Assembly (NCBI GenBank): GCA_016196125.1
Contig: JACPYG010000004.1
Coordinates: 138-64,137, forward strand
DNA: 64,000 bases
Source: Candidatus Staskawiczbacteria bacterium
GTDB taxonomy: Bacteria > Patescibacteriota > Minisyncoccia > Minisyncoccales > Staskawiczbacteraceae
Direction of reading: 5' to 3'
The position numbers were made by a program, and so were the translations under genes. The notes below the pieces were generated by a model. The model was not told the DNA's origin, ran no database searches, and saw nothing but the letters and a program-made list of their open reading frames with translations. How positions within the stretch are numbered: position 1 is the first letter of the stretch; each line of letters starts with the position of its first letter. This document shows, piece by piece, positions 1 to 64,000 of the stretch.

Positions 1-1121
1 AACTGATCTGCATAGGGTGGTTGGTTTACAACAGGGTCTATTATACACTGGCTGTCGTTTTGGCACAGGTCAGCGCCACTCCCGGCAACGCATATACAAA
101 TATTTCCGCTGCATTCTTTATGATTGCCTATTGGACACGAAGTAATTATACACTGGCTGTCGTCTTGACACTGGTCAGGGGAAGCGCCGCCTACAACCAC
201 GCATTGTTGTTGGGCATTGCATTCGTTATGGAATGGCCAGCAATCAATATCGTTTAGGCACTGGTCATCGCCAAAATTATCTACAACCACGCATTGTTTT
301 TGGGTGTTGCATTCATTATGGGTATTATTTGAGCAATCGGCAGAGCTTTGGCACTGGTCGGGACCAACTCCATCAACAGATATGCATTGTTGCTGGGTAT
401 TACATTCATTATGGCTATTGTTTGCGCAATAATCGCAATCGGTGTCACTTAAACACTGGTCAGGGCCAAGACCGTTTATAACCACGCATTGTTGTTGAGC
501 GTTACACTCATTATGGGCATTGCTTACACAATTATCATCTGTCAGACACTGGTCAGAATCAATGCCGTCAACGATAATACATTGCTGTTGAGCATTGCAC
601 TCGTTGTGGGTATTGTTTGCGCAATCAGTGTCGCTTAGGCATTGGTCGGAGCCGGCTCCAGCAACAGATATGCACTGTTGTTGGTCGTTGCATTCACTAT
701 GGACTGCGCAATCAGTGTCGCTTAGGCATTGGTCGGAGCCGGCTCCGGCAACAGATATGCACTGTTGTTGGTCGTTGCATTCACTATGGACTGCGCAATC
801 AGTGTCGCTTAGGCATTGGTCGGAGCCAACGCCGTCCACAGTAGCGCATTGTTGTTGAGCGTTGCATTCGTTATGGGTGCCGCACGGACCATCGCAAATA
901 GTGGTAACTGTCGGGGGCTCGCATCCATCAACTCCGCATACTCCGGGATAATCTGTTGTAGTAGCGCACATAATATTATCAGAACAAACAGAATCTGAAG
1001 AAGTCCACGGCGGAGCGCAATCAGAATCAACACATTCTTGAGACATAACATTTATGGCTGTAAAAAAAATTGTACCCGCCAAAAATACAAATAAAAAAGC
1101 TGTTAAAGATTTTTTCATCAT
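1..1121 (-). CDS. secreted cysteine-rich tandem-repeat protein (5' part; 3' end lies beyond window start)
   Basis: Absent from the ORF track because no stop lies inside the window. My translation from ATGATG at 1121 gives MMKKSLTAFLFVFLAGTIFFTAINVMSQECVDSDC..., followed by at least 9 modules of type HNECNAQQQC-x10-C-x5-C. The frame stays open to base 1. Paralog of 1139..2899. Confidence 0.75.
   Translation of the reverse strand, partial: MMKKSLTAFLFVFLAGTIFFTAINVMSQECVDSDCAPPWTSSDSVCSDNIMCATTTDYPGVCGVDGCEPPTVTTICDGPCGTHNECNAQQQCATVDGVGSDQCLSDTDCAVHSECNDQQQCISVAGAGSDQCLSDTDCAVHSECNDQQQCISVAGAGSDQCLSDTDCANNTHNECNAQQQCIIVDGIDSDQCLTDDNCVSNAHNECNAQQQCVVINGLGPDQCLSDTDCDYCANNSHNECNTQQQCISVDGVGPDQCQSSADCSNNTHNECNTQKQCVVVDNFGDDQCLNDIDCWPFHNECNAQQQCVVVGGASPDQCQDDSQCIITSCPIGNHKECSGNICICVAGSGADLCQNDSQCIIDPVVNQPPYADQ
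621..830. repeat. 87-bp coding tandem repeat, about 2.4 units (units start at 621, 708, 795)
   Basis: Units 621-707 and 708-794 differ at one base (ggctccAgc vs ggctccGgc). Each encodes a 29-aa module DCAVHSECNDQQQCISVAGAGSDQCLSDT. Confidence 0.9.
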
Positions 1122-1138
1122 AAAATTAAATTTACCTT

Positions 1139-2899
1139 TTATAGCAAAGGACACATTGCGCAATCATTATCGTTTAAACATTGGTCAGGGCCAAGACCGG
1201 AAACTGATACACATTGCTGTTGAGCATTGCACTCGTTGTGGGTATTGTTTGCGCAATCATTATCGTTTAAACATTGGTCAGGGCCAAGACCGGAAACTGA
1301 TACACATTGCTGTTGAGCATTGCACTCGTTGTGGGTATTGTTTGCGCAATCAACATCGCTTGAGCACTGGTCAGAATCAATGCCGTCTACAGCAACACAT
1401 TGTTGTTGGTCGCTGCATTCATTATGGGTGTTATTCGCGCAATTGCTATTGTTTTGGCACTGGTCGGGGCCAGCTCCGGCAACGGATAAACATTGTTGTT
1501 GAGTATTGCATTCATTATGGTTATTGTTTGCGCAATCAGTGTCGTTTTGACATTGGTTGGGACCAGCCCCGGCAACAAACAGACACTGCTGTTGAGTGTT
1601 GCATATGCTATGGGTACTATTATCACAAATTCCCCATTGGCCGATAGCGTCACAAGTTTGAGTGCCACCGTCAGGACAAGGTTGAGCGCTTCCGGGAGCG
1701 CAAATTACCGGAGCGCTGCATGTGCCATCCACACAGACTTGGTCACCAATACAATCTGTACTTATTGTACAGGGACCGCCGCCACCATCGGTACATGCGC
1801 CATCCACACAAACTTGGTTGCCGGTACAATTGGAACTATCGGTACAAGCGCCACCGCCTCCACATGTACCGTTCACACAAACCTGGCCACCGCTACAATT
1901 GGAACTATCGGTACAAGGGCCGCCACCGTCAGTGCATGTGCCATCCACGCAAACCTGGCCACTGGTACAATTGGAACTATCGGTACAAGGGCCGCCGCCG
2001 ACGGTAGTACATGTGCTATCTATACAAACTTGGCCACCGCTACAATTGGAACTATCGGTACAAGGGCCGCCACCTCCGCCGCCTCCGCCGCCATCGGTAC
2101 ACGCTCCGTCGCAAACAAGACTGACCGTCGGAGGCACGCAAGCGCCAGCGGAGCCATCGGGTGCGCTGGAACACATTCCAGGATAATGTACCGTGAGAGT
2201 ACACATAATATTATTAGAACAATAAGAATCTGAAGTGTCTTGTGGCGGACCGCAGTCAAACACACCTTGCCAGTATGAATTTGTTGGTTGACACTGGGCG
2301 CCAGTAAGAATGTCATCAGAACACCCATAACACTGCCATTTTTGTTCTATTATACTGCCGCTACATCTCGTTTCGGCAGTTGGCAAACACCCTCCGCAAT
2401 CTTCAACAAAATCCTGATTTGTTTCTACCGTGCATTCAGGCCGATATTCAGGCCCGGCGCAATTTCCAAATGTTATATCTCTATATATGCTATCGCCAAC
2501 GCAATACCCGGGACCCACATTCGGTGGTTGCGGTGGGCATTGCTCAAGCACAGAATCAACGCCCGGTTTAACATAACAAAAACCGATGCCATTAGCATCT
2601 TCACTGCACGCTTCCTCATAGTAAATTTCTTCAACATTACAAACATAACCAGCGCAAACGCAACTGTAGGCGTATGCATCGGGGCAGGGCGATGCGGATT
2701 CCACAGCAGAACAAAAGCCGCCCACACATTGACCGCTATAAATTATTCGACTCTTTTCGTCAGAACACGCTCCTACGCCATCCATCCACGTACAATCAGA
2801 ATCATTTACACAAGGTTGTTGCGCATCAACATTAGCCGGGAAAAAGATTGTTCCCGCCAAAAGTACAAACAAAAAAATTATTAAAGATTTTTTCACCAT
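1139..2899 (-). CDS. secreted cysteine-rich tandem-repeat protein (586 aa)
   Basis: ORF track. N-terminus MVKKSLIIFLFVLLAGTIFFPANVDAQQ looks like a signal peptide. Six modules of type GGPCTDSSNCSGGQVCVDGTCTD are followed by six 31-aa modules NNTHNECNAQQQCVSVSGLGPDQCLNDNDCA. I recognise no enzymatic motif. Confidence 0.8.
   Translation of the reverse strand: MVKKSLIIFLFVLLAGTIFFPANVDAQQPCVNDSDCTWMDGVGACSDEKSRIIYSGQCVGGFCSAVESASPCPDAYAYSCVCAGYVCNVEEIYYEEACSEDANGIGFCYVKPGVDSVLEQCPPQPPNVGPGYCVGDSIYRDITFGNCAGPEYRPECTVETNQDFVEDCGGCLPTAETRCSGSIIEQKWQCYGCSDDILTGAQCQPTNSYWQGVFDCGPPQDTSDSYCSNNIMCTLTVHYPGMCSSAPDGSAGACVPPTVSLVCDGACTDGGGGGGGGGPCTDSSNCSGGQVCIDSTCTTVGGGPCTDSSNCTSGQVCVDGTCTDGGGPCTDSSNCSGGQVCVNGTCGGGGACTDSSNCTGNQVCVDGACTDGGGGPCTISTDCIGDQVCVDGTCSAPVICAPGSAQPCPDGGTQTCDAIGQWGICDNSTHSICNTQQQCLFVAGAGPNQCQNDTDCANNNHNECNTQQQCLSVAGAGPDQCQNNSNCANNTHNECSDQQQCVAVDGIDSDQCSSDVDCANNTHNECNAQQQCVSVSGLGPDQCLNDNDCANNTHNECNAQQQCVSVSGLGPDQCLNDNDCAMCPLL
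1158..1343. repeat. perfect 93-bp coding tandem duplication (1158-1250 equals 1251-1343)
   Basis: The string gcgcaatcattatcgtttaaacattggtcagggccaagaccggaaactgatacacattgctgttgagcattgcactcgttgtgggtattgttt occurs twice back to back. Confidence 0.9.
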
Positions 2900-2916
2900 A
2901 AAAGGTTTATTATGGC

Positions 2917-3336
2917 CTAAAGATTATTTTTGTTTGACAAAAGAATTAAGGCCGATTGGCCCTGTATTTGGCCGTCCGGCAAAAGTTTTATAGTTATATT
3001 CAAATTATCTCCAATTTTTATTTCTCTTAAGTCAACTTTTTTTTGGACTGGTTTTCCTGCGCTGTCATTGACAAATGAATAAACCGGACTGTTTGCTGCC
3101 ATGCTAATTTTTATACTGTCGCCATTATAAGCCAAAGTAATATCTCTGCCTTCTATTTTAGAAACTTTGCCATAAGCGACAGTTGAAAGCACTGTTTTTG
3201 AACTTAGAGCTTTCATTATTGCCGCTGTTTTTTCTATTTGAGGCGATACTTGCAGTGTTTTATACCAAAAACCTGCGCCTGCGCCCAAAATCAAACAAAG
3301 CAATCCTACTAAAACTATTAAAATTATTTTATTCAC
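2917..3336 (-). CDS. hypothetical membrane-anchored protein (139 aa, GTG start)
   Basis: ORF track. Single N-terminal hydrophobic helix IILIVLVGLLCLILGAGAG. It lies first in the same-strand run with the two Cys-rich genes. Confidence 0.55.
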   Translation of the reverse strand: MNKIILIVLVGLLCLILGAGAGFWYKTLQVSPQIEKTAAIMKALSSKTVLSTVAYGKVSKIEGRDITLAYNGDSIKISMAANSPVYSFVNDSAGKPVQKKVDLREIKIGDNLNITIKLLPDGQIQGQSALILLSNKNNL

Positions 3337-3434
3337 CCCGTTAGAGGTTTGTCTTTATATAACTAAAATAGTCAATTTCAGACAACCACATTATTTTATT
3401 ATAATCCCCCGTTTTTTTAATAGCTCTAACGGGG
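3336..3434. repeat. inverted repeat, CCCCGTTAGA family, copy a (arms 3336-3346 and 3424-3434)
   Basis: ccccgttagag and ctctaacgggg form an 11-bp perfect inverted repeat with a 77-nt spacer. In mRNA sense the 3' arm ends on the G of the GTG start at 3336. Confidence 0.8.
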
Positions 3435-3530
3435 CCCATAATTTTATTATATTTTTATTTATTTAATCTACTATATTTTGTTATTTTACCTTTTCTAAAT
3501 TTCAAAAACAAATGTCAAGCTGTGCATAAC

Positions 3531-4199
3531 TCAAAATAATTTAATCGGGTAAAAACTTTTTCTGTGGATTTTACAATATCCGTATTTTTTTATCATTTTA
3601 AAATGATGATTTGTGCCATATCCTTTATGCTTATCAAAACAGTATTCTGGATATTTTTTATGAAATTTTTGCATTATTTCGTCCCTTGTCACCTTGGCAA
3701 AAATTGAAGCCAAAGCGCAGGAAAAAACTTTTTGATCGGCTTTAATTATTGATTTTTGAACCAAATTAATATTTAACTTCATATTTCCGTCAATAATTAA
3801 AACAAATTGCATGCCTGTTTCCGCTCTGACTAATTTTTTTTCCAGGTCTTTAACGGCTTTTATCATCGCCAATTTTGTTGCTTCCAAAATATTAATTTTA
3901 TCTATTATCTTTTCTGAAACAACGCCTATCCCCCATTCTATATCTGGATTTTTTTTAAAATAATTATAAATTTCTTCTCTTTTTTTTGGCGTTAATTTTT
4001 TTGAATCTTGAACCCCGGAATGTTTAGCTTTGACAAACTTAAACATCACCGCCCCAGCCACGACAGGTCCGGCCAAAGGTCCTCTCCCTGCTTCGTCTAT
4101 TCCTATGACAAGTTTAAGCCCTTTTTTCCAAAATTTTTTTTCTTCGTTAAAATTTGGATAATTTACCCCGTTAGAAATTTTTTTCCGCCTTATATTCAT
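3531..4199 (-). CDS. rnhB: ribonuclease HII
   Basis: GIDEAGRGPLAGPVVAGAV catalytic motif, length 222 aa. Confidence 0.9.
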   Translation of the reverse strand: MNIRRKKISNGVNYPNFNEEKKFWKKGLKLVIGIDEAGRGPLAGPVVAGAVMFKFVKAKHSGVQDSKKLTPKKREEIYNYFKKNPDIEWGIGVVSEKIIDKINILEATKLAMIKAVKDLEKKLVRAETGMQFVLIIDGNMKLNINLVQKSIIKADQKVFSCALASIFAKVTRDEIMQKFHKKYPEYCFDKHKGYGTNHHFKMIKKYGYCKIHRKSFYPIKLF

Positions 4200-4246
4200 A
4201 GTTCAAGCCACCCATTAGCAATTAAAATCTGTATTTCTAACGGGGT
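4165..4246. repeat. inverted repeat, CCCCGTTAGA family, copy b (arms 4165-4178 and 4233-4246)
   Basis: accccgttagaaat and atttctaacggggt form a 14-bp perfect inverted repeat with a 54-nt spacer. One arm is in the rnhB 5' UTR and the other lies in codons 8-13 (KISNGV). The start codon at 4199 sits in the loop. Confidence 0.8.
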
Positions 4247-4302
4247 TCATTGCTTGATTTTACCACCACAAAAGGTAAAATGACATATGATAAAATAACT
4301 AT

Positions 4303-7300
4303 ATGAAGTTTACTCATTTACATGTTCATAGTCATTATAGTTTGCTTGACGGCCTGCCGAAAATAGACGAACTTTTGGATTATGTAAAAGAATTGGGAAT
4401 GGATTCTGTGGCATTAACGGACCATGGTGTGATGTATGGCGCTGTTGAATTTTATAAAAAAGCTTGCGCCCGCGGAATAAAACCAATAATTGGCTGTGAA
4501 GTTTATGTCGCTTTTGAGGGAAGGCAAGACAAGAGAGCAAATATAGATTCAAAAAGCTATCATATGATTTTACTTGTAAAAAACGAAGTGGGGTATAAAA
4601 ATCTTGTAAAACTTGTAACAAAAGCGCAATTGGAAGGATTCTATTACAAAGCAAGAATTGATGAGGAAATCTTGCAACAGCACACAGAAGGCCTTATTGG
4701 CACTTCGGCCTGTTTGAACGGAAAAATTCCAAGAATGCTTTTATCAAATAAAAATGACGAAGCAGAGGAGACAGCAAAAAAATATGAAGGATGGTTTGGG
4801 GAAGGAAACTTTTATTTAGAAATACAAGACCATAAAAATATTCCGGAACAAGCAACTGTAAATAAAAAAATTATTGCCCTGTCAAAAAAAACCGGTATAC
4901 CTCTTGTGGCAACTAACGATGCTCATTATTTGAGGCCTGATGATGCGGAAGCGCAAGATATTTTGATGTTGATAAATACGGGAGCTGACGCCTTGGATCC
5001 GGAAAGGCTTTCTTTAAAATCAGACGATTTTTCAATGAGAAAACCTGAAGAAATGGCAGAACTGTTCAAAGATAATCCGGAAGCCATTGAAAATACGCAA
5101 AAAATTGTTGAGTCATGCAATTTTAATTTTGAATTGGGAAAAATATTATTCCCTAACTTTCCTGTTCCGGCAAATAAAACCGCTGAACAATTTTTAGAGG
5201 ATTTATGCCAACAGGGATTAAAAAATAGATTCGGGGAAAACCCTGACCCAAAAATAATTGAAAGGTTAAAATACGAACTCTCTATTATTAAAAAAACCGA
5301 TTTTGCCGGATATCTTTTAATTGTGCAGGATTTTGTCAATTGGGCAAAACAAAATCGAATAATTGTTGGGCCAGGCAGAGGTTCGGCCGGCGGTTCTTTA
5401 GTGGCATATCTTACGGGAATCACTAATATTGACCCTCTAAAACACGACCTGCTTTTTGAGCGATTTTTAAATCCAGAAAGAATATCAATGCCTGATATTG
5501 ATTTGGATTTTGCAGACAGGCGAAGAGACGAAGTTATAAGATATGTGGCTCAAAAATACGGACAAGATCACGTTGCTCAAATTATCACTTTTGGAACAAT
5601 GGCGGCAAGGGCGGTAATAAGAGACGTGGGCAGGGCTTTGGGATACGCGTATGGCTATTGCGATAAAATGGCAAAAATAATACCTGTTGGAATGGATCTT
5701 GCGGAAACTCTGGAAAAAGTATCAGAATTTAAAGATTTATACGAATCCGATGCGCAAGCAAAAAAACTGATTGATTTGGGAAAAAAACTCGAAGGCGTGG
5801 CTCGCCATGCTTCAACTCACGCCTGCGGTGTTGTGATATCGGCTGATCCGTTAACAGATTCTGTGCCGCTGCAAAGGCCAACTCAAGAAAACGGAAATGT
5901 TATTACTCAATATGAAATGCATAGCATTGAGGATTTGGGCCTTTTAAAAATGGATTTTTTAGGTTTAAAAAACCTGACTATTATTGAAGATACTCTGGCC
6001 AGAATTTATGTTATTCACAATGACTTAAAAATTGACATTGAAAATGTTCCCTTAGACGATAAATTGGCCTACAAACTGCTGCAAAACGCCTTAACAACAT
6101 CTGTATTTCAAATGGAAAGCGACGGTTTTAAAAGATATTTAAAAGAATTAAAACCAACCGTCTTTGAAGATTTAATTGCTATGGTGGCTTTATATAGGCC
6201 TGGTCCAATGCAGTTTATACCTGATTATATTAAAAGAAAACACGGCAAACAAAAAATAGAATATTTGCACCCAAAACTAGAACCAATTTTAAAAGCAACC
6301 CAGGGTATTTGCATTTATCAAGAGCAATTAATGAGAATCGCCCAGGAACTGTGCGGATTCACATTGGGAGAAGCAGATGTTTTGAGAAAAGCTGTCGGTA
6401 AAAAAATAAAAGAACTAATTGATGCCCAAAAGGAAAAATTCATAACGGGAGCCGTAAAAAATGGCGTTGATAAAAAAATAGCGGTAGAAATATGGGAATG
6501 GATTTTGCCTTTTGCCTCGTATGGTTTTAATAGAAGCCACAGCGCCGCTTATGCAATGATATCCTACCAAACTGCTTACTTAAAATCTCACTACCCCGTT
6601 GAGTTTATGGCATCGGTTTTAACTTCCGAAAAAGCCGATGTTGAAAGAATTGCCTTTTTAATTGACGAGTGCAAAAAAATGGATGTTGAAGTTTTGCCGC
6701 CAAACATAAATGAAAGTTTAAAAAACTTTACGGTTGTGCCAAACCAGAAAAAAATCAGATTTGGATTTTTGGCAATTAAAAATGTTGGCACCAATATAAT
6801 AGATGCAATTGTCCAAGAAAGAAAAACCAGCGGTCCGTTTAAATCTATCGGCGACTTTATACATAGGGTGCAATCAAAAGATTTGAATAAAAAATCAATG
6901 GAAGCTTTAATAAAGGCCGGCGCTTTTGACAGTTTGGCCGAAAGAAATCAACTTTTAACCAACTTGGAAAAACTGCTTGAGATTTCAAGAGAAAATAATA
7001 AATCACGCCAAACTAACCAAATGGGCTTGTTCTCGTCAATAAAAATAAGCAATAATGATATAAAACTCCAAGAAACCGCTCCAGCCAGTAATTTTGAAAG
7101 GCTAAACTGGGAAAAAGAGCTTTTGGGCCTTTATGTCAGTTCGCACCCGCTGGACGATTTTCGCAAGATTTTTGAAACGAGAACAACCGCCATAAGTAAA
7201 ATCGACGATACATGGGTTAATAAAAAAGTAACAATTGGAGGAATTATTTCCAGTATCAAAAAAATTATCACTAAAAATGGAAAGCCAATGCTATTTATGA

Positions 7301-7482
7301 AACTCGAAGATTTGACTGCCAAAACAGAAATTGTTGTTTTTACATCATTATTAGAAAGAAACCCGATTGCTTTGCAAGAAAACAAAATTGTTTTTGTGGC
7401 GGGCCGTGTTGACGACCGCAATGGAGAAATAAAAATAGTAGCCGACGATGTAAGAGAAATAATAACGGTAAATCAAGCGTAA
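4303..7482 (+). CDS. dnaE: DNA polymerase III alpha subunit
   Basis: PHP-domain N-terminus MKFTHLHVHSHYSLLDG, GPGRGSAGGSLVAY, FNRSHSAAYA motifs, 1059 aa. Confidence 0.95.
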   Translation: MKFTHLHVHSHYSLLDGLPKIDELLDYVKELGMDSVALTDHGVMYGAVEFYKKACARGIKPIIGCEVYVAFEGRQDKRANIDSKSYHMILLVKNEVGYKNLVKLVTKAQLEGFYYKARIDEEILQQHTEGLIGTSACLNGKIPRMLLSNKNDEAEETAKKYEGWFGEGNFYLEIQDHKNIPEQATVNKKIIALSKKTGIPLVATNDAHYLRPDDAEAQDILMLINTGADALDPERLSLKSDDFSMRKPEEMAELFKDNPEAIENTQKIVESCNFNFELGKILFPNFPVPANKTAEQFLEDLCQQGLKNRFGENPDPKIIERLKYELSIIKKTDFAGYLLIVQDFVNWAKQNRIIVGPGRGSAGGSLVAYLTGITNIDPLKHDLLFERFLNPERISMPDIDLDFADRRRDEVIRYVAQKYGQDHVAQIITFGTMAARAVIRDVGRALGYAYGYCDKMAKIIPVGMDLAETLEKVSEFKDLYESDAQAKKLIDLGKKLEGVARHASTHACGVVISADPLTDSVPLQRPTQENGNVITQYEMHSIEDLGLLKMDFLGLKNLTIIEDTLARIYVIHNDLKIDIENVPLDDKLAYKLLQNALTTSVFQMESDGFKRYLKELKPTVFEDLIAMVALYRPGPMQFIPDYIKRKHGKQKIEYLHPKLEPILKATQGICIYQEQLMRIAQELCGFTLGEADVLRKAVGKKIKELIDAQKEKFITGAVKNGVDKKIAVEIWEWILPFASYGFNRSHSAAYAMISYQTAYLKSHYPVEFMASVLTSEKADVERIAFLIDECKKMDVEVLPPNINESLKNFTVVPNQKKIRFGFLAIKNVGTNIIDAIVQERKTSGPFKSIGDFIHRVQSKDLNKKSMEALIKAGAFDSLAERNQLLTNLEKLLEISRENNKSRQTNQMGLFSSIKISNNDIKLQETAPASNFERLNWEKELLGLYVSSHPLDDFRKIFETRTTAISKIDDTWVNKKVTIGGIISSIKKIITKNGKPMLFMKLEDLTAKTEIVVFTSLLERNPIALQENKIVFVAGRVDDRNGEIKIVADDVREIITVNQA

Positions 7483-7533
7483 TTGCCTTCTTTCATATAT
7501 AAAAGAAGTATAATTATTAAAAATTATAATACT

Positions 7534-9273
7534 ATGGAACAAATAGAAAAAATTAGGCATTCGTTGGCGCATATAATGGCGCAAGCCATTTTGGATTTTT
7601 GGCCTAAAACAAAATTAGGCATTGGCCCTGCAATTGAAAACGGGTTTTATTACGATATGGCTTTGCCCGCCGAAGCCCTTGGCGAAGGCGGGAATGAGGA
7701 ATTTCTCAAAAAAATCGAAGTACGAATGAAAGAACTGATAAAAGAAAATCAAAAATTTATCGGGAAAAAAGTAGCTAAAATTACAGCAAAAAGATTATTT
7801 AAAAATCAGCCATATAAATTAGAATTAATAAAAGAATTGCCGGGAAAAACCGTTGGAACTTACCAAAACGGAAATTTTTTAGATTTATGCAAAGGAGGCC
7901 ATATTTTAAACACAAAAGAAATTAGGCCAAATGCTTTCAAACTTACGAAAATTGCAGGGGCTTATTGGAAAGGCAGTGAAAAGAATAAAATGTTGACCCG
8001 TATTTATGGTTTAGCTTTTCAAACTGAAAAAGAACTGCAAGATTTTATAAAAATGCAAGAAGAGGCAGAAAAAAGAAACCATAGAATATTGGGACAAAAA
8101 TTAGATCTTTTTATTTTTTCTGATTTAGTGGGGCAGGGCTTGCCTTTATTTACTCCCAAGGGCACCATATTAAGAGATTTATTAGATTCTTATGTTTGGG
8201 AACTGCGCCGGGCAAAGGGCTATGAAAAAGTAGACATACCTCATATAACCAAAAAAGAACTTTATGAAACCAGCGGCCACTGGGATAAATTTAAAGACGA
8301 ACTTTTTAAAATAAATACCCGAGAAGGCCATGTTTTTGCCCTAAAGCCGATGAATTGCCCTCATCACATACAGATATTTTCCCGCAAAAAATGGAGCTAT
8401 CGCGAACTTCCGCAAAGATACGCATCTACAACCAAAATTTATAGAGATGAGCAAACAGGAGAACTTTTCGGATTATCAAGAGTGCGCTCTATCACTCAAG
8501 ATGACGCTCATGTATTTTGTAAATTTGAAGATATAGAAAACGAATTTTACAATGTGTGGGATATTATAGATAATTTCTATGGAACATTTGGATTTAAACT
8601 CAAAGTACGATTATCTTTAAGAGATCCTAAAACTCCAGAAAAATATCACAGTCTGCCGGAATATTGGGATCGGGCCGAAGAAATGCTAAGAAACATTATT
8701 AAAAAAAGAGAAATAATAAACAGTGAAGCTAAGGGCGAAGCGGCATTTTATGGCCCCAAAATAGATTTTATTGCCACTGATTCAATAGGACGAGAATGGC
8801 AAGTTGGAACAATTCAGCTGGATTTTGTGCAACCCAAAAAATTTAAACTTTATTATGCTTCAGACAAAGGAGAAGAACCTGTCGTAATTATTCATACCGC
8901 CATTATGGGTTCTATCGAAAGATTTTTGTCTATTTTAATAGAACATTACTCAGGAGCTTTTCCGGTTTGGCTTTCTCCGGTGCAAGTTTGCGTAGTTCCA
9001 ATTTCAGAAAAACATTTAGAATACGCCAATAAAATTAAGAAAGATTTAGAGAATAAAAATATACGCGCAGAATTAAAAAACGAAAATGAAACTTTGGGCA
9101 AAAAAATAAGAGAGGCTGAAATACAGCGCATCCCCTACCTTTTGATTATTGGCGATAAAGAAATACAAGCGCAATCAGTAAGCGTAAGGCAAAGAGACAA
9201 AGGAGACGTTGGAATTATAAATTTAGAAAAATTTATAGAAAAAATCACAGAAGAAATAACAAAAAAAATTTAA
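7534..9273 (+). CDS. thrS: threonyl-tRNA synthetase (no TGS domain)
   Basis: IRHSLAHIMAQA (editing/SAD HxxxH), class II motifs RDEQTGELFGLSRVRSITQDDAHVF and GSIERF. I prefer the ATG at 7534 (MEQIEK) over the TTG at 7483 used by the track. Confidence 0.9.
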   Translation: MEQIEKIRHSLAHIMAQAILDFWPKTKLGIGPAIENGFYYDMALPAEALGEGGNEEFLKKIEVRMKELIKENQKFIGKKVAKITAKRLFKNQPYKLELIKELPGKTVGTYQNGNFLDLCKGGHILNTKEIRPNAFKLTKIAGAYWKGSEKNKMLTRIYGLAFQTEKELQDFIKMQEEAEKRNHRILGQKLDLFIFSDLVGQGLPLFTPKGTILRDLLDSYVWELRRAKGYEKVDIPHITKKELYETSGHWDKFKDELFKINTREGHVFALKPMNCPHHIQIFSRKKWSYRELPQRYASTTKIYRDEQTGELFGLSRVRSITQDDAHVFCKFEDIENEFYNVWDIIDNFYGTFGFKLKVRLSLRDPKTPEKYHSLPEYWDRAEEMLRNIIKKREIINSEAKGEAAFYGPKIDFIATDSIGREWQVGTIQLDFVQPKKFKLYYASDKGEEPVVIIHTAIMGSIERFLSILIEHYSGAFPVWLSPVQVCVVPISEKHLEYANKIKKDLENKNIRAELKNENETLGKKIREAEIQRIPYLLIIGDKEIQAQSVSVRQRDKGDVGIINLEKFIEKITEEITKKI

Positions 9274-9281
9274 AACTATAA

Positions 9282-9419
9282 AGGCGGAAATAAGATATTT
9301 TTCAATTCGGGCTCGGGTCGCGAGAGTTTCCCGCTTTGCGGGAGCTCCCGACCTAGGCCGTGGGTTTGCCTGCCGGCAGGCAGGCAGGGCGGACGTTGAA
9401 AAATATCTTATTTCCGCCT
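9282..9419. mobile_element. MITE-like element with 24-bp terminal inverted repeats around a GC-rich palindromic core
   Basis: aggcggaaataagatatttttcaa (9282-9305) is the exact reverse complement of ttgaaaaatatcttatttccgcct (9396-9419). The core contains tcccgctttgcggga, cgggagctcccg and gcctgccggcaggc. Flanking direct repeat aaaactat occurs at 9272-9279 and 9420-9427. Confidence 0.6.
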
Positions 9420-9429
9420 AAAACTATCT

Positions 9430-11052
9430 ATGGCACAACTTTCCGAAGCCACGCAAAGGTTAATTGCAAAATACAATCTTTGGCAACAATCTCAAAAACC
9501 GAAAGAAGGCGTATCAACAATACATGTTGATGAAGTAGTCTCAAGGGTTGCCGCTTTTTACGAATACATAAGAACAATTGTTGACTGGAAAGAAGAACAC
9601 TTGATGCGCAGGTCTGCCATCATCAGAAAACTAAAAAGAAGATTTTTAAACTTAGAATTAAATAATTTTTCTGAAAAAGAAGAAATTGCAGAACCTTTAA
9701 TATTAGAATTAATTAGAGGAGGACACTTCCCCAACGATAATATTGAAGAATCAAAAATAGCAGATGTCAAAAAAGTAATAGACAAGTATATTTTTATTTT
9801 AAAAAACAGCATTGAGAATAAAAAAGGCAGAGCCGGACTGCAATTTTACAACTGGCTTTTGGAAATTGCCGCCTGTGAAATAGAAGAAACTTTAGCCACA
9901 TACACAAAAGAAACCGCCCTGATAGATTATATGTTTGATTTGATGAAAGAAAGAATAAGAGTCGGCGAAGATGTTTTTAAAAGAAAGTTATTAAAAGAAG
10001 AAGAAAAAGACATACAAATATATATTGCCGTACAACAATCCTTGTTTAAATTCGATAAGCCGATTATCAGCTATAATCTTATTAAATATAAATACCCTCA
10101 ATGGAAAAATACCGATGAGGATTTGATTTTAAAAATATCTCAAAATATCCACAAAATATGGAAAAGAATTGAAAAAGATTTATTGCATCCCCTAAATAAA
10201 AAGTTTTACGCAATCTGCGAAAAATATGATACTCCTTATTTGCTTTTAGGAGATATCTTATCTCAAAAAAGCGCCATAGAGACCGGCAGAGAAATCCAGA
10301 AACCGCCTGTTTTAGAGCAACTGTTAAGATCGTCTTATTCTAAAAGATTATCAACTCTCAAAGCAAGGCTTTCTCGGGCAGCCGTTTATTCTACTATATC
10401 AATTTTTATCACAAAAGTTCTTTCTCTGTTAATTTTAGAAATAATTTTATTTAAAGTTTTTGAGGAAAATTTCAATATAATAATTTTAGCAACAGATGTT
10501 TTGTTGCCTACTATCTTAATGTTTATTTTAGTGGCGACAATCAAGCTTCCTTCAGATAAAAATTTAAGTCTGGTAATAGTGGAAACAATGAAAATTGTTT
10601 ATCAAAATGAAAAAACAGATATTTATGATATAAAAATCCTCAAAAAAAGAGGAGTTATTACCAGAATGATCATTTCTTTTGTTTATCTTTTGGGAGCTTG
10701 TGTTTCTTTTGGTTTTATCTTTTGGATTTTTTATTTGTTCAAATTCTCTACCACTTCCATTATCATAAACTTTATATTTATTGCCTTAATTATTTTTGCC
10801 GGAATGGCAATAAGAAAAAGAGCAGAAGAACTTACTGTAGAAAACGACTATGACGGTTTTTTAAGTTTTTTATCCGATATATTATTTTTACCTGTTGCCG
10901 GAGTAGGACGATGGCTATCAAATAAATGGAAAAGGTATAATGCGGTTTCCGCTTTTTTTAATGCTTTAATTGACATGCCATTTTCTGTTTTTGTGGAGTT
11001 TTTAGAAAGATGGCGATATTTCATAAAAGAAAGAAAAGAAGAAATCCGTTAA
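9430..11052 (+). CDS. hypothetical multi-pass membrane protein (540 aa)
   Basis: ORF track. Soluble charged N-terminal half and several hydrophobic helices in the C-terminal half. No motif recognised. Confidence 0.6.
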   Translation: MAQLSEATQRLIAKYNLWQQSQKPKEGVSTIHVDEVVSRVAAFYEYIRTIVDWKEEHLMRRSAIIRKLKRRFLNLELNNFSEKEEIAEPLILELIRGGHFPNDNIEESKIADVKKVIDKYIFILKNSIENKKGRAGLQFYNWLLEIAACEIEETLATYTKETALIDYMFDLMKERIRVGEDVFKRKLLKEEEKDIQIYIAVQQSLFKFDKPIISYNLIKYKYPQWKNTDEDLILKISQNIHKIWKRIEKDLLHPLNKKFYAICEKYDTPYLLLGDILSQKSAIETGREIQKPPVLEQLLRSSYSKRLSTLKARLSRAAVYSTISIFITKVLSLLILEIILFKVFEENFNIIILATDVLLPTILMFILVATIKLPSDKNLSLVIVETMKIVYQNEKTDIYDIKILKKRGVITRMIISFVYLLGACVSFGFIFWIFYLFKFSTTSIIINFIFIALIIFAGMAIRKRAEELTVENDYDGFLSFLSDILFLPVAGVGRWLSNKWKRYNAVSAFFNALIDMPFSVFVEFLERWRYFIKERKEEIR

Positions 11053-11055
11053 AAA

Positions 11056-11967
11056 ATGAAGCCATCAGACAAGCTTATCGTAATTTTAGGACCGACAGCA
11101 TCCGGGAAAACACAACTGGCAATCAAACTTGCCAAAAAATTTAATGGTGAAATTATTTCAGCTGATTCAAGGCAGGTTTATAAAGGAATGGATATCGGTT
11201 CCGGCAAAGTAACAAAAAAAGAAATGCAGGGAATTCCCCACTATCTTTTGGACGTAGCTAATCCCAAAAATAAATTTACCGTAAGCCAATACCAAAAATT
11301 GGTTCAAGTCGCAATAAAAAAAATACGCAAAAAAGATAAAATTCCATTTTTGGTTGGCGGCAGCGGTTTTTATATACAATCAATAGTTGACGAAATTATT
11401 ATTCCCGAGGTTAAACCGGATTGGAAATTAAGAAAAGAACTTAGAAAAAAATCCGCAAAAGAACTTTTCTTGATGTTAAAAAATTTAGACCCGGAGAGGA
11501 CGAAAACAATTGATGAAAATAATCCCCGCAGGTTAATACGCGCGCTTGAAATTGTTATAAAAACCGGCGCAGAGGTACCGGCACTAAATAAATTAAAAAA
11601 ACCGGCATTCAATGTTTTAGAAATTGGCATCGCCAAATCCAAAGATGAGATAAAAAAACTAATCAATAAGAGATTATTAAAAAGATTAAATCAGCCAAAT
11701 GGCGGAAAAATGGTTTTGGAGGTTAAAAATCTTAAAACCTCTGGCCTTTCGTTTAAACGTTTAGAAGAATTTGGATTAGAATACCGCTTTGTCGCGCAAT
11801 ATTTACAAAATAAAATAACTTATCAAGAAATGGTTGATAAGTTAAAAAAAGAAATAGAAAATTTTGCCAAGCGCCAAATGACTTGGTTTAAAAGAGATAA
11901 AAGAGTCCACTGGATAAAAAACTACAAAGAAGCGGAAGAATTAGTTAAAAGCTTTTTGAGAAGTTGA
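11056..11967 (+). CDS. miaA: tRNA dimethylallyltransferase
   Basis: GPTASGKT P-loop, SADSRQVYKGMDIGSGK, ends in TGA. Confidence 0.9.
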   Translation: MKPSDKLIVILGPTASGKTQLAIKLAKKFNGEIISADSRQVYKGMDIGSGKVTKKEMQGIPHYLLDVANPKNKFTVSQYQKLVQVAIKKIRKKDKIPFLVGGSGFYIQSIVDEIIIPEVKPDWKLRKELRKKSAKELFLMLKNLDPERTKTIDENNPRRLIRALEIVIKTGAEVPALNKLKKPAFNVLEIGIAKSKDEIKKLINKRLLKRLNQPNGGKMVLEVKNLKTSGLSFKRLEEFGLEYRFVAQYLQNKITYQEMVDKLKKEIENFAKRQMTWFKRDKRVHWIKNYKEAEELVKSFLRS

Positions 11968-13457
11968 CCGATTTTTTCCGGATTTGCTGTTCCGCGAGTT
12001 GCTGACATTACTTGTCCCGACAAGAATTGCAAAGCATTTTGCTTGCCGTTTTTATAATCTTTGACTGCTTTTGGATTTTTAAAAATTACTTCTTTTACAA
12101 TTTTTTCCATTTCGCCCTCGTCTTTCATTTGCATCCAATTATTACTATCAATAACCGATGACGGATCAGATCCGGTATTAAACATATCGCTTAAGACCAT
12201 TTTGGCAATTTTGCTTGATATTTCTTCTGAATAAATCATTTTAATAAATTCAGCAAAGTTTTCTGGCGTAATTTTAAATTCAGTTTCTATAAATTGACTG
12301 TTTTGCAACAGTCCCTGAACATCAGAAATAAGATAATTTGAAGTAATCTTAATTATTTTTTTAAATTCACTATCCGTATTTTGCTCAATCCATTCATCGA
12401 GCTCCGATATTACCTTTTCAAAATACTCACTTAGGTCTTTATTTGCAACAAATATCTCAATCGTATTTTGGTCCAAGCCATATTCTTTGATAAATCTTGC
12501 TCTTTTTTGTTCTGGCAATTCCGGAATTTCGCTTTTTATTTTTTCAATAAATTTTTCATCAAAATGCAGGGGCGGCAAATCCGGTTCTGGAAAATACCTG
12601 TAATCATGAGCCGATTCTTTTTCTCTTTGAGAAAAAGTTATTTCTTTTTTATCGTGCCAACCTCGGGTTTCCTGCACAACCTTACCGCCCGATTCTAAAA
12701 TTTCTTGCTGGCGCAAAATTTCAAAATCAATTGACTTTTCAACAACTTTAAATGAGTTCAAATTTTTAATTTCAACTTTAGTGCCAAAACTCTTATTTTT
12801 ACTAAGGCTTATGTTAACTTCTATCCTCATTTGCCCCTTTTCCATATCGGCATCAGAAACTCCCAAATACTTTAAAATTACCTGAAAATCTTGGGCAAAT
12901 TCCCTGGCTTCACTTCCCGAAATTATATCCGGATCGGTTACCAACTCCATTAAAGGAACACCGGCCCTATTTAAATCAATCAATGAATAATCAACCCCTT
13001 CCGGATGTATTAATTTACCGGTATCTTCTTCCAAATGTATTCTTGTTATGCCTATTTTTCTTCGCCCTTCCGAAGCTTTACTGTGTCCGTCCGAAGTCTT
13101 TGACGAAGAAGGATGCGAAGGAGGGTTGTCTCCAACTTTTAAATAACCTTTTTGGCACAAGGGCTGGTCATATTGTGAAATCTGATATCCTTTTGGCAAA
13201 TCCGGATAAAAATAATTTTTCCTGTCGAACTTTGAATCTTTGGCAATTTGGCAATTTAAAGCCAATCCGGTTTTAATAACCTTTTTTATTGCTTCTTCAT
13301 TGGCAACCGGCAAAGCGCCCGGCTGGGCGGTGCAAACCTCGCAAATATTATAATTTGGCCGTTTTTCATCGGGATCATTTTTACACGAGCAAAACATCTT
13401 TGAATTTGTTTTAAGCTCTGCATGTATTTCCAAACCAATAGTGGGCTTATATTTCAT
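11922..13457 (-). CDS. gatB: Asp/Glu-tRNA amidotransferase subunit B, with a GC-rich insertion of about 20 aa
   Basis: PTIGLEIHAEL, IGITRIHLEEDTGK, C-terminal YqeY-like tail. ATG at 13457 (MKYKPTIGLEIH) is preferred over the TTG at 13475. Confidence 0.9.
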   Translation of the reverse strand: MKYKPTIGLEIHAELKTNSKMFCSCKNDPDEKRPNYNICEVCTAQPGALPVANEEAIKKVIKTGLALNCQIAKDSKFDRKNYFYPDLPKGYQISQYDQPLCQKGYLKVGDNPPSHPSSSKTSDGHSKASEGRRKIGITRIHLEEDTGKLIHPEGVDYSLIDLNRAGVPLMELVTDPDIISGSEAREFAQDFQVILKYLGVSDADMEKGQMRIEVNISLSKNKSFGTKVEIKNLNSFKVVEKSIDFEILRQQEILESGGKVVQETRGWHDKKEITFSQREKESAHDYRYFPEPDLPPLHFDEKFIEKIKSEIPELPEQKRARFIKEYGLDQNTIEIFVANKDLSEYFEKVISELDEWIEQNTDSEFKKIIKITSNYLISDVQGLLQNSQFIETEFKITPENFAEFIKMIYSEEISSKIAKMVLSDMFNTGSDPSSVIDSNNWMQMKDEGEMEKIVKEVIFKNPKAVKDYKNGKQNALQFLSGQVMSATRGTANPEKIGQLLKKLLTNSSASL

Positions 13458-13494
13458 ATTATGTGAATATATCAAAATTCAATTAAATTTACAA

Positions 13495-13524
13495 CAAAAA
13501 AGGGTTTGGAAAAATCCGAACCCC
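13495..13524 (-). terminator. rho-independent terminator after 13543..13989
   Basis: In minus sense GGGUUCGG-AUUUUU-CCAAACCC is followed by UUUUUUG. Confidence 0.55.
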
Positions 13525-13542
13525 TAACTAAATAATTTTTAT

Positions 13543-13989
13543 TCACAAAGGACTTCTTTGTATGCGCCTATTAATTCTTTTAATTCCAAAAGCGCTTCGT
13601 ATTGGCTTCGGTATTCTATTATTTTTTTTTACTGCAGGATTTCCTTTCAATAGGCGGGAAATTTTTCTGCCTTTTTCACAAATAATTACCACTGGCACAC
13701 CGCTTTGACGAGCCATTTCCACTTCAATGCCGCCGCCCCAAGAAGGCGCAATTGGCGCCACAATCAATACAGATGTTTTATTGCAAACCTGATCTCTCTC
13801 TGCCTCATCAACTTGTTGAGGCGTAAAATCAGGATGTTTTAATGGATCGTAATGCTCATGGGGAACAAAGGCCCTTATGCCTGTAATTTCTTGGCAGACA
13901 TCGCCGATTCTTTCGTAAAAACTTTTTGCTTCCTGCGCAGTTTCGGGGCTCAACTCTGTAAGGGGTCCGCAAACGTAGGCAGTTTTCAT
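13543..13989 (-). CDS. nucleoside 2-deoxyribosyltransferase-like protein
   Basis: MKTAYVCGPL N-terminus and SWGGGIEVEMA motif resemble the PF05014-like fold. Sits next to folA/thyA. Confidence 0.45.
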   Translation of the reverse strand: MKTAYVCGPLTELSPETAQEAKSFYERIGDVCQEITGIRAFVPHEHYDPLKHPDFTPQQVDEAERDQVCNKTSVLIVAPIAPSWGGGIEVEMARQSGVPVVIICEKGRKISRLLKGNPAVKKNNRIPKPIRSAFGIKRINRRIQRSPL

Positions 13990-14041
13990 TTTATACTCTC
14001 CTTTGCTTTGGGTTGTAAAAGAGCTGGCAAAAAACCAAAAT

Positions 14042-14560
14042 TTACTTTTTTCTTTCTAAAACTACAAATGAATATGAATATAAATTTTTTGCTTGCCCTG
14101 GGTTTATCGAAGGGTCGTCTGGTTCGTGATCAATTCTGCTTATTTCTTTCCAATCTGAAATATCAAATTCAGGAAAAAATGTGTCGCCTTCAAAATTATG
14201 ATGGATATAAGTTAAATATAATTTATTTGCCAAAGGCAAAAATTGCTTGTAAACCGATGCGCCGCCGCAAACCATAACTTCGTCTTCATTTTTTATCATT
14301 TCTAAAGATTCATTTATAGAATGGGCCACAAAACAGCCGTCTGGAGGAACATAGTTCAAGTCATCATTTAAAATAATATGCTTTCTATTGGGCAAAGGTT
14401 TTGAACCAATAGATTTAAATGTATTCAAGCCAAGTATAATTGTTTTATTTAAAGTTTTTTCCTTAAAATATTTAAAATCGGCCGGTAAATGCCAAGGCAA
14501 AGCATTTTTGTTTCCGATTACTCTGTTTTCTGCCACCGCAGATATAATTGAAATCATCAT
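14042..14560 (-). CDS. folA: dihydrofolate reductase
   Basis: ISIISAVAENRVIGNKNALPWHLPADFKYFKEKT, 172 aa. Confidence 0.9.
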   Translation of the reverse strand: MMISIISAVAENRVIGNKNALPWHLPADFKYFKEKTLNKTIILGLNTFKSIGSKPLPNRKHIILNDDLNYVPPDGCFVAHSINESLEMIKNEDEVMVCGGASVYKQFLPLANKLYLTYIHHNFEGDTFFPEFDISDWKEISRIDHEPDDPSINPGQAKNLYSYSFVVLERKK

Positions 14561-14562
14561 AT

Positions 14563-15387
14563 CTAAACCGCCATTGGAGCTTTAATACTCGGATGATATT
14601 TATAATCAACCAATTTTATATCTTCCATTTTAAAGTCGCCAATATTTTTTATTTCCGGATTTAGCCATAATTTTGGCAAAACATAAATTTCCCGGGCTAA
14701 TTGCTCCTTTACCTGTTCAAAATGATTCAAATAAATATGGGCATCTGCCAAAATAATTACGCATTCATATGGTTCCAAACCAACAGCTTGCGACACCATG
14801 TGTAATAATAAAGAATAAGAAGCAATATTAAACGGCACTCCCAAAAATGTGTCGCAGCTTCTTTGATACATCATTAAGGATAATTTCTTGTCAACGCAAA
14901 AAAATTGAAAAAGCAAGTGGCAAGGCGGCAAAGCCATCATGTCTAACTCGGCCGGATTCCAAGCCGAAACGATTATTCTCCTGTCGTTCGGGTTTTCTTT
15001 TAATTTTTTTATGACATTTTCAATTTGGTCAATCGGCGTATCGTTATAAGGGGACTTCCAGCTGCGCCACTGCGCTCCATAAACCCTGCCCAAATCGCCG
15101 TCAAACTTTGCTTTTGGCTTCCAATAAGGGGCTTCTGCATTTCCATCCCAAATATGGCAGCCCAACTTTTGCAATTCTTTTACATCTTGGCTACCTGATA
15201 GAAACCAAATCAGTTCCGCTTTTACGGCTTCAAAAGCTAATTTCTTTGTTGTAACTGCCGGAAAACCGTCTGCCATTTTAAAGCGCATTGGCAAGCCAAA
15301 CAAAGCGCGCGAACCGACACCGGTCCTGTCGGGCCTGTCTGTCCCCTCTTCCATTATTTTTTTTAAAACATCCAAATACTGCTTCAC
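14563..15387 (-). CDS. thyA: thymidylate synthase (ThyA type, GTG start)
   Basis: MKQYLDVLKKIMEEGTDRPDRTGVG, PPCHLLFQF, 274 aa. Confidence 0.95.
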   Translation of the reverse strand: MKQYLDVLKKIMEEGTDRPDRTGVGSRALFGLPMRFKMADGFPAVTTKKLAFEAVKAELIWFLSGSQDVKELQKLGCHIWDGNAEAPYWKPKAKFDGDLGRVYGAQWRSWKSPYNDTPIDQIENVIKKLKENPNDRRIIVSAWNPAELDMMALPPCHLLFQFFCVDKKLSLMMYQRSCDTFLGVPFNIASYSLLLHMVSQAVGLEPYECVIILADAHIYLNHFEQVKEQLAREIYVLPKLWLNPEIKNIGDFKMEDIKLVDYKYHPSIKAPMAV

Positions 15388-15518
15388 CCCGTTAGAAGTT
15401 AGGGCAAAAAATAATTTTATTAAAAATTATTTTTTGCTTGCACTTTTTAATTATATTATCTTAAAATATTCAACCCCTATTGAAGTTTTTTATTGTTTTA
15501 TTCCAACTTCTAACTGGG
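15387..15518. repeat. inverted repeat, CCCCGTTAGA family, copy c (arms 15387-15400 and 15505-15518)
   Basis: ccccgttagaagtt pairs with aacttctaactggg at 13 of 14 positions, with a 104-nt spacer. The 3' arm in mRNA sense ends on the G of the thyA GTG start, the same geometry as copy a. Confidence 0.7.
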
Positions 15519-15520
15519 CT

Positions 15521-16141
15521 TCACAATATTTTTTTAATTATTTTTTTAATATCTTTAAAAACTTCCGGAATAGCCTTTTCGCCATTAACCATGATAACAT
15601 TTTTGAACATTTCGGGCATTTTTTTATAAAACTCACTCACTTTTACAAGTTTTTCTTTTTTCTCAAAAAGCTCTTTTGGCTCTCCCCTGCCTTCAATTCT
15701 TTCCATGCAGGATTCCGGCAAAACATCAATTATGATAGTCAAATCTGGCAATAGAAATTGTTCATTCATTTTTATTAATAATTGTAAATCCAAACCATCC
15801 GAAGCGCCATAGGCAAAAGTTGAAAAAGCATAGCGGTTAGAAAGCACAAATTTGCCTTTTTTTAAAGCGGGAATAACCTTGTTGTCCAAATGTTCTTTTC
15901 TGTCTTGCACATACAAACTTTGCAATTCTAATGGCGTAAGTTTAATTTCTTCCCTTAATGCCTGCTTAATTTTCCTGCCAGCTTCCGACTCCATTGTCGG
16001 TTCTTTTGTTGCAATAACTTGCTTGCCTCTTAAATAATCCAATAAAAGCTCAATTTGGGCGTTTTTACCGGAACCGTCCAATCCTTCAATAACAATAAAC
16101 CCCCCACCTTTTTGTTTTTTAAAAAGAACTTTGCCGTTCAT
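15521..16141 (-). CDS. tmk: thymidylate kinase
   Basis: FIVIEGLDGSGKNAQ P-loop. ATG at 16141 (MNGKVLFKKQKGGGFIVIEG) is preferred. The track ORF extends to 16210. Confidence 0.85.
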   Translation of the reverse strand: MNGKVLFKKQKGGGFIVIEGLDGSGKNAQIELLLDYLRGKQVIATKEPTMESEAGRKIKQALREEIKLTPLELQSLYVQDRKEHLDNKVIPALKKGKFVLSNRYAFSTFAYGASDGLDLQLLIKMNEQFLLPDLTIIIDVLPESCMERIEGRGEPKELFEKKEKLVKVSEFYKKMPEMFKNVIMVNGEKAIPEVFKDIKKIIKKIL

Positions 16142-16180
16142 GGAATAATACCAATCATTTCTTGAAAAAAGGTGGGGGGT
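16099..16180. repeat. inverted repeat, GTGGGGGG family, spanning the tmk start (arms 16099-16113 and 16166-16180)
   Basis: accccccaccttttt and aaaaaggtggggggt form a 15-bp perfect inverted repeat. The ATG at 16141 sits in the 52-nt loop. Confidence 0.8.
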
Positions 16181-16206
16181 AAATTTGCCCTGGTAATTGC
16201 CTTTAA

Positions 16207-16818
16207 TCATTTTATAAGTTTTGATAAATACTCTTTATAAACAACCTGAACCCAAGCGCCTGGAGTTCCTTTTATATGCCCTTCAATATCTTTTAAGCCA
16301 ACCAATTCCCCTTTCATTTTATCTGTTTCTTTTATAGAAATTTCAGGGCTATTGCCGACGAAGTTATAAACCAAACCCAAATGAACCGACTCAACCGGCC
16401 TTGAGTCGTCATTTAAAATTCCAATTAACTTTTTTTCCAAAAAATTTCCCTTAAAATCCACTTCTTCCGACCATTCTCGCATCATTCCGGCTTCCAAAAT
16501 ATTTTGGCCGCCATTTACATCAACCGGATTTATATGTCCGCCAACTCCTACTTGATAGCTGTCAACCAATCTTTTCTCTCCCGCCGATTCTAAATATTTA
16601 TAAATAAAGTACTTGTCTTTAAAATTAAAAACAATATAAGGTATTATTTGCTGAAAAGACGGGTCTTCTTCAACATTTCCTCTTCTTTTAAATTGATAAT
16701 TATTATTTATTATGTCCAAATAATAATCCAAATTATCTGTTTTTAAGCCTTGCCACCTGCCTTTTTCAAAAATTATATCAGCCGGCACTACCAAAACTAA
16801 TTCATCGTCTTTTGACAT
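16207..16818 (-). CDS. Nudix-fold protein, YmaB-like (putative nucleotide pyrophosphohydrolase)
   Basis: Divergent Nudix box GGQNILEAGMMREWSEEV. The overall layout resembles the YmaB proteins found in ribonucleotide reductase operons. Embedded in the dTTP cluster. Confidence 0.45.
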   Translation of the reverse strand: MSKDDELVLVVPADIIFEKGRWQGLKTDNLDYYLDIINNNYQFKRRGNVEEDPSFQQIIPYIVFNFKDKYFIYKYLESAGEKRLVDSYQVGVGGHINPVDVNGGQNILEAGMMREWSEEVDFKGNFLEKKLIGILNDDSRPVESVHLGLVYNFVGNSPEISIKETDKMKGELVGLKDIEGHIKGTPGAWVQVVYKEYLSKLIK

Positions 16819-16819
16819 A

Positions 16820-17380
16820 TTATTGATTTTTATATTCTTCTACTGAATTATCAACAACAAAAACTTTTACACCGGCCTTTTCAAATAATTCCATAGACTG
16901 CTTGTCTGCATGATATCTTTTTTGGGCCACAACTCTTTTAATGCCAACGCGCACTATTCTCATGGCGCAATTATAACAAGAAACCATTTTGCAGTAGATA
17001 GTGCCACCTTGGAGCTTTATTCCATCTTTTGCCGCCTGTAAAATCGCATTCTCTTCCGCATGCAAAGTTCTCATGCAATGCTGGGATTGATGTCCGTCTT
17101 CATGGGTTACCGTTTTCATTAAATGACCCACATCATCACAATGAGGCTGCCCCGGAGGAGAGCCAACATAACCAGTGGCCAAAATTGTATTATTTTCGCT
17201 GACTATCACAGAACCGCTTCTGCCCCTGTCGCAAGTTGCGCGTTTGCCTATTGGATCCAATAATCCTAAAAAATATTCATCCCATGTCGGACGCGCGTAT
17301 TTTGTTTTTTCTTCCATATTTTTTAAATAATACTCCTTAAATTGTTCAGCCATTCTATCATTATTATTTTTGTAATACAA
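16820..17380 (-). CDS. deoxycytidylate (dCMP) deaminase
   Basis: Zinc motifs HAEENAI and CYNCAM. An alternative start MAEQF lies at 17353. Confidence 0.85.
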   Translation of the reverse strand: MYYKNNNDRMAEQFKEYYLKNMEEKTKYARPTWDEYFLGLLDPIGKRATCDRGRSGSVIVSENNTILATGYVGSPPGQPHCDDVGHLMKTVTHEDGHQSQHCMRTLHAEENAILQAAKDGIKLQGGTIYCKMVSCYNCAMRIVRVGIKRVVAQKRYHADKQSMELFEKAGVKVFVVDNSVEEYKNQ

Positions 17381-17425
17381 ATAAAGTAAAGATTGCCATA
17401 AATTATAATGGTTAGCAAAGAATGA

Positions 17426-18139
17426 TTAATTTTTACATTTATTAAATCTACTTAATTGTTTAATTATATAATCCATTTCTTTTTCTGTTTCATCGGGCGA
17501 TATTACGCTTTCAATTATAATGGGACATAAGGGATTTTGAATAGACTTGATTATAATATTTTGTTTTGTTTTATATAAAGCGTCGTGATGGTCTTCGTAT
17601 CCACTTAAATGTGTTTGAACAATTTTATTACCTAATTTTTCATAAAAATAAGAAGCAAGTCTCATTGTATTATCATTTGTATAAACATGATTAACATCTA
17701 ATATTATTTTAAACTTTTCATCAGACAACACAGAAATAATTTCTTCAGGTATTTTAAAATACTTTTTACGGCAATCCATATTTTCAAAAGCTACTGGAAA
17801 AGGGGTATTTTTAAATACATTAAAATCTTGTACGGTATTCGGATGAAAAATTACAATATCAAGCTCGCGTATTTTATTTAGTTTTTGGATTTTATCAAAT
17901 ATAAATTCTGTATCTTTAGTTCTCCCATACGGGAAAACTGGGGCGTGTAAACTAACATATTCAAAATTTTCAATATCACCTTTTGTGATTTCATCAAGTA
18001 ATCCTTTTTTAATATTTTCAATATTAATAAAATTAAGTTCAACAACTCTATATTCTGATTTTTGTAAAAAGTTAAGAGATTCTTTTACGGTAAAATACTT
18101 ATATAATGCTCCTGTTGAAAACCCTATTTTAAAATTCAT
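17426..18139 (-). CDS. xylose-isomerase-like TIM-barrel protein (sugar phosphate isomerase/epimerase family)
   Basis: MNFKIGFSTGAL, SLHAP, FENMD and ILDVNH strand-end motifs are typical of the AP-endonuclease-2/TIM family. Confidence 0.4.
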   Translation of the reverse strand: MNFKIGFSTGALYKYFTVKESLNFLQKSEYRVVELNFINIENIKKGLLDEITKGDIENFEYVSLHAPVFPYGRTKDTEFIFDKIQKLNKIRELDIVIFHPNTVQDFNVFKNTPFPVAFENMDCRKKYFKIPEEIISVLSDEKFKIILDVNHVYTNDNTMRLASYFYEKLGNKIVQTHLSGYEDHHDALYKTKQNIIIKSIQNPLCPIIIESVISPDETEKEMDYIIKQLSRFNKCKN

Positions 18140-18213
18140 ATATTGGTATTATAGATTATTTTAAATAATTAAAAAACCCCATGAAATTATATTATCAAAG
18201 GGTTATAACCATA

Positions 18214-18561
18214 TTAATTAATATTAATACCAAAGTGTTTTTTTAATTCTTTAGCAAAATTTGATAGCGTTTTTAATTCTTGGGGGTAGTGAAATTCGTG
18301 CGGGAAATTGGCGATATAGCCATCTATAGGATGACCACTTTCAAGCCAATCTCTGATAACTTCATGACAACGAATACTCCTATCTTGCAAGTGATTAATA
18401 AATTCTTCAGATAGAAGATACGGTGGGTCAATATAGTGTTGTATATTTTTTAATACTGTTTTATCATCACCACTAAATATTTTTACAACCATTTTGATCT
18501 TTTTAACATTGGCTACGGCACATGGATTATTTGATGTTGTTTTATATAAACTAACTGCCAC
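18214..18561 (-). CDS. C-terminal half of a split nucleotidyltransferase-like gene (115 aa, GTG start)
   Basis: Same reading frame as 18565..18954, separated only by TAA plus one codon. Confidence 0.35.
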   Translation of the reverse strand: MAVSLYKTTSNNPCAVANVKKIKMVVKIFSGDDKTVLKNIQHYIDPPYLLSEEFINHLQDRSIRCHEVIRDWLESGHPIDGYIANFPHEFHYPQELKTLSNFAKELKKHFGININ

Positions 18562-18564
18562 TTT

Positions 18565-18954
18565 TTAAGTGCTTCCATCTAAAATTATGTTCAAATGATT
18601 GGGATGAATAAGATGGTGGCCATAAAGTACAAGAACATTTTTTGTCCTAATTCTGTCCCTTAATTTATAAACACCATGCATAGTGCCTCTTATAGACGCA
18701 TTAAAATATATTTTTACTCCTTTTTGATTAAATTTATTAATTTGCTCAGAGATTGGCTTTATTAGCTCGCTTCGCTCGATACAAAGAAAAATTCTACCTT
18801 CAATGGCTTCTCTAACTGCTCTTAAAACATATTCTATAGTTGGTATGCCTAAAATTGGAATCAATGATTTGCATCCATATTTTGTGATGAGTTGACCAAA
18901 TCTTGCGCCTCTCCCTCCACTCATGATAATGGCATCAACCTTTTGTCTAGACAT
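18565..18954 (-). CDS. N-terminal half of a nucleotidyltransferase (NTP_transferase-like, 129 aa)
   Basis: AIIMSGGRGARFG matches the GGxGxR nucleotide-binding signature. Too short for a complete enzyme. Confidence 0.5.
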   Translation of the reverse strand: MSRQKVDAIIMSGGRGARFGQLITKYGCKSLIPILGIPTIEYVLRAVREAIEGRIFLCIERSELIKPISEQINKFNQKGVKIYFNASIRGTMHGVYKLRDRIRTKNVLVLYGHHLIHPNHLNIILDGST

Positions 18955-19020
18955 TATAAACTCCTTTGTTTGTTAAAGAACTGGACTGTAATGGACGATA
19001 ATACTTTTATTGTTATTTGT

Positions 19021-19066
19021 CAAAAATAAACACCATTACGGTTACTGTGACGGTGTTTGTTTTTTA
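19021..19066 (-). terminator. possible terminator after rplK
   Basis: In minus sense AAACACC-N17-GGUGUUU is followed by AUUUUUG. The stem is imperfect. Confidence 0.35.
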
Positions 19067-19068
19067 AA

Positions 19069-19494
19069 TTATTCTTTTATTTCTATGCCCATATTTTTTG
19101 CTGTTCCGGCAATTATTTTCATTGCCTGCTCAATATCTTTGGTGTTTAGGTCTTCTATTTTTTTCTGGGCAATTTCTTTTATCTGAGATTTCGTTACTGT
19201 GCCCACTTTCTTTTTATTGGGGGTACCAGAACCTTTTTCAATGCCAGCCGCCTTTTTTAATAATTCTGAAGCCAGGGGTGATTTAAGCCTATAAGTATAG
19301 GTTCTATCAGCATATATGGTTACCGAAGTCGGAACTATAAAACCCGACATTTCTTTTGTCGCATCATTAAATTTCTGGCAGAATTCTCCCATATTTAATC
19401 CGTATTTAGCCAAAGCTGGCCCAATCGGAGGAGCCGGAGTCGCCTTGCCTGCCGGAATTTGTATGTCTACTACTGCTTTTATTTCTTTTGCCAT
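19069..19494 (-). CDS. rplK: ribosomal protein L11
   Basis: MAKEIKAVVDIQIPAGKATPAPPIGPALA. Start taken at 19494 rather than 19554. Confidence 0.95.
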   Translation of the reverse strand: MAKEIKAVVDIQIPAGKATPAPPIGPALAKYGLNMGEFCQKFNDATKEMSGFIVPTSVTIYADRTYTYRLKSPLASELLKKAAGIEKGSGTPNKKKVGTVTKSQIKEIAQKKIEDLNTKDIEQAMKIIAGTAKNMGIEIKE

Positions 19495-19501
19495 AACTTT
19501 T

Positions 19502-20050
19502 TTATAATTTTTTAATTTGCAATGAATCAAGCTCAACCGGCGTATCCCTGCCAAACATATTAATTAATACCTTAATTTTGCCCTTTTCCTGGTCTATTTC
19601 CGAAACTCTCCCTTCAAAACCTTTAAATGGCCCGTCTGTAATTTTAACATTGGCGCCAATCTCAACATCAATTGTAAATTGCGGTTCTGTTCCAACTTCC
19701 ATTCTTTTCATTAAGTCGTCAATATCACGTTTTGAAACTGGGATTGGGGTGGTTTCAGCCCCTAAAAATCCTGTTACCCTTGGAGTATTTCTAACCACAT
19801 ACCACGAAGCGTCGTCTACTATCATTTCCACCAGCACATAACCGGGGTAAATTTTTTCTTCAATTGTTTTTCTTTTTCCGTTTTTAATTTTTATCTTTCT
19901 TTCTTTGGGAACAATAACATTAAAAATTTTATCTTCCATGCCCAAACTATCAATCCTTTGTTTAAGGTTTTTGGCAACCGCATCCTCGTATCCGGAATAA
20001 GTATGTATCACATACCAATTTTTTTCTTGCTCTATTACTTGTTTTGGCAT
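19502..20050 (-). CDS. nusG: transcription antitermination factor NusG
   Basis: KNWYVIHTYSGYEDAVAKNL, C-terminal KOW (VKITDGPFKGFEGRV). Confidence 0.95.
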   Translation of the reverse strand: MPKQVIEQEKNWYVIHTYSGYEDAVAKNLKQRIDSLGMEDKIFNVIVPKERKIKIKNGKRKTIEEKIYPGYVLVEMIVDDASWYVVRNTPRVTGFLGAETTPIPVSKRDIDDLMKRMEVGTEPQFTIDVEIGANVKITDGPFKGFEGRVSEIDQEKGKIKVLINMFGRDTPVELDSLQIKKL

Positions 20051-20064
20051 AAAATTTTTAAATT

Positions 20065-20259
20065 TTACTTAACAATAAATCTTTTTAGAAGTTCTGCAAA
20101 AAAATAATCCAGCCCGCCCAAAAAAGCAGATACAACTATAATGACTGCCACTATGATTATTGTGTATCGCAAAGCCTCTTTACTCGAAAGCCAGCTTACT
20201 CTTTTTAACTCAACATAAACTTCTTTTAAAAAATGTTTAACTTTTTCTATTATATTCAT
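20065..20259 (-). CDS. secE: preprotein translocase subunit SecE
   Basis: 64 aa with a single C-terminal TM helix. Conserved position upstream of nusG. Confidence 0.8.
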   Translation of the reverse strand: MNIIEKVKHFLKEVYVELKRVSWLSSKEALRYTIIIVAVIIVVSAFLGGLDYFFAELLKRFIVK

Positions 20260-20290
20260 GTCTTAATTATATCTGATTTTTTCAGTTTTT

Positions 20291-20314
20291 AAAACGGCCT
20301 TTTCGGCCGCTTTT
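20291..20314. terminator. weak bidirectional hairpin between GIY-YIG and secE
   Basis: cggcc-ttttc-ggccg flanked by aaaa and tttt. Confidence 0.3.
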
Positions 20315-20354
20315 ATATTTACCCTTATATTAGCCGATGCAAATTAACAAGTCA

Positions 20355-20665
20355 ACCCTTCACCCTCCCCTCAATCTGTTTATCAAAGCAACATGAGCAT
20401 TGCCACCTTTCAGTTGCCTTTCTCTTTTTTGAGCAATTTTTCTATCTTTGTAAGATTCATAATAAATTAATTCCAATGGTCTTCTATAAAAAGTGGCTCT
20501 AACATTACCTAAAACATGTTCTTTAAATCTATTTTTTAAATCTTTTGTAAAACCAATATAATGTCTTTTATCCTTTTTACTTTGTAAAACGTAAACATAG
20601 AACATGTTTTAATGGTTGATTATATAAAAATTGTTCAAAAAAATTTATACCTTAGGGTGAAGGGT
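20355..20665. mobile_element. inverted-repeat-flanked GIY-YIG mini-cassette
   Basis: acccttcaccct (20355-20366) and agggtgaagggt (20654-20665) form a perfect 12-bp GC-rich inverted repeat. They bracket only the 81-aa ORF. Confidence 0.5.
20360..20605 (-). CDS. GIY-YIG nuclease family protein (81 aa)
   Basis: MFYVYVLQSKKDKRHYIGFTKDLKNRFKEH carries the GIY...YIG signature. Confidence 0.85.
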   Translation of the reverse strand: MFYVYVLQSKKDKRHYIGFTKDLKNRFKEHVLGNVRATFYRRPLELIYYESYKDRKIAQKRERQLKGGNAHVALINRLRGG

Positions 20666-20671
20666 CAAGAC

Positions 20672-21913
20672 CTATTTAGGCCTGTAAAATCTTCTTGTGT
20701 GTCCTTGAAAATGATGTTTTTCCCTGCTGTCTTGCTGTATAGATTGAATTGGCCGTGGAGCCGGGAGTTCGGGCAATTGTGAAATCTTCAACATAGATTG
20801 TATTAATCTTTCTATTTCCATAATTTTATTTCTCTGTTCTATCATCACAAAAGAAATGGCGCGACCAGCCATGCCGGCCCTGCCTGTGCGCCCTATTCTG
20901 TGCACATAATCGCCAGCTGATTCCGGAAGGTCGTAATTAATAACCAACTCAATGCCCTTTACATCAATGCCGCGGGAAGCGATGTCGGTTGCAACAAGAA
21001 CCCTGTATTTTCCTAACTTAAAACCGTCTAAGGCTTCCCTCCTCTGGGCAAGCGATCTGTTGGAATGTATTTCGGCAGTGGCTATTCCCATATTTCTAAC
21101 GTCCCTGCATATTTTTTTTGCCCCGAATTTAGTGCGACAAAAAACCAAAACACTTCCTTTATATTCTAAAAGCAATTTATCCAAAAGCCTGTTTTTTTGG
21201 TCTTTTTTCACAATAAAAAGCTCGTGTTCAACTTTTTTTGCCGCAGTCCCCTGGCGGTCTATTTCTACTCTCACTGGAAGTTTCATATGGCTGGTGGCAA
21301 TTTTAACAATGTTTTCGGGCATTGTTGCCGAAAACAGCATAGTTTGCCTGTCTTTTGATGTGGCTTGCAATATCTGTTTTATTTGCGCAGCAAAACCCAT
21401 ATCAAACATGCAATCGGCTTCATCTAAAACCAAAACCGTAACATCGTGAAAACTTAATGTTTTTTGCTGTAAGTGGTCAATAATTCTTCCGGGAGTGCCG
21501 ATTATAATATGGGGCTTATTTCTAATAGCCTGCAACTGTTGGCTCATTGAACTTCCGCCAATCAGCACAGCCGTTTTCAAGCCAAAAGGACGCCCTATTT
21601 TTTGCAGCATTTCGTTGCTTTGCAGAGCCAACTCGCGAGTTGGCAAAATGATCAATCCCTTTCCCCTATTTGCCTGTAAAATGCGCTGAATCATTGGAAT
21701 GCCAAGCGCCAAGGTCTTGCCAGTTCCTGTTTGGGCAATGCCTACAATATCTTTTCCTTGTATAGCCACAGGAATTGCTTTTCGCTGAATAGGAGTTGGA
21801 GTTTTAAAATTTAATTGGTCTAAAACAGCAAGCATTTTGGGAGCTATGCCAAGACCGCCAAAACCATGTTCCGGATTATCGCTTAGAGAGTGCTCTGTTT
21901 TCGTATTTATCAT
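20672..21913 (-). CDS. DEAD-box ATP-dependent RNA helicase
   Basis: AQTGTGKT, DEAD (VLDEADCM), SAT, HRIGRTGRAG. Confidence 0.95.
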   Translation of the reverse strand: MINTKTEHSLSDNPEHGFGGLGIAPKMLAVLDQLNFKTPTPIQRKAIPVAIQGKDIVGIAQTGTGKTLALGIPMIQRILQANRGKGLIILPTRELALQSNEMLQKIGRPFGLKTAVLIGGSSMSQQLQAIRNKPHIIIGTPGRIIDHLQQKTLSFHDVTVLVLDEADCMFDMGFAAQIKQILQATSKDRQTMLFSATMPENIVKIATSHMKLPVRVEIDRQGTAAKKVEHELFIVKKDQKNRLLDKLLLEYKGSVLVFCRTKFGAKKICRDVRNMGIATAEIHSNRSLAQRREALDGFKLGKYRVLVATDIASRGIDVKGIELVINYDLPESAGDYVHRIGRTGRAGMAGRAISFVMIEQRNKIMEIERLIQSMLKISQLPELPAPRPIQSIQQDSREKHHFQGHTRRFYRPK

Positions 21914-21991
21914 ATACCTTGATTATACACCCGTTGGCAGTGTTTGTCAAGTTGAATAGGGCGAAAATAAGGATATTTTCTCTTAAATAAT

Positions 21992-22246
21992 TTAGAAGCC
22001 AAGTCTGGAGTTCATTAAACTTTTTGCCAAAGTTTTCTGTATATTTTCCCTCGCCTCATTTAGCGCCTCTTTTAAGGCATCTTGCTGATTTTCTAAACTT
22101 AACTCTGTGTTTAACTTTATATTTTCAACTTCAAAGTTGCCATTCATCGTAACTGCCACTCCCCTTTTTTCAACAGTCAAGCGCTCCTTTTTGAAGTCTT
22201 CTTGAATCTTCTTTAACTTATGTAAATTTCTAAGATTGTCGAACAT
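21992..22246 (-). CDS. ybaB: YbaB/EbfC family nucleoid-associated protein
   Basis: 84 aa. Pattern KKIQEDFKKERLTVEKRGVAVTMNGNFEVENIKL is typical of the family. Confidence 0.7.
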   Translation of the reverse strand: MFDNLRNLHKLKKIQEDFKKERLTVEKRGVAVTMNGNFEVENIKLNTELSLENQQDALKEALNEARENIQKTLAKSLMNSRLGF

Positions 22247-22249
22247 AAT

Positions 22250-22957
22250 TTATTTTTTCTTATTGTTTAATCTATTTATTTCTTCTTGAATTTCTTTTAT
22301 AACTTCCTTATTACCAATTTCTCCATCTAAGCTAAAGATTATAAATACTTTTCCTTTATATTTTTTCTCAAAATCAATAAAATTTTTCTTCATCCTTTCT
22401 GATATAGAATAATTACCGAAATTTGCTTTAGCTGTAATTGGTTTAATTTGTATACCAAAAGCATACTTACCGACAAATCCTAAGTAATCTATATCGCCAG
22501 CATGGTCTAAATCGGTTTCACTTTCAACAAAATTTACGTCTGGAAAATATTTTGACAATTCATCATTTACTACTGATTTTTCACGAATAAAACCATCGTA
22601 AGTACGATTTATTGTTAAATTATAAATATAATCTATACAGTCCTGTAGTGATAATTCGCTAAATGCTGATTGCCATTCGGGAATCACAACTTCTGTAATT
22701 TTTTCATGCAAACGTTCGCCCAATTCTTTCAAAACGTCTGTGGTTATTTTTACTGGTTCTTTATTTTCAGTATAAGCCTTTTCGAAGTACCATTTTTCCC
22801 ATTCATCTATTATTTTAGGTTGACATTCTCTTATAAGCGCCATAACCGCGCCAACTTTATTTGGTCGCGATAATTGGTAAGTCTGGCAGGCATAATTTAA
22901 AACTTTTTCTTTTTTACCAAATTCCATAGAAAACTTTTTAGAAGTTTTATTTGACAT
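22250..22957 (-). CDS. putative type II restriction endonuclease (PD-(D/E)xK-like)
   Basis: Overlaps the methyltransferase by 11 nt. Candidate catalytic DHAGDIDYLG...FGIQIKP. Possibly MjaI-like, which I cannot verify. Confidence 0.5.
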   Translation of the reverse strand: MSNKTSKKFSMEFGKKEKVLNYACQTYQLSRPNKVGAVMALIRECQPKIIDEWEKWYFEKAYTENKEPVKITTDVLKELGERLHEKITEVVIPEWQSAFSELSLQDCIDYIYNLTINRTYDGFIREKSVVNDELSKYFPDVNFVESETDLDHAGDIDYLGFVGKYAFGIQIKPITAKANFGNYSISERMKKNFIDFEKKYKGKVFIIFSLDGEIGNKEVIKEIQEEINRLNNKKK

Positions 22958-24236
22958 AATTATATTTTAGTAAACTATTAAATTTATTCTTATACTTGTA
23001 TTCCATTTCTGTATTAGGCAAAGCAAATCCATCTTTAATCATATGTGCGTTAATAAAAGTTTTATTTTGTAAATAAAGATAACATAACAAATTATTATAT
23101 TTATCGTATTTTAAAGCATCAAATTTCATAAAAACCCTCTGTCCCTTAGTTTTATTAATTAAATACTCCACTGCTTCACCATTAATTTTTGGATTTTCTT
23201 TTATTCCGAGTAAACGAATTATTAAACCATTATTTAAGAGTATTTTTTCTGGGTCTAATATTTCTTTAACAGTATAAAATTCATCTTTTATATCATAGCT
23301 GTTTTTATCTATTTTTGATCCAAATTGTAATTTTTTGAGATCTATCTTTTTATCTAATTTGTGGGGGTCTTTAAATATGTAAGGTAATTGATTTATTCTT
23401 TCATCAAAGTTAATATTTTTTGGCGCGTCGACAAATTCTAATGAATCGTTCTTAGAATTAATAACACCTATTTTATTTTTTATAATTGTTAGGAATTCTT
23501 GGTTAATTTCGTATCCAACTGAGTTTCTGCTAAGATTTTTTGAAACCAAAGAAGTTGTTCCACTCCCCAAGAATGGATCCAATACTGTATCGCCAACAAA
23601 TGAAAACATTTTTATTAGTCTTCTTGGTAATTCTTCTGGAAATACTGCTATATGCCCATCCTGTCTCGCCCCTCCAAAATTCCAATGACCTTGAAAATAT
23701 TGATTCCACTCCTCTTTAGTTAGTTTAGATTCTTCTTTTATTATTCTATCAACTTTTGGTCCATCGCTTTGTTTTTTAAATATTAGAATAAATTCATAAT
23801 CTAATTTTATAATTCCATTTCTTGGATAAGGGAAACTACCCATTATTGTAGCTCCTCCGGTAGTATTCATAGTAGTAGTTTTTTGCCAAATGATTGAACC
23901 CATATAATCAAATCCTATTGTTTCGCAGAACTTAATTATCTCTGTTCTTATTGGAATAACCTTATAGCGACCATAATAAACAGCACGAGCAAATTGATCG
24001 CCAATATTTATGCAAAGACGACAACCATTTTCTAAAACTCGATGACATTCATTCCAAACTAAGTTTAAATAGTTAATATATTTTTCGTAACTATCATTAA
24101 AACCAATCTGATTATCTGAGCCATAATCTTTTAGTTGCCAATATGGAGGTGATGTAATAATAAGTTGAATAGAGTTATCTTTTAACTCTTTCATATCCCT
24201 TGAGTCACTTATTATAATTTTATGATTGGTTTTCAT
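22947..24236 (-). CDS. beta-class N4-C/N6-A DNA methyltransferase with C-terminal SNase-like domain
   Basis: Motif IV ITSPPYW lies near the N-terminus and motif I DPFLGSGTT lies later. The last 90 aa or so (GEAVEYLINKTKGQRVFMKFD...NNLLCYLYL...NAHMIKDGFALP) resemble a thermonuclease fold. Confidence 0.8.
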   Translation of the reverse strand: MKTNHKIIISDSRDMKELKDNSIQLIITSPPYWQLKDYGSDNQIGFNDSYEKYINYLNLVWNECHRVLENGCRLCINIGDQFARAVYYGRYKVIPIRTEIIKFCETIGFDYMGSIIWQKTTTMNTTGGATIMGSFPYPRNGIIKLDYEFILIFKKQSDGPKVDRIIKEESKLTKEEWNQYFQGHWNFGGARQDGHIAVFPEELPRRLIKMFSFVGDTVLDPFLGSGTTSLVSKNLSRNSVGYEINQEFLTIIKNKIGVINSKNDSLEFVDAPKNINFDERINQLPYIFKDPHKLDKKIDLKKLQFGSKIDKNSYDIKDEFYTVKEILDPEKILLNNGLIIRLLGIKENPKINGEAVEYLINKTKGQRVFMKFDALKYDKYNNLLCYLYLQNKTFINAHMIKDGFALPNTEMEYKYKNKFNSLLKYNYVK

Positions 24237-24298
24237 TTCTTTTTTTCTTATATAATTTTACCTTTTACTAATAGAAAATTCAATGCAATACTCGAATT

Positions 24299-24323
24299 AA
24301 AAAAACAAGGACAAATGCCTTGT
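24299..24323 (-). terminator. rho-independent terminator after gyrB
   Basis: In minus sense ACAAGG-CAUUUGU-CCUUGU is followed by U7. Confidence 0.6.
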
Positions 24324-24353
24324 TTTTAGATCATAAAATTTTGTTTTATAAAA

Positions 24354-26477
24354 TTAAATATCCAAATTCTTCACGCTCTTTGCGTGCGTCTGGATGAACT
24401 TCTTTCTTGGACCTACTTCCTCGCCCATTAGAATATCAAATATTTTATCGGCTTCTCTGGCTTCCTCAACTTTCACCTGCAATAACAATCTGTTTTCCGG
24501 ATTCATTGTTGTTTCCCAAAGCTGTTCGGCATTCATTTCTCCCAAACCCTTATACCTTTGAATTGATATATTTTTATCTTTACCAATTTCTTTTACAAGT
24601 TTGTCTTTTTGCTCGTCATTGTAAGCATAACTTATGCTTTTTCCTGATTGAATTTTGTAAAGCGGCGGCTGGGCTATGTAAATATAACCCGCCTCAACTA
24701 TTGATTTAAAGTATCTGTAAAACAATGTCAAAAGCAAAGTTCTAATATGAGCTCCGTCAACATCGGCATCGGTCATGATTACTATGCGGTGATATCTTAA
24801 TTTTTCTATGTCAAAATCTTCGGCTACTGCGGTACCCAAGGCAATAATCAAAGATTTAATTTCTTTTGAAGCCAGCATTTTGTCTAATCTGGCTCTTTCC
24901 ACATTTAATATTTTACCCCTTAAAGGCAATATTGCCTGAAATCCCCTGTCTCTGGCTTGCTTGGCCGAACCTCCGGCCGAATCTCCCTCAACTATGTAAA
25001 GTTCTGAATCTTCCGGCTTTTTTGACAAGCAATCAGCCAATTTTCCCGGCAAAGCCAAACCCTCTAAAATTCCCTTTCTCAAAACTGTCTGGCGGGCCGC
25101 TTTGGCCGCCAATCTTGCTTTTGTGGCCAAAAGGCAGTTTTCAACAACAGCTCTGGCATCTTGGGGATATCTTTCTAAATAATCGGCCAATCCTTCCGAA
25201 ACTGCCGTTTCTACAGCGTTTTTAGCTTCTGGATTGCCTAATTTTGCTTTTGTTTGGCCTTCAAACTGCGGAGTTCTTATTTTTACAGAAACAACGGCCG
25301 TTAAGCCTTCTCTTACGTCGTCACCGGTAAAATTTTCATCTTTTTCTTTTAAAAATCCTTCCCGCCTTGCATAGTCATTTAAGCATCTTGTTAATGCAGT
25401 GCGAAAACCGGAAATATGAGTTCCGCCGTCAATGGTGTAAATGTTATTGGCAAAAGATTCTTCGGCGCATTCCATTTCTTGGGTATATTGGAAAGCGGCC
25501 TCTACATAAACATCATTTTTTGACACAGCAACCGAAAACACGTTTGGGTGGCGCGGCGTATTGCTTTGGACCAAGTATTTCACATAAGAAGAAACTCCTC
25601 CTTCAAAATAAAAAGTGTAGCTTGATTCTTTGCCTTTTATTCTTTCATCAGCCAAAGAAATTTTTACCCCTTTTGTTAAATATGCCTGCTGGCGCAAATG
25701 GTTCATAATTCTTTTTGCGTCGTATTTTATTTCTGGAAAAATTTGCGGGTCTGCGTCAAAGGCAACAGAAGTTCCTGTTTTTTTGCTGTCGCCTGCTTTT
25801 TTAACCGGCGACTTGGGTATTCCCCTGAAATATTCTTGAACATATTTTCCGCCGTCTCTTTGAACCTCGGCTTCCATAAAGGTAGACAAAGCGCAAACAA
25901 CCGAAACTCCAACGCCGTGCAATCCGCCCGAAACTTTATAGGCATCTCCGCCAAACTTGCCTCCTGCGTGCAGGGTTGTCATAACCGTTTCTAAAGCCGA
26001 CTTTTTTGTATCTGCGTGTTTTTCTACCGGAATGCCTCTGCCGTCGTCGGAAATTTTTACTCTGTTGTTTGGCAACAAAACAACCTCAATGCTTTTGGCA
26101 TATCCTGCCATTGCTTCGTCGAGTGAATTATCTACCACTTCCCAAATTAAGTGATGAAGCCCGTCTATGCCAGTTGAACCAATATACATTCCCGGCCTTT
26201 TTCTTACGGGTTCCAAACCCTTTAAAACATAAATGTCTTTAGCGGTGTATTCATCGTCTTTTTTGATTTTCTTTGGTTCCGGAGGCGCATATGCGACTGT
26301 TGATTCTTGCTTAACCTCGGCCTTTTCCGCCTTGGGTGGAATCCCGCCAGAGGCGGCGGTCTTTTCCCATGGCTTTGCCTTTGGGCTTTTATCCTTATCT
26401 TTTTTTATTTTCTTTCCTCGCCCTTCCGAAGCCTTGGCGAATGAGGGTTCTTCTGCGTCTTTTATATTTATTTTCAT
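24354..26477 (-). CDS. gyrB: DNA gyrase subunit B with a Lys/Pro/Ala-rich N-terminal extension of about 75 aa
   Basis: VLKGLEPVRKRPGMYIG, GGLHGVG, EGDSAGG, PLRGKILNV, 707 aa. Confidence 0.95.
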   Translation of the reverse strand: MKINIKDAEEPSFAKASEGRGKKIKKDKDKSPKAKPWEKTAASGGIPPKAEKAEVKQESTVAYAPPEPKKIKKDDEYTAKDIYVLKGLEPVRKRPGMYIGSTGIDGLHHLIWEVVDNSLDEAMAGYAKSIEVVLLPNNRVKISDDGRGIPVEKHADTKKSALETVMTTLHAGGKFGGDAYKVSGGLHGVGVSVVCALSTFMEAEVQRDGGKYVQEYFRGIPKSPVKKAGDSKKTGTSVAFDADPQIFPEIKYDAKRIMNHLRQQAYLTKGVKISLADERIKGKESSYTFYFEGGVSSYVKYLVQSNTPRHPNVFSVAVSKNDVYVEAAFQYTQEMECAEESFANNIYTIDGGTHISGFRTALTRCLNDYARREGFLKEKDENFTGDDVREGLTAVVSVKIRTPQFEGQTKAKLGNPEAKNAVETAVSEGLADYLERYPQDARAVVENCLLATKARLAAKAARQTVLRKGILEGLALPGKLADCLSKKPEDSELYIVEGDSAGGSAKQARDRGFQAILPLRGKILNVERARLDKMLASKEIKSLIIALGTAVAEDFDIEKLRYHRIVIMTDADVDGAHIRTLLLTLFYRYFKSIVEAGYIYIAQPPLYKIQSGKSISYAYNDEQKDKLVKEIGKDKNISIQRYKGLGEMNAEQLWETTMNPENRLLLQVKVEEAREADKIFDILMGEEVGPRKKFIQTHAKSVKNLDI

Positions 26478-26550
26478 TATTTTATTTTTAATTAACGAAT
26501 AATAATCCTGACAGCTTTGCTATCGAGGATCCGCGATAATTAATTCTTTT

Positions 26551-27690
26551 TTATCTTATTATTGCGTCAAGCTCCTGTTTAGTCTTATCTATAATTTTGT
26601 CATGAATTTTGTTAACTTCTTGGTCTGTTAAAGTTTTTTCTAACGACCTGTAAACTATGTGAAAAGTGTAAGATTTTTTATCTTTTCCGAATTTTTCTTC
26701 ATTTTCATAGCTATCCATAAGCTTTACCTCTTCAATTAAATTCTCATCCAAGTCGCGCACCAGCTCGTAATAATTATTCAAATTTATATTTTTATCAATA
26801 ATAAATGAAATATCTCTTGAAATTTCCGGATATTTACTGACTTCTTTATATTTGTTATTTATATTCTTCAGTTGGTTGGTTATTCTTGCGTCATTTGACC
26901 AAAAAATTCTAATATCCGGAATTTCCATTTTGGCAATGGCTAATCTTTCCAAACCAAATCCATAAGCCCAACCGTTGTAATATTCCAAACCGAAATTTTT
27001 CAGCACGCTTTTTTTGGGCATTCCTCCACCCAAAAGTTCCAGCCATTTTCCATTAAATTCTATTTCCACTTCTAGTGAAGGGTCGGTATACGGAAAAATA
27101 TCCTCATTAAACCTGAATTTTACATTTGGGCCGAAGATGCTTTTTACAATAAGCGACAAGGCATTTTTTAAGTCGTCTAAAACAAGGATTTTTTGGCTGT
27201 CTGGCACAAGATATAAACCCCCCATTTGATGAAATACATTCATATGGTGCCTGTCTATTTCATCTTTACGGTACACTTTTCCGTAGCAGAAAACTCCGAG
27301 TGATGCATTTTTATTTATTCTATCTTTTATTTCTGGTTCATTTAGATAATAGTGCCACATGACGGTATCATGAGTTCTCAAAACATTGTTGCTATCTACA
27401 TAATACGTATCCGATTCACTACGGGCGGGATGGTCTTTTGCAAAATCAAAAAGATCAAAAAGAATGTTAGTGGGTATTATTTCTGGTATTTGGATTACGT
27501 CAAAGTCTTTGAATTCTTCAATATTTATTACCGCATCAATTAAAGATTTTAAAGGGCTGCCATTTGTGCGTGACAAATCTGGTAGAGCCATTAATCTCTT
27601 AATTCTTTCTGATTTAACATCTGTTCTTTTGTTTAATTCTTTAATTAAATCGCTCTCTTTTGCGTCATTTATTATAATATTTTTGCGCAT
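26551..27690 (-). CDS. pheS: phenylalanyl-tRNA synthetase, single-chain mitochondrial type (catalytic core plus FDX-ACB domain)
   Basis: Motif 2 YRKDEIDRHHMNVFHQMGG, motif 3 GWAYGFGLERLAI. The C-terminus SKYPEISRDISF...LIEEVKLMDSYENEEKFGKDKKSYTFHIVYRSLEKTLTDQEV parallels the C-terminal anticodon-binding domain of human FARS2. ATG at 27690. Confidence 0.8.
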   Translation of the reverse strand: MRKNIIINDAKESDLIKELNKRTDVKSERIKRLMALPDLSRTNGSPLKSLIDAVINIEEFKDFDVIQIPEIIPTNILFDLFDFAKDHPARSESDTYYVDSNNVLRTHDTVMWHYYLNEPEIKDRINKNASLGVFCYGKVYRKDEIDRHHMNVFHQMGGLYLVPDSQKILVLDDLKNALSLIVKSIFGPNVKFRFNEDIFPYTDPSLEVEIEFNGKWLELLGGGMPKKSVLKNFGLEYYNGWAYGFGLERLAIAKMEIPDIRIFWSNDARITNQLKNINNKYKEVSKYPEISRDISFIIDKNINLNNYYELVRDLDENLIEEVKLMDSYENEEKFGKDKKSYTFHIVYRSLEKTLTDQEVNKIHDKIIDKTKQELDAIIR

Positions 27691-27820
27691 ATATTTTGAC
27701 TTATTACCCCATTTTACCTCAAAAATATGATAAAAGCAACCTCTCAAAACACAACATTAAATTCGATTTATTGATTACCCCACTTCCAGCTCACTATTAT
27801 TTTGAATTAAAAAAAATCAA

Positions 27821-28600
27821 TCAAATTAAAAACCAACCATTTTCTTTCGCCTTGGCAGCTAAAGCATTGCTCCTGTCAACAACTACTTTTATTTTACAGT
27901 ATTCCAGCATGGCTAAATCATATATGCTATCTCCCGCTCCAAATAGCGGTTTTTTTTCGGGGTCTATAAATTTTTTAATACATTCCACTTTTCCTTCAAA
28001 CATTGATAATGGTTTTTCTAACTCGGCAGTAAATTTACCATCAATCATAGTATTTCGGACGCCTATAACTTTAGTCTTAATATCAAAACGTTTTATGACT
28101 TCCTTTACTAAAACCTCAATGGAAGCGGTAATAATCCAAACTTCAATGCCACTGTTTTTAAGCAGGTCAATAAGCCCAATAATATGCTCTCTTGGTTTAA
28201 TTCCTTTGGCAACTTCTCTGCCAAATAAATTGTATTTAGTTATGTCTTTGCCTTCAAAATCTATAACTTTACTGACGAGTAAGCTAATTTCATTGACGTT
28301 AAATCCGCTTAAAATTTTTGATATAAATTGGTAGGCTTCTTTAACTTGATTTTCTTTTAATAAATGATAATAGTTATCAAAAACGGCTTTGGAATACATT
28401 TCACTCCCCGCATCTTCAAAATTAACTTCCAGAAGATTTTTATCTCTGAATAAATTATTGCTTGCCATATAAGCTAAAGTTGCTTCAGTGATATCATTTG
28501 CGATGCAAGTATTATCAAAATCAAACACCGCAAAAGCAGGCAATGTTGATTGCTTAATGATGGTAATGATTTTTTGATAGAATAAATTTACATCTGTCAT
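27821..28600 (-). CDS. HAD-superfamily hydrolase (subfamily IB-like)
   Basis: FAVFDFDNTCI (DxDxT) and C-terminal GAGDSIYD. Confidence 0.7.
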   Translation of the reverse strand: MTDVNLFYQKIITIIKQSTLPAFAVFDFDNTCIANDITEATLAYMASNNLFRDKNLLEVNFEDAGSEMYSKAVFDNYYHLLKENQVKEAYQFISKILSGFNVNEISLLVSKVIDFEGKDITKYNLFGREVAKGIKPREHIIGLIDLLKNSGIEVWIITASIEVLVKEVIKRFDIKTKVIGVRNTMIDGKFTAELEKPLSMFEGKVECIKKFIDPEKKPLFGAGDSIYDLAMLEYCKIKVVVDRSNALAAKAKENGWFLI

Positions 28601-28640
28601 TTCTTAATTATTACACGAATTAGAGAAGCAGAACAAGAAT

Positions 28641-28676
28641 AAAAAAATAAGCCCAGGCTCAAAGAACCAAGGCTTT
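28641..28676 (-). terminator. terminator-like hairpin after the small ORF
   Basis: In minus sense AAGCC-N17-GGCUU is followed by AUUUUUUU. Confidence 0.35.
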
Positions 28677-28684
28677 GTTGTTTT

Positions 28685-28813
28685 TCAGCTTTTTTTCACC
28701 TCTTGCATGATGTTCACGGTCAGGTTGAAAAAGTCAGCAACCCAGATTTCTTCTTCTGGGTAACCCACGCTCAACAACCTTTCCGAGAACTGACGAACAA
28801 GGTAGCCGAACAT
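28685..28813 (-). CDS. small GC-rich ORF (42 aa), below the track threshold
   Basis: My translation: MFGYLVRQFSERLLSVGYPEEEIWVADFFNLTVNIMQEVKKS. An AGGGG sits 8 nt upstream. Locally far more GC-rich than its flanks. Confidence 0.3.
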   Translation of the reverse strand: MFGYLVRQFSERLLSVGYPEEEIWVADFFNLTVNIMQEVKKS

Positions 28814-28886
28814 GAATAGCCCCTAATTATTGTTAAAATTTATTAAAAAGGTATAATAAACAAAAAATTATAAATAGACAATCCAT

Positions 28887-29855
28887 ATGAAAGAAGCAAT
28901 TAAAAATTTAAAAAACCAGTTAAAGTTTGAGCCAATAATTGAAAATAAAGAAGAATTGATTTTGACCAAAAATTTTGTTGTCTGTGGAATGGGCGGCTCG
29001 CACTTGGCCGCCGACTTGCTAAAAACATGGAATCCATCGCTTAATTTAACCGTGCACCACGATTATGGGCTTCCATCTTTGGCTGAATTGAATAATTACC
29101 TGATAATCATCAGTTCTTATTCCGGCGACACCGAAGAAGCAATCGACGGTTTTAATGAGTCAATTGCCAAAAACCTTCCCTTGGCTTGCGTTTCTACCGG
29201 AGGCAAATTATTGGAATTGGCAATTGAGCATAAAAAACCATATATAAAAATACCCGATACCGGCATTGAGCCGAGGTCTGCCGTCGGTTTTAGCATCACT
29301 TCCCTGCTGGCTCTTATGAGAGAAGAAAAGGCGCTATTAGAAATTAAAGAAACAGCTGATATTATAGATGTTAATAAAGCCGAAAAAGAAGGCAAACTGC
29401 TTGCTGAAAAGCTAAAAAACTATATACCTTTGATATACTCTTCCACCAAGAATAAGGCAATCGCCAACAACTGGAAAATAAGATTTAACGAAACCGGTAA
29501 AATACCTTCGTTTTATAATACTCTTCCCGAACTAAATCATAATGAAATGGTTGGTTTTGACGGGGGGAAAAAGACCAAAAAACTTTTAGAACATTTTTAT
29601 TTTATATTTTTGCAAGATGATACGGATAATCAAAGAATTTCACTTAGAATAGAAACTCTAAAGGAAATGCTTTCAAAGAGAGGTTTTTTGACGGAAACAT
29701 CATACCTCTCGGGCAATAGCATCTGGGAAAAAATATTTACATCTTTACTGATAGCCGACTGGACATCTTATTACACAGCGGAACAATATGGATTAGAAGC
29801 CCAGGAAACAAAAATTGTAAGCGAATTTAAAAGCATAATAAAAGAGGTTCGTTGA
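28887..29855 (+). CDS. bifunctional phosphoglucose/phosphomannose isomerase (SIS domain)
   Basis: CGMGGSHLAADLL, SYSGDTEE, NHNEMVGF. Ends in TGA. Confidence 0.8.
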   Translation: MKEAIKNLKNQLKFEPIIENKEELILTKNFVVCGMGGSHLAADLLKTWNPSLNLTVHHDYGLPSLAELNNYLIIISSYSGDTEEAIDGFNESIAKNLPLACVSTGGKLLELAIEHKKPYIKIPDTGIEPRSAVGFSITSLLALMREEKALLEIKETADIIDVNKAEKEGKLLAEKLKNYIPLIYSSTKNKAIANNWKIRFNETGKIPSFYNTLPELNHNEMVGFDGGKKTKKLLEHFYFIFLQDDTDNQRISLRIETLKEMLSKRGFLTETSYLSGNSIWEKIFTSLLIADWTSYYTAEQYGLEAQETKIVSEFKSIIKEVR

Positions 29856-30236
29856 TTATTTTATGCTTAACTTTTCTTTTACAAGAGAAACAATCTGGTT
29901 AATATTAACATCAGATTTAACGATATAATCTGTTCCGCTTACGGCTTCAATGGCTTGGCTAATATGTTCCGGGTCATCAAAACCAGTTAAAAACACCATT
30001 TTGGAATTAATGCCTTTTTCTTTTATTTTTTTAGCCATTTCTATGCCATTCATTTGCGGCAACTTGATATCTATAAGTATCAAGTCTGGCTTCTCTTTCC
30101 CCGCTAAAACTAAGCCATCTTCTGCATTTAAAGCATGGATTGTGGAAAATCCATTTGAATTAAAGCCTTGTTCAAGAATCCACAAAAAATTTTTATCATC
30201 TTCCACCAATAAAATTTTTTTGTTTATTTTATCCAT
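29856..30236 (-). CDS. single-domain response regulator (CheY-like receiver)
   Basis: KILLVEDD, DLILIDIKLPQMNG, conserved K (IVKS). Confidence 0.85.
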   Translation of the reverse strand: MDKINKKILLVEDDKNFLWILEQGFNSNGFSTIHALNAEDGLVLAGKEKPDLILIDIKLPQMNGIEMAKKIKEKGINSKMVFLTGFDDPEHISQAIEAVSGTDYIVKSDVNINQIVSLVKEKLSIK

Positions 30237-30245
30237 ATATTTTTT

Positions 30246-30272
30246 CCGCCTTCGCCGGTTGGCGAATGGCGG
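30246..30272. repeat. GC-rich hairpin between the two receiver genes
   Basis: ccgccttcgcc-ggtt-ggcgaatggcgg. It shares the 11-mer ccgccttcgcc with the reverse complement of the thrS GC patch at 7665-7692. Confidence 0.6.
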
Positions 30273-30313
30273 ATTTTAATTTAAGATAAATACTCTTTTA
30301 GGAGTATTTATTT

Positions 30314-30706
30314 TTAAGATAAATACTCTTTTATAAGTTCCAATAACTGCGTTGGGCTTATGTTTGCCTTAATAATGAATTTATCCGGCTTTGCATTACC
30401 TAATTGTTGCATTTGCACATCTTGCTGATTTGTTAAAATAAAAACCTTAATATCTTTGGTTTTTTCATTTTCTTTTATTTGTTTGAAAATCTCTATTCCG
30501 CTGATGTCCGGCAGTATTAAATCTAAAAGCACAATATCTGGCTTTGATTCCGTGTCATCTTCTATATTTTTTATCATGCTCATAACTTCTTGGCCCGAAC
30601 CAAAAACTTTAACATCAAAATTGGCTTTTTTCATTAATGTTTCGTAAATATCAACAATCGCAGGATCGTCCTCCACAAGAATTATTTTTTTTACTTTATT
30701 TGCCAT
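30314..30706 (-). CDS. single-domain response regulator (CheY-like receiver)
   Basis: KIILVEDD, DIVLLDLILPDISG, IIKA. Confidence 0.85.
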   Translation of the reverse strand: MANKVKKIILVEDDPAIVDIYETLMKKANFDVKVFGSGQEVMSMIKNIEDDTESKPDIVLLDLILPDISGIEIFKQIKENEKTKDIKVFILTNQQDVQMQQLGNAKPDKFIIKANISPTQLLELIKEYLS

Positions 30707-30744
30707 ATGGTTTTAGGATACCTTTATTCTAACCCATTTCAATC

Positions 30745-31065
30745 TTACTTGAAAGGATCTGTATAATTTTTATCCAAAGATAATAAATTTTTAAAAATAT
30801 TCTCTCTGTTTTGCCACTCTTCTGCAACCGACCTGTATATGTTTTCTTGAAATTTACTATAAACAGAAGAAATTTCCGGTTCCTGCGCGTCTATTAGCAA
30901 TACATACTTATAAAACAGGAGTCCGCCAATTAATATATCTATTAAAATAAAAACTAAAATGCACAAAAACGCATTTTTTCCCAAAATCCATGGAATCTTT
31001 TTTATATATAAACCTGACGATTCTTTAAAATTATAAAAATGTTTTTTAAAAAATTTTTTCATCAA
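30745..31065 (-). CDS. small membrane protein, unknown function
   Basis: One TM helix (AFLCILVFILIDILIGGLLF). Abuts the pilO stop. Confidence 0.5.
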   Translation of the reverse strand: MMKKFFKKHFYNFKESSGLYIKKIPWILGKNAFLCILVFILIDILIGGLLFYKYVLLIDAQEPEISSVYSKFQENIYRSVAEEWQNRENIFKNLLSLDKNYTDPFK

Positions 31066-31548
31066 TTATTTGGTAACAGCTTCTACTAAAAAATTAAAAT
31101 CAACTGTCGGCTCTTGCGGCGACTTTTTAATTGTTAAGTCCTTTATTCTCATCAAATACGGACTTGCGTCCAATTTTTCAGAAAATTTCAATATATTTAA
31201 AAACTGTCCGGTGCCGTAGATGCTGGATATGGCAACCGGCAAGTTGTTAAAACCTTCTTTCGATAAAGAAATATCCAATTTGACATCTGTGCCAATCCCC
31301 GAATCATTGGCGGTCTTTTCTAAAAATTCAATGAAGTTGACCGGATCTTTAGAATCAACAAATAATTGATCAACTTTTTCTAAATTATAACTATAATTAT
31401 TGTATTTTTTTTTGAAATTATTCAATTCCATATTTTGCTCATTAAGGGAAATTACCTTGCTCTTGCTCAAAAAGATTTCTTTGGAAATATTTTTAACATC
31501 TCTTAGAGCCGGATATATCAAAAACACAATTATAAACAAAGATATCAA
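31066..31548 (-). CDS. pilO: type IV pilus assembly protein PilO-like
   Basis: N-terminal TM helix, coiled region and C-terminal ferredoxin-like part, positioned after pilN. Confidence 0.6.
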   Translation of the reverse strand: MISLFIIVFLIYPALRDVKNISKEIFLSKSKVISLNEQNMELNNFKKKYNNYSYNLEKVDQLFVDSKDPVNFIEFLEKTANDSGIGTDVKLDISLSKEGFNNLPVAISSIYGTGQFLNILKFSEKLDASPYLMRIKDLTIKKSPQEPTVDFNFLVEAVTK

Positions 31549-31581
31549 TGAAAAATGGCAATTATTATGTAAATTTTTGTT

Positions 31582-32139
31582 TTATTTTTCGTCATATAAA
31601 AATTCGAATGTTACATAAAAATTTATGTCTGCTGATTTTATCCAGCTATTGGGCGGAAAATAAACATCTTTTATTTTATTATTGCTTTCAATATTATCTT
31701 TAAAGATTAATAAATTATCCCTTGTGTCGCTTTGACCAGAAATATTGACTTTTATTTTATTATCTTTTTCATCAACATTTATGGAAACATCATTAAAAAA
31801 CAATCCATCCGGCCTTTGAATATCTAAAATAGTTTTTATCACATTGCTAAAATATACTTCTTTTTTGTAAAAAGTGTCAGCTTTGATTAACCCCTCGTTA
31901 TATTTTTTAACAATACTGCCATAGGATAAAAAGTCAGAAGTTTCATATTTTGCTTCGACGCTACCTAAAACACTTTTTTGATAGCTCATCTGCCCTAAAA
32001 TATAAAACTTTAATGAAAATAAAACCAAGGCCAAATAAACCAAAGGAATTATTATTATGTATCCTAAAATTATAGTCAGCTTTTTATTTCTTTCCAATGA
32101 CAATTTTTCTTTTTCTTTTGGCGGTAAAAGATTAATCAT
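31582..32139 (-). CDS. pilN: type IV pilus assembly protein PilN
   Basis: MINLLPPKEKEK N-terminus followed by a TM helix. Confidence 0.7.
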   Translation of the reverse strand: MINLLPPKEKEKLSLERNKKLTIILGYIIIIPLVYLALVLFSLKFYILGQMSYQKSVLGSVEAKYETSDFLSYGSIVKKYNEGLIKADTFYKKEVYFSNVIKTILDIQRPDGLFFNDVSINVDEKDNKIKVNISGQSDTRDNLLIFKDNIESNNKIKDVYFPPNSWIKSADINFYVTFEFLYDEK

Positions 32140-32140
32140 A

Positions 32141-33223
32141 TTAATTATCTATTTGCTCGCTAGCCCCGCGCAATGCCAATCCCAAAGCGGCGGTAAACGA
32201 AAGTATATTTTCGGGCGGAAAAAATTTCTTTTTCGGCTGGATAATATTGGAAAACGGATTTCCAAGTTCTACTTTAATTTTTAATTCTTCGGAAAGAAAA
32301 TCTGATATATTTTTTAAATTTGCCCCGCCGCCCGATAAAATAATTTTTTCTATTTTGCCGTCGTATGGAAAATATTCATGATTTGAATGTCCATGATAAA
32401 AATCTATATATTTTTTAATTTGGCTTGCCAAGTCAAGTAAAATCGGCTCTATGATTTTATCAATACTATGATGTTTTTTATCCAAACCATGTTTGACTTT
32501 TAATATTTCGGCATCATGCAAATTAATGCCTAAACTGTCAGAAATAGCATTTGTCAGCTGTTGGGAAGAAATGGGAATTGAACATGTAAAACGTATGGAG
32601 CCGTCGGAAAAAATAATAAAACCGGTGCTGTCGTACCCTAAATCAATAAGAATTACGGAAGAAGCAGTTTTTTCGTTTTTCAACAAAGCTCTGGCAATGG
32701 CCTGTGATTCTACTTCTAAAACGCAAGGTATGAGACCCGCATTCTTAAAAGACAAAACATAAGAATCAATTATGGATTTTGGCATTACGTTAACTAATAA
32801 ACCCAAGTGCTTTGAATCTTTTTTATGGGCGTCGATAATTTGAAAATCTAAGTATGACTTGTCGATAGCCAGAGGTATGTAGTTTTCCGCCTCAAAAGGC
32901 AAAGCTAATCTTAATTCTTCTTCCGTCATTTTTGGCATCTGGATTAATTGTGAAAAAGATTTTTCTTCCGGCAAAGAAACAATGACATATTTTGTGCCCA
33001 ATTTTTTGCCTTTGACCGTATTACAAGCCATTTTTATAATATTTGCCAAAGATTCTTTATCCTGTATTACCCCCTCTTTTATAACGCCCGGTTTTATCTT
33101 TGCCTCATTAAAAGAAACCAAACTAAAACCTTTTCGCTTTTTTATAAGTTTTATAATTTTTAAAGATGAATCATTGATATCAACTCCGAATATTTCCGGT
33201 TCTAAGTTTAAAAATTTTAGCAT
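32141..33223 (-). CDS. pilM: type IV pilus assembly ATPase-fold protein PilM
   Basis: FGVDINDSSLKIIKL, actin-like fold length (360 aa), C-terminal SGGGANL. Confidence 0.8.
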   Translation of the reverse strand: MLKFLNLEPEIFGVDINDSSLKIIKLIKKRKGFSLVSFNEAKIKPGVIKEGVIQDKESLANIIKMACNTVKGKKLGTKYVIVSLPEEKSFSQLIQMPKMTEEELRLALPFEAENYIPLAIDKSYLDFQIIDAHKKDSKHLGLLVNVMPKSIIDSYVLSFKNAGLIPCVLEVESQAIARALLKNEKTASSVILIDLGYDSTGFIIFSDGSIRFTCSIPISSQQLTNAISDSLGINLHDAEILKVKHGLDKKHHSIDKIIEPILLDLASQIKKYIDFYHGHSNHEYFPYDGKIEKIILSGGGANLKNISDFLSEELKIKVELGNPFSNIIQPKKKFFPPENILSFTAALGLALRGASEQIDN

Positions 33224-33260
33224 TTTGTAATTATAACATTTTTAACAATAAATAATGCTA

Positions 33261-34508
33261 TTATTGTTCTCCCCAGCTTACCACTTTCCATCCGCCAGAC
33301 GGTCCGCTGGAAAAAAATGCGCTTGCCAATCCGCTTTCATAAGTAATTACTGCATTATTGTTCATTATTAATTTATATCCGGTCACCTCACGGGCGGCAA
33401 AAATATTGGAAACTGTAACACCTCCGGCGCTTGTGTAAAAAATTGCTCCAGTTGCGCTATTGCTTACAGTAATGGCAGAATTTGAAGCGTTGGTCGAAAG
33501 AACTAAAAGATAGCTTCCCGCCTGTCCAGACCCTTGCAAAGCGGAGGAATTGCTGGGAGTGATGGTCCCATCAGACAATATGACTCCGCTCAACGAACCA
33601 TAACCGCTGGCAAGTTTTATTTTGGCGCTGTTGCTTACGGTAATATTGCCTGTTACATAAACGGTTCCGGTCAAAGTGAGAATGGCGCTGTTGCTGACAG
33701 ATAAGTTTCCATTAATTTTTTTTGGGCCTAATGACATCGTTTGGGTACCAGAAAGGGTAACACTGCCGATGATTCCTCCGTCTTCTGCATCGTTTTTCCA
33801 GCCATCAATCTGGCTTTGGGAAATAGGCAAAGGTTGCGACGGTATCTCGGCGGATTGGATAGAAGTTGTGCCGCCAACCGTACAGGTATTAGTACCGCCT
33901 GTAACATAAGTTAAATTTCCGTCAATTGTGGAATTTATGCAGCTATATACAAGGGCATTTCCTTTTACATGCATACCGATAATGCTATGGCCATTGCCAG
34001 AAATTATGACATCATTGTCGATTGTTGCGCTGTTTGAGCCTGTAATATTTCCATTAGAAAAAACATTGCCTATTATTCTGCTGCTATTTGACATTTGCAG
34101 CCCTCCCTGCCCTACTTGGGCTCCGTAGAAAAAAGAAACTCCTTGGCCGTCTATGGCATAAACAACCTGTGTTGTTTTAACGACACCGGTATTATTTCCC
34201 TGCGAGCTGATAGACCTTGAACCGCCGATAGTCGCAGGTATGACCACATTGGCTGTAGAATTGTTGATATTTAAATTGTAAGAAATCGGTGACATTTGAG
34301 GATTATTGTTCAAGCGCAATAATGAATCCTCTATTCCCGATTCGGCGGTATAATAAGCCTGAGTTGATTTCACGGCATTAGCGGCGATTTTTTGCCTGTA
34401 AAAAATCAACGAACTCATAGAAATCGCAATGCTTAACATTATTAATAAAATAAAAAATACAATTAAGGTAACAATAAATCCTTTTTGCTTGTTATTTAAG
34501 TTCTTCAT
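33261..34508 (-). CDS. large PilX-like pilin-like protein with beta-helix-like Gly/Ser/Asn repeats
   Basis: N-terminus KQKGFIVTLIVFFILLIMLSIAI (pilin-like helix, no Glu5), then AQAYYTAESG (PilX_N-like). Confidence 0.6.
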   Translation of the reverse strand: MKNLNNKQKGFIVTLIVFFILLIMLSIAISMSSLIFYRQKIAANAVKSTQAYYTAESGIEDSLLRLNNNPQMSPISYNLNINNSTANVVIPATIGGSRSISSQGNNTGVVKTTQVVYAIDGQGVSFFYGAQVGQGGLQMSNSSRIIGNVFSNGNITGSNSATIDNDVIISGNGHSIIGMHVKGNALVYSCINSTIDGNLTYVTGGTNTCTVGGTTSIQSAEIPSQPLPISQSQIDGWKNDAEDGGIIGSVTLSGTQTMSLGPKKINGNLSVSNSAILTLTGTVYVTGNITVSNSAKIKLASGYGSLSGVILSDGTITPSNSSALQGSGQAGSYLLVLSTNASNSAITVSNSATGAIFYTSAGGVTVSNIFAAREVTGYKLIMNNNAVITYESGLASAFFSSGPSGGWKVVSWGEQ

Positions 34509-34517
34509 ATAATTTTT

Positions 34518-34590
34518 ACCCCGTTAGAAGTCTTATTATATTTTCAACACGATAAATTTTTTCTTATTTTATACAGACTTCTAACGGGGT
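34518..34590. repeat. inverted repeat, CCCCGTTAGA family, copy d (arms 34518-34533 and 34575-34590)
   Basis: accccgttagaagtct and agacttctaacggggt form a 16-bp perfect inverted repeat with a 41-nt spacer. It fills the gap between the pilin stop (34590) and the PilX-like start (34508). Confidence 0.85.
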
Positions 34591-35117
34591 TAATAACTTC
34601 TTAAAGAAGCCGTTGAAGTTAAAGTTGTTGATGTATTTGAATGATTTACCGTCAAACTTATTTTAATAGAAGCCGTATCGCCATTTAAAATCTGTGAAAA
34701 TTGCAAATCAGCAACCTGCACTCCGTCTGAAGTTAAAGATACGGGACTTTGAGATTCTTTTTTTAAGCATATAGCCGAACCGCAAAGAAAAAAATCAATA
34801 AAAGTGTTATTTTCACCGTCTGGCAAATACCTCAATGTTTCCAATGAAAGCTGGTTTAACGTGGTCGTAGGGCTATAAACGCTTTTGGCGCCTCTTATTT
34901 CGTAAGTTATTATTTCCAAAGCTCTTCTTGCGTTTTCTCCGGATTCTCTGGCGGCCTTTGTCTTAGAATTAGAATTATTCATCCAAAACAAAGAAGAAAT
35001 AACAGCTAATGAAATAATAGAAAATACTGCAACAAAAACAACAACTTCCACAAGAGTGAGCCCCCCACTCTCTTTTATGTTATTTTGAATTTTTTTTTCG
35101 GAGATATAATAACCCAT
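34590..35117 (-). CDS. type IV pilin / pseudopilin
   Basis: Prepilin signature KESGG-LTLVEVVVFVAV. Confidence 0.8.
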   Translation of the reverse strand: MGYYISEKKIQNNIKESGGLTLVEVVVFVAVFSIISLAVISSLFWMNNSNSKTKAARESGENARRALEIITYEIRGAKSVYSPTTTLNQLSLETLRYLPDGENNTFIDFFLCGSAICLKKESQSPVSLTSDGVQVADLQFSQILNGDTASIKISLTVNHSNTSTTLTSTASLRSY

Positions 35118-35143
35118 GTTTATAATGTTTAGAAAGTGGGGGG
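35061..35143. repeat. inverted repeat, GTGGGGGG family, spanning the pilin start (arms 35061-35073 and 35131-35143)
   Basis: ccccccactctct pairs with agaaagtgggggg at 12 of 13 positions. The ATG at 35117 sits in the 57-nt loop. The downstream arm encodes the SGG-L cleavage motif. Confidence 0.7.
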
Positions 35144-35156
35144 TAAACCCCGCTTT

Positions 35157-35708
35157 TTATTCATGCCAATTAGTAAGATACATAATTACTTTAGATGTTT
35201 TATTTGGCCATGCAACGGTCACGGTAACTTTTATGGTATCTGGGTCATTATGTGATTGGTTGTAATTATCTTCTATATTATTTGTTGCAGGGTCTCTTGA
35301 AACATTATCAAAAACAATTTGTCTCGTAAAAATACCTGTTGTTTCTGTTCCTTGGGCTAAATTCCATTTATTAGGATTTGAACTTGTATCCAAAAAAATA
35401 TGATACGGATTATTGATTCCTTTATTGACCGTGCCCAAACCGTTTACAAACCAATCCGTGCCGTCGCGAAAACTTCTTAGTGATTCAATTTCTTCTTTTA
35501 TTAAAGAATCTGCCTGGTTTGTATTTGTTATTAAAGAAGAAATATTCAACGACATAGTTCCTATGGACACAATGGTAATAAAAACAATGCTGATAATTGC
35601 AATTGATATTAAAATATCCAAAAGAACAAACCCCCTTTTTTTATGGAATATGGAATATAGAAAATAGAAAATAGAATAACAACTGTGATTTTTTGTTATG
35701 TGTTTCAT
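35157..35708 (-). CDS. pseudopilin with an unusually long 25-aa leader
   Basis: KKRG-FVLLDILISIAIISIVFI. The leader is encoded by low-complexity ttctattttctattttctat sequence. Confidence 0.65.
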   Translation of the reverse strand: MKHITKNHSCYSIFYFLYSIFHKKRGFVLLDILISIAIISIVFITIVSIGTMSLNISSLITNTNQADSLIKEEIESLRSFRDGTDWFVNGLGTVNKGINNPYHIFLDTSSNPNKWNLAQGTETTGIFTRQIVFDNVSRDPATNNIEDNYNQSHNDPDTIKVTVTVAWPNKTSKVIMYLTNWHE

Positions 35709-35726
35709 GTTATGTGTTATGTGATA

Positions 35727-36647
35727 TTATTGCCAGACAAAATTTGAAACATAAATAGACGAATTAGCAGTTGTCAGTCCGTCTGCTGAATATTGCGCAA
35801 GATACCCGGAACTGTCTGCAGAAATTGTAATTGTGAGGCTTTTGTCGTTAAATCTCCTGTCTCTGTGAATGCTAAATTGCGTGTCCGGGTTGTTTAATCT
35901 ATTGGTGTGAATTCTTATTGTTTGATTTGCGCCTCCAACATTGATGATTCCCGACCAATCAATCTGTCCCGCAAATAAACTTTGGCTTATTGGAATTGAT
36001 TGTATTGCCTGGCCGCTATTAAAATTCAATACTATATTTTCATTATTAACATCAATTAATCTGCTGTAATCAAATTGCAAGTGCCTTGAATCTTTGACTC
36101 TGTCATCGTCTGACAAAGCCGCAGGAACGTTAAAACTGATTGTGCCGGCATTTGATATATAGGCAGTTTTGATTTGGCTTGTATCTGACTTTAATCTTAA
36201 AGAAACACTGCCTGCCGCTTGGGTCGCGCCGGTCAGCTTATCAAAAACTATTTCATTTGGACCGCCCAGGTCAATCGCAAAAAACTCCACTTTTTCAGAT
36301 AAAAAATAAGTTTGGTCTGCCAAAATATCTCGCAAAGCATAATCAGACCCTTTAAATAATATGTATTTATTAGGTGAAACTGATTGGTCTAAATAAACTC
36401 CGTATTGGCTGTTGTTTTCAGAAGACAAAGTTCTGCTTTGGGCAAGCTTTAAAATATTTGTAAATTCTTGAATTCCATTGTCTAAATCAGATTTATTTTT
36501 AATGTAATAAAAAGAAACGATTGGCGCTGCAATCAAAACAGTTAAAATCAAAATAACAACAATTACTTCAATAAGGGTAAACCCCCCACCACTTTCACTT
36601 GATAATCGAAATTTGTTTTTTTGTTTATTTTCAATTTTAAAAATCAT
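35727..36647 (-). CDS. type IV pilin (major-pilin-sized, 306 aa from ATG 36647)
   Basis: MIFKIENKQKNKFRLSSESGGG-FTLIEVIVVILILTVL. The track ORF extends to 36722. Confidence 0.8.
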   Translation of the reverse strand: MIFKIENKQKNKFRLSSESGGGFTLIEVIVVILILTVLIAAPIVSFYYIKNKSDLDNGIQEFTNILKLAQSRTLSSENNSQYGVYLDQSVSPNKYILFKGSDYALRDILADQTYFLSEKVEFFAIDLGGPNEIVFDKLTGATQAAGSVSLRLKSDTSQIKTAYISNAGTISFNVPAALSDDDRVKDSRHLQFDYSRLIDVNNENIVLNFNSGQAIQSIPISQSLFAGQIDWSGIINVGGANQTIRIHTNRLNNPDTQFSIHRDRRFNDKSLTITISADSSGYLAQYSADGLTTANSSIYVSNFVWQ

Positions 36648-36692
36648 AAATAATTTAACAATTATAGCGTGAAAGTGGTGGGGGGTAAACCC
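36575..36692. repeat. inverted repeat, GTGGGGGG family, spanning the pilin start (arms 36575-36598 and 36669-36692)
   Basis: gggtaaaccccccaccactttcac pairs with gtgaaagtggtggggggtaaaccc at 22 of 24 positions (18 contiguous). The 70-nt spacer holds tataat and the ATG at 36647. Confidence 0.85.
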
Positions 36693-36726
36693 ATTATTCT
36701 TAAGAGAAGAAAAATTCATCATAAAA

Positions 36727-37932
36727 TTATTGAATTGAATTCAATGAAGAATATATTGGCACAATTACCGAAAAAGCAAAAAAACCAACCGCAAGACCCA
36801 GTAAAATTATCAAAGCCGGTTCTATTACAATAGATACTTTTTCAACGGCATCAATAGCCTCTTTCTCGTAAAAATCCGCTAATTTCTTCAAAATATCAGA
36901 TGTCTTTCCTGTTTCTTCGCCAACTTCAATCATTTCCATTACGCCAATAGGAAAAATATCCTGATGATATCTGAGTGAATTAGACAATTTTTCCCCTTTG
37001 GTAACTTTTTTTGAGGCCTCAATTACAGCTTTTCTAAAATAATAATTACCGACAGTTTCAGAAGTAATTTCCAGGGACCTTACGATTGAAACTCCAGATA
37101 TAAGAAGCGAACTTAACGAACGAATTAAAAATGCAGCATTATCTTTTTTAATAATCTGGGAAATAAAAGGCATTCTTATCAGAAAAGTATCCAATAACCA
37201 CTTTCCTTTTTTGGTTCTCAATGAAAGCCCTGCGATAATAATTAAAAGTAAAAATATCAAAGCCACTACATACCATTTTGTTGAAATAAAATCCCCGACA
37301 TCAAAGAAAATTTTTGTATATATGGGAATGTCAACATTCAAATCGGTAAAAAATGACTTTAAATCAGGCATAACGAAAACAATGACTATTACGGCAACAA
37401 TCAGCATAGTCGCCAAAACCACAGCCGGATAAATCATTGCATTATTTATTTTAGATTTTAATTCATGCTCTTTGCCAAGCTGTAAAGATAAAATCTGAAA
37501 AACTTCTTCCAAGGTTCCCGATTCTTCTCCGACTTTTACCATATTTTGAAAAAAATTAGAAAAAATATCGCCATGCGCGCTCATGGCAGAAGAAAGGTTT
37601 TCTCCCTTGCTAATTCTTTCTTTTATATCCAGCAGGGCGTTTTTTAACTTTTTATTTTTTGTTTGGGCGGACAAAATGCCAAAACTTTTCACCAAAGGAA
37701 GACCCGTGGAAAACATTACCCCCAAATTTCTTATCATTATTATTTTTTCAGTAAAAGAAACTTTGGAAAAGCTAAATCTGCGTTTAATTTTTTTACTTTC
37801 AGAATCCGTCCTAATCAAAACCATGCCTTGGCTTTTAAGTTTTTGGGCGAGTTGGCTTTCATTTTTTGCCTCCAAACTTCCCCTTTGGGTTTGGCCATCA
37901 AGAGATTTAGCTGTATAAAAATAAACTGGCAT
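36727..37932 (-). CDS. pilC: type IV pilus platform protein PilC (GspF family)
   Basis: Duplicated GspF domains, three TM segments, 401 aa. Confidence 0.9.
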   Translation of the reverse strand: MPVYFYTAKSLDGQTQRGSLEAKNESQLAQKLKSQGMVLIRTDSESKKIKRRFSFSKVSFTEKIIMIRNLGVMFSTGLPLVKSFGILSAQTKNKKLKNALLDIKERISKGENLSSAMSAHGDIFSNFFQNMVKVGEESGTLEEVFQILSLQLGKEHELKSKINNAMIYPAVVLATMLIVAVIVIVFVMPDLKSFFTDLNVDIPIYTKIFFDVGDFISTKWYVVALIFLLLIIIAGLSLRTKKGKWLLDTFLIRMPFISQIIKKDNAAFLIRSLSSLLISGVSIVRSLEITSETVGNYYFRKAVIEASKKVTKGEKLSNSLRYHQDIFPIGVMEMIEVGEETGKTSDILKKLADFYEKEAIDAVEKVSIVIEPALIILLGLAVGFFAFSVIVPIYSSLNSIQ

Positions 37933-37934
37933 AA

Positions 37935-38355
37935 CTTTAGAAAATAGAACTTAGAAAATAGAAAATAGAATATCTATTTAATTAAGAAATTATTAAGGAT
38001 TTTCATTACTTCTAAAATATCATCTTCGATATTTTTAAAATCTATTAAAGGATATAAAATTTTGGCAATCTCTATTTGGCTTTCCAGTTCCGAACCGGAG
38101 CCAAAGGCAATAGCTAAAAATTGTTGTTTTTCCTTATTGTGAAATCTATGATAGCTTTCTGCGATATTAGAAGAAATTGAAATAACTGCGCGTCTCATTT
38201 GGCTCGTTAATCCATATAATTCTGAACGAGGAAAACCGTCAGTTATCTTGTAAATTTTTACCGCTAAATCTCTTGACTTCTGCAGACAATTAAATCTTTA
38301 AATGATTTTGTAGCCATTTTTTAATTCTATTTTCTACTTTCTATTTTCTAGATTC
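37935..38355. mobile_element. inverted-repeat-flanked four-helix-bundle cassette between pilB and pilC
   Basis: Left end tagaaaatagaacttagaaaatagaaaatagaat (37939-37971). Right end attctattttctactttctattttctagattc (38324-38355) is its imperfect reverse complement, with 13 terminal bases perfect. Confidence 0.6.
37974..38317 (-). pseudogene. four-helix-bundle protein (23S rRNA IVS protein / Avd-like family) with a 1-nt frameshift
   Basis: Frame 1 from ATG 38317 reads MATKSFKDLIVCRSQEI-stop. The other frame continues QKSRDLAVKIYKITDGFPRSELYGLTSQMRRAVISISSNIAES. Restoring one G (gtc tgG cag) yields the canonical LIVWQKS. Confidence 0.7.
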
Positions 38356-40151
38356 TACTCTATGATAACCCTTAAAACTTCTTCTATTGAAGTTAATCCT
38401 TTCACGGCTTTAACAAAACCGTCTTCAATCATTGTTCTCATTCCGTCTTTTTTTGCCTGAATTGTAATTTCTCTTGTGGAAGTTTTTTGGACAATTAATT
38501 TTTTTATTTTTTCGTTCACTGTCAGAACCTCAACAATTCCAATTCTGCCTTTATAGCCGTCGGGCGAGTCTTTAGACGGTTTTGGCCTGTAAAGTATGAC
38601 ATCTTCTAATGTATCGCCGTTTTTTACTAATTTTTCTTCTTTTAATATCTGTAAAACTCTGTCTAAATCGCAATATCTTGCCAGATTTTTCAAATGTTCT
38701 GGCTTTAATTTATATTTTTCTTTATCGCCATGGAATTTTCTGACTAATCTTTGGGCTATAATCACATTTAAGGTAGACGAAATTAAAAAAGGTTCGGCTC
38801 CCATGTCAATCAATCTCGGTATCGCTCCTGCCGCCTCTGTGGTGTGGAGAGTTGATAAAACCAAATGCCCGGTTAAGGCGGCATTAATAGCCAATCCTGC
38901 CGTTTCGCTGTCTCTGATTTCTCCAACCATAATAATATTGGGGTCTTGCCTGACTAAAGCCCTTAAACCAGATGCAAAAGTCAGCCCTATTGCAGTATTA
39001 ACTTGAGTTTGATTGATTCTTGGCATCCTATATTCAATAGGGTCTTCTACGGTGGAAATATTAACATCAGGGGTATTAATAATATCCATCATTGCGTAAA
39101 GGGTGGTTGTTTTACCGGAACCAGTGGGTCCTGTAATCAATATCATTCCTGTTGGCCTAATCAGGTTATTGCGTATTTGTTCAAGGGCCGCTCCTGTAAA
39201 ACCTAATTTTTCTAAATTTTGGACTATTGCATTTTCGGCTAACAGCCTCATTACAACTTTTTCACCGTTAAAAACAGGCAGAACAGACACCCTTACGGAA
39301 TATTTATAGTCATCTGTTTCAATTTTAAACCTGCCGTCTTGGGGCAGCCTGTGTTCGTCAAGTTTTAAATTTGAGAGAACTTTAATTCTGGCAACGATTA
39401 TATAAGAGCTTGTTATCGGCAAAGCCATAACTTTACGGAGCATGCCGTCAATCCTAAAACGCACTGAAATTTCTTTTTCCAATGGTTCAATATGAATATC
39501 AGATGCTCCCTGTAAAATTGCATGTTTTAACAAAGCATCAACAATCCTTATAATCGGCAGTTCTTGAGTGGCCTTCATTAAATCCCCACTTTTCCCGACA
39601 TCAATTTTTTCCTGCCTGCCGGCTCCTGCCTGCCGGTAGGCATGGGGCAGGCTCCCTCCAATATAATCAATCAACTTTGGGTCTGCTTCCATAATATCCA
39701 TAAATTCCACATCCAATGGCTTTTGATATTGGTTCAAAACGCTTTTTATTCCTTCCGGAGTGGTAAGCCTCGGCAAAATTTTTAAAAGCGGGTCTGTTTT
39801 TTTAATAAACTCAACAGTTATTAAATCTTCCGGGTCGAGCATGGCAACTTCAAGATTATTGCCCAGTTTTCTGAAAGCAATTATATTATGGACTCTTGCA
39901 ATTTGCTCTGGAATAATATTCAGTATTTCTGGCGGAATGGTTTCTTTTCCCACATCCACAAAAGGAATACCCAAAAGATATGCCTGGAATTTTGTCAGTT
40001 TTTCCTGGCCAATAAGCTTCTCTGAAACCAAAACTTCTCCAATATTTTTATTGAGTTTCTTTGCTTTATCTAACGCTTTGTTAAAATTTTCTTCCGTTAT
40101 CAGCTCCGCATCCAAAAGAAATTTTTTAAGCCGCTGTGGTTCAACATCCAT
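38355..40151 (-). CDS. pilB: type IV pilus assembly ATPase PilB (GspE family)
   Basis: Walker A GPTGSGKTTT, Asp box, VGEIRD, His box, tetracysteine region replaced. 598 aa. Confidence 0.95.
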   Translation of the reverse strand: MDVEPQRLKKFLLDAELITEENFNKALDKAKKLNKNIGEVLVSEKLIGQEKLTKFQAYLLGIPFVDVGKETIPPEILNIIPEQIARVHNIIAFRKLGNNLEVAMLDPEDLITVEFIKKTDPLLKILPRLTTPEGIKSVLNQYQKPLDVEFMDIMEADPKLIDYIGGSLPHAYRQAGAGRQEKIDVGKSGDLMKATQELPIIRIVDALLKHAILQGASDIHIEPLEKEISVRFRIDGMLRKVMALPITSSYIIVARIKVLSNLKLDEHRLPQDGRFKIETDDYKYSVRVSVLPVFNGEKVVMRLLAENAIVQNLEKLGFTGAALEQIRNNLIRPTGMILITGPTGSGKTTTLYAMMDIINTPDVNISTVEDPIEYRMPRINQTQVNTAIGLTFASGLRALVRQDPNIIMVGEIRDSETAGLAINAALTGHLVLSTLHTTEAAGAIPRLIDMGAEPFLISSTLNVIIAQRLVRKFHGDKEKYKLKPEHLKNLARYCDLDRVLQILKEEKLVKNGDTLEDVILYRPKPSKDSPDGYKGRIGIVEVLTVNEKIKKLIVQKTSTREITIQAKKDGMRTMIEDGFVKAVKGLTSIEEVLRVIIE

Positions 40152-40206
40152 AGTAATAATTTAAAATTCAAATTTTAAATTTCAAAATGCAATGTAAAGT
40201 ATAAAA

Positions 40207-40578
40207 TTATTTCTTACCTTTCATTGTTAAAACACCTGCTCCTATAATCCTTGCTATTTCGTCTGCCTCCTTAAGGAGTTTTTCAGAATTATATTTTAAA
40301 TTGGGGCAACTCTCAATAACCAAAACCAACCAATATTTAGTTTCATTAGCGCTTTTAAGAGTAATTTGAAAAAACTTTAAATAATCTAATTTAGAACTCG
40401 AGGCTTTTGCTTCAGTTATGTTTGCTCCTATGGAATTTGCGGAACGAATTAACTGGTCAGCTATAGCCCATAAATTTCTATCTTTTCTAATTTCATTGCA
40501 TAATTTAATTATTTCTAAAGAAAAGTTAATCAATCTTCTATTGAATTCCATTTTGAATTTTGAACTTTCATTTTGCAT
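40207..40578 (-). CDS. four-helix-bundle protein (23S rRNA IVS protein family)
   Basis: LIRSANSIGANITEAKASSSKLDYLKFFQITLKSANETKYWL is characteristic of the family. Flanked by an imperfect ttcaaaat-rich inverted repeat (40161-40200 vs 40568-40605). Confidence 0.8.
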   Translation of the reverse strand: MQNESSKFKMEFNRRLINFSLEIIKLCNEIRKDRNLWAIADQLIRSANSIGANITEAKASSSKLDYLKFFQITLKSANETKYWLVLVIESCPNLKYNSEKLLKEADEIARIIGAGVLTMKGKK

Positions 40579-40754
40579 CTTGAGATTTGGATTTTGAACT
40601 TACGCTATTTATTATACTACATACAAAAAAAATGAGCTGTGTATAACACAGGCTCACATCCCGATAATTCTAATTGACAAAAAGTTTTATTGTATTAATG
40701 TTATAGTAGCTCATTGACTTGTGTAACTAACCCAAACCAAGGAGAAAGTTGGAT

Positions 40755-40931
40755 ATGGCCACCAATCAAGACGTTGTTAAAAGGATTTGCCCTCTTTGCA
40801 AGAAAGAATTACCATTTTTAAAAGAAGATGGTCATCATAATTTTTGTCCTCATAGTTTAGAAGATGGTAAAATAATAGATATTTTCATTACTTGTAAAAT
40901 GATGTCAATCGACGGTAGATGGCAGATTTAG
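40755..40931 (+). CDS. small Cys/His-containing hypothetical protein
   Basis: AAGGAG lies 10 nt upstream of ATG 40755. CPLCKK...CPH suggests a zinc ribbon. Confidence 0.35.
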   Translation: MATNQDVVKRICPLCKKELPFLKEDGHHNFCPHSLEDGKIIDIFITCKMMSIDGRWQI

Positions 40932-40958
40932 TATAAAAAAACAAGTTTCTTTACAAAT

Positions 40959-41031
40959 GCGGACGTAGCTCAATTGGCAGAGCGTTGGTCTCCAAAACCA
41001 ATGGTTGTGGGTTCGAGTCCCTCCGTCCGTG
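40959..41031 (+). tRNA. trnW: tRNA-Trp (anticodon CCA), discriminator G73, CCA not encoded
   Basis: Hand fold: acceptor GCGGACG/CGTCCGT, D arm gctc-aattggca-gagc, anticodon arm ttggt-ctCCAaa-accaa, variable loop tggtt, T arm gtggg-ttcgagt-ccctc (one U-U mismatch). Confidence 0.85.
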
Positions 41032-41052
41032 TTCCGCTGGCTTTTCTGGCAC

Positions 41053-41080
41053 AAAAACTCTTCACGCGAAGAGTTTTTTT
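41053..41080. terminator. bidirectional rho-independent terminator
   Basis: aaaaactcttc-acgc-gaagagttttttt sits between the tRNA (plus strand) and the end of 41079..41831 (minus strand). Confidence 0.75.
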
Positions 41081-41831
41081 ATTTTAAAACTATTTTTTTA
41101 CCTTTAAATCCAAATATATCATTATAGTTTTTTTGGCCAAAAAGAATCGGATAAAAATCTTCATCAGCTATTAATAGGTTTTTTCCTTTTCGTGCATATA
41201 TATAATTTTTTTTAACTAATTTATAATTTTTAATATTATTAATAAGCTTATAGCCTTCTAGTTTAGGAACTACCGAGACAACATTAAAGTAACTTATTGT
41301 CGCATTATTTACAGGAACTATAAAATTAATAATACATAGATACTTTAAAAGCTTCTTAATTCCTAAAACAGTATTTCTTAATGTTGATAAATCTTTATCT
41401 TTTCCGTATTCAAAAGCAATACCAACTTTTGCTTGAGAAATAAGAGCATTATTTTTTGTTGGATTCATAATTAGTACATATTTTGGCTGAATTATTTCTA
41501 CATATTCCCTAGTTTTCTTATTAAGATTGGTAATAATTAAAGTATCTTTTAAGTTGCTGGTAGTTGAATGGATATCTATAACAATATCAGCTGATTTAAT
41601 TATTGGTGAAATTTTATAAGCAATCTTTTCCTCATAATTGCCATGTTTTTTACCTGGAAAAGAACGATTAAGGTCTTGGTCAATATATCTTTTATTTAAA
41701 TCAAAAGCCTTCTTATTAGCTATTTGAACAACGAGAATGTTTTTATTAATATTTAATTTCTCTATTTCTTTGGCAACCTCAAAACCTATTTTTTCATTTC
41801 CATGTGTTGCAATATTCAATATAATTTTCAT
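41079..41831 (-). CDS. succinylglutamate desuccinylase/aspartoacylase (AstE/AspA) family zinc hydrolase
   Basis: ATHGNEKIG, DLNRSFPG...G.YEE, IDIHST motifs. Confidence 0.65.
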   Translation of the reverse strand: MKIILNIATHGNEKIGFEVAKEIEKLNINKNILVVQIANKKAFDLNKRYIDQDLNRSFPGKKHGNYEEKIAYKISPIIKSADIVIDIHSTTSNLKDTLIITNLNKKTREYVEIIQPKYVLIMNPTKNNALISQAKVGIAFEYGKDKDLSTLRNTVLGIKKLLKYLCIINFIVPVNNATISYFNVVSVVPKLEGYKLINNIKNYKLVKKNYIYARKGKNLLIADEDFYPILFGQKNYNDIFGFKGKKIVLK

Positions 41832-41891
41832 TTTTATATTTAACTTTTAATTAGTAAAATAAAAAGGCTTGTTTTTGCAAGCCTCCTTATG

Positions 41892-42638
41892 TTAAGAAAA
41901 TTTCACAATTTCGAGGCAGGCTTTCGCATATTCAATAATTTCTTCAATAGATTCAGTTGTACCAAACATTCTAAATTCAATTGTTCTTGTGCTGGGTTTG
42001 AAACGAACCAAATCCCAAACATTTTTTTCACCACCTTTGACATTAATATATTCTAACACTTCTTTAAAATTAGAAAATAGCGGTGGTACTCCGTCGGTCT
42101 TTGCCATTATGGTATAAGCATTAATCCTTTTACCGTCTGAATGGTCTCCGATCTTTGTTAATTTACCAATAACTTTCCTTCTACAAATATTTAATATTTT
42201 AACAACATGACTCTCAGGTATGGCCAAGTGGACATGTACTGCTGCAACTACGGAAGCAGCCAATCTCCTTTCAGGAGATATAGAATACCAAAGATTTTGG
42301 TGACGCTTGCTAAAAGGATTTACCTCTAAAGATGATATTCGATTTTCTTCTACCAATTCTGAAAAATCGAAACCTAAGCCATGTTTACTTGCTACTTTAC
42401 GCATTATTTGATCATTAGTAATCAGTGCATCTTTTAATGATAATAATGAATTGCAAGGTAATGTTTTATCTTCTATTTGTCCCGCAAAAAGTTCATAAGT
42501 GAATAACTCTTCGGACAAACTTATTCTTTTTGCTTCTTCATGAACTTTAGGAAGTAAGATACCAATAGCAGGAACAATTTTATTACTTATACTATTAATA
42601 ATAAAACGTTCTCTCTCTATACCCAATGTTGTGATCAT
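41892..42638 (-). CDS. short glutamate-cysteine-ligase family 2 (YbdK/GCS2-like) carboxylate-amine ligase
   Basis: LGIERERFII, AAVHVHLAI, VWDLVRFKPSTRTIEFRMFGT follow the GCS2 pattern. Only 248 aa. Confidence 0.5.
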   Translation of the reverse strand: MITTLGIERERFIINSISNKIVPAIGILLPKVHEEAKRISLSEELFTYELFAGQIEDKTLPCNSLLSLKDALITNDQIMRKVASKHGLGFDFSELVEENRISSLEVNPFSKRHQNLWYSISPERRLAASVVAAVHVHLAIPESHVVKILNICRRKVIGKLTKIGDHSDGKRINAYTIMAKTDGVPPLFSNFKEVLEYINVKGGEKNVWDLVRFKPSTRTIEFRMFGTTESIEEIIEYAKACLEIVKFS

Positions 42639-42700
42639 TTTCTTTTCTCCTTAAATTATGAAAGTGCTATTTGAGAAGCTACCCACAGATTTTGTGGAAT

Positions 42701-42990
42701 AAAAAACTTCTCGTCTCTGGGGCATAGCAAAACTATGCAACAGGGACGAGAAGTGTTCTCATGGTGCCACCCTATTTTTCAATTAATAAATTAATTGAAC
42801 TCATCAACTCAACCATTACTGATTTCATTGATTATCCTATGATTACGGAGGAAACCGAACTTCCACTTACGCAGAAGTCATCATGCCCTTCGATAAACTC
42901 GGGGCGAATCGGGCCCAATCTCCTAAGCTTTCGGCCGGAGACCCGACTCATTGATTTTATAATTATCAATATTTCCTACTATATTACTAT
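42701..42990 (-). promoter_or_regulatory. T-box riboswitch leader (transcription-attenuation type), probable Trp specificity
   Basis: AAUAGGGUGGCACCAUGAGAAC with a 7-nt UGGCACC bulge between helices AGGG/CCCU and AUGAGAA/UUCUCGU. Competing terminator ACUUCUCGUC-N29-GACGAGAAGU plus U6. Stem III UUCAAUUAA...UUAAUUGAA lies just upstream, with a CCGUAA F-box-like element. Confidence 0.8.
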
Positions 42991-42996
42991 ATTTTG

Positions 42997-43025
42997 ACTC
43001 TATCAAATTAAAAAATTCTTGTCAA
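42997..43025 (-). promoter_or_regulatory. sigma70-like promoter for the T-box leader
   Basis: TTGACA (43025-43020), 17 nt, TAGAGT (43002-42997). Confidence 0.5.
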
Positions 43026-43034
43026 GTGTTTTAA

Positions 43035-43066
43035 TAAAAAAGGGTAAGAACATAATATTCTAACCC
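43035..43066 (-). terminator. rho-independent terminator after trpS
   Basis: In minus sense GGGUUAGAA-UAUUAUG-UUCUUACCC is followed by U6. Confidence 0.6.
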
Positions 43067-43090
43067 ATTTACCTTTTATAATCTATGCCA

Positions 43091-44074
43091 TTATTTTTTA
43101 AGACCTATCGCACTGCGCATATCTGCAAGGACAGACGAAGCTATTAATCGAACCTTATTGGCACCCTGCGCAAGAATTTCACGAACAGTATTATTGCTCA
43201 GTAATTCGTATCTTTGCTGAATAGGTTTAAGAAGAGTAGTAATATCTTCAGCGAGCCGCTGTTTCATTTCACCAAAAAACTTGCCTTCGCAATTAACGTA
43301 GCGACGCAGATATTCGGTGTGAATATCAGGCGGACTACATAATTCCATAAGAGTATATAGCGCCTTTGTACCTGACTGCATTTCGCCGCCGGGTTCTGAT
43401 TGAGTGGGAATGCCACGAACCTTCTTTATAACAGAAGATATGTCTTCGAGCAAAGCAATAGTATTGCCATCGCTTTTACCCATTTTGTCTGCTCCATCGA
43501 TTCCTGGTACCCGTAAAGGGTTATTAACATTTAATTCTGGAATAATAAAAATATCCTTTTCAAACATGTGATTAAATGCTCTCGCAAAGTCGCGAGTCAT
43601 TTCAACGTGCTGGGTTTGATCCTGACCAACAGGCACTCGTTGTGCACGAACACAGAGAATATCCGAAGCCATCAGAACTGGATAACCTAGTAAGCCGTAG
43701 CTGACTTCGCCCTCTGGGACACCCTTATTATTAACGCGATCCTTGAATGTTGTACAAGTTTGAAGCCGACCAAGTTTAACGACATTGCCCAAAAGAAGAG
43801 CGATTTCACTCACTTCCGGCACATCACTTTGGCAGTATAGCGTTGATCACATAGAATCGATTCCGCAGGCCAAGTAATTCTTGGCCACTTCGACTGACAT
43901 TTCTTCAATATTTGTGGGACCTGTAACTTCGGTCAGAGCATGAATGTCTGCCACGAAGAAAAAGCATTCTTCTCCAGCAGTCTGAAGATCCAAGAACTGC
44001 TTAATAGCGCCAAAATAATTACCAAGGTGCAAATTACCAGTAGGTCTCATACCAGATAAAACTCGACTGCTCAT
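43091..44074 (-). pseudogene. trpS: tryptophanyl-tRNA synthetase interrupted by a single in-frame TGA (43847-43849)
   Basis: N-terminal ORF has the HIGH motif (TGNLHLGNY). C-terminal ORF has KMSKS (KMGKSDGN). Both are in the same frame, and the junction reads ACGIDSM-TGA-STLYCQSDVPEV, matching conserved ACGID...ST.F.QS.VPE. About 43% GC. Confidence 0.75.
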
Positions 44075-44279
44075 GGACTATTTCCTCCGAATTGTAAAAG
44101 GGCTAACCGAAACATATCGGTTTTGTATATGTAAACTACATTATATAAATGAATATGTCAATGATTTGTAAACAGTAACTATATTATAAATTTATCTTCA
44201 AAACTATATGTGTCAAAAATAAAGTGTTCGTTTAATAAATAACTTGTTTGCAATCTAATTTTAGTTTTTATAAAAGTTT

Positions 44280-44900
44280 CTAAAAATAATCAAGAAATCT
44301 TTTTTTAATATCCGATAATCTTTGTTTTTTAAAATTAAATCTAAAACCTGGCCTATTATTTAAATCTTCTAATAATTTACGGAGACCTTTATCATTAAAA
44401 ACATTAAGATTAAGCTCTTTACATATTAACATAATTTTTTTGTCTGCACTTTTGATTGAATCTAAATCAGTAACAATTTCTGCCTCAAAATAATAACCGA
44501 ATTTAGGAACTTCAACCAACACAATCTCAATACCCTTGTATTTATAAAGATATGATTTAGTAACTTGTAATACTCCATAATAAAATCCTAATATAAAAAG
44601 AAATTCTATCATTTCTTCAAATTTTTTTGAATCTATGGGAAATGAAAACTCTTTTCTAGCGTCATTTCCGCTCCATTTACCGTATTTTAAAACCAACTCT
44701 GTTTTTTTATTTGTAATTCTCAGTTTTAAATCTATTTTACTCCTACCTAATTTAAATGTTTCTTTGCCTCTGGATGAATAAATAATAGAAAATCTGTTTT
44801 TTTCTTCAAGGAATTTACCATTTTTATTAAAAAATTTATTCAACGCTATAAATTGTTCTTTAGTTAAAGAACCACGATGCTCAACTTCAATTTTTGCCAT
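44280..44900 (-). CDS. CYTH-domain protein (CyaB/triphosphate tunnel metalloenzyme-like)
   Basis: N-terminus MAKIEVEHRG (ExExK-like) with alternating beta-strand pattern, 206 aa. Confidence 0.45.
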   Translation of the reverse strand: MAKIEVEHRGSLTKEQFIALNKFFNKNGKFLEEKNRFSIIYSSRGKETFKLGRSKIDLKLRITNKKTELVLKYGKWSGNDARKEFSFPIDSKKFEEMIEFLFILGFYYGVLQVTKSYLYKYKGIEIVLVEVPKFGYYFEAEIVTDLDSIKSADKKIMLICKELNLNVFNDKGLRKLLEDLNNRPGFRFNFKKQRLSDIKKRFLDYF

Positions 44901-44937
44901 ATCTTTATTGTATTGATTAAACTTTTAAATTCTGTCC

Positions 44938-44968
44938 AATCGGCAGCTCAATATAAAAGGTAGAACCC
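44938..44968. repeat. 31-bp direct repeat, copy 1 (relic histidine-kinase 3' end, att-like)
   Basis: aatcggcagctcaatataaaaggtagaaccc. The reverse complement encodes GSTFYIELPI. Identical copies lie at 45514 and 47967. Confidence 0.9.
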
Positions 44969-44974
44969 TTGCTT

Positions 44975-45238
44975 CTACTTATAAATATCATGAGGACCTA
45001 TATCTAAAAAAATTACATTATTGTCATTAAAAACAAAAATAATCCTATACTGACCCTTTACGGTAAAACTCCAATGCTTTTTTAATTTTCCAAAAAGTTT
45101 GTGCGTTTTAAGAGAAGGGGTAAACGGATTGTTTTTAAATAAGATAATTTTTATTTTTGCTACTTTTTGAATTTCTTTTGATAAATCAAAAAATGATTTT
45201 CTAAATTGAGGATGATAATAAATACGAGAAATTTCCAT
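44975..45238 (-). CDS. RelE/ParE-superfamily type II toxin
   Basis: KTHKLFGKLKKHWSFTVKGQYRIIFVFNDNNVIFLDIGPHDIYK. Confidence 0.75.
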   Translation of the reverse strand: MEISRIYYHPQFRKSFFDLSKEIQKVAKIKIILFKNNPFTPSLKTHKLFGKLKKHWSFTVKGQYRIIFVFNDNNVIFLDIGPHDIYK

Positions 45239-45251
45239 TAACTGAATTTAA

Positions 45252-45434
45252 CTAAAAATTAAATTCCGGTAACTTTCCGATTCGCTTCATAACTTTTGCT
45301 TCGCGCGTCCAACGCAACACATCTTCTGCTGTAATTTTTTGTTTTCTTAATAATGCCTCGTATTCTTTTTTAGGAATAATAACAAGTTCTCCTTTTTTTG
45401 CCAATTTTTGAGGGATAGTAATAATTTTGTCCAT
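45252..45434 (-). CDS. putative cognate antitoxin (60 aa)
   Basis: Position 13 nt upstream of the toxin, small size. Confidence 0.5.
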   Translation of the reverse strand: MDKIITIPQKLAKKGELVIIPKKEYEALLRKQKITAEDVLRWTREAKVMKRIGKLPEFNF

Positions 45435-45513
45435 AATATTTTCAATTGAATAGTGATTATACCTTTAACCTACTATGTTTTAAAATATAAGTCAAACTCA
45501 ATTTTTAATCACC

Positions 45514-45735
45514 AATCGGCAGCTCAATATAAAAGGTAGAACCCGTCGTCGCTCCGTTCCTCTTTCAAAACCCTCGGTTTGAATAATTTCCTACACGGAA
45601 GGAAATGCTTTCTTTCCGACCCATCCTTTGGGTTCTCTGTTTTTTAAGTTTAGCCTAATGGTAATTCAATGTAAAATATCGAACCCTTACCCTCGCCTTC
45701 CGATTCTACCCAAACTTTGCCGTTATGATATTTTA
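45514..45735. repeat. 222-bp direct repeat, copy A (includes a duplicated HK C-terminus IIKYHNGKVWVESEGEGKGSIFYIELPLG-stop)
   Basis: Near-identical to 47967-48188, with a handful of substitutions by eye. Confidence 0.9.
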
Positions 45736-45789
45736 TGATTTTTATAGTGTTGCTATTTTTTATCTCGGTTTTTAACATATTGAAAATCT

Positions 45790-45826
45790 AAAAAAAATAA
45801 AAAAAGACGCTATATAAGTATAGCGT
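45790..45826 (-). terminator. rho-independent terminator after 45912..46586
   Basis: In minus sense ACGCUAUA-CUUA-UAUAGCGU is followed by a long U run. Confidence 0.6.
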
Positions 45827-45911
45827 ATGAGGTTATTATTAAAAAAGAATATCCTTAATCAAACCTTTGCTCAAATTTATCCAAAATTTGGATTAACATT
45901 TTTATTGTTGC

Positions 45912-46586
45912 TTATCCTATGTCCAGATTAGATGTGTCTATTATTACTACTGGTGTGCCTTGATTTTTAAAATAATTATAGCCAGTCATAAACGCAGAAT
46001 ACAATTCTGCGATAGTTTTGGAGTCAGTTCGAACGCCTGCCTTTTTTGTTAGAAAAGCATCTTTTCTATTACGGTCGGCAGCTACTTTAGGGTCACACAT
46101 TACAAAGAAACAAATATCAATATTTTTTAGCCACCCTTCATGCGTGAAGAAAGACTTGAAACACTTAGACTCCTCTTTCTTTAATCTTCTTTTTTGATGA
46201 AGCCACTCTATAAAGCACCATGCGTCATAGAGACCTCTATCAAAAAAAAGTAAATCATAATCTATACTGTAAGAGTGTTGAAGTAAGATTTGAAGTGCAT
46301 AGTTGCTTGCTGCAACGCTGTGTTGAAACGCGGTACGCGGTATATTACGAACTGACTTGGTTCCTTCTTGAGGAATTAAAATTTTGCATTCTTGTTCATC
46401 GTTCCTTTGGCGGCGTAAGAATACATCAATTCTTTTTAGAATAGTGCTTTTTCCGGAATCCGGCAATCCTGTTACCTCTACTATGAACGGCCTTGATAAT
46501 TTTTCTCTTCTGAATTCAGAAGAACGTAAGTGTCTCAGCATTGTCATGGTTCGTTTTTCAATGTTCGTTTCATGCGGGATTTTCAT
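45912..46586 (-). CDS. P-loop kinase-like protein (deoxynucleoside/nucleotide-kinase-like)
   Basis: Walker A VTGLPDSGKST. FFDRGLYDAWCF resembles the dNK ERS/DRx motif. The ATG at 46586 forms an ATGA overlap with the upstream stop. Confidence 0.5.
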   Translation of the reverse strand: MKIPHETNIEKRTMTMLRHLRSSEFRREKLSRPFIVEVTGLPDSGKSTILKRIDVFLRRQRNDEQECKILIPQEGTKSVRNIPRTAFQHSVAASNYALQILLQHSYSIDYDLLFFDRGLYDAWCFIEWLHQKRRLKKEESKCFKSFFTHEGWLKNIDICFFVMCDPKVAADRNRKDAFLTKKAGVRTDSKTIAELYSAFMTGYNYFKNQGTPVVIIDTSNLDIG

Positions 46587-47326
46587 AACAACTCCTCGGG
46601 TTTCGTTACGGAACGAGGACGAAGATGGTCGCATTGATCACGAGAACCACACCAACAAACATAAATCATTAGAGCACCGGAGCGGAAGCATACACGAGGT
46701 ACATTACCACACTTATGGCGTGAACCTGCGCACAGAGTTACACTCTCAACATCTAAGTGTTGACCTGTAGATGTAAAATAGCCCAACTCCAAAAGCAGTC
46801 GTTCTAATAAAGTAATTCCCTTGGCACCTCTCTTTTTTATGTCGTCGGCAGACAAATTCCTGTTTTCTTCATCTGATTCAATAGTTCGCCTGAAATTGAT
46901 ACTATACGAACTGTCTTTATTAGGATCGCGGTCGTTTTTACTAACTTCGGTATCTGGGTTGTTAATATACTTTTTAATATTAACACCCAATTTCTTCAAA
47001 CACGAAATCACCTTTTTACATGTTAGTCCCATAAGGACTGGAATGGTCCACATCTTAGTGTTTATAGTAAGTTCCAAATTGGCAATTGTAGATTCATAAT
47101 CCGTCTGCATACCGAGAAGTTCGTATACTATCCTCCAATTAATTTCCGCAATTTCCTGATTATCGCCTTTGTTCAAAAGTATCTTCCTTATCGCTTGCTC
47201 TAAGTCTCTTTTATTGTCAATCAATTTTCGAGCAAGTTCCGAGGGAAGATCTGATGGAATCGCCTCCGTTAGCGTAGAAACCAGTTTCTTCATCTGTCTG
47301 GCAGTTATTCGCTTGGGGATATTCAT
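46583..47326 (-). CDS. hypothetical protein (247 aa), translationally coupled to the P-loop gene
   Basis: ORF track. No motif recognised. GC clearly above background. Confidence 0.5.
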   Translation of the reverse strand: MNIPKRITARQMKKLVSTLTEAIPSDLPSELARKLIDNKRDLEQAIRKILLNKGDNQEIAEINWRIVYELLGMQTDYESTIANLELTINTKMWTIPVLMGLTCKKVISCLKKLGVNIKKYINNPDTEVSKNDRDPNKDSSYSINFRRTIESDEENRNLSADDIKKRGAKGITLLERLLLELGYFTSTGQHLDVESVTLCAGSRHKCGNVPRVCFRSGALMIYVCWCGSRDQCDHLRPRSVTKPEELL

Positions 47327-47485
47327 AGCTGTCTCCTCAATTTTTAAAAGAACAATTCTCTAATAAAGATGCACACCTTATTCTATTTCCACCCTATCAT
47401 TATTAAACATTTTGTCAATCACTCTTAGCATTTGTATCGCTTGTTTCAGAATGACATAGATGATAAAATTAAAAAATCAAATTTT

Positions 47486-47956
47486 ATGAAATCAAATATA
47501 GTTAAAAAAACAATTCAAAGATTACTTAAACAAGCTAAGAAAGATAGAGTTCGAAAAATTGTAGTAAGGGCAGTTATCAAACGCAATAATAAATTTTTGC
47601 TCTTAGAGAGGGCTTTATCTGATTTTTTAGGCGGACTTGTGATACTACCTGGCGGCACCGTAGATACAGATGAAGATTTATTGCAAGCTTTGGTTAGAGA
47701 AGTGAAAGAAGAAACTAATCTTGTAATTACTGAAATTATTTCTTATATTGGTTCATTTGATTACGCTTCTAGTTCGGGAAAAAAGACAAGACAATTCAAT
47801 TTCTTTATTGAAACTGAACCAGGTAATATTAGAATAAACCAATCTGAACACAGTAATTATTATTTATTAAATCCATCGGACGAAGAGTTTTCTAAATTAA
47901 ATATTTCTGATAGCACAAAAACAATTTTATCAACTGTTCAAAAAAAGTATTCGTAA
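47486..47956 (+). CDS. NUDIX hydrolase
   Basis: Nudix box GGTVDTDEDLLQALVREVKEETNL. ATG at 47486. Confidence 0.8.
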   Translation: MKSNIVKKTIQRLLKQAKKDRVRKIVVRAVIKRNNKFLLLERALSDFLGGLVILPGGTVDTDEDLLQALVREVKEETNLVITEIISYIGSFDYASSSGKKTRQFNFFIETEPGNIRINQSEHSNYYLLNPSDEEFSKLNISDSTKTILSTVQKKYS

Positions 47957-47966
47957 ACTAACCAAT

Positions 47967-48188
47967 AATCGGCAGCTCAATATAAAAGGTAGAACCCGTC
48001 GTCGCTCCGTTCCTCTTTCAAAACCCTCGGTTTGAATAATTTCCTACACGGAAGGAAATGCTTTCCTTCCGACCCATCCTTTGGGTTCTCTGTTTTTTAA
48101 GTTTAGCCTAATGGTAATTCAATGTAAAATATCGAACCCTTACCTTCGCCTTCCGACTCCGCCCAAACTTTGCCATTATGGTACTTAA
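47967..48188. repeat. 222-bp direct repeat, copy B (covers the true 3' end of the HK gene)
   Basis: See copy A. Confidence 0.9.
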
Positions 48189-49800
48189 TAATTTGAGTGG
48201 ATAAATAAAGTCCGATGCCGCTGCCTGTGGCGGTCTGCTGGGCTTGTTCTGTTCTTTCAAATTGAGTTTCAAACATTGTTTTAATTTTTTCTTTTGGAAT
48301 GCCGATTCCAGTGTCTTGAACCTTAACCAGCACCTTGCCGTTTTCGCTACTTTTAACACTTACTGAAACTCTCCCCTTTGTGGTGAATTTTATGGAATTA
48401 TCAATAATATTAAACAAAGCTCCTTTTAGCCTTTCCCTATCGGCATTTATTTCAATAATTTGCTCTGATTTTTCCAGTTTTAAGTAAATATTTTTTGATG
48501 ATGCCTTAAATTCAAGCTCGCTGACTATTTCTTCCAAAATAGAATTAATCTTAACGCCCGGTTTTAACGATACCGGATTTTTGCCTAATTGAATCGCGCT
48601 GGTATCCAAAAAATCATTTATCTTCCTGACCATGTTTTTGGACACATCGCTTATTTTTTTAATAACTTCCACGGTTTTTTTGCTCTGCTTGCCAAAAGTT
48701 CCGTTTAACAACAAATCCAAATACCCCATAATTGATGTCAAAGGAGTCCGTAAATCATGCTGTGTTTGAGCTAAAAACTGGTCTTTAACTTTGTCTAATT
48801 TTTCCAATTCTTCTTTCGCTCTTCTTTCAATTATATAAGCCCTATTAATGTCCTCTTTAGCCTTTTTTTCAATAGCATAGGCCTGCCTTATATCTTCTGC
48901 CATTTTTGCTATTTCTTCTCTTTGTTTGACTTCTTTTATAACGCCGCGTATCAATAAAATCCCGAAAACGAGGATAAAAAATAAAACACTGCTACGGTAA
49001 ATAATTAATACAATATCGTTGGTCTGTGTTACTTCAATAAAACTCACTATTGAAAGAGAAAAAACCAACAAAGAAGAACCAATGACTCGGATATTGAATA
49101 GCTTATGCCTGACAATTGCGTATGAAGCAAGTATAACAAATGGCATTAAGAATATTGCTCCAAATGATATAAAGTTTGAATTATTAAAAAATCCAACTTG
49201 GATAGGAATAAAGACTATTATTAAAGCAAAGGTTATTATTGAACCTGTTAACAATAAATAGAATTTATTTTTTTCTTCTTTCTGTGCCTTTCTTATTTTT
49301 ATAAAAAATAGCGAGAAACTTATAATTAAAATTACAACTATTGTTAATAAAAAAATAAAAAATGCTGGCTCTGTTTCTAGTGTATTTATTACACCATCCG
49401 AAGTTATAGAGGAAACTCCGGAAAAAACAAACGGAGTTAAAGTTAGCAAAGATACAATAATAACTATTGGAATTAATAGAGTTTTATACCACCATCCAGA
49501 TGTTACTAACTTTTCCAATGGAAATACATAAAATAAACGAAAAATTGAAAATACATACCAAACAGCTAAAAATAATTCTATTTTAATAAATAAGAAAGCC
49601 AGTTCTATATTGTTCGTAATCCGATAACTCATTAAATTAAAAAATCCCCATGTAGTTCCCACTATAACAAAATAAAAAAAGGTTCTATTAGTTATACTTT
49701 TATAGTTGTTAAATAGAACACTAAACCCCATTACAACCATGGCAGCAATTGCAATACCTACCGAAAGAAAATCTATGTTGCCTGATAAATTTAAACTCAT
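48103..49800 (-). CDS. sensor histidine kinase with multi-TM N-terminal domain
   Basis: H-box FLAQTQHDLRTPLTSIMGY, N/G boxes NIIDNSIKFT, QDTGIGIP, GSGIGL. Confidence 0.9.
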   Translation of the reverse strand: MSLNLSGNIDFLSVGIAIAAMVVMGFSVLFNNYKSITNRTFFYFVIVGTTWGFFNLMSYRITNNIELAFLFIKIELFLAVWYVFSIFRLFYVFPLEKLVTSGWWYKTLLIPIVIIVSLLTLTPFVFSGVSSITSDGVINTLETEPAFFIFLLTIVVILIISFSLFFIKIRKAQKEEKNKFYLLLTGSIITFALIIVFIPIQVGFFNNSNFISFGAIFLMPFVILASYAIVRHKLFNIRVIGSSLLVFSLSIVSFIEVTQTNDIVLIIYRSSVLFFILVFGILLIRGVIKEVKQREEIAKMAEDIRQAYAIEKKAKEDINRAYIIERRAKEELEKLDKVKDQFLAQTQHDLRTPLTSIMGYLDLLLNGTFGKQSKKTVEVIKKISDVSKNMVRKINDFLDTSAIQLGKNPVSLKPGVKINSILEEIVSELEFKASSKNIYLKLEKSEQIIEINADRERLKGALFNIIDNSIKFTTKGRVSVSVKSSENGKVLVKVQDTGIGIPKEKIKTMFETQFERTEQAQQTATGSGIGLYLSTQIIKYHNGKVWAESEGEGKGSIFYIELPLG

Positions 49801-49829
49801 AAATTATCTTTAAAACTATTTTTTATTAT

Positions 49830-50921
49830 TTACTTTTCTGTGCGAATAAAATCATCAAATACAACACGTGTTCGGCCGCTTAACACTACATCTCCTAAAG
49901 CAATTTTCCGAGCTATAAAAGAAGCTATACCAGATGCTATGGTTACTGTACTCATTAACTGTGGCCTACCCACTAAAGTTTTACCAATTTGTTTCATTGA
50001 ATCCATTACTCTTGGGGGAATATTTTCAATTCCAACAATCTGTACAACATATTTATTTACCTCTTCTTTAGGAATTTTACCTTTTAATAAATCTTCTATT
50101 ACTTTTTCTTCTACTATTCCACTAAAAATTTTAGTTTCAGAATCTTGATCGTATCGTTCTAAATCTATTAAAATAGTGTCTCCGATACTCGTAAGCATTA
50201 CTACAGGGATTCTGTATTTTTTTGCTTCCTTTCTAATTAAAATTTTCAACTCTAAGTCATCAATAATCTCAAAGATTAAATTTGTCTTAGGATTTTTTAT
50301 AAAGAAGTCCTCAACATTTTCTTTATTAAGACCCTTCTCAAAATTAACTATTCTAATGTAAGGGTCTACTTCGTAAAGTTGTCGACTGATAATATTAAAT
50401 TTTAATTCTCCCACATCAGATAATTTGCCCTTGACACGGTTTAAATTAGAAGTTTCTAATCTGTCGAAATCTGCAAGTTTTATATTTTTAGAAAAACCAT
50501 TATAAGCTAAGGTAGTAGCAATATTCCCTCCAACCGAAAGACCAGCTATGGCAATGGTAAAATTTGCAAGTTTTTCCTGTTCCTGCACAGTAATAATGTT
50601 TTTATTTCTATTTGTCCTTAAAAGATCATTCTCAACTTCTCCAAGGGCATGTAAAAGAATATTGCTCCAACTATAATATATCCAATCACCAGATAATTCT
50701 TGATCTTTTTGAGTTTTCTCTTTTTCAAATTTTAAGAATTCCTTACTAAATTCTCCTTTTGCCACAAGTTGTGGGTTTTTTATTTCGAAAAATTCTTTCA
50801 ACTGTTGTAAATAAATATCAACTATCTTAGGTTGATATTTATCTTTAAGATTAATAATTTCTTTTTCAGTATATTCACCTTCTTTTAAAATGATCGGCTG
50901 ATTTAAGTTATTTTTTTCCAT
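49830..50921 (-). CDS. ThiF/MoeB/HesA-family E1-like adenylyltransferase
   Basis: IAIAGLSVGGNIATTLA...LADFDRLETSNLNRV. Confidence 0.7.
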   Translation of the reverse strand: MEKNNLNQPIILKEGEYTEKEIINLKDKYQPKIVDIYLQQLKEFFEIKNPQLVAKGEFSKEFLKFEKEKTQKDQELSGDWIYYSWSNILLHALGEVENDLLRTNRNKNIITVQEQEKLANFTIAIAGLSVGGNIATTLAYNGFSKNIKLADFDRLETSNLNRVKGKLSDVGELKFNIISRQLYEVDPYIRIVNFEKGLNKENVEDFFIKNPKTNLIFEIIDDLELKILIRKEAKKYRIPVVMLTSIGDTILIDLERYDQDSETKIFSGIVEEKVIEDLLKGKIPKEEVNKYVVQIVGIENIPPRVMDSMKQIGKTLVGRPQLMSTVTIASGIASFIARKIALGDVVLSGRTRVVFDDFIRTEK

Positions 50922-50932
50922 TTTAATTAGGT

Positions 50933-51964
50933 CTAAATTATTTTTTCCTCTAATTCATGTCTTGGAGTTGGCTTATGCAGTGAATCAACTTTTCCAACAA
51001 CAAATAAAAATTGAGGTTTTTTATTGTTACCAATAATTTTTTGAACCTCTTTATCACGACCCATTTCTATAGCTGCTACAAAAATAGAAGTTTGCCAACC
51101 ATAACCGTTAAATTCTAAAAAAAGCCTTTCTGCTAATTGACCAACTTTAAGCCAAACACTTGGATTTTCATTTTCAGCTGTAATAACTACTACTAAAGGA
51201 GCTGAGCTTATACTTGAATAATTTTTTTTAGACAAGAAATTACCTATGTTATACCATCTCACCAAAATTGGCAAAATAAAAGATAGAACGGGAGGCATCT
51301 TTAACGCATAACCTGGTATGCCTTCTTTGGTTTTAGTAAAGCTATTGCGCATCCAATAAGACATTTCTTTTCGAAAAGATGTTTTATGATAAGCGATTTT
51401 TAATCCATCCGCTGTTAAGTGAGATAAATCTAGTATTTTATTTTTTTCCGTAATCCAGTTAATATGTATTTCATCTACTAAATAATCTTTTACTATGAAA
51501 GATATATTATTCAACACATCTTCGGGCACAGATTCTGGATAAAAAATACCGCGGGCATTGATCCTTTTGGGAATAGTATTAATCATTTTTTCGTAAGCAC
51601 TATTCTTCTCGCCGGTATATTTTTTAAAATGTACTACGGCTAATTGCTCCTTATTGCTAAATGGTCCATAACCAATAGAATTAAAAATATTAAAATATTT
51701 AGCGGCTAAAATTAAGTTTTCTATGCAACAACCCATACTTATATGTAAATCCCTGGTTTTAGAATCAGCTTCTGGCAATACTAATTTCGGATTATAGTAT
51801 ACTTCACATTCTGGTTCTTTTATTTTAAATAACCAAGGTTGGGTATTATGAGTAGATGGCGCCAAAATTGCGTACCGCAAAATAAATTTTATTTGAGAAT
51901 TAAAATTCTCTTTCTCGGGAAAATCATCTATATTAACCTCCCATGGCTGATAGTTTGATTTCAT
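50933..51964 (-). CDS. nitroreductase-fold protein (Acg/Rv2032-like)
   Basis: ILAPSTHNTQPWLFKI. About 343 aa from ATG 51964. Confidence 0.6.
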   Translation of the reverse strand: MKSNYQPWEVNIDDFPEKENFNSQIKFILRYAILAPSTHNTQPWLFKIKEPECEVYYNPKLVLPEADSKTRDLHISMGCCIENLILAAKYFNIFNSIGYGPFSNKEQLAVVHFKKYTGEKNSAYEKMINTIPKRINARGIFYPESVPEDVLNNISFIVKDYLVDEIHINWITEKNKILDLSHLTADGLKIAYHKTSFRKEMSYWMRNSFTKTKEGIPGYALKMPPVLSFILPILVRWYNIGNFLSKKNYSSISSAPLVVVITAENENPSVWLKVGQLAERLFLEFNGYGWQTSIFVAAIEMGRDKEVQKIIGNNKKPQFLFVVGKVDSLHKPTPRHELEEKII

Positions 51965-52019
51965 GGTTATTAAACAAATTATACCACAAAAATATAAAAA
52001 AACAGGCACTTAGTGTCTG

Positions 52020-52547
52020 TTAAAGACTGGAAAGAATTTCCCTTAGAGATTCTTTCTTTGTTTTTCCAGAGGTATCAATCACGATTGCATTGGCTGGAAT
52101 CATTAACCTTGATTCATCAAGTATTTCCCTTTGCGACATAATTTCTTTGTCGCCATCATCTTTGGAACGCCTGTCAAAACGTTCCTTTTTGTTAGCCGTG
52201 ATATAGAATTTAAAGTCTGCATCGGGATAGATTTCAGTTCCACAAGTTCGGCCGTCACAAATAAAGTCCGTGTGCCTTATTAATGAAATCTCTAAATCTT
52301 TTAAACGATGCGCCATTCTTGTTGCGAGCAAACCAACTTCTTCTGTTTTAATAGCTTCCGTCAAATCACAACCTTTAAAAAAGATTTTCCCATTTTTAAC
52401 TTCAATGAAGTGAATTTGGAAATTTGAGTAAGCAATTGCCCGAAACATCAGACCGAAGTCATAGTGAGGCAAGTTAAGATGACTTGCCAACATCCTTGCC
52501 AGTGTTCCTTTACCGGAAGCTGCTGGACCAGATAATGCAATAATCAT
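52020..52547 (-). CDS. (d)CMP-kinase-like P-loop kinase
   Basis: MIIALSGPAASGKGTLARMLA. 175 aa. Confidence 0.55.
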   Translation of the reverse strand: MIIALSGPAASGKGTLARMLASHLNLPHYDFGLMFRAIAYSNFQIHFIEVKNGKIFFKGCDLTEAIKTEEVGLLATRMAHRLKDLEISLIRHTDFICDGRTCGTEIYPDADFKFYITANKKERFDRRSKDDGDKEIMSQREILDESRLMIPANAIVIDTSGKTKKESLREILSSL

Positions 52548-52867
52548 TTTTTCTCCTTGTGTTTTGTGAAAGAGCCATAAATTAACCTAAAAGCCAAACG
52601 GCCTTCACGATGCAACATCGGAATACCAATATAGTTTCTACATTCGCATTTTAAAAGTTGCATTTGCTTTACACTTTCAGTAGTGTCTTGCAGTAAAGCA
52701 AGATTTTCAGGTGCGAGAATTCGATTAAGGTACAACCTTTTTAAACCACCCCTGCCATCCTTTTGATAGAGCAAAACTTCTTTTCCGCATTTTGCACATG
52801 ATATTTGAAGAATCTTAAACACTCTGCCCCTGTCTCTAAAGTATTTATCTTTTTTAATTTGTCGCAT
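52544..52867 (-). CDS. small Cys-containing (zinc-ribbon-like) hypothetical protein
   Basis: SCAKCGK...CECRN. The stop overlaps the kinase start (ATGA). Confidence 0.4.
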   Translation of the reverse strand: MRQIKKDKYFRDRGRVFKILQISCAKCGKEVLLYQKDGRGGLKRLYLNRILAPENLALLQDTTESVKQMQLLKCECRNYIGIPMLHREGRLAFRLIYGSFTKHKEKK

Positions 52868-52929
52868 AATTTTTCTCCTTTTTGAATCAAAAACTGTAAG
52901 CAAAAACAGTTCTTACTTAGTCTATTGTT

Positions 52930-53385
52930 TTATTTTCTAGATAAATCTTTACTATTACTGAATCGAGATTTAAATTTAATCTTCAACTTTTTAATATTCA
53001 TAAGAAGAAGAATTATCAATGAGATTAAAATAAAACCAATTGAAAACCACATATTTGGTAACTGTAAATCCTTAAAAATAAAAGACATAAAAAGAAGGTA
53101 AAAAATAGAGCCTATCACAAACCGCCGATTTAAAACTCTTTTATCCAATAAAGAAAGTATACTTAAAATCATCGTATAGAAAAACCCGTATATTAAACAG
53201 ACCGGCACCATTAATATTGGAGAGAAAATTACAGCGGAAGAAAAAAGATTAAAGCTTAGATTACTGTTTTCATTAATGATAATACCTTTAACCAAAGACA
53301 CACCTATTACTATAATATATGTAAAATAAAATACTATGAAGCTCGTTACAAAGGTTTTAATTATTGTTTTTGTTATTATTCCCAT
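52930..53385 (-). CDS. multi-pass membrane protein, putative immunity protein for the RHS-tip toxin
   Basis: Four hydrophobic helices. Starts 3 nt after the toxin stop. Confidence 0.45.
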   Translation of the reverse strand: MGIITKTIIKTFVTSFIVFYFTYIIVIGVSLVKGIIINENSNLSFNLFSSAVIFSPILMVPVCLIYGFFYTMILSILSLLDKRVLNRRFVIGSIFYLLFMSFIFKDLQLPNMWFSIGFILISLIILLLMNIKKLKIKFKSRFSNSKDLSRK

Positions 53386-53387
53386 AT

Positions 53388-54350
53388 CTAATTACCATTT
53401 GCTTTTTTGAGTACTTGGTTTAGTTGAGAAAACGTCGAAGAAACACTATTTAATGTTGATTGTATTTTGTTGTCTATATAGTTTCTCGTAGCTGTATAAA
53501 GTTGCTGTCCAAACCATGGAGTCCCTATATGTTTTCCTGAGCCAAGAGGAAAATAAGGGTATGGAAGATTGTGTAACGGACCTGGTAGAGGGCTTGGGCC
53601 GATATATATATTTTGTATCGCAGGCACAGCTCCTCCCGCATCAATAATAACTTGCGTCGCAGTATTTCCAGAATTAGGAAAAGGACTAATCGGTTGACCT
53701 GTAAATACATACATACCCAAGTCACTTTTAGCACGGTTAGACGCTGATTCAAGGAGCTCTTGGTCATATTGAGCAGGAGTCATGCCCTCTGGTGGAATAA
53801 GAGGATATGTAGCTAAATATTTTGATTTAGGAAAATTAAGGTCTCCCGACTCATTAATTTTAACTTGCAACTTACCACCCCACCAGTTACTGGGATAACC
53901 TCCTATACTAAAACGACTGCCTTCTCCATATTGGCTAAGGTCCGCTCCCGATTCTGTATTAATAATAATATTTGGATGTGCTCCAGGGATAGGTGTTAAT
54001 GGCCTGATATTTAGTTCTGCACTTTCTCCGCTCGGATCGCTCCCCACTATCGGATTATTCCTGGCATAGCTATAACTGTTCCATTGTTGGGGATCTGATA
54101 AATAATCTTCGCTAAAATCCCAGAACATCGGGTCTTGTGAAATGAATCTTCCTGTGTTTGGGTTGTAGTATCTGGCATTTAGATAATCTAATCCTGTGTC
54201 GTCATCGTGTTCCTGGCCTATGAATTTTCTTTGCTCGGAAAAGGCAAGAACGGAAAAAAGAGGAATTACAAGTAGTAAAAAAACCAATAATAAAAATACT
54301 GGCTTCTTAAAGCTTTTTTTATTAAAGAATATTTTTAATATCTCGAACAT
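53388..54350 (-). CDS. orphan RHS-core-tip polymorphic toxin (signal-anchor, RHS-associated core end, then an unknown C-terminal domain of about 215 aa)
   Basis: GLDYLNARYYNPNTGRFISQDP...WNSYSYARNNPIVGSDPSGE is the RHS repeat-associated core terminus. Start uncertain: candidate ATGs at 54350, 54458 and 54497, and the track ORF runs to 54644. Confidence 0.65.
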   Translation of the reverse strand: MFEILKIFFNKKSFKKPVFLLLVFLLLVIPLFSVLAFSEQRKFIGQEHDDDTGLDYLNARYYNPNTGRFISQDPMFWDFSEDYLSDPQQWNSYSYARNNPIVGSDPSGESAELNIRPLTPIPGAHPNIIINTESGADLSQYGEGSRFSIGGYPSNWWGGKLQVKINESGDLNFPKSKYLATYPLIPPEGMTPAQYDQELLESASNRAKSDLGMYVFTGQPISPFPNSGNTATQVIIDAGGAVPAIQNIYIGPSPLPGPLHNLPYPYFPLGSGKHIGTPWFGQQLYTATRNYIDNKIQSTLNSVSSTFSQLNQVLKKANGN

Positions 54351-54499
54351 GCTTGATATTATATTTAATATTGGAAACTTTTTTTTAAGACCGTCAGTCG
54401 GCAGATGAAACCTATCGCTTAATAACCAACCTATTTGTAATCTAATTTTAGTTTTCATAATTATTTTATTATAAAACGATTGGGGGAATTTTTCCATAA

Positions 54500-54644
54500 A
54501 TTCCCCCGCCCTCGAGTCTTCTCCTCCCTGCTCGAGTGACAGGCAAAGTTTGAACTTAACCATTCGTAAGTCAATTTGGTCAATCTCCTTAATTGAGGAC
54601 TCTAAGGTGACGTTGTTCCGACCGTTAAAGGTAGCGTTAATCAT
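54500..54644 (-). pseudogene. 5' fragment of a third GRDP-like paralog fused in frame to the RHS-tip ORF
   Basis: SIKEIDQIDLRMVKFKLCLSLEQGG parallels SIKKIDDLDLSMVKMKLCLPLEKEG of 61927..62466. The upstream DNA is also similar (taatcc..gtc.cccata..tgtcaata). Confidence 0.55.
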
Positions 54645-54859
54645 AGTAAACTCCTACTAAAGAGCATAGAATTTTGTTGGCGAAGTGCCAACTTAATCCC
54701 TACTTCCTATATTAGTCTCCCATAACTTGTTGTCAATAACTAACAACATTAAAATAGTAAGATTCTATTAAATTCAGCTTTAATACGCGAATCCCGGCAT
54801 ATTGCATTTTTATATTTGTTGTTGTACTATAACAATATATTATTAAATAGTATTTAAAT

Positions 54860-55678
54860 ATGTCATTATCTGCCAATAATTTACTAATTAAGCAATTAAC
54901 CGAATTTGGACTAAGTGAAAAAGAAGCCAAAGTGTATTTAGCTTTACTTGAATTAGAGGTAGCGACAGTAAATGAGACAGCAAAAAGCGCAAATATTAAT
55001 CGCAGTTCAACTTATGTGGTTATAGAATCTTTAAAAAAGAAAGGTTTAGTGAGTACTTCGGAAGATAAAAAAATACAAAGATATATTGCTGTTTCTCCAG
55101 AGATGTTATTAAGAGAAGCGGAAGATAAAGCTAAAAAAACAGAAGATATAAAAAATAAAATAAGCAATATTATCCCTGAGTTAAAAGCATTACATAAAGA
55201 TACAAAACATAAACCGCGAGTGGTAGTATATGAAGGAAAACAGGGTTTAATTAATGCTTTTGAAAATACGTTAAATAATAAAGAAAAGATGATGCGAGTG
55301 TCTTCTTCGCCTGGTAATTTAGAAAAAATTATATCTGATTATCTTATTCAGTATGTTAACAAACGAATTAATTTAGGTATAAAAATGCATGGAATTCATC
55401 CTAATGACAAGATTCATAGGGGATATATTATAAATAGTCCTCGTAACTTTGATACATATATTCTTGTACCAAAGAAAAAATATCAATTTCCGACAGATCT
55501 CGCAATTTGGGATGACAAAATTGGATTTATGTCTGATCAGAATGGAGGAATATCAATTACAATACAAAACGATATTATAGCAGAAGCAATGAAAAATATT
55601 TTTGATTTAGCTTGGGAACGTGCAAAGTTTATAGGGGAAGAAGCAAAAGGTTACCGAACGAAAAAGAAAAATGGTTAA
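54860..55678 (+). CDS. TrmB-family HTH transcriptional regulator
   Basis: LTEFGLSEKEAKVYLALLELEVATVNETAKSANINRSSTYVVIESLKKKGLV. Confidence 0.75.
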   Translation: MSLSANNLLIKQLTEFGLSEKEAKVYLALLELEVATVNETAKSANINRSSTYVVIESLKKKGLVSTSEDKKIQRYIAVSPEMLLREAEDKAKKTEDIKNKISNIIPELKALHKDTKHKPRVVVYEGKQGLINAFENTLNNKEKMMRVSSSPGNLEKIISDYLIQYVNKRINLGIKMHGIHPNDKIHRGYIINSPRNFDTYILVPKKKYQFPTDLAIWDDKIGFMSDQNGGISITIQNDIIAEAMKNIFDLAWERAKFIGEEAKGYRTKKKNG

Positions 55679-55681
55679 TAT

Positions 55682-57217
55682 TCATTTCTTCACCCATTTT
55701 TGTTTATTACCAACTGCAAAAAATTCTTGCGACCCGTTTTTCCAAAATACTATCTTTGGATGAACTCTTGATTTAAGGTAATCAGAAAGTTCTCTAAATT
55801 CTGAGTTTTTGTGACGTAAATTATCTAATATTTTTTCAGATAGATGTTTCTTTAACATTCTTGGAGCATCAACATATTTTTTTAATTCGATATTTATTTC
55901 TAAATATTGATTTTGTTTTTTGTTGAATTTTGTAAGCATAGTGAACTTACTGCTTAAAAATTTATCGAATGGTTTCTCTAAAATAGTTTCTCTTATTGGT
56001 TCTGGGTAAATTTGCAGACCATATAAAGTTAACGAAAAATCATTTCGTTCAAAAACAAAGACGAACGGTAATTCACTGGAAACATTCTCTATTCCAACTT
56101 TTTTTGTTTCTTGATTAATATCAATATTATTTCTTTTCAATATTTCAGTCATTTCATCATAAGAATATACACCCCCATGGTCGCCTACACTGTAACGAAC
56201 TAAGGGAATTTCATTATTTCCTGTCAAAAAAATATTACCATCCACGCATTCAAAATTTATAAATAACGGGTTAAATTGGGCAAGTGTTGGAGTTTTATTG
56301 ATTGATCCAAAAATATCTTTAAATAAATTTGGTTTTTTTGAAGCGATTCTTCTAATTAAAATACTAAGCGGGGTTTCATAAGCCATGGCGCCAATGTCAG
56401 CAGTGCCATAAATATTCATAGTATCTACATATGGATTTTTAATACCCGTTTTCTCTACCAAGTAATCTCGGAATTTTTCAGTAAATGCCTCAGCGGCAAA
56501 TATTAACTTCAAATTTAACTTTTTAAGATTAATTTCGTTTGAAGATGACTCATCAACAATGTCTTTAATGAATGGCGGATACCCCACCAAAATAGCGTTT
56601 TCAAAATGAGGCAATAGGTTTTTTAAAGCATTAAAAATTTCTTTTTTATTAATACCCGGCGTAATGATTGATACGGGAATATCAACTCTTTGAGTAGCCA
56701 TTTCAAAAGCCTTATAGGTAATCAACCCCCCAATCCAAACTCCCATGCCAAAGCAAATGATTACCAGAGTAGGCCCATTACTTTTCTTTAAACTGTTTTT
56801 TAAAAATTCCTCAATTAATAAAGAATACTGCCAATCAAGATCTCTCCCCCTGGGAAAATAAAACGGCTCACCCGTAGAACCAGAGGTTGAAGTGAAAACC
56901 AGTGGTTTTTTGAGGTGGCCGTTCCAACATAGATTTTTTAGTAAATATTGTTTGAGATATTCTTTTTTACTGACTATAGGAACTTTTTGAAACTCTTCCC
57001 ATGTTTTTATTTTTTCAGGATTAAGATGGTTTTTCTTTAAAAAATCCCTATAAGCAGGCACATATTCTGATGCTTTATGGAAAAGAGTAAGAGATCTTTT
57101 TTTCTGTTCTGATGACCAATAGTTTGAATCTCTTTTCTCTAAATCCCAAAACTCAGAACCATTGTGCCTGATCAGTTTGATAATAGTTGATGTATTAGTG
57201 TTGCTTTGAGATTTCAT
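55682..57217 (-). CDS. adenylate-forming enzyme, PaaK/coenzyme-F390-synthetase-like
   Basis: TSTSGSTGEPFYFPRG AMP-binding motif. ATG at 57217 preferred. Confidence 0.65.
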   Translation of the reverse strand: MKSQSNTNTSTIIKLIRHNGSEFWDLEKRDSNYWSSEQKKRSLTLFHKASEYVPAYRDFLKKNHLNPEKIKTWEEFQKVPIVSKKEYLKQYLLKNLCWNGHLKKPLVFTSTSGSTGEPFYFPRGRDLDWQYSLLIEEFLKNSLKKSNGPTLVIICFGMGVWIGGLITYKAFEMATQRVDIPVSIITPGINKKEIFNALKNLLPHFENAILVGYPPFIKDIVDESSSNEINLKKLNLKLIFAAEAFTEKFRDYLVEKTGIKNPYVDTMNIYGTADIGAMAYETPLSILIRRIASKKPNLFKDIFGSINKTPTLAQFNPLFINFECVDGNIFLTGNNEIPLVRYSVGDHGGVYSYDEMTEILKRNNIDINQETKKVGIENVSSELPFVFVFERNDFSLTLYGLQIYPEPIRETILEKPFDKFLSSKFTMLTKFNKKQNQYLEINIELKKYVDAPRMLKKHLSEKILDNLRHKNSEFRELSDYLKSRVHPKIVFWKNGSQEFFAVGNKQKWVKK

Positions 57218-57221
57218 AAAA

Positions 57222-58271
57222 TTATCTCTTGAAATAATTTTCTGCAATTTCGTCTGAAACACGATGCGGCGATTTATTATTTTTAAATGAAAGATTTAAA
57301 ATTTTTGTTACGGTATTTTTTACTCCGTCGATTCTTTCTAAAACCCGTTCTTTTTTATATCCGTCTTTTTCTAATTCATCCACCACATCTATAAGCCCGC
57401 CGGAATTAGCAACATAATCGGGAATATATATGATATTATGTTCAAAAAGCCAATCACCCACTTTGTCGTCTGCAAGCTGATTATTGGCAGATCCGCAGAT
57501 TATCTTCGCTTTTATTTCAGCAACATTCCCTATTGAAAACTCATCCCCGAGAGCGCAAGGCGAATAAACATCAACATCCAGCGCATGAATTTTTTTATTA
57601 TCTGCAACATTTATTTTGGGAAATTTACTTTTGATTTCAGCAATGGCTGTTTGGTCAACATCGAAAGCAAATACAACGGCATTAGCATCCAATAAAAGTT
57701 TGACTAATTCTTTGCCGGTCTTACCTACTCCTTTTACGGCAACTTTAACTCCTTGCAAGGAATCTTTTTTATAAACAAAATATACGGAACTTTGGATTGA
57801 GTAAAAAGCGCTTAATGCGGCATAGGGAGAAGGGTCTCCTGCAAGATCGGGTTTTCCGATGAAGCAATTTGAAACACCAAGCATAACATTGACATCATCT
57901 TGAGTAATGCCCACATCTTCCCCTGTATAGAATTTTCCCTTCAATGAATTTACTTTTTTTGCGTACGCTTTTAGCAGTTCTTCCGTCTTATCTTTTTTGG
58001 AGTCGCCTATTATGACGCCCTTCGCGCCGCCATGTGGAACTTTTGCCATGGCGCATTTATAAGTCATTGCGCGAGAGAGCTTCAACACATCTATTAAAGC
58101 ATCTTTTTCAGAGGCGTAGGGAAGCATTCGAGTTCCGCCAACTGCCGGCAACCCCAAATTATCATTATGAATAGCCATAAAACCTTTTAAACCAGCGCTC
58201 TTATCTTCAATTTTTATAACTAATTTATGATTATCAAATTCACGAAGTTTCCTAAAATCAAGTTTGTTCAT
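57222..58271 (-). CDS. Glu/Leu/Phe/Val-family amino-acid dehydrogenase (Leu/Phe-DH-like)
   Basis: MTYKCAMAKVPHGGAKGVIIGD and Rossmann VKGVGKTG. Confidence 0.8.
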   Translation of the reverse strand: MNKLDFRKLREFDNHKLVIKIEDKSAGLKGFMAIHNDNLGLPAVGGTRMLPYASEKDALIDVLKLSRAMTYKCAMAKVPHGGAKGVIIGDSKKDKTEELLKAYAKKVNSLKGKFYTGEDVGITQDDVNVMLGVSNCFIGKPDLAGDPSPYAALSAFYSIQSSVYFVYKKDSLQGVKVAVKGVGKTGKELVKLLLDANAVVFAFDVDQTAIAEIKSKFPKINVADNKKIHALDVDVYSPCALGDEFSIGNVAEIKAKIICGSANNQLADDKVGDWLFEHNIIYIPDYVANSGGLIDVVDELEKDGYKKERVLERIDGVKNTVTKILNLSFKNNKSPHRVSDEIAENYFKR

Positions 58272-58390
58272 ATTTTCTTTAAAACTACATCATCTATACC
58301 ATACCATAATTTTTTAGATTTTGGAAGGGCCCATCCTTTTTCTGCAAATTTTAAAACAACAGTAGTAGACCAGAACTCACTACACGGCAA
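58191..58390. repeat. direct repeat of about 200 bp, copy 1 (dehydrogenase 5' end plus its upstream region)
   Basis: Near-identical to 61071-61270, with two or three differences by eye. Confidence 0.9.
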
Positions 58391-58443
58391 GAAGCTCACT
58401 ACATTGTAAACAAAAAAACCCTTTTTTGGGGCTCTTTTGTATA

Positions 58444-58746
58444 TTATTTATTATAAAGTTCGTACACTTTTTCAATCGGCCCAATATATTCCAAACATTC
58501 TTTTTTCGTTTCTTTGTGTTTTTGATTAAGTTCTCTGTCCATGTTTGTTGGCTTTTCTTCGCCTTCAATCATAGAAATCGTATAATATTCTTCCTCTATT
58601 TTAAAAACACAAAAAGCCTCATAATTTAAACCTTCTTCTTTTAAAGTTTCAATAGCTTCCTCTCTGTATTTGGTAGTTAAAAGTTTACCCCATTCAAACC
58701 ACTTATCCAGCTTTCCCTCTTTGATTTTAAATAAGTTTGATTTCAT
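58444..58746 (-). CDS. hypothetical protein (100 aa from ATG 58746)
   Basis: ORF track. MKSNLFKIKEGKLDKWFEW... No motif recognised. Confidence 0.45.
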   Translation of the reverse strand: MKSNLFKIKEGKLDKWFEWGKLLTTKYREEAIETLKEEGLNYEAFCVFKIEEEYYTISMIEGEEKPTNMDRELNQKHKETKKECLEYIGPIEKVYELYNK

Positions 58747-58805
58747 AGTGGTGAAGGGGTGGATTTCTCTTAAAAAAAAGAAATCCACCCCTTTTTGTTT
58801 GTCGC

Positions 58806-59354
58806 TTATGCGACCAAGATTCCGCGTTCGACTGCGGGAAACAGACCGAGGCGATTGACTTCCTCATACGATGATGCGTGTCCGCAACAAAGACGAAAGT
58901 TCACTCCTTCTGTCGCCCAGTTTTCCTCATCCACTTCACCAAAGAGCTGTTCCAGCACTTCGATTGTGTAGCCGTAGAGAACACCGATGTTTTCCACCCG
59001 TTCGACATCGTCGGGATCCAAGGGCACATGGTGCATGTACCTTCCCACCACTCTCTCCGAGAAGTCCATGTACTTGTGAGTATGGAGAATGTGGGCGTGC
59101 CAAAACGGATCCAGCTTTGCCGAGACCGAGTGAGCGTTGAGTGGGTCGAGTAATGCCACGGCATAGTACTGCTTCAAGCCGTACACGCCGGAGTCAAGGT
59201 AGTCATGAGTGGGTTCATGTCCGTGTTCTGCGACGTAGAACTCGCGAACTTTGCGAACAACACCAGAGTAGTCCTCGTTGTCGATGATCCTCAACCGACG
59301 TTTGTGCTCCTCACAAACATCAACGACTAACTCATCCAACAGTTTTCTGGTCAT
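58806..59354 (-). CDS. GRDP-like (DUF1399-like) protein, GC-rich
   Basis: LDPFWHAHILHTHKYMDFSERVVGRYMHHVPL matches the D..WH.HIL.T..Y...C....G.YLHH.P signature. Confidence 0.6.
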   Translation of the reverse strand: MTRKLLDELVVDVCEEHKRRLRIIDNEDYSGVVRKVREFYVAEHGHEPTHDYLDSGVYGLKQYYAVALLDPLNAHSVSAKLDPFWHAHILHTHKYMDFSERVVGRYMHHVPLDPDDVERVENIGVLYGYTIEVLEQLFGEVDEENWATEGVNFRLCCGHASSYEEVNRLGLFPAVERGILVA

Positions 59355-59454
59355 TGCTAACCACCCTTTCTGAAAGAACTGTAGGAATCATAAGCTTTAC
59401 GAAATGCAAAACTCTATAATCCCCTTATCCTCAATATTATACACTTAAAATATT

Positions 59455-59890
59455 TTGTCAAATGAATGTAATGGTTCAGCACCTTAGCAACACCCTGCGG
59501 TATAATGGTATGTATATGTCATACACAAACAATCCAAATATGCCTAAGGTAAGAATGCAAGCAGTCATGCTGGTAAAACAGGGCTGGTCGATACGGAAGA
59601 CTGCCAGGTATGTCGGGGTTTATCCGAGTACTGTGCTACGATGGGTAGAAAAAAGAATTTTAGGAAACAATTTTTCAATCCCGACACTCTCATCCGCTCC
59701 GCATAGTCACCCTAATGCGATGCCCGAAGAAATGGTCAGAAAAATTATTGAGTACCGCCAAAGGTACCACCGATGCGCGCAGGTTCTGCATTACCTTTTA
59801 AATCGTGATGGGATTGTTGTCAGTTTGTCGTCGGTAAAAAGAACATTGAGAAGAAATAATCTTGTTAATCACTCAAAATGGAAAAAGCGT
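59455..59890 (+). mobile_element. IS481/IS3-like transposase fragment (N-terminal HTH region only, no DDE domain)
   Basis: WSIRKTARYVGVYPSTVLRWVEK, ...PHSHPNAMPEEMVRKIIEYRQRY.RCAQVLHYLLNRDGIVVSLSSVKRTLRRNNL. Beyond about 59890 the ORF is merely antisense to tyrS. Confidence 0.6.
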
Positions 59891-60544
59891 AAGGATCACT
59901 TGCGGAGTCTGCCCGAACCGCTCTTGGTAGAAACGGCCCATCATCTCATTGAAAAGTTGATCGGAACCGATTATCGTGACGTCGGACTGTAGCGCGAACG
60001 AGTCATATCCCTGCAAAAGTGGGTAGACCATTTCGTGCATGTAGATGTCGTCCTCATCAGTGAGGCGCTTCTGGAACATGTCCCGAGAGATCAGCCGAGC
60101 ATGAGTGACCATAGAAAGAAGCTTCAGGAACTCTCCTATCGCCATATTACCAAACCACTCCGAGTTTCGCCTGACCTCAAGCAATTCAGGATTATCGAAG
60201 CGAAGGACCATCTTGGCCTGCTCGATGAATTCCAGAGTGTTGCGCTCGATTTCTTCCTGCAGGATCACTGGCCTGGTCCTACTCTTGCCGGTAGGATCAC
60301 CAATTTGCGTGGTGAAATCGCCGATTAAGAAGATGACCTTGTGACCGTGGTCTTGGAGTAGTCGCATCATCCACAGATTGGCCGCGTGGCCAATGTGGAG
60401 GTACGGGGCCGTGACATCGACGCCGTATTTGATCCGCAGACGCTTGCCGCTACAGAGGAGATTATTCCATTCACTCATAGAAAAGACCTCTGCAGTTGTG
60501 CGACTGAACTTCATATGCAGATCTTCAATCTGCTGTGCGTTCAT
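59873..60544 (-). pseudogene. tyrS: tyrosyl-tRNA synthetase, truncated after the catalytic core
   Basis: HIGH (PYLHIGHAA), GDFTTQIGDPTGKS, YPLLQGYDS, IGSDQ. No KMSKS motif or C-terminal domain. About 50% GC. Confidence 0.7.
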
Positions 60545-60684
60545 TTTAATCTTCTCCTTTCTGGTCGTTGATTTAGGACACTATTTCTTCTGACTTTAAG
60601 CCTCTTTTTTTAGTGGACTATGGAATTTTCAAGTCTAAGAACAACCTTAGCGAACTGAACTTATATTAACATAACATGTTTAAT

Positions 60685-60822
60685 TTATCAATGAATTGTA
60701 ATGGTTCAATAGCTTTGCATCACCCTGTTGGTCTACAATGATATGTATATGCCATACACAACCAATCTGAATATGACCAGGGTAAGAATGCAAGCGGTAA
60801 TGCTTGTAAAACAAGGCTATCC
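60685..60822 (+). mobile_element. second, shorter copy of the IS left end
   Basis: caatgaattgtaatggttcaat...atgccatacacaacc...agggtaagaatgcaagcggtaatgcttgtaaaacaagg aligns to 59458-59590. Confidence 0.6.
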
Positions 60823-61028
60823 CGAAGTTTGATGAGCCAATTCTTATACCTCCAAAAAAATACAAATTTGCTACAGACATAGTAATTTACGACAACAAAA
60901 TTGCTTACATGTCTCTAGAAAAGGGTGGGATAGCTATTATTATAGAAAGCAAAGAAATAGCAGATGTGATGAAAAGTGTTTTTGACTTAGCTTACGAAGA
61001 AGCAAAGAGGCTTAACAAAAAACTATAA
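60822..61028 (+). pseudogene. C-terminal fragment of a TrmB-family paralog
   Basis: My translation PKFDEPILIPPKKYKFATDIVIYDNKIAYMSLEKGGIAIIIESKEIADVMKSVFDLAYEEAKRL aligns to the C-terminus of 54860..55678. Confidence 0.65.
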
Positions 61029-61151
61029 TTTAAACATTTTCTTAAAGTTTTCAGCTATCTCCTGTCTTTTACCAGCCTCTTTATCTTCAATTTTTATAAC
61101 TAATTTATGATTATCAAATTCACGAAGTTTCCTAAAATCAAGTTTGTTCAT
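61023..61151 (-). pseudogene. internally deleted paralog of the amino-acid dehydrogenase (42 codons)
   Basis: MNKLDFRKLREFDNHKLVIKIEDK (identical to the start of 57222..58271) is joined to ..EIAENFKKMFKL. Confidence 0.65.
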
Positions 61152-61270
61152 ATTTTCTTTAAATCTACATCATCTATACCATACCATAATTTTTTAGATT
61201 TTGGAAGGGCCCATCCTTTTTCTGCAAATTTTAAAACAACAGTAGTAGACCAGAACTCACTACATGGCAA
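61071..61270. repeat. direct repeat of about 200 bp, copy 2
   Basis: See 58191-58390. Confidence 0.9.
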
Positions 61271-61271
61271 A

Positions 61272-61297
61272 CAAAAAAGCGGTTTTACAGCCGCTCA
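61272..61297 (-). terminator. terminator, member of a repeated terminator-plus-box unit
   Basis: In minus sense GAGCGGCUGUAAAACCGCUUUUUUG. Confidence 0.55.
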
Positions 61298-61325
61298 ATT
61301 GTTTCATTAAAACGTCAAAGAACAA

Positions 61326-61823
61326 TTATTTATAAGATTTTAACTTTGCAATAATATTTTTATATCCTTCTTTTTTCACAATTTCCCACGCTTGGTTGTA
61401 TGCATTCTTACTACGAGCAGCAATTTCTTTATCTTCCGAAAGCATTTTAACTAAACTGGCATCAAGACAAATTTGTTCCAAAATAGCATGCACTACAACA
61501 TGATGAGCTACTAGGTGCTCTTCTTTTTTCCATATCTTCCACGCACTTTTATGCCAGTCTACTTTCTTGGTATTATCAAACATGAGACGATGGACTAATT
61601 CATGTGCTAGTACACATATAAAACGTTGCGGTGTCATGCCACCGCCAATAATTAGAGGGTCAGATAATCCTCCTATCATATCCGGATTAACTACATAAAC
61701 ATCAATAATGTTTTGCGCAAAGTATAAGCCAGTGACATTTTGCATAGCTAAAAGTAAAACAGCCTCGTGCTTTTTCCAAGCAACAGTATATTCCTTGATT
61801 TCCTTTTTAGTTATGGGACGCAT
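61326..61823 (-). CDS. HExxH-motif protein (putative small metallopeptidase), 165 aa
   Basis: VLAHELVHRL. GAGGAG lies 8 nt upstream of ATG 61823. AT-rich, unlike the gene upstream. Confidence 0.55.
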   Translation of the reverse strand: MRPITKKEIKEYTVAWKKHEAVLLLAMQNVTGLYFAQNIIDVYVVNPDMIGGLSDPLIIGGGMTPQRFICVLAHELVHRLMFDNTKKVDWHKSAWKIWKKEEHLVAHHVVVHAILEQICLDASLVKMLSEDKEIAARSKNAYNQAWEIVKKEGYKNIIAKLKSYK

Positions 61824-61926
61824 ATTAAAACGCTCCTCAAAGAGGTAACTAGATTGAATGCGAATTGTAGGTAATGTATTCATAAAGAGAAAAAGAGGGG
61901 AATCAATCCGTGATCCCCCATGAGAA

Positions 61927-62466
61927 CTACTTGCGACTACAACCAGTGCCACCGCCGTCCTGCTGCCCGCATTTGGATGCATGGATTTTGCGACTGCATC
62001 CCGTACCACCGCCATCGCTCTGACCGCATTTGGAAGCGACAGTGACAAGAGGAGACTCGCCGAAGTGCCGAATGAACCGTTCACAGGTGATCTGGAAAGA
62101 GTCAGCCAGATCTTGCGCATCCTGCTCATCACGCAACCCGAAGTACGGAAAGTGATGCAGGTAGCCACCGAAGATCTCCTGGCAGTCAGCGATGTAGGCA
62201 CGAGTGTCCAGGATGTGCGCATGCCAGATGGCATCGATCTGGTGCGTGGGCACGATGTCTTCGTGGGGGTAGATCGCGCAGAGAGTAAGGAAACGTTTGT
62301 ACCACAGTTCAGCTGTGACAGCTTCTTCCTGCGTCCAACCCTTACCTTCCTTCTCAAGAGGGAGACAGAGCTTCATCTTGACCATCGAAAGGTCAAGATC
62401 ATCAATCTTCTTGATCGATGCCTCGTGCTCAGCACGAGATTCGTCTAAGGGGAGAGTGTTTTGCAC
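61927..62466 (-). CDS. GRDP-like (DUF1399-like) protein with duplicated Cys/Gly-rich C-terminal tail
   Basis: IDAIWHAHILDTRAYIADCQEIFGGYLHHFPYFG. Tail ASKCGQSDGGGTGCSRK-IH-ASKCGQQDGGGTGCSRK. About 55% GC. GTG start. Confidence 0.65.
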   Translation of the reverse strand: MQNTLPLDESRAEHEASIKKIDDLDLSMVKMKLCLPLEKEGKGWTQEEAVTAELWYKRFLTLCAIYPHEDIVPTHQIDAIWHAHILDTRAYIADCQEIFGGYLHHFPYFGLRDEQDAQDLADSFQITCERFIRHFGESPLVTVASKCGQSDGGGTGCSRKIHASKCGQQDGGGTGCSRK

Positions 62467-62546
62467 GACTCACTGCCTTTCTTCAAGAACAACGAGGATT
62501 ATCAAGGGCCATACAACATGTAAAGCTCTTTAATCCTTTAGTCCCC

Positions 62547-62575
62547 ATACTACACTAACTAAAAAGTGCTGTCAA
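62547..62575 (-). promoter_or_regulatory. sigma70-like promoter for 61927..62466
   Basis: TTGACA (62575-62570), 17 nt, TAGTAT (62552-62547). Confidence 0.45.
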
Positions 62576-62611
62576 TATTTACTTTTTAACCATTTCCTGC
62601 AAATTTTAAAT

Positions 62612-62637
62612 CAAAAAAGCGGCTGTAAAGCCGCTTA
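62612..62637 (-). terminator. rho-independent terminator after the M48 peptidase gene
   Basis: In minus sense AAGCGGC-UUUACA-GCCGCUU is followed by UUUUG. Confidence 0.65.
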
Positions 62638-62643
62638 ATTGTT

Positions 62644-63777
62644 TTATGCCTCTTTTTCGCTCCACATTTTTAATTTATGCATACGTTTTACCAAGTGAGG
62701 GTGGGTTGAAAATACTTCTGATAGCCATGCAAAAAATCCTTTTTCTTCTTTTCCCTGCTTAATAAAAATATCCACATTTGCCATATTCCCCCACATCTTG
62801 CCTCCAGCAAGTTTTATTAAAGCCTTTTGGCCAACTTTTAATTCGGGCACTAATGCCAGCATAACTCTATCGGCCGAATATTCTCGGGCTCGAGATAGCG
62901 CTTTTCCTAAAAAAGGCGCGAATTGAGCCGGTAAAATTAATAAATTAATCCATCTTGTATGGCCCAATACATGATGTCCGATTTCGTGAGCCATTACTGC
63001 TTCTACCTGCTTAGTATCGCCAGATTCCATTAATGCTTCTGCCAAATCAGAATATATTACAATTACCCTTTTAAATATTAGTTTCGTGGCAAACGCGTTT
63101 AATATGCCATTTCCATTAATCACATATATATTGGGCGGAGTTCTCATGCCAATACTTTTTGAAAGCTTATTGGCCGCTTCCCACAAATTAGTAAATTGAT
63201 TATGCCCGATTTTAATTCCATTCATTCTGATATGCCCAAGCGATAAAAAGTGCGAAAAAAGAATAAATAATATTATCGCCAAAATGTATATTACAAAACC
63301 CAATGATGTCAAAATATTTAAAGCGATATTGTATGCCCGCCTTTCCGAAGGCATAAAACCTTCTTTTTCGTTCTCATTCAAATCCTCCCATCTAAGACAT
63401 GTTTCACCCTCTAAAAGTAATTCCGGGTTTAAAGCAATTACTCCATTTACTTCTTCATATCTGTAAAAACAAACTGGCTCAGAAAAACTTGCTTTTTCAG
63501 ATATAGTCAACTCATTCCAACCAAAACAACTTTGGCTTAAAAATCCATCAAATTCCTGCAATTTTGACCTATCTACCGCAAATACGCTGTTTAATTGATA
63601 GTCCGCTACAAAACAACTGGACATCAGATTTGGTTTTAAACTGTTATTGACTGTATAAACAATAAAAAACGCCAATCCGATAAAAATTAACCCGGAGGCC
63701 AAAATAGAAAGCATTAAATATACTTTTTCTTTTTTGGTTCTAAATTCCCCTGCTTTTATTGATTGTGTATCTTCCAT
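62644..63777 (-). CDS. M48-family (HtpX/Ste24-like) zinc metallopeptidase, membrane-bound
   Basis: VMAHEIGHHVLGHT, a downstream E in SRAREYSADR, and TM helices. Confidence 0.8.
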   Translation of the reverse strand: MEDTQSIKAGEFRTKKEKVYLMLSILASGLIFIGLAFFIVYTVNNSLKPNLMSSCFVADYQLNSVFAVDRSKLQEFDGFLSQSCFGWNELTISEKASFSEPVCFYRYEEVNGVIALNPELLLEGETCLRWEDLNENEKEGFMPSERRAYNIALNILTSLGFVIYILAIILFILFSHFLSLGHIRMNGIKIGHNQFTNLWEAANKLSKSIGMRTPPNIYVINGNGILNAFATKLIFKRVIVIYSDLAEALMESGDTKQVEAVMAHEIGHHVLGHTRWINLLILPAQFAPFLGKALSRAREYSADRVMLALVPELKVGQKALIKLAGGKMWGNMANVDIFIKQGKEEKGFFAWLSEVFSTHPHLVKRMHKLKMWSEKEA

Positions 63778-63896
63778 ATTTTAATAATTGATTGTTCATT
63801 GTACCACTTTCTGCAATTTGTTGAAAGTTTAGGAACAAAAAAGCGGTGTTACAGCCGATTATTAATTGTTTTTAATTATTATCTTTTGAATTCTGA

Positions 63897-64000
63897 CTAG
63901 AACATATATCCTACTGTTATACGAATTGAAGCCAATATTCCTAATCCTATTAAAAATATAGTAAGCGGAATCAATAATATATTCCAATAACCGAAACTTG
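63897..64000 (-). CDS. 3' end of a membrane-protein gene running off the window
   Basis: My translation ...FGYWNILLIPLTIFLIGLGILASIRITVGYMF-stop (TAG at 63897-63899). Confidence 0.4.
   Translation of the reverse strand, partial: SFGYWNILLIPLTIFLIGLGILASIRITVGYMF

Follow-up and report, generated by a model that had tools for sequence, protein, structure and literature searches.

The inverted-repeat pairs lying on gene starts in the 64,000-nt stretch of DNA analysed here (the window) are most probably, at a probability of roughly 0.85, the terminal inverted repeats of non-autonomous elements of the MITE type, in which each pair represents the two ends of one insertion and the repeat is CCCCGTTAGAAR, about 12–14 bp long. 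Like MITEs, the elements possess terminal repeats, a duplication of fixed length, empty sites and a small size without a transposase gene. The target-site duplications in combination with empty sites in relatives indicate mobile palindromic insertions with a target preference, and in this respect the REPIN-like mobile hairpin proposed in an earlier note on this DNA came close.

The CCCCGTTAGA/TCTAACGGGG motif occurs eight times in the window where approximately 0.1 matches would be expected, and all occurrences form four inward-facing pairs. A 12-mer search of the window allowing at most one mismatch returned 7 matches in comparison to 0.12 expected (0 of 100 shuffles reached 7), and the 10-mer core was found eight times, in the order CCCC...GGGG every time. 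The terminal inverted repeats CCCCGTTAGAAR/YTTCTAACGGGG were identified in 8/8 window arms, the arms of the family-1 pairs are not self-palindromic, and no two of the four window copies have related internal sequences. Elements measure 71–133 nt in the window and 29–146 nt across the wider set, which is too short for a transposase gene.

Re-measurement showed that the coordinates and spacers reported in the earlier note for the four pairs (Table 1) were exact, that the single-mismatch pair is the one in F1c, and that the pair positions in rnhB and 5' of the PilX-like gene agreed with it. The GTG at 15387 is the true start of thyA, the product beginning with VKQYLD as in homologues, and the clustering at start codons was also confirmed within the window, where 3 of the 4 copies overlap a start in comparison to 29 of 6315 T-N-N-A sites (P ~4e-7). 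That note lacked three points. Each pair is bordered by 4-bp direct repeats, the target-site duplications; the start-proximal 'TRAA' extension belongs to this duplication and not to the motif; and the window contains two further families (second and third) of the same architecture.

Table 1. Family-1 and family-2 elements in the window, with repeat arms and flanking 4-mers.
Copy	Span	Strand	Element	Arms or terminal repeat	Spacer (nt)	Flanks	Location
F1a	3332..3438	.	3336-3434	3336-3346/3424-3434	77	TTCA (3332-3335), CCCA (3435-3438)	start of ORF 2917-3336
F1b	4162..4249	.	4166-4245	4165-4178/4233-4246	54	TTTA, TTCA	rnhB start
F1c	15383..15523	.	15387-15519	15387-15400/15505-15518	104	TTCA, TTCA	between tmk and thyA
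F1d	34515..34593	.	34519-34589	34518-34533/34575-34590	41	TTTA, TTAA	between pilin gene 34590-35117 and PilX-like gene 33261-34508
F2a	16096..16183	.		CCCCCCACC		TAAA, TAAA (duplication)	in frame (84 nt) in tmk codons 10-38
F2b	36578..36689	.				TAAA, TAAA (duplication)	in frame (108 nt), leader peptide of pilin gene 35727-36722
Third family-2 copy, tentative	35057..35147	.	35061-35143			TGAG, TAAA	across start of pilin gene 34590-35117

Empty sites with a single 4-mer were present in relatives of the source organism (Candidatus Staskawiczbacteria) for 4/4 family-1 window copies. Virtual excision of the element and one duplicate gave both rnhB and ORF 2917-3336 (hypothetical gene) an ATGAAT start again, and regained the start-stop overlap of tmk and thyA and a spacer of ~6 nt between the pilin and PilX-like genes. 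The duplication at F1a has decayed, with 2/4 positions differing, and the GTG start of its ORF consists of the element's last G (mRNA strand) followed by the TG of TGAA; excision gives ATTATGAATAAA, reading MNKIILIV, and the orthologue in locus L130 starts ACAATGAATAAA without the element. F1b, flanked on the mRNA strand by TGAA and TAAA (1/4 positions differ), amounts to 84 nt together with its duplication, and the current rnhB ATG (4199) falls within it. The empty rnhB site in L131 is AAGCAATGAATTACCC and the L131 protein starts MNYPNFNEEKKFWKKG, while the reconstructed start agrees with homologue N-termini (MNYPNF...). F1b is also present at rnhB of L130, where the TGAA/TGAA duplication is perfect, the arms agree with those of the window at 26/26 positions and the spacer is roughly 83% identical by eye.

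F1c has a degenerate distal arm (CTAACTGGGC) and an exact duplication. On the mRNA strand the tmk stop codon lies in the upstream TGAA and the thyA GTG start is formed by downstream G+TGAA. The coincidence of an arm end with the G of GTG is a by-product of insertion, in which the terminal G of the element is placed next to the TG of a duplicated TGAA. F1c is missing from L123 to L127, where tmk and thyA overlap by 4 nt (aaaATGAAGCaa). At F1d, where 1/4 flanking positions differ, the pilin stop codon TAA sits in the upstream duplicate, and L133 and L134 have the empty sites TTATTAAAAATTATATG and TTATTAATTATATG, respectively.

Empty sites in relatives were also found for two family-2 copies, and their excision regains canonical Tmk and prepilin N-termini. 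Without F2a the Tmk N-terminus reads MIKGNYQGKFIVIEGLDGSGK, and Tmk of the relative L123 starts MIKNEYPGKFIVVEGLDGSGK. The F2b insertion point lies at codons GGG-TTT-ACC (G-F-T), and removal of F2b joins MMNFSSLKNNG to FTLIEVIVV. L133, L136 and L137 lack an insertion at this site. L134 carries one, and its arms co-vary, two concerted changes leaving the stem fully paired. The element at 35061-35143 is probably, and tentatively, a third family-2 copy, as its flanks are unmatched and the excision reconstruction is not clean.

The family-1 repeat pair was found at no fewer than 120 loci, in MAGs whose labels cover about ten higher-level groups, in comparison to ~1–2 chance matches expected by our own estimate. 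Among the matches listed, 75 of 135 copies were flanked by an exact 4-bp direct repeat in comparison to 8.1 +/- 2.5 (maximum 19) in 2000 permutations, and 96 of 135 when one mismatch was allowed. Flanking repeats of 3, 5 or 6 bp were almost absent. Insertion takes place at T-N-N-A, with a weaker preference for a preceding G and a following C, and duplicates these 4 bp. The matches listed also included 146 pairs in CCCC...GGGG polarity and very few everted short-range pairs, single unpaired motifs were almost never seen among them, and their inner arm positions pair in 81–97% of copies via alternative base pairs. Loop length varies from 7 nt to above 100 nt, and the shortest copies measure 29 nt with a 7-nt loop. 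Most spacers outside the window are unique, and among the matches listed only one spacer family was shared across several genomes.

Insertion sites of 121 copies among the matches listed were located within ORFs in 28% of cases in comparison to 70% of random T-N-N-A sites, and were enriched at starts (6% vs 1%), at stops (7% vs 2%) and in intergenic positions, with some copies between convergent genes. The bracketing of start codons, which the earlier note had taken as a sign of function, does not extend to the wider family, whose copies are equally frequent at stops and starts and are found within genes too. Once the elements are virtually excised, long ORFs enclose 34 of the 121 sites, with 27 of these 34 elements in frame, and element length plus 4 is divisible by three in 86 of 138 copies in comparison to 46 expected (both among the matches listed). 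On inspection, 21 of 22 in-ORF copies were in frame and most encode the peptide PVR(N/S)...SNG(V/A). At least ten in-frame host proteins were verified by Pfam, including SecA, DnaE, LigA, IF-2, Mfd and a Mur ligase; in-frame cases within the window are rnhB, tmk and pilin genes.

Such insertions could be generated by a DDE-type transposase supplied in trans that would make a 4-bp staggered cut. The preferred targets of the elements, TGAA and TAAA, coincide with start and stop contexts (ATGAA, GTGAA, TAA-A, TGA-A). Upon insertion into (A/G)TGAA the upstream gene keeps its TGA stop and the element's terminal G rebuilds a GTG start downstream, while insertion into TAAA doubles the stop codon. In-gene copies that, together with the duplication, add a whole number of codons are read through as x-P-V-R-(N/S)...(I/T)-S-N-G-(V/A). 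The genome is compact (85% coding according to our ORF list) and a Shine-Dalgarno-like motif was found for only 6 of 62 genes; because the genome is compact and poor in these motifs, the survivors would be harmless insertions only, and this, together with a target preference matching start and stop contexts, would account for elements on translation starts. Neither the window nor ~930 kb of related loci (L001–L120 included) yielded a transposase or autonomous element with these repeats.

A role in initiation (occlusion, thermosensor or processing site), as the earlier note had suggested, finds no support as the origin of the pattern, as orthologues in relatives lack the pairs. The arms are paired in the predicted minimum-energy RNA structure of all four family-1 elements (z-scores −3.5 to −7.2), and transcribed repeats are predicted to pair as a long stem, which may secondarily affect initiation or coupling. 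It is unlikely that the hairpins are, or have become, cis-regulatory RNA whose long-range stem masks a start or places the upstream stop beside the downstream start, controlling translation or maintaining its coupling, or provides an RNase III site, with mobility only the mode of arrival. Start-proximal structure should matter because the organism is poor in Shine-Dalgarno motifs, and at thyA the base of the stem includes the tmk stop as well as the thyA start. This reading also draws on the predicted pairing of arms in all copies (z −3.5 to −8), on the F1b arms being better conserved than the spacer between the window and L130, on the concerted changes that maintain the F2b stem in L134 and on the RNase III cleavage of Correia elements at their repeats (PMC10969869). 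However, orthologous genes of close relatives work without the element, the wider family shows no preference for starts over stops and includes copies between convergent genes and within ORFs, and the conservation argument consists of two pairs of sequences. The loops are also unrelated and Rfam gave no match for the elements, and these observations, with the orthologues that lack the element, led us to reject a structured cis-regulatory RNA class (riboswitch, thermosensor or leader).

Transposition as a single-stranded DNA hairpin, mobilised by a stem-recognising enzyme that is either of the HUH/Y1 type (REP/REPIN with RAYT, IS200/IS605 derivatives) or undescribed, is very improbable. Strict stem polarity, pairing kept at variable positions, concerted arm changes in L134, free loop size and sequence and the failure to find a DDE partner would suit it, but the 4-bp duplication is locus-specific and accompanied by empty sites, and the HUH/Y1 systems described (IS200/IS605, REP/RAYT) are not known to produce such a duplication. 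The elements resemble REP/REPIN systems with RAYT in their inverted pairs of short GC-rich repeats, their intergenic hairpins and their many copies per genome. REPINs differ in having no target-site duplication, REP units that are imperfect palindromes with a conserved tetranucleotide and a RAYT gene alongside, none of which holds here: the arms are not themselves palindromic REP units, and no Y1 (Y1_Tnp), RAYT or HUH domain was detected by Pfam in the 30 window ORFs scanned, the rest being judged housekeeping by eye. The REPIN/RAYT part of the earlier proposal was therefore rejected. Scarcely any probability attaches to invertons, in which the shared repeats would be recombinase sites flipping a promoter-containing spacer. 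One repeat at several loci with unrelated spacers, pairs just upstream of genes and promoter-like hexamers in the spacers are compatible with such a switch, but recombinase synapsis requires a minimal loop size that spacers of 41–104 bp in the window, and as little as 7 bp elsewhere, do not reach. Duplications and empty sites also show insertion and no resident switch, many copies are translated within genes and no recombinase gene was seen in the window; the class was rejected on spacer length (7–104 bp), recombinase and insertion origin. There is next to no chance that the repeats are DNA uptake sequences or regulator sites of a DNA-metabolism/competence regulon (thyA, rnhB, dnaE, pilus genes), even though their neighbours are genes for DNA metabolism and for type IV pili, copies in other genomes repeatedly lie close to PilB and PilC genes and inverted pairs are common among Neisseria uptake sequences. 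The motif occurs in many phyla beside unrelated genes and almost never as single sites, with one pair polarity only, and its insertions are polymorphic with duplications.

Several features do not follow from a plain MITE model: loops unrelated to one another, copies of only 29 nt, the lack of an autonomous partner, concerted changes in the arms and ends that are identical across MAGs labelled as about ten groups. Unrelated cores and mostly unique copies are unusual for MITEs amplifying from a master copy, and a 7-nt loop in a 29-nt copy is hard for a transposase pairing both ends of one element. Arm complementarity at variable positions and concerted changes in orthologues are not predicted by classical transposase recognition alone.

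We consider it unlikely that the elements form a cross-phylum hairpin class in which the 12–14-bp stem is the sole conserved part, mobilised by a structure-recognising or otherwise undescribed enzyme. Such a class would fit compact genomes, as start codons would be rebuilt (G+TG), stops doubled (TAA-A, TGA-A) and both orientations translatable (PVR...SNG), and its stem would be kept by selection, for example for bridging stop and start in coupled translation, or by arm-to-arm conversion.

Insertion of MITE-type elements has consequences for the annotation of streamlined genomes, where the start codon can move into an element, N-terminal extensions (rnhB, tmk, pilin leaders) arise and new GTG starts form, and it explains one class of odd peptide insertions in candidate-phyla proteins. 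T-N-N-A followed by CCCCGTTAGAAR and then the mirror image provides a search signature for such elements. The question raised is which enzyme moves them across phyla with only a 12-bp stem conserved.

Among known transposons, the eukaryotic piggyBac, related to the IS1380 family of insertion sequences, has the repeat CCCTAGAAAG and a TTAA duplication, which resembles CCCCGTTAGAAG with T-N-N-A and offers a lead. IS1380 family members have ends beginning with CC and 4–5-bp duplications, and the fit of the present ends and duplication to this end rule is a lead and not a test. For IS1247, IR 16/13 and DR 5 are reported (PMC3281130). No IS1380-like or piggyBac-like transposase with these ends was found in the window and related loci.

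Transposase-less elements with inverted repeats and a duplication include Correia/NEMIS (Neisseria), ERIC, RUP and Coxiella QMITEs, and such MITEs lie near genes, are co-transcribed as hairpins and can change starts, promoters and mRNA processing (PMC10969869). These are confined to a genus or family whereas the present repeat occurs in many phyla, and Correia elements possess a TA duplication, 26-bp repeats and a conserved core, in contrast to the elements here, which duplicate 4 bp (T-N-N-A) and have very short repeats and cores that are unrelated. Rickettsia palindromic elements (RPEs) are described, in the account of Ogata et al. 2000 given in PMC10969869, as short palindromic selfish elements of ~100–150 bp with a conserved internal sequence per family, confined to Rickettsia, often in frame in unrelated housekeeping genes and also intergenic. 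As far as that account goes, both groups occur in frame in unrelated housekeeping genes, add a family-specific peptide and do not destroy the gene, with a transposase known for neither; they differ in that only the 12–14-bp ends are conserved here, loops vary from 7 to more than 100 nt, the duplication is 4-bp T-N-N-A and the hosts are MAGs of many phyla. This range of hosts and the absence of a conserved core make it unlikely that the window elements are homologous to described RPE families (RPE-1 to RPE-10). In-frame palindromic insertion in essential genes, so far regarded as a peculiarity of Rickettsia, would extend to Patescibacteria, Planctomycetota, Omnitrophota, Nitrospirota, Elusimicrobiota and others.

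Analysis of the window showed that family 1, four pairs of inverted repeats that the earlier note had placed on translation starts, is real and consists of small, mobile palindromes of the MITE (miniature inverted-repeat transposable element) or RPE (Rickettsia palindromic element) kind and is no dedicated translation signal. Eight copies of the core CCCCGTTAGA/TCTAACGGGG, seven exact and one with a mismatch at 15509, are present in the window, all within the four pairs, and a 12-mer with up to one mismatch gave 7 matches in comparison to 0.12 expected, a count that none of the shuffles reached. The positions of the pairs, their spacers (77, 54, 104 and 41 nt) and their gene contexts all agreed with the earlier note. 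The four copies have interiors unrelated to one another and are situated in a window with an average G+C of about 35%, 85% coding sequence by our own ORF list and genes mainly on the minus strand. The window derives from a Candidatus Staskawiczbacteria MAG, and its RnhB is 100% identical to an NCBI protein carrying that name; an exact look-up of its DnaE gave no record. A start codon is overlapped by three of the four family-1 targets in comparison to 29 of 6315 T-N-N-A sites in the window (P about 4e-7), indicating that the claimed clustering on starts is statistically real.

Inserted elements in the window, their coding context and the corresponding sites in relatives (L numbers denote loci in relatives)
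Element	Position	Context in the window	Relatives or ends
Family 1, F1a	3336-3434	Hypothetical gene, small membrane-protein-like ORF; start GTG at 3336	L130: gene after rnhB begins ACAATGAATAAA, without element
Family 1, F1b	4166-4245	rnhB; start ATG 4199, between arms; predicted N-terminus MNIRRKKISNGV	L131 (RnhB 74% identical): empty, AAGCAATGAATTACCC vs window AAGCAATGAA-(80-nt element)-TAAATTATCC, clean gap in three-way alignment; L130 (73% identical): same insertion, perfect TGAA/TGAA duplication, RnhB begins MNIKRKKISNGV
Family 1, F1c	15387-15519	tmk/thyA; true start of thyA at GTG 15387, product begins VKQYLD...	L123 to L127: 4-nt tmk-thyA overlap, aaaATGAAGCaa
Family 1, F1d	34519-34589	pilin/PilX-like; ATG 9 nt downstream of arm	L133, L134: junction TTATTAAAAATTATATG or TTATTAATTATATG
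Family 2, F2a	16100-16179 (16096-16183 with duplication)	tmk, in frame	
Family 2, F2b	36582-36685 (36578-36689 with duplication)	Pilin-gene leader, in frame	
Family 2, probable third copy	35061-35143 (35057-35147 with flanks)	Across start of pilin gene 34590-35117	
Third MITE, unrelated	9282-9419 (within 9274-9429)	thrS/next-gene junction	24-bp perfect terminal repeats AGGCGGAAATAAGATATTTTTCAA; 8-bp duplication AAAACTAT

In 75 of 135 copies among the matches listed (96 of 135 with one mismatch permitted), the 4 bases preceding CCCC recurred as a direct repeat immediately after GGGG, in comparison to 8.1 +/- 2.5 matching copies and a maximum of 19 when left and right flanks were permuted, and direct repeats of 3, 5 or 6 bp yielded almost nothing. 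These locus-matched 4-bp repeats identified the arms as terminal inverted repeats, and a staggered 4-bp cut at insertion would produce such a target-site duplication. The duplicated 4-mer has the form T-N-N-A, with a weaker G before and C after it, and occurred as TAAA/TTTA, TCAA/TTGA and TGAA/TTCA in 29, 12 and 10 cases, respectively, among the matches listed. In each of the four window copies the start-proximal TRAA extension represents this duplication.

Orthologous regions in relatives contained empty sites for all four family-1 window copies, and virtual excision of each element with one 4-mer gave the relatives' empty-site sequences. The empty sites prove insertion of the family-1 elements. 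At rnhB, where RnhB homologues begin MNYPNFNEEKKFWKKG, the window and L130 share the insertion, which must thus be old, and both have the ATG within the element as their annotated start. An extended -10-like sequence TGGTAAAAT (in 4250-4290) lies 6 nt upstream of the ancestral rnhB ATG and is kept in L130 and L131, so that the ancestral rnhB mRNA was probably leaderless; after insertion the ancestral AUG would begin an upstream ORF of 11 codons (MNPVRNTDFNC) that runs through the 5' arm.

The location on starts is most simply explained by survivorship. Three of the four window targets were (A/G)TGAA and overlapped the start codon, and the fourth contained the TAA stop of the pilin gene upstream. 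Once the element is inserted, the tmk stop (TTG TGA A) is retained in the upstream TGAA copy, and the last G of the element forms a GTG AAx start with the downstream TGAA copy, which accounts for the arm ending precisely on the G of GTG, as described in the earlier note. In rnhB the downstream copy is now TAAA and the start is new. Virtual excision in the wider family, among the matches listed, placed 28% of sites inside long ORFs in comparison to 70% of random T-N-N-A sites, 44% between genes (random 22%), 6% at starts (1%) and 7% at stops (2%). Starts lay within 30 nt of 31 flanks and stops of 36 among the matches listed, and as the pairs are mobile elements about equally near to both, the dedicated translation-signal role raised in the earlier note was not supported.

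The arms were predicted to pair in all six window elements examined (z -3.5 to -8), and variable positions beside the core were complementary in 81-97% of copies among the matches listed. Between the window and L130 the arms of the rnhB copy are unchanged and spacer identity, judged by eye, is roughly 83%. The family-2 copy in the pilin leader showed concerted changes that left the stem perfect (CCCAGC/GCTGGG in L134, 3060-3190, vs CCCCCC/GGGGGG in the window). These sequence patterns suggest selection for the stem or its pairing, or alternatively arm-to-arm correction or conversion, and the elements may have a secondary role as RNA or DNA hairpins or be mobilised in a structure-dependent manner. 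Shine-Dalgarno-like motifs (GGAG/GAGG/AGGA) preceded the start in only 6 of 62 window genes, upstream regions being A/T-rich, and translation initiation in this organism therefore appears to be largely independent of Shine-Dalgarno pairing; given the paired arms, a stem at the start codon could thus matter. Rfam scans of the window, 17 structured-spacer loci, L101, L121 and L122 returned nothing except tRNA and rRNA, and a metagenome scan with PilC yielded just three close relatives, an insufficient number for covariation statistics.

The spread of the family-1 element is unusually wide. A scan for CCCCGTTAGAA-N40-70-TTCTAACGGGG in one genome per species identified at least 120 loci (L001-L120), with one or two expected by chance by our own estimate. 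The matches listed were in MAGs assigned by record title to Patescibacteria (many classes), Pirellulales, Phycisphaerae, other Planctomycetota and Omnitrophota, and also to Nitrospirota, Nitrospinota, deltaproteobacterial lineages, Gammaproteobacteria, Elusimicrobiota, KSB1, Ratteibacteria and Stahlbacteria, with locus G+C spanning 31% to 63%. Among these same matches the arm order was CCCC...GGGG in 146 neighbouring pairs, short-range everted pairs were hardly seen, a search for arms without a partner yielded almost none, loops ranged from 4 to 124 nt and only one spacer family was seen across several genomes. Some copies are 29 nt in total. Viral contigs gave only two matches to the pair, indicating that the element is not phage-borne. 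Searches of the literature for the exact motif, for MITEs from candidate phyla radiation bacteria and for combined IS family names returned nothing relevant, and the family-1 elements are undescribed in the searchable literature.

Several loci had features of their own. The GC-rich interior GCGCCCGCGC..GCGCGCCC..GGGCC..GGGCGGGC, in which nested hairpins are possible, is conserved in a subfamily (L013, L027, L029, L072, L086 and L116) found in both orientations at differing sites of different Patescibacteria-type MAGs; it is translated within DnaE in L029 and had no match to plasmids by BLAST. Two 97%-identical copies in L101 (3592-3667 and 5362-5437) are inverted relative to each other, each with its own duplication (TTTA, TAAA), and the 1.7 kb between them has no convincing ORF or Rfam match. 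Type IV pilus genes, PilB-like (7 loci) and PilC-like (4 loci), were the commonest neighbours of family-1 copies among the matches listed (ORF clustering, named by eye), and the window pilus cluster also carries three or four insertions.

Sister elements were identified in the same window. Family 2 is delimited by the ends CCCCCCACC/GGTGGGGGG, with a TAAA duplication of the same kind as in family 1. Minus the element, tmk reads MIKGNYQGKFIVIEGLDGSGK and the pilin leader MMNFSSLKNNG/FTLIE; Tmk of L123 begins MIKNEYPGKFIVVEG, and L133, L136 and L137 lack the pilin insertion. The pilin target, the G-F-T codons GGG-TTT-ACC, agrees with the G/TNNA/C preference. No clean reading frame resulted from virtual excision of the probable third copy. 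The third MITE has a GC-rich, structured core and fills a junction that in L123 is merely TAGCTATG. A GC-rich palindrome, CTGCCGGCAGGCAGG, lies within unrelated small elements of different genomes (window 9340-9390, L030 3961-4040, L120 5301-5391) and may be a further, nested mini-palindrome.

The search for a mobilising enzyme covered 30 window ORFs, in which Pfam scans found no DDE, Y1 or RAYT domain and hence not the RAYT-like gene envisaged for a REPIN-like hairpin. No long element with family-1 ends was present in the window or in about 930 kb of loci (L001-L120) apart from a coincidental pairing of the outer arms of F1a and F1b around rnhB, a gene that synteny in L130 and L131 indicates to be ancestral there. 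All-against-all clustering of 579 ORFs of the loci revealed no recurrent transposase, with only PilB and PilC recurring among the matches listed. The sole transposase-like window ORF (59462-59992) is an HTH-only fragment (HTH_23/28/29/32), which we take to resemble the N-terminus of an IS630/IS481-type transposase; the duplications of those families do not fit. Integron attC sites were also rejected, as, relative to the loop, GTTAGAA and TTCTAAC occur in the opposite order and the neighbours are housekeeping genes. The IS1380 family has CC ends and 4-5-bp duplications, and its relative piggyBac has CCCTAGAAAG and TTAA. By analogy with these features, the two may be the nearest leads for a family-1 transposase. 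For IS1247, of the IS1380 family, a direct repeat of 5 is recorded (PMC3281130).

Other window genes may be interrupted or paired. A truncated ORF for a class I Tyr/Trp-tRNA synthetase (59873-60544) is overlapped at its end by the HTH-only ORF, a 130-nt stretch at 59451-59585 is repeated at 60681-60818, and the region 59451-60818 has the look of a broken gene with IS debris. Another partial ORF for a Tyr/Trp-tRNA synthetase (43091-43822) matches Pfam profile positions 94-243 only; no ORF occupies the next 450 nt or so, up to 44280, and this gene too may be interrupted or frameshifted. At 22250-24236 an MjaI-like restriction endonuclease ORF adjoins a putative DNA methyltransferase ORF, the latter read by eye, and the two would form a restriction-modification pair.

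Inserted family-1 copies are frequently translated. The length of element plus duplication was divisible by three in 86 of 138 copies among the matches listed, in comparison to 46 expected (z about 7, own arithmetic), and 21 of 22 inspected copies inside long ORFs among these matches were in frame. The inspected copies mostly read x-P-V-R-(N/S)...(I/T/L)-S-N-G-(V/A), and Pfam-confirmed hosts, from several phyla by MAG title, were SecA, a TPP/POR enzyme, DnaE, Kdo kinase, a class II aminoacyl-tRNA synthetase, a sulfatase, Mfd, a Mur ligase, LigA and IF-2. In-frame insertion into protein genes has been described for Rickettsia palindromic elements (PMC10969869), and family-1 copies behave likewise.

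Follow-up and report, generated by a model that had tools for sequence, protein, structure and literature searches.

Probable insertion of very small REP-like hairpin elements into essential genes of a Patescibacteria genome

The window analysed here, a stretch of 64,000 nucleotides, belongs to a Candidatus Staskawiczbacteria MAG (Patescibacteria/CPR, 35% GC), from an uncultivated, ultra-small organism. GC-rich patches interrupt its thrS, gatB, gyrB and pilB genes, a MITE lies between thrS and the next gene, and a GC-rich hairpin separates two response-regulator genes. The first-pass annotation had taken the genic patches for in-frame insertions at sites variable or absent in homologs, and ortholog alignments bear this out: all four are in-frame, lineage-specific insertions that the closest orthologs lack. 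Each copy adds 5–21 residues, in a tolerant loop, a linker or an N-terminal extension, and all clear copies within the window are intragenic. The patches had also been described as a single related set. They fall instead into two families, one in thrS, gatB and gyrB (family 1), the other in pilB and in the core of the MITE (family 2). Loci fetched for comparison are designated below by L numbers.

The thrS copy (7662..7692, plus strand, sense to the gene) encodes (L)PAEALGEGG. It is composed of the tag TTTG (7662-7665) followed by CCCGCC-GAA-GCC-CTT-GGC-GAA-GGCGGG (7666-7692), which folds with a 6-bp stem separated by a GAA/GAA internal loop from the inner stem GCC/GGC. Its DNA fold (−9.3 kcal/mol, z = −2.5) agrees with the initial description of this patch as a hairpin. 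The insert is patchy among relatives, being missing in the closest ThrRSs (76-83% identity) and present in some at 61-70%. At the orthologous site of L056, the same DNA is found with a 1-nt indel in the loop, which shifts the reading frame (EALGEGG in the window, EALAKAG in L056), the two ThrRSs being only 48% identical. At this site in L016, the stem has undergone a compensatory change, CCCTCC/GGAGGG.

In gatB, one copy is nested within another. The outer, older copy (plus strand, antisense to the gene) is split into a 5' half (13062..13080, TCGCCCTTCCGAAGCTTTA) and a 3' half (13114..13127, TGCGAAGGAGGGTT) by a younger, 33-nt copy placed in its loop (13081..13113, plus strand, CTGTGTCCGTCCGAAGTCTTTGACGAAGAAGGA, encoding PSSSKTSDGHS). 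Relatives about 80% identical have the outer copy in common, and in L082 and L083 it is uninterrupted, TCGCCCTTCCGAAGCTTTATGCGAAGG(A/G)GGG (NPPSHKASEGR). The window and L083 differ here by precisely the 33 nt of the nested copy, with flanks otherwise near-identical, and within the 120 closest GatBs that copy is confined to this genome. The site is empty in L084 and in most GatBs (83 of the 120 closest have the loop without insert), and the alleles form a series: empty, single, nested. Annotated as about 20 added residues, the patch amounts on alignment to 21, missing from the three closest GTDB relatives. Structural mapping, run on GatB, places the whole insert (residues 111-130 of the AlphaFold model) in a loop between two strands with a pLDDT of ~31, that is, in a loop predicted to be disordered.

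The gyrB copy (26418..26449, plus strand, antisense to the gene, TCGCCCTTCCGAAGCCTTGGCGAATGAGGGTT) encodes PSFAKASEGRG within a ~75-aa N-terminal extension whose start, MK(I/L)NIK, is conserved. L216, which is 92% identical, is devoid of the copy, and L283 reads EPSYARATDGQ at the corresponding place. This copy shares its subfamily with the outer gatB one: the 15-mer TCGCCCTTCCGAAGC, previously noticed as shared by the two genes and as encoding KASEGR in both, is found at 13062 and 26418 and nowhere else, and is read as KASEGR on the minus strand each time. A second GC-rich patch is present in the extension (26326..26373, TAASGGIPPKA), with small hairpins TCCGCC-TTG-GGTGGA and CCGCC-AGA-GGCGG; the relatives L219, L220 and L218 have segments like it, 'A(T/A)A(V/S/L)GG(V/I)P'.

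The family-1 unit is ~30 nt long (26-33 nt) and begins with the tag CYTG, followed by a covarying stem of 6 bp, then G(A/T)A, GC, a YTTR loop, GC, GAA and the returning stem. The G[A/T]A facing GAA is non-complementary, and a 2-bp GC inner stem closes the loop. A covariance model, R1, was seeded with other copies, leaving out those of gyrB and gatB. In the window scan the thrS copy scored 38.4 bits (E = 6e-8), and the unfiltered scan also returned the unseeded gyrB copy (24.9 bits, E = 3e-4) and a match in gatB at 13087-13125 (E = 0.015), so that the relatedness of the thrS, gatB and gyrB copies is beyond chance. Moreover, one and the same DNA occurs in either orientation and in more than one frame, and the copies are therefore a DNA unit rather than a peptide.

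A link between thrS and the near-perfect intergenic hairpin separating the response-regulator genes (30245..30273) had been proposed, and did not prove significant. This hairpin has the family-1 TTGGCGAA.GGCGG, but TTC stands opposite GAA, so that it is fully paired (DNA fold −14.2 kcal/mol, z = −5.0), and R1 matches it via the stem alone (11.6 bits, E = 1.3). A terminator-like hairpin and a variant family-1 copy are both conceivable readings. Five occurrences of GCCTGCCGG were counted against 0.11 expected; the one at 19447 was rejected as an element copy, being no more than the stretch that codes for the conserved 'PAGKA' of ribosomal protein L11, a chance coding match.

The sequence shared by the pilB patch and the MITE-like core, already pointed out in the first-pass annotation, corresponds to family 2, whose consensus hairpin is CCTGCCTGCCGG(T/C)AGGCA(T/G)G and whose motif is seen again in other genomes. 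The pilB element (39612..39653, plus strand, antisense to the gene) is 42 nt long, CTGCCTGCCGGCTC + CTGCCTGCCGGTAGGCATGGGGCAGGCT, and encodes SLPHAYRQAGAGRQ, 14 aa in the linker joining the MshEN and ATPase domains. It is made of a ~28-nt unit and a 14-nt duplication of the 5' end of this unit, in keeping with the tandem repeat reported earlier (CTGCCTGCCGG in tandem). Within the 120 closest PilBs it has no counterpart. L210 has an empty site, and in the comparison with this locus the insert is the sole insertion of at least 3 aa across a ~12 kb syntenic operon. The family-2 termini are the same in L056, and the ~28-nt unit is present several times in L212. The MITE (9280..9418, 139 nt) carries two perfectly matching terminal inverted repeats of 23 bp (9283-9305 and 9396-9418), is flanked by a 9-bp direct repeat, TAAAACTAT, as target-site duplication (9271-9279 and 9419-9427), and holds in its GC-rich core the family-2-like palindrome GCCTGCCGGCAGGC (9368-9381). 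Its fold reaches −88.7 kcal/mol (ViennaRNA with RNA parameters, a raw energy without shuffle control). In L082, the thrS stop overlaps the next ATG at this place, with no spacer. No further copy of the terminal inverted repeat was found in any fetched locus.

Outside the window, the covariance model detected 16 family-1 copies at E < 0.05 in 1.3 Mb of CPR loci, half of them (8/16) not in the seed, and 12 further copies in previously unseen loci (~1 Mb of close-relative loci). Those of close relatives reside in ThrRS, GatB, GyrB (three different sites), MiaB-like, MiaA, ArgRS-like and PheS-like genes, and in intergenic DNA. Copies occupy unrelated positions, in several frames and in both orientations relative to the genes (~3:1 antisense). 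They are sparse, with ~3 per 64 kb in the window and about one every 80-100 kb in related loci. The 18-nt core was matched by at least 120 stretches in IMG/VR contigs of 30-71% GC, versus 5 for a reversed-pattern control; it is almost invariant across very distant genomes, many uncultivated bacteria and virus-like contigs among them, and the element is not confined to this kind of genome. Its host range comprises Patescibacteria, uncultivated high-GC lineages and viral or giant-virus contigs, and the core was not found in cultured phages, PLSDB plasmids or Rfam. Among 114 distinct viral-contig copies, 84% of the outer-stem cells are paired, versus 63% with shuffled partners (maximum 67.5%), and covariation is seen at pair 1 (G-C 40, T-A 37), at pair 4 (C-G 45, T-A 42) and at the loop-closing pair (C-G 68, T-A 41). 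The same 4-nt stem is found in 52% of copy pairs within one contig and in 8% between contigs; subfamilies are genome-specific, as the gatB and gyrB copies illustrate in the window.

Could the patches be protein-level adaptations or chance GC-rich slippage insertions, their similarity being coincidental or an assembly artefact? Gly/Ala/Pro/Arg-rich linkers do use GC-rich codons, by our own estimate chance nearly suffices for the 9-11-mers that GC-rich islands have in common, and the 19447 match is L11 coding sequence only. However, the use of both strands and different frames, the significant E-values of the covariance model, the strong covariation and the reversed-pattern control effectively refute this explanation, as do independent assemblies: the pilB insert is identical at the DNA level in an independent Logan assembly (L001), and the single-copy gatB allele is present in two others. 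We regard it as extremely improbable.

Rather, the patches are probably REP-like hairpin elements, very small and non-autonomous, whose inserted copies survive in tolerant sites of essential genes. The initial idea of palindromes inserted in frame in housekeeping proteins, as in Rickettsia, is supported by the empty, filled and nested alleles, by the differing frames and orientations, and by stem covariation. One observation counts against an insertion of this kind, since an element that was purely selfish and decayed neutrally after inserting would not be expected to show it. In the thrS stem codons, synonymous sites are invariant in 5 ThrRS genes sharing 58-78% identity (conserved synonymous columns 5/8, versus 33/229 for the gene background, p = 0.003), and GC3 is 0.60 versus 0.36. 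This, together with the sense orientation of every thrS copy and the invariance of the 18-nt core over genomes of 30-71% GC, would suit a DNA or RNA structural site that selection retains for its use to the host, selfish mobility being secondary. Such a site could bind a conserved protein, much as gyrase, IHF and Pol I bind E. coli REPs, or act in the mRNA as a signal for stability or pausing. Its intragenic position would follow from the near absence of intergenic space in these genomes. We nevertheless find it unlikely, since copies occur in both orientations at unrelated positions, not fixed relative to gene ends, the closest relatives do without them with no visible consequence, the gyrB and gatB stems are degraded and their folds non-significant (z = −0.2 for gyrB), and nested and tandem-partial copies resemble insertion debris.

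As for the spread of the REP-like elements, the analogy with REPs and RAYT transposases suggests an enzyme acting in trans, of the HUH type (Y1 or Y2), that would recognise the folded single-stranded hairpin and its tag. Selection would then keep lengths that are multiples of three, permissive sites and benign frames (antisense S-A-F-A-K-A-S-A-D, sense E-A-L-A-K-A-G), and such filtering would account for repeated hits in the same ThrRS, GatB and GyrB loops. No transposase of any kind was found adjoining the copies, no Y1 transposase was detected by Pfam within the window, and a tblastn search of low sensitivity with IS200/IS608 TnpA queries gave no match in 2.5 Mb of loci. No target-site duplication was seen at the copies, nor any shared target beyond a T-rich 5' flank. 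The lack of a target-site duplication and of a linked transposase would also suit another route, in which no dedicated transposase takes part. Existing copies would then be the source of new ones, through template switching, microhomology-mediated repair or gene conversion at stalled forks, or copies would come in with environmental DNA taken up by the competence pilus, hairpins being favoured templates. The overlap of the 5' tag with native TTR/CC codons at the thrS site suggests microhomology, partial tandem duplications exist in pilB, L110, L119 and L212, and a type IV pilus operon is encoded in the window. The conserved unpaired 4-nt tag and the invariant internal mismatches point rather to recognition by a specific protein, and identical cores in unrelated phyla and viruses would be hard to keep by untargeted repair; a transposase-free spread appears even less probable than a host site.

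Intragenic REPs have been documented in other phyla (Di Nocera et al. 2013, PMC3733652), contrary to the first impression that no equivalent description existed; what is new here is the host (Patescibacteria), the CYTG tag and the family-1 core, none of which belongs to the REPs of that report. Like GTAG-3 REPs, family 1 is a GC-rich imperfect palindrome within the 20-40 nt range, with an unpaired 4-nt terminal tag, a 6-7-bp stem, covarying subfamilies, and di- or trinucleotides that do not pair, placed where the stem gives way to a short loop flanked by GC. Both form singletons, dimers and clusters with genome-specific subfamilies, and lie in intergenic and intragenic positions, often in DNA/RNA-metabolism genes and sometimes at the same site across species. 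However, the tags of REPs are GTAG or CGTC, absent from our copies, and their families are normally lineage-specific, so that an 18-nt interior nearly invariant across phyla and GC contents is unusual. In addition, REPs have known RAYT transposases, whereas the present elements have no RAYT in the sequence searched and a low copy density, and REPs differ in host range from family 1.

The resemblance to Rickettsia palindromic elements (RPEs) holds for the mode of insertion, in-frame palindromes placed in unrelated housekeeping genes of a small genome, giving surface peptides and leaving the protein in place, and not for identity. RPE-1-type elements are ~100-150 bp long and restricted to Rickettsia, and RPE-4 and RPE-6 are CGTC-tagged REPs (PMC10969869, PMC3733652). 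The present elements are 26-33 nt long, have the build of REPs, share no sequence similarity with RPEs, and include one family spanning many phyla.

Yeast mitochondrial GC clusters and the byp elements of Magnusiomyces are likewise short GC-rich hairpins spreading in a very AT-rich genome, some of them inserted into a protein gene without loss of its frame (VAR1), others nested or in tandem. The ribosome jumps over byps, whereas the inserts described here stay in frame and presumably undergo translation; the mitochondrial elements also belong to other sequence families. Small dispersed repeats (SDRs), which commonly nest in one another or lie within heptamer tandem repeats, are not known to have an enzyme and are reported only from cyanobacteria, mainly outside genes. 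Those that Elhai et al. reportedly described in 2008 from heterocystous cyanobacteria are said to be 21-27 nt long, far smaller than MITEs, and mobile-looking. The likeness is one of layout: in contig IMGVR 3300031566_013099 (L131, L161), family-1 copies similarly sit, seamless, within 7-nt tandem arrays.

The GC-rich patches in thrS, gatB, gyrB and pilB are, in our judgement, probably REP-like inserted repeats. The window as a whole has a GC content of 35%. Two of the host genes, thrS (7483-9273, + strand, preceded by dnaE at 4303-7482, + strand) and gatB (11922-13475, - strand), lie in its first quarter; gyrB is found at 24354-26477 (- strand), and pilB, within a type IV pilus operon, at 38355-40151 (- strand). 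The first-pass annotation had read the patches as related in-frame insertions, and its statements on the sequence all proved correct on re-checking. The 15-mer TCGCCCTTCCGAAGC is common to gatB and gyrB (positions 13062 and 26418), has no third site in the window, and encodes KASEGR in both genes. The thrS hairpin is located at 7666-7692, and the tandem CTGCCTGCCGG repeat is present in pilB. Five occurrences of GCCTGCCGG were counted versus 0.11 expected; its match at 19447 encodes the conserved PAGKA of ribosomal protein L11, and was set aside as lying outside the phenomenon.

Alignment with orthologs identified all four patches as lineage-specific insertions. In gatB, the nearest relatives read LEI-GG-RKIGITR where the window has LKVGDNPPSHPSSSKTSDGHSKASEGRRKIGITR, and the loop is without insert in 83 of the 120 closest GatBs. 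For GatB, AlphaFold modelling with 85 homologs predicts residues 111-130 as a loop (pLDDT ~31) between strands 101-108 and 133-144. The 14-residue insert of pilB, SLPHAYRQAGAGRQ, has no counterpart among the 120 closest PilBs, and it is the sole insertion of at least 3 aa in ~12 kb of operon syntenic with that of the 82%-identical L210 (L-numbers designate loci from relatives, CPR genomes or IMG/VR viral contigs). The empty pilB site reads CAATTTTTTC/TCCTTC, and the insert DNA is the same in an independent Logan assembly. The gyrB patch is placed within a Lys-rich N-terminal extension, which is coding, because the MK(I/L)NIK start is conserved; PSFAKASEGRG is missing from the GyrB of the 92%-identical L216. 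Directly downstream of gyrB, a restriction-modification pair occupies 22250-24236, with an MjaI-like endonuclease encoded at 22250-22957 and, at 22947-24236, an N4/N6 DNA methylase that carries a fused staphylococcal-nuclease domain.

The thrS insert is missing from the nearest ThrRSs (76-83% identity), and PAEAL(R/F)EGG is common to six ThrRSs at 61-70% identity. Related sequences occupy the same thrS site in two distant CPR genomes, with CCCGCCGAAGCCTTGGCGAAGGCGGG in L056 and CCCTCCGAAGCTTTAGCGAAGGAGGG in L016, compared to CCCGCCGAAGCCCTTGGCGAAGGCGGG in the window. The window and L056 elements are one loop nucleotide apart, which shifts the frame (EALGEGG versus EALAKAG), and their ThrRS proteins are just 48% identical. 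The L016 element shows a double, compensatory stem change. In gyrB and gatB, the patches are the thrS motif, carried on the strand antisense to the gene. Since the same DNA is found in different frames and on different strands, the conserved unit is a nucleic acid and not a peptide. A single ancestral insertion in thrS was considered and rejected, as a neighbor-joining tree leaves the carriers ungrouped and their closest relatives are without insert, the tree being star-like and repeated loss possible.

The gatB site was found in three states. It is empty in L084, holds one copy in L083 and L082 (TCGCCCTTCCGAAGCTTTATGCGAAGG(A/G)GGG in element orientation), and in the window contains that copy, its loop interrupted cleanly after GCTTTA by a second, 33-nt copy, CTGTGTCCGTCCGAAGTCTTTGACGAAGAAGGA. 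Seven GatBs of ~72-80% identity have the single-copy state (NPPSHKASEG), and the nested copy was found in this genome alone among the 120 closest GatBs; the best match to this GatB among GTDB representatives is 72%. The outer gatB copy and the gyrB copy form one subfamily (TCGCCCTTCC...GAGGGTT), which accounts for their identical 15-mer. Unlike the thrS copy, both have degraded stems and non-significant folds.

We call family 1 the ~30-nt hairpin element of thrS, gatB and gyrB. A covariance model of it, R1, was built from eight copies, with gyrB and gatB excluded. When the window was scanned without filters, R1 gave 38 bits for thrS, 24.9 bits for gyrB (E = 3e-4) and 18.8 bits for gatB (E = 0.015). 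An intergenic hairpin at 30246 had also been proposed as a relative of the patches; R1 matched 30245-30273 via the stem alone (E = 1.3), and its membership is unproven. In 1.3 Mb of CPR loci, R1 detected 16 copies at E < 0.05, half of them (8/16) its own seeds, and ~1 Mb from close relatives yielded 12 further copies in loci new to the analysis. The hosts are ThrRS, GatB (two sites), MiaB-like (three), MiaA, ArgRS-like and PheS-like proteins, and intergenic DNA; in GyrB, the sites are the N-terminal extension, a loop near residue 285 (two relatives) and a C-terminal site. Both orientations were seen, antisense being about three times as common as sense. The main antisense frame encodes (S/P)-A-(F/S)-A-K-A-(S/T)-A-(D/G), the main sense frame (P/S)-(A/S)-E-A-L-A-K-(A/E)-G, and these two dominant frames are what selection for harmless peptides would leave.

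Family 1 extends to viral contigs. Its strict core, CCGWAGCYTTRGCGAAGG, was found in at least 120 stretches of IMG/VR, and the reversed pattern in 5. Among the matches listed, core-bearing contigs span 30-71% GC, giant-virus MAGs with AT-rich stems being among them. Contigs of 30-37% GC (L100, L122, L154, L160, L187) carry the invariant core CCGTAGCTTTAGCGAAGG between AT-rich stems (TTATATT/AATATAA), with a conserved GTTTTCCGA-like sequence upstream; GVMAG names belong to L122/L154, L160 and L187, not to L100.

The logo of 118 IMG/VR copies, among the matches listed, reads in successive blocks C-Y-T-G, Y-C-C-K, CCG-W-AGC-Y-TT-R-GCGAAGG and M-G-G-R, with conservation ending at positions -8 and +5. 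Across 114 distinct copies from viral contigs, pairing holds in 84% of outer-stem cells, versus 63% with shuffled partners (maximum 67.5%) and at most 61% with slid partners. Stem pair 1 is G-C in 40 copies and T-A in 37 (chi-square p = 3e-27), pair 4 is C-G in 45 and T-A in 42, and the loop-closing pair is C-G in 68 and T-A in 41. Among the matches listed, the 4-nt stem is shared by 52% of same-contig copy pairs versus 8% between contigs, which indicates local proliferation. In contig 3300031566_013099, a unit of CTTG plus 26 nt is set seamlessly in 7-nt tandem arrays, which fixes the unit at 30 nt.

A blastn search of the consensus element against INPHARED cultured phages and PLSDB plasmids gave chance-level matches only (E >= 0.3). 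In an Rfam gathering search of the whole window, tRNA-Trp alone passed the threshold, and an Rfam E-value search around the thrS hairpin returned chance-level matches only (E >= 1.6). To our knowledge, none of the following fits the conserved positions: K-turn, sarcin-ricin/loop-E, tRNA/5S/SRP/tmRNA fragment, CRISPR repeat, integron attC or 16S h23a mimic.

Across relatives, inserts of several unrelated families are found at each of three places, namely the site in ThrRS, the loop in GatB and the extension of GyrB. They comprise an AT-rich KSQIPNPKSQTNSNDQN type, ARNASHSDAGG / ARNAVSTAGWHSVAG, ERTLTPSxGEG and ENLSIDKKPTSIEKP, and further PSTGSGQ, LPAQAG, RDARVTREAGTPVL, FSAQGGPASGW and LFEPEGSQSRRP (seen in P0013, P0017, P0029, P0272, P0281 and P0319, which are proteins of relatives, and in L258, L263, L265, L285, L237 and L014). 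In GyrB, such pieces seem to make up the N-terminal extension like a mosaic. Since unrelated families share the same sites, the likeliest reason for recurrence is a filter set by permissive sites, rather than strict target specificity. The 5' flanks of the elements are, however, usually T-rich or end in TTR.

The thrS element complicates this picture. Among five ThrRS genes of 58-78% mutual identity, hairpin codons were synonymously identical in 5 of 8 invariant-residue columns, versus 33 of 229 elsewhere (Fisher p = 0.003), and the GC3 of the hairpin is 0.60 versus 0.36. The extra nucleotide that sets the frame is placed differently, as GCC-C-TTGG in the window and GCCTTG-C-GC in the other ThrRS genes. 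The stem may be under nucleotide-level selection, the copies may be refreshed by conversion, or the site may have been hit more than once.

The pilB insert belongs to a second hairpin element, family 2. It consists of a ~28-nt unit, CTGCCTGCCGGTAGGCATGGGGCAGGCT, with a 14-nt duplicate of its 5' end in front, for a total of 42 nt; the duplication brings the insert back into frame. A link between pilB and a MITE beside thrS had been noticed in the first-pass annotation; it is supported, because the family-2 palindrome CCTGCCTGCCGGCAGGCAGG forms the core (9368-9381) of that MITE. The MITE, 139 nt long (9280-9418), combines perfect TIRs of 23 bp with a 9-bp TSD, TAAAACTAT, and folds as one long hairpin (-88.7 kcal/mol). 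It sits exactly between the thrS stop and the start of the next gene, its span with flanks being 9271-9427; in L082, which has neither MITE nor spacer, the stop codon of thrS and the start codon of the following gene overlap. The TIR of 9280-9418 was not seen again in any locus examined. In a CPR gene of L056, a hairpin resembling family 1 is bordered by the family-2 termini, read in another frame, the family-2 unit occurs several times in viral contig L212, and the perfect palindrome is present in L017, L026, L247 and L155. Three of four viral matches to a family-2 17-mer look like chance, and were discarded.

Several features of the surrounding DNA were recorded. At the miaA/gatB overlap (miaA, 11056-11967, + strand), near position 12000, gene orientation turns from + to - and the sign of GC skew flips at the same spot, which may reflect a replication terminus or origin, or an inversion breakpoint. 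The four family-1 copies, on either side of this switch, are all on the + strand. Positions 1-2900, at ~47% GC and with a composition far from the remainder of the window, are made of tandem 93-nt (at least 12 copies) and 72-75-nt (at least 5 copies) repeats that encode Cys-rich repeat proteins on the minus strand; a 586-aa ORF (1139-2899) has a weak DUF7107 match only. A solitary '23S rRNA intervening sequence protein' gene (PF05635; region 40207-41032) adjoins tRNA-Trp (40958-41032), and any rRNA gene of the window is far away. Two ORFs 16 kb apart, 43091-43822 and 59873-60544, each encode a partial class I (Trp/Tyr) tRNA synthetase, one covering just Pfam profile positions 94-243 and the other 4-186. 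Both are in locally GC-richer DNA with duplicated segments nearby (45506-45741 and 47959-48194, 94%; 58191-58390 and 61071-61270, 97%; 59501-59585 and 60734-60818, 85%), and they may be split or disrupted genes, or rearrangements. An HTH_23/HTH_32 ORF at 59462-59992 resembles the N-terminus of IS630-type transposases.

Beyond the insertion, nesting, structure and spread of the elements, which are shown by the data, we infer an agent that moves them. An HUH-type enzyme could act in trans on the folded single strand and mobilise the element. This enzyme class is proposed because the build of the element matches that of GTAG-3 REPs (tag, 6-bp stem, mismatches, GC-flanked loop), and we rate it as less likely than not. 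No transposase, RAYT (Y1 HUH) included, was found in the window by Pfam, and none was found beside copies. When all ORFs of 120 listed viral loci, and separately those within 400 nt of copies, were clustered, no family was present in more than 12 loci; the recurring families, tried as a linked 'master' gene, are structural genes of related phages. No Y1 transposase was matched by tblastn in 2.5 Mb of loci, with IS200 and IS608 TnpA queries that were approximate and of weak sensitivity. The missing GTAG/CGTC tag also counts against the proposal.

Tentatively, and as a possibility we rate a little below even odds, family 1 could be a third, 'CYTG-tagged' superfamily of REP-like elements. Its 30-nt unit would amount to 10 codons, the GAA/CTTG form being without stop codons in all six frames, and its 18-nt core would have been kept across Patescibacteria, high-GC uncultivated bacteria, phage-like contigs and giant-virus MAGs. 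A widely shared putative enzyme would mobilise it. Family 1 would then be a major source of extra sequence in the housekeeping proteins of CPR bacteria, as loop insertions or N-terminal extensions, and some copies would later have come under nucleotide-level selection.

The proteins of CPR/Patescibacteria are known for odd insertions and extensions, and unexplained short peptides (FAKATADK, LRQGYGGQ, EALAKEG) abound in the annotations of CPR MAGs; a source at the DNA level is now given for part of them. The 26-position covariance model, or the 18-nt core, offers annotators a simple signature to flag such inserts. If one family with an invariant core does span phyla, phages and giant viruses, a widespread, unrecognised trans-acting enzyme or host factor would be implied, and few elements known to colonise essential genes would be as small as family 1. 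The conserved synonymous sites of thrS prompt the question whether some copies are now domesticated structural sites, in DNA or RNA. The main interest lies in the extreme conservation and breadth of the core, and in an explanation for CPR protein insertions. In the literature searched (by core words, typical peptides and CPR), no description of such elements in Patescibacteria, or of the core sequence, was found.

Comparison with known repeats places the elements close to REPs. GTAG-3 REPs, such as the E. coli REP, have a 4-nt unpaired tag, a 6-bp stem, obligatory mismatches and a short GC-flanked loop, and their RAYT transposase requires tag and mismatch; intragenic REPs are also documented, in some cases at one shared site across species (Di Nocera et al., PMC3733652). 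Family 1 similarly has a hairpin of 26-27 nt with a 4-nt tag, forming a GC-rich imperfect palindrome with a covarying stem, and it matches the GTAG-3 architecture with G(A/T)A opposite GAA, GC/GC and a YTTR loop. However, its 5' tag is C-Y-T-G, and not a terminal GTAG or CGTC; a GTAG is confined to the hairpin arm, in roughly half of the copies (CCGTAGC). The 64-kb window contains 4 copies, all intragenic, and one viral contig 5 strict copies in 34 kb. Unlike MITEs, neither family 1 nor family 2 has a TIR or TSD at the two exact empty/filled junctions; both features are present in the separate 139-nt element at 9280-9418. The likeness to RPEs drawn in the first-pass annotation stands for in-frame insertion in unrelated protein-coding genes, but not for size, sequence or host: RPEs are ~100-150 bp long and form Rickettsia sequence families, whereas family 1 measures 26-33 nt and family 2 ~28 nt. 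The elements are set apart from RPEs by size and sequence, and from REPs by the tag; in their behavior they are like RPEs and intragenic REPs.

Follow-up and report, generated by a model that had tools for sequence, protein, structure and literature searches.

A probable MITE-like palindromic mobile element inserted near the starts of tmk and two pilin genes of Candidatus Staskawiczbacteria

Introduction

Three genes of a Candidatus Staskawiczbacteria metagenome-assembled genome (Patescibacteria/CPR), tmk and two pilin genes that we call pilin 1 and pilin 2, each carry near their start two complementary sequences, one on either side of an ATG. What are these paired repeats, and do they serve the genes in which they lie? 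The original prediction took the upstream arm for part of a 5' UTR pairing with the beginning of the coding region, and proposed start-codon sequestration, a slipped-strand phase-variation tract or a recombination site as its meaning. We analysed the whole stretch of DNA of 64,000 nucleotides, called the window hereafter, and compared the three loci with their orthologs and with copies in other genomes. The three pairs are very probably the terminal inverted repeats (TIRs) of a non-autonomous, MITE-like palindromic mobile element, and we infer from its relatives that a GIY-YIG nuclease would mobilise it.

Results

Table 1. Elements and reading frames in the window, with the four nucleotides found on either side of each element
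Feature	Position	Strand	Description	Flanking nucleotides
tmk palindromic element	16100..16179	-	80 nt; arms ACCCCCCACCTTTTT / AAAAAGGTGGGGGGT	TTTA (gene sense) at 16180-16183 and 16096-16099
Full tmk reading frame	15521..16210	-	from ancestral ATG; PF02223	
ORF-bearing related element	20356..20664	-	309 nt; TIRs CCCTTCACCCT / AGGGTGAAGGG	TTGA (gene sense) at 20665-20668 and 20352-20355
81-aa GIY-YIG nuclease ORF	20360-20605	-	PF01541, E = 1e-15	
Pilin 2 element	35061..35143	-	83 nt; arms ACCCCCCACTTTCT / AGAGAGTGGGGGG	TTTA at 35144-35147 (upstream side); CTCA downstream
Pilin 2 ORF	34590..35117	-	from ATG inside element; MGYYISEKKIQNNIKESGG then LTLVEVV	
Pilin 1 element	36582..36685	-	104 nt; 18-bp perfect arms ACCCCCCACCACTTTCAC / GTGAAAGTGGTGGGGGGT	TTTA at 36686-36689 and 36578-36581
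Full pilin 1 reading frame	35727..36722	-	from ancestral ATG, 4 nt past pilC stop	

The predicted pairing is real. The core GTGGGGGG/CCCCCCAC occurred 6 times in the window against 0.66 expected, a number that none of the dinucleotide shuffles reached, and the six fell without exception into three inverted pairs of nearby copies, at 16100/16172, 35061/35136 and 36582/36678. Folded as RNA, the three regions reached −51 kcal/mol (z-score −8.4), −32 kcal/mol (−4.0) and −28 kcal/mol (−4.4), and none of 200 shuffles folded as stably. Terminal complementarity agreed with the earlier counts, from 12/13 in pilin 2 through 15 contiguous pairs in tmk (within 20-nt arms at 90%) up to 18 in pilin 1 (within 32-nt arms at 84%). 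The C6/G6 homopolymers, on the other hand, were not rare as had been thought: 9 were observed in the window against 13 expected, so that the non-random part is the longer motif and its pairing, not these runs alone. Also as described before, the downstream arms encoded SESGGG/FT (pilin 1), ESGG/LT (pilin 2) and KGGG/F (tmk), the stroke marking cleavage site or junction, and all three loops held an in-frame ATG. The pilin 1 loop contained a TATAAT, which together with a TTTACC 17 nt upstream made the best sigma-70-like match of the region. None of the three copies contained a transposase ORF, a domain search of their neighbouring genes found no recombinase, and a search of Rfam with the element matched no family.

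For tmk, comparison with orthologs identified the segment as an insertion. Of the 120 closest Tmk orthologs, 116 read MIKNNYPGK directly followed by FIVIEGLDGSGK (FIVIEG), with an uninterrupted K9/F10 junction and neither the element nor a GGG, which bears out the suspicion that the GGG ahead of the P-loop strand is atypical and came into the gene with an imposed element. The window protein reads MIKGNYQGK, then the 28-aa insert FTPHLFSRNDWYYSMNGKVLFKKQKGGG, then FIVIEGLDGSGK, and among these orthologs only two relatives shared the insert. At the DNA level, where one empty and two filled sites could be compared, a single TTTA stood against TTTA-element-TTTA: the empty site of L157, GGT AAG TTT ATT GTC, corresponds to GGC AAA TTTA-(80 nt)-TTTA TT GTT in the window. 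The ancestral ATG overlaps the stop of the gene upstream, and from there the ORF is open through both arms, the insertion being stop-free and a multiple of three in length; NCBI lets the protein begin at the ATG of the loop (16141), with a length of 206 aa. In all three lineages the insert was open and in frame and substitutions were commoner at third than at first and second codon positions. In the relative L005 the frame stayed open through an insert with no in-frame ATG or GTG and one TTG only.

Pilin 1 showed the same arrangement. Its frame reads MMNFSSLKNNG, a 36-aa insert and FTLIEV, open through both arms, again with an insertion that is stop-free, a multiple of three and richer in third-position substitutions, and here too NCBI starts the protein at the loop ATG (306 aa). 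Most orthologs have leaders of 4-16 aa. Syntenic empty sites were found in L158 (AAT AAC GGG TTT ACT TTG) and L160 (AGG GGG TTT ACT ATT); TTTA was single in these and doubled around the window element.

In pilin 2 the remnant of the ancestral start (ATG at 35162-35164, MNKKRG) is 1 nt out of frame, and its frame ends after 11 codons within the element; therefore the loop ATG must be used. L028 is a similar case of an out-of-frame copy carrying an in-frame loop ATG. The syntenic ortholog in L159 begins ATG AAT AAA AAT GGA TTT ACT TTA, without the element. No target duplication was seen at the two borders of the pilin 2 copy.

Since the TTTA-flanked copies of tmk and pilin 1, like that of pilin 2, are located shortly behind the original start, their upstream arm occupies what were codons 10-15 and no dedicated 5' UTR. 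The uninterrupted orthologs and the empty syntenic sites lead us to regard the arms as terminal inverted repeats of an inserted element. It is small, with TIRs, dispersed copies and presence/absence polymorphism, and for tmk and pilin 1 it has a target duplication when set against empty sites, all of which characterise MITEs.

The same ends (terminal 14 bp) were found at more than 120 metagenome loci among the matches listed, and the family is abundant in genomes of Patescibacteria and Omnitrophota. Lengths fell into two sharp classes of 80-85 and 98-103 nt. The flanks were non-random over exactly 4 nt; a duplication of exactly 4 bp surrounded the element in 12 of 92 contexts, where 2.3 were expected, longer ones did not occur, and only about a quarter of the copies had a duplication of 3-4 bp. 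Copies lay in 16S (V1/V2) and 23S rRNA, RNase P RNA, an FMN riboswitch and group I introns. In 34 of 121 contexts long ORFs read through the element, all three frames being represented and prepilin G/FT sites accounting for at least 8 of the 34, and elements lay in stop-free frames more often than expected, in 80% against 58 ± 4%.

Relatives of the element carry a gene. In these ORF-bearing versions of about 290-310 nt, a GIY-YIG nuclease of about 80-85 aa lies between ends of the same kind, and the proteins match PF01541 with E values from 1e-15 to 4e-18; among solved structures, that of the UPF0213 protein BH0048 (1ZG2) comes nearest. In L042 and L074 the ORF sits exactly between CCCCCCACCACTTT arms, with ends identical to those of the family. 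The window itself holds one such element, whose repeat subtype (CCCTTCACCCT) differs from that of the three C6 copies; no nuclease of the C6 type was visible within the 64 kb. Both the repeats and the TTGA duplication of the window element recur around a homolog whose genomic context differs (L293). Six of seven distinct small GIY-YIG homologs examined in other contexts adjoin inverted repeats of the family's kind, and in four, the one in the window included, the repeats bracket the ORF together with a TTGA or TCAA duplication. The repeat type follows the clade of the protein. No repeats flank L300, a homolog of the window protein at 60% identity, and in L301, another homolog, only a mini-hairpin at the 3' end was seen. 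Close homologs were found in unrelated contexts: T2SSE/RuvB, NYN, class I aminoacyl-tRNA synthetase/CsrA, DEAD helicase/NusG and rpsJ/rplC. We also considered a GIY-YIG homing endonuclease. The catalytic domain is present, but the proteins of 79-85 aa have no added DNA-binding domain, and there is no single homing site, as the scatter of close homologs illustrates.

Discussion

Our data do not support sequestration of the start codon, a designed slipped-strand tract or a recombination site as origin or purpose of the paired arms. The ATG lies in the unpaired loop of each predicted fold and is therefore not sequestered. The arms are missing from most tmk and pilin orthologs, and further copies with these ends lie in rRNA, in RNase P RNA, in a riboswitch, in introns and inside unrelated ORFs. 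A riboregulator based on pairing between 5' UTR and coding sequence was rejected likewise, the upstream arm lying in the ancestral ORF, most orthologs having no arms and Rfam giving no match.

With a mobile element, the three genes would have accommodated the insertion in two ways. In tmk and pilin 1, translation straight through from the old start would add 28 and 36 residues, respectively; alternatively, the insert would be bypassed by initiation at the loop ATG. In pilin 2, where the old start appears to have drifted 1 nt out of frame, the loop ATG would take over. Such insertions may be tolerated in tmk because the N-terminus of Tmk before strand beta-1 is presumably free, and in the pilins because the prepilin leader is removed anyway; the terminal G-run and the duplicated TTTA would moreover rebuild the Gly/Phe cleavage site of the prepilin. 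The short copies may be deletion derivatives of the 290-310-nt elements with their Slx1/UPF0213-like GIY-YIG protein, and this nuclease, by acting on ends that form a hairpin or cruciform, is likely the mobilising enzyme.

An alternative that we consider improbable is that the stem, whatever its origin, now controls the expression of the three genes, by blocking ribosomes coming from the upstream gene, by uncoupling the operon through cleavage by RNase III, or by providing a new promoter and start codon. The stems are indeed very stable (z-scores from −4 to −8.4), the promoter-like match in pilin 1 lies just upstream of the loop ATG, and the loop ATG is obligatory for pilin 2. In addition, the vertically inherited copies in tmk and pilin 1 orthologs keep their arms complementary through compensatory double substitutions. 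This covariation implies selection on pairing, and a role of the hairpin at the level of the host may therefore exist. However, the same element occurs within rRNA, RNase P RNA and introns as well as midway through unrelated proteins, most orthologs function without it, the ATGs in the loops are not sequestered, and the L005 insert is open though it offers no ATG or GTG for a new start. On the mobile element reading the hairpin is a property of the element, and any effect on host-gene expression would be a by-product.

On/off switching of pilin by slippage in the G6/C6 tracts or by inversion between the arms appears very unlikely. The tracts do lie within coding sequence and reach 7-8 nt in 12 of 92 family copies, but six nucleotides are short for efficient slippage, and the same device is found in tmk, a single-copy gene of nucleotide metabolism. 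As for inversion, two orthologous group I intron loci on different metagenome contigs carried the element interior in opposite orientations; an automated screen of 62 locus pairs matched by similar flanks, however, found no inverted interior, and no recombinase gene was found beside the copies. According to our computations an inverted interior would bring stop codons into tmk and pilin 1, which speaks for switching, yet in tmk, if it is essential, this argues against a designed switch.

Least credible is restoration of the ancestral protein by RNA-level excision and religation or by ribosomal bypass between two TTT codons: although the 4-bp duplication supplies matching TTT codons at both borders of a strong stem, short rRNA intervening sequences of other bacteria are cut out by RNase III, and short uncharacterised insertions are numerous in CPR rRNA genes (PMC11270868), no stop follows the take-off codon, out-of-frame copies (pilin 2, L028) bear an in-frame loop ATG instead, Rfam matched no family, and the inserts of tmk (three lineages) and pilin 1 are open, in frame and biased to third-position substitutions, as translation predicts but as bypass or splicing would not require. 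Programmed bypass of the T4 gene 60 or byp type was rejected on the same grounds of a missing take-off stop and an open, in-frame gap.

The mobile element reading can be extended. It is possible, though on balance doubtful, that the C6ACC...GGTG6 hairpins and their relatives with CCCTTCACCC, GTCTTCACCC and perhaps CCCCGTTAGA ends belong to a kind of prokaryotic transposon that had not been recognised before, with an Slx1/UPF0213-like GIY-YIG nuclease of about 80 aa as sole protein, recognition by hairpin or cruciform structure and not by sequence, a 4-bp duplication at TTNA-like sites, and ORF-less derivatives acting as structure-neutral helix extensions. If so, this behaviour would explain how, throughout Patescibacteria and Omnitrophota, they could settle in rRNA, RNase P RNA, riboswitches and introns and even within the coding sequence of essential genes.

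Among known systems, Rickettsia palindromic elements (RPEs) are short palindromic repeats found in frame in unrelated protein-coding genes as extra peptide segments, and also in non-coding DNA (PMC10969869). The likeness is one of behaviour, namely in-frame insertion, tmk and pilin 1 belonging to the 34 of 121 contexts with read-through ORFs. The hosts here are Patescibacteria and Omnitrophota, not Rickettsia; the element measures 80-104 nt compared with about 150 bp for RPEs (PMC10969869), and it differs from them by its GC-rich C6ACC/GGTG6 terminal stem, the evidence of a 4-bp target duplication, its presence in rRNA, RNase P RNA, a riboswitch and introns, and its ORF-bearing relatives with a GIY-YIG gene. 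Bacterial MITEs such as Correia/NEMIS, ERIC, BOX and RUP are small, non-coding and dispersed in many copies, with TIRs and target-site duplication; their transcripts form hairpins, and now and then they supply a promoter or fuse with an ORF (PMC10969869). These features are common to the element described here. As far as is known, classical MITEs have their relatives among insertion sequences whose transposases are of the DDE or HUH type, whereas the only protein between matching ends here is the GIY-YIG nuclease of about 80 aa, and the arms vary in a compensatory manner and not as a fixed protein-binding sequence.

Mobile GC-rich hairpins are familiar from organelles: the GC clusters of yeast mitochondria, the byp elements of Magnusiomyces and the double-hairpin elements of Allomyces are GC-rich palindromes in compact AT-rich genomes, located in intergenic DNA, variable rRNA helices, intron peripheries and coding regions. 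Our element would resemble them as a GC-rich palindrome of a compact AT-rich genome that settles in the same kinds of site, but it is bacterial, and no evidence for translational bypass was found since the frames stay open.

In a survey of rRNA genes of CPR bacteria, Tsurumaki et al. (J Bacteriol 2024) described many short (<200 bp), uncharacterised insertions without ORFs, besides insertions other than introns that bear GIY-YIG ORFs at sites of low conservation, and regarded the insertions as probable RNase III intervening sequences (PMC11270868). Palindromes, hairpins and inverted repeats did not turn up in a term search of that article (PMC11270868). By their description these insertions resemble our family copies in 16S V1/V2, 23S and RNase P RNA. 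Other members of the family lie at helix positions in rRNA and RNase P RNA, where intervening sequences that RNase III would excise are expected; the three window copies are in mRNAs.

Minimal stand-alone GIY-YIG domains of prokaryotes were grouped with Slx1 in a 2006 phylogenomic study (PMC1564403), and the literature that we searched ascribes no mobility to such UPF0213/Slx1-like proteins. The window ORF and the other element-borne ORFs match PF01541. Here inverted repeats and 4-bp duplications enclose such ORFs, in contexts that vary among related genomes.

The repeat pairs are ends of inserted elements

The six copies of GTGGGGGG in the window form three close-set inverted pairs, which are the ends of inserted elements. 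Dinucleotide shuffles gave a mean of 0.66 copies of this 8-mer and never six, which confirmed the repeat observation of the original prediction. Its gene identities were also borne out: a thymidylate kinase gene (tmk, PF02223) adjoins thyA, and two N-methyl-motif pilin genes lie within a pilB-pilC-pilins-pilM cluster, all three on the minus strand. The arms (the terminal inverted-repeat halves) returned by a repeat finder measured 32 nt (84%) in pilin 1 and 20 nt (90%) in tmk; in pilin 2, inspection of the sequence gave arms paired at 12/13 positions. The C6 homopolymer by itself had been thought rare but is not, with 9 observed vs 13 expected in the window. RNA fold energies of the three regions were −51, −32 and −28 kcal/mol (z-scores −8.4, −4.0 and −4.4). 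Rfam searches, with gathering thresholds on the window and E-value thresholds on 34480-36760, yielded only spurious sub-threshold miRNA-hairpin matches, and no Rfam family matched the element itself.

The tmk reading frame extends back to an ATG at 16210, overlapping the stop of the upstream gene, and the ATG in the loop between the arms is not its beginning. The full N-terminus reads MIKGNYQGK-FTPHLFSRNDWYYSMNGKVLFKKQKGGG-FIVIEGLDGSGK, and excising the segment between the duplicated TTTAs leaves a textbook Tmk N-terminus. Among the 120 closest orthologs, 116 had the uninterrupted empty junction M-I-K-x-x-Y-x-G-K|F-I-V-I-E-G and one was truncated at the N-terminus; the 28-residue insert occurred only in the window and in two relatives (79% and 68% identical). 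Empty ortholog DNA reads GGT AAG TTT ATT GTC, and that of the window GGC AAA TTTA[ CCCCCCAC...80 nt...GTGGGGGG ]TTTA TT GTT, an insertion of 84 nt in total made up of an 80-nt element and a 4-bp duplication. The earlier inference of an element imposed on the gene was therefore right, given orthologs without it and an insertion at the junction. The Staskawiczbacteria MAG source contig (65.8 kb) matched the window at 100% identity.

In all three lineages carrying it, the tmk insert is in frame and open; that of the relative L005 contains no in-frame ATG or GTG and just one TTG. Public annotation puts the tmk start (206 aa) at the in-element ATG, 16141; other pipelines start both insert-bearing relatives at the upstream ATG (233 and 231 aa). 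Substitutions in the loop codons amounted to 0.37-0.47 at third positions vs 0.11-0.32 at first and second ones, with weaker constraint than in the remainder of Tmk. Small as these numbers are, they fit a translated, loosely constrained linker.

Pilin 1 showed the same arrangement. Its frame starts further upstream, at the ATG of position 36722, which lies four bases 3' of the pilC stop, giving MMNFSSLKNNG-FTPHHF...SSESGGG-FTLIEV, and removal of the segment between the duplicated TTTAs leaves a textbook short prepilin leader, as in most of the 120 closest homologs (4-16 residues). The insertion comprises a 104-nt element and the duplicated TTTA, 108 nt or 36 codons; in the syntenic L158 and L160, the sequence is ...GGG TTT ACT... 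without element. Here, too, public annotation begins (306 aa) at an in-element ATG, 36647, and one relative (331 aa) was called from the upstream ATG by other pipelines. The element carries TTTACC-17-TATAAT, which may also be used for pilin 1 expression. Inversion of the interior would put stops into both tmk and pilin 1, so the present orientation is the ORF-compatible one.

The pilin 2 ortholog in L159 opens ATG AAT AAA AAT GGA TTT ACT (MNKNG|FTLIEVVVF...). In the window, a remnant start at 35164, ATG AAT AAA AAG CGG GG, is followed by the 83-nt element; the remnant frame stops after 11 codons and the pilin frame opens at the loop ATG, 35117. One additional T would bring the remnant in frame and free of stops.

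A regulatory reading of the repeats, as originally proposed, was not supported: the upstream arms of tmk and pilin 1, taken as 5' UTR, fall inside the old reading frame, and start-codon sequestration was ruled out since the ATGs lie in unpaired loops of the RNA folds. The 4-bp duplication borders the tmk and pilin 1 copies, element-free orthologs exist and the family is dispersed. We consider it very probable that a mobile palindromic element gave rise to the window repeats by insertion. The tmk insertion would be tolerated thanks to the free N-terminus of Tmk, and those in the pilins thanks to removal of the prepilin leader at G|F, a site that terminal GGGGGG followed by duplicated TTTA would rebuild.

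Spread, target sites and fold of the family

A genome scan detected the same C6ACC...GGTG6 ends in numerous MAGs of Patescibacteria and Omnitrophota, including L005; about a dozen GC-rich alphaproteobacterial matches represented another repeat and were left out. A Tagabacteria pilin (L028) has an identical layout, ATG CAA GGG TTTA[element]G TTT ACT CTT TTG GAA. With 14-nt arms, a scan of metagenomes gave at least 120 loci, reduced to 96 distinct elements in 92 contexts. Among the matches listed, there were two sharp length classes (98-103 and 80-85 nt), and all elements adopted the long-hairpin fold. A viral-contig scan with one arm returned single unpaired matches only, consistent with chance, and gave no indication that viruses carry the element.

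Exact 4-bp direct duplications bordered 12/92 contexts vs 2.3 expected, and 3-bp duplications 11/92 vs 4.9, with none longer than 4 bp among the matches listed. The former count includes AGCG at the 16S V1 copy L047, which we reject as a target duplication, as comparison with typical 16S sequence identified it as native on both sides of helix 6. Flank composition in these matches was non-random at exactly four positions, reading outward T-(T/A)-A-A, and the commonest 4-mers were TTGA, TAAA, TTAA and TCAA. Copies in structured RNAs are included in the table.

Positions of elements and related features (L-numbers, loci in other MAGs or metagenome contigs)
Feature	Locus	Position	Remark
GTGGGGGG inverted pair, tmk	window (-)	16100/16172	element 16100..16179
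GTGGGGGG inverted pair, pilin 2	window (-)	35061/35136	element 35061..35143
GTGGGGGG inverted pair, pilin 1	window (-)	36582/36678	element 36582..36685
Copies in 16S rRNA	L016, L047, L037		Rfam
Copies in 23S rRNA	L065, L122, L119		Rfam
Copy in RNase P RNA	L049		Rfam
Copy in FMN riboswitch aptamer	L150	2147-2249	103 nt; aptamer still above Rfam gathering threshold
Copy in group I intron	L052	2998-3099	Rfam
Copy in group I intron	L092	11542-11642	Rfam
Mini-hairpin	L051	5169-5202
Mini-hairpin	L055	2452-2482
Mini-hairpin	L092	11667-11697
Arms around tRNA-Thr(UGU)	L002	6914-7023	Doudnabacteria MAG
Long version, same 14-nt ends	L042	5648-5933	P3 position of RNase P RNA
Long version, same 14-nt ends	L074	9742-10023
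GIY-YIG homolog	window	20360-20605
Several TTGACCCTTCACC mini-hairpins around GIY-YIG gene	L299	470-1000
Small GIY-YIG gene	L301	601-843	between rpsJ and rplC
'First' inverted-repeat family (CCCCGTTAGA...TCTAACGGGG)	window	3336-3434, 4166-4245, 15387-15518, 34519-34589	four intergenic copies
23S rRNA intervening-sequence protein ORF	window (-)	40207-40578	PF05635, E = 1e-19

A long ORF passed straight through the element in 34/121 contexts among the matches listed, and all three frames were used (..FTPHHF..SGGG..; ..LPPTTF..KVVGG..; ..YPPPLF..KWWGV..). Stop-free frames made up 80% in elements vs 58 ± 4% in shuffled interiors. At least eight of the read-through contexts were prepilin G|FT sites, a frequency that may reflect target preference, survivorship or both.

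An automated screen of 62 locus pairs with similar flanks found no interior inversion. By eye, the orthologous group I intron loci L052 and L092, on two metagenome contigs, have the same flanks and oppositely oriented interiors. Next to the L052 copy stands a native helix, whose place is taken in L092 by a C6ACC...GGTG6 mini-hairpin. Such mini-hairpins, e.g. CCCCCCACCAAATTTTGGTGGGGGG, of about 25 nt, recur at several loci; they share the terminal stem and have almost no interior. In L002, C6AC/GTG6 arms enclose a complete tRNA-Thr(UGU), and this unit sits within a partial tRNA-like duplicate.

The stems change in a paired manner. In tmk, the window has ..CCTTTTT/AAAAAGG.. vs ..CCTTTCG/CGAAAGG.. 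in L156. Pilin 1 orthologs showed compensated changes at three positions: the arm ends are CCCCCC/GGGGGG in the window vs CCCAGC/GCTGGG in L159, with CCCCGC/GCTGGG in L302 as an intermediate with one mismatch, and L302 has CCATTTT/AAAATGG vs CCACTTT/AAAGTGG in the window. At position 15, A, G and T occur in similar proportions across the family, and 87/96 copies have a Watson-Crick pair there. Such covariation would not be expected of a sequence-specific binding site; from these comparisons, what matters seems to be the hairpin as such, be it as single-stranded DNA, cruciform or RNA.

The 'first' inverted-repeat family of the window has ends and flanks in the style of the C6ACC family (C-run first, TTNA flanks) and is therefore probably a sister family of mobile hairpins. 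One copy lies directly 3' of the tmk stop. Another separates pilin 2 from the next gene; at this place the syntenic L160 has a spacer of just 7 nt. The PF05635 ORF is situated just upstream of pilB, not in an rRNA gene, with AT-rich imperfect inverted repeats around it.

GIY-YIG genes between matching ends

Matching ends also enclose GIY-YIG genes. The long versions in L042 and L074 each contain one ORF, starting directly past the left arm and stopping directly before the right arm, for a GIY-YIG nuclease of 84-85 aa (PF01541, E = 1e-16 to 4e-18). None of the fetched loci held a transposase-sized copy; the longest, about 286 nt, encode the GIY-YIG protein only. The window homolog, 48-52% identical to these two proteins, is flanked by CCCTTCACCCT and AGGGTGAAGGG and, on either side, by a direct TTGA repeat. 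Close homologs had the same architecture in unrelated genomic contexts: L293 has the repeats and the TTGA duplication, L281 and L287 have GTCTTCACCC ends and a TCAA duplication, and the L299 gene lies amid mini-hairpins such as TTGA|CCCTTCACCCTTAGCTAAGGGTGAAGGG|TTGA. Two homologs match this picture incompletely: L300 (60% identical) had no flanking repeats, and in L301, where the gene is located within the conserved S10 operon, a 3' mini-hairpin is the sole repeat.

Among solved structures, that of the UPF0213 protein BH0048 is nearest, and a 2006 survey placed minimal GIY-YIG domains of prokaryotes in one group with Slx1, a structure-specific nuclease (PMC1564403). The family comprises 4,828 clusters at 50% identity (E ≤ 0.001), most members having 80-125 aa. 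About 20 of the 96 short copies have an ATG directly past one arm. The short copies would be deletion derivatives, mobilised in trans by the GIY-YIG nuclease. That this protein moves the elements is a tentative proposal, to which we give somewhat less than an even chance. If true, a minimal GIY-YIG mobiliser would constitute a new catalytic class among prokaryotic transposons and provide the UPF0213-like orphan nucleases, a very large family, with a function.

Implications and comparison with known systems

CPR gene starts are called inside elements; NCBI, for instance, uses the loop ATG for both tmk and pilin 1. The "intergenic hairpins" are in reality stretches of coding sequence. Ultra-small, streamlined genomes tolerate selfish DNA in a presumably essential gene of nucleotide metabolism and in pilin genes, where sequence from the end of the element would rebuild the prepilin cleavage site.

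For CPR rRNA genes, a survey published in 2024 described many short uncharacterised insertions, and GIY-YIG ORFs in non-intron ones (PMC11270868); a term search of that paper for palindromes, hairpins and inverted repeats gave no match. The C6ACC family probably accounts for part of these unexplained short insertions. We found no description of it in the literature on CPR MITEs and palindromic elements, and none of GIY-YIG elements in prokaryotes that have terminal repeats and target duplications, or of GIY-YIG MITEs. The elements resemble the GC-rich hairpin elements of organelles. They also behave like Rickettsia palindromic elements and bacterial MITEs (PMC10969869). All in all, the three window copies are rated as members of this MITE/RPE-like kind, and the family stands apart by its ends, hosts, target range and GIY-YIG partner.
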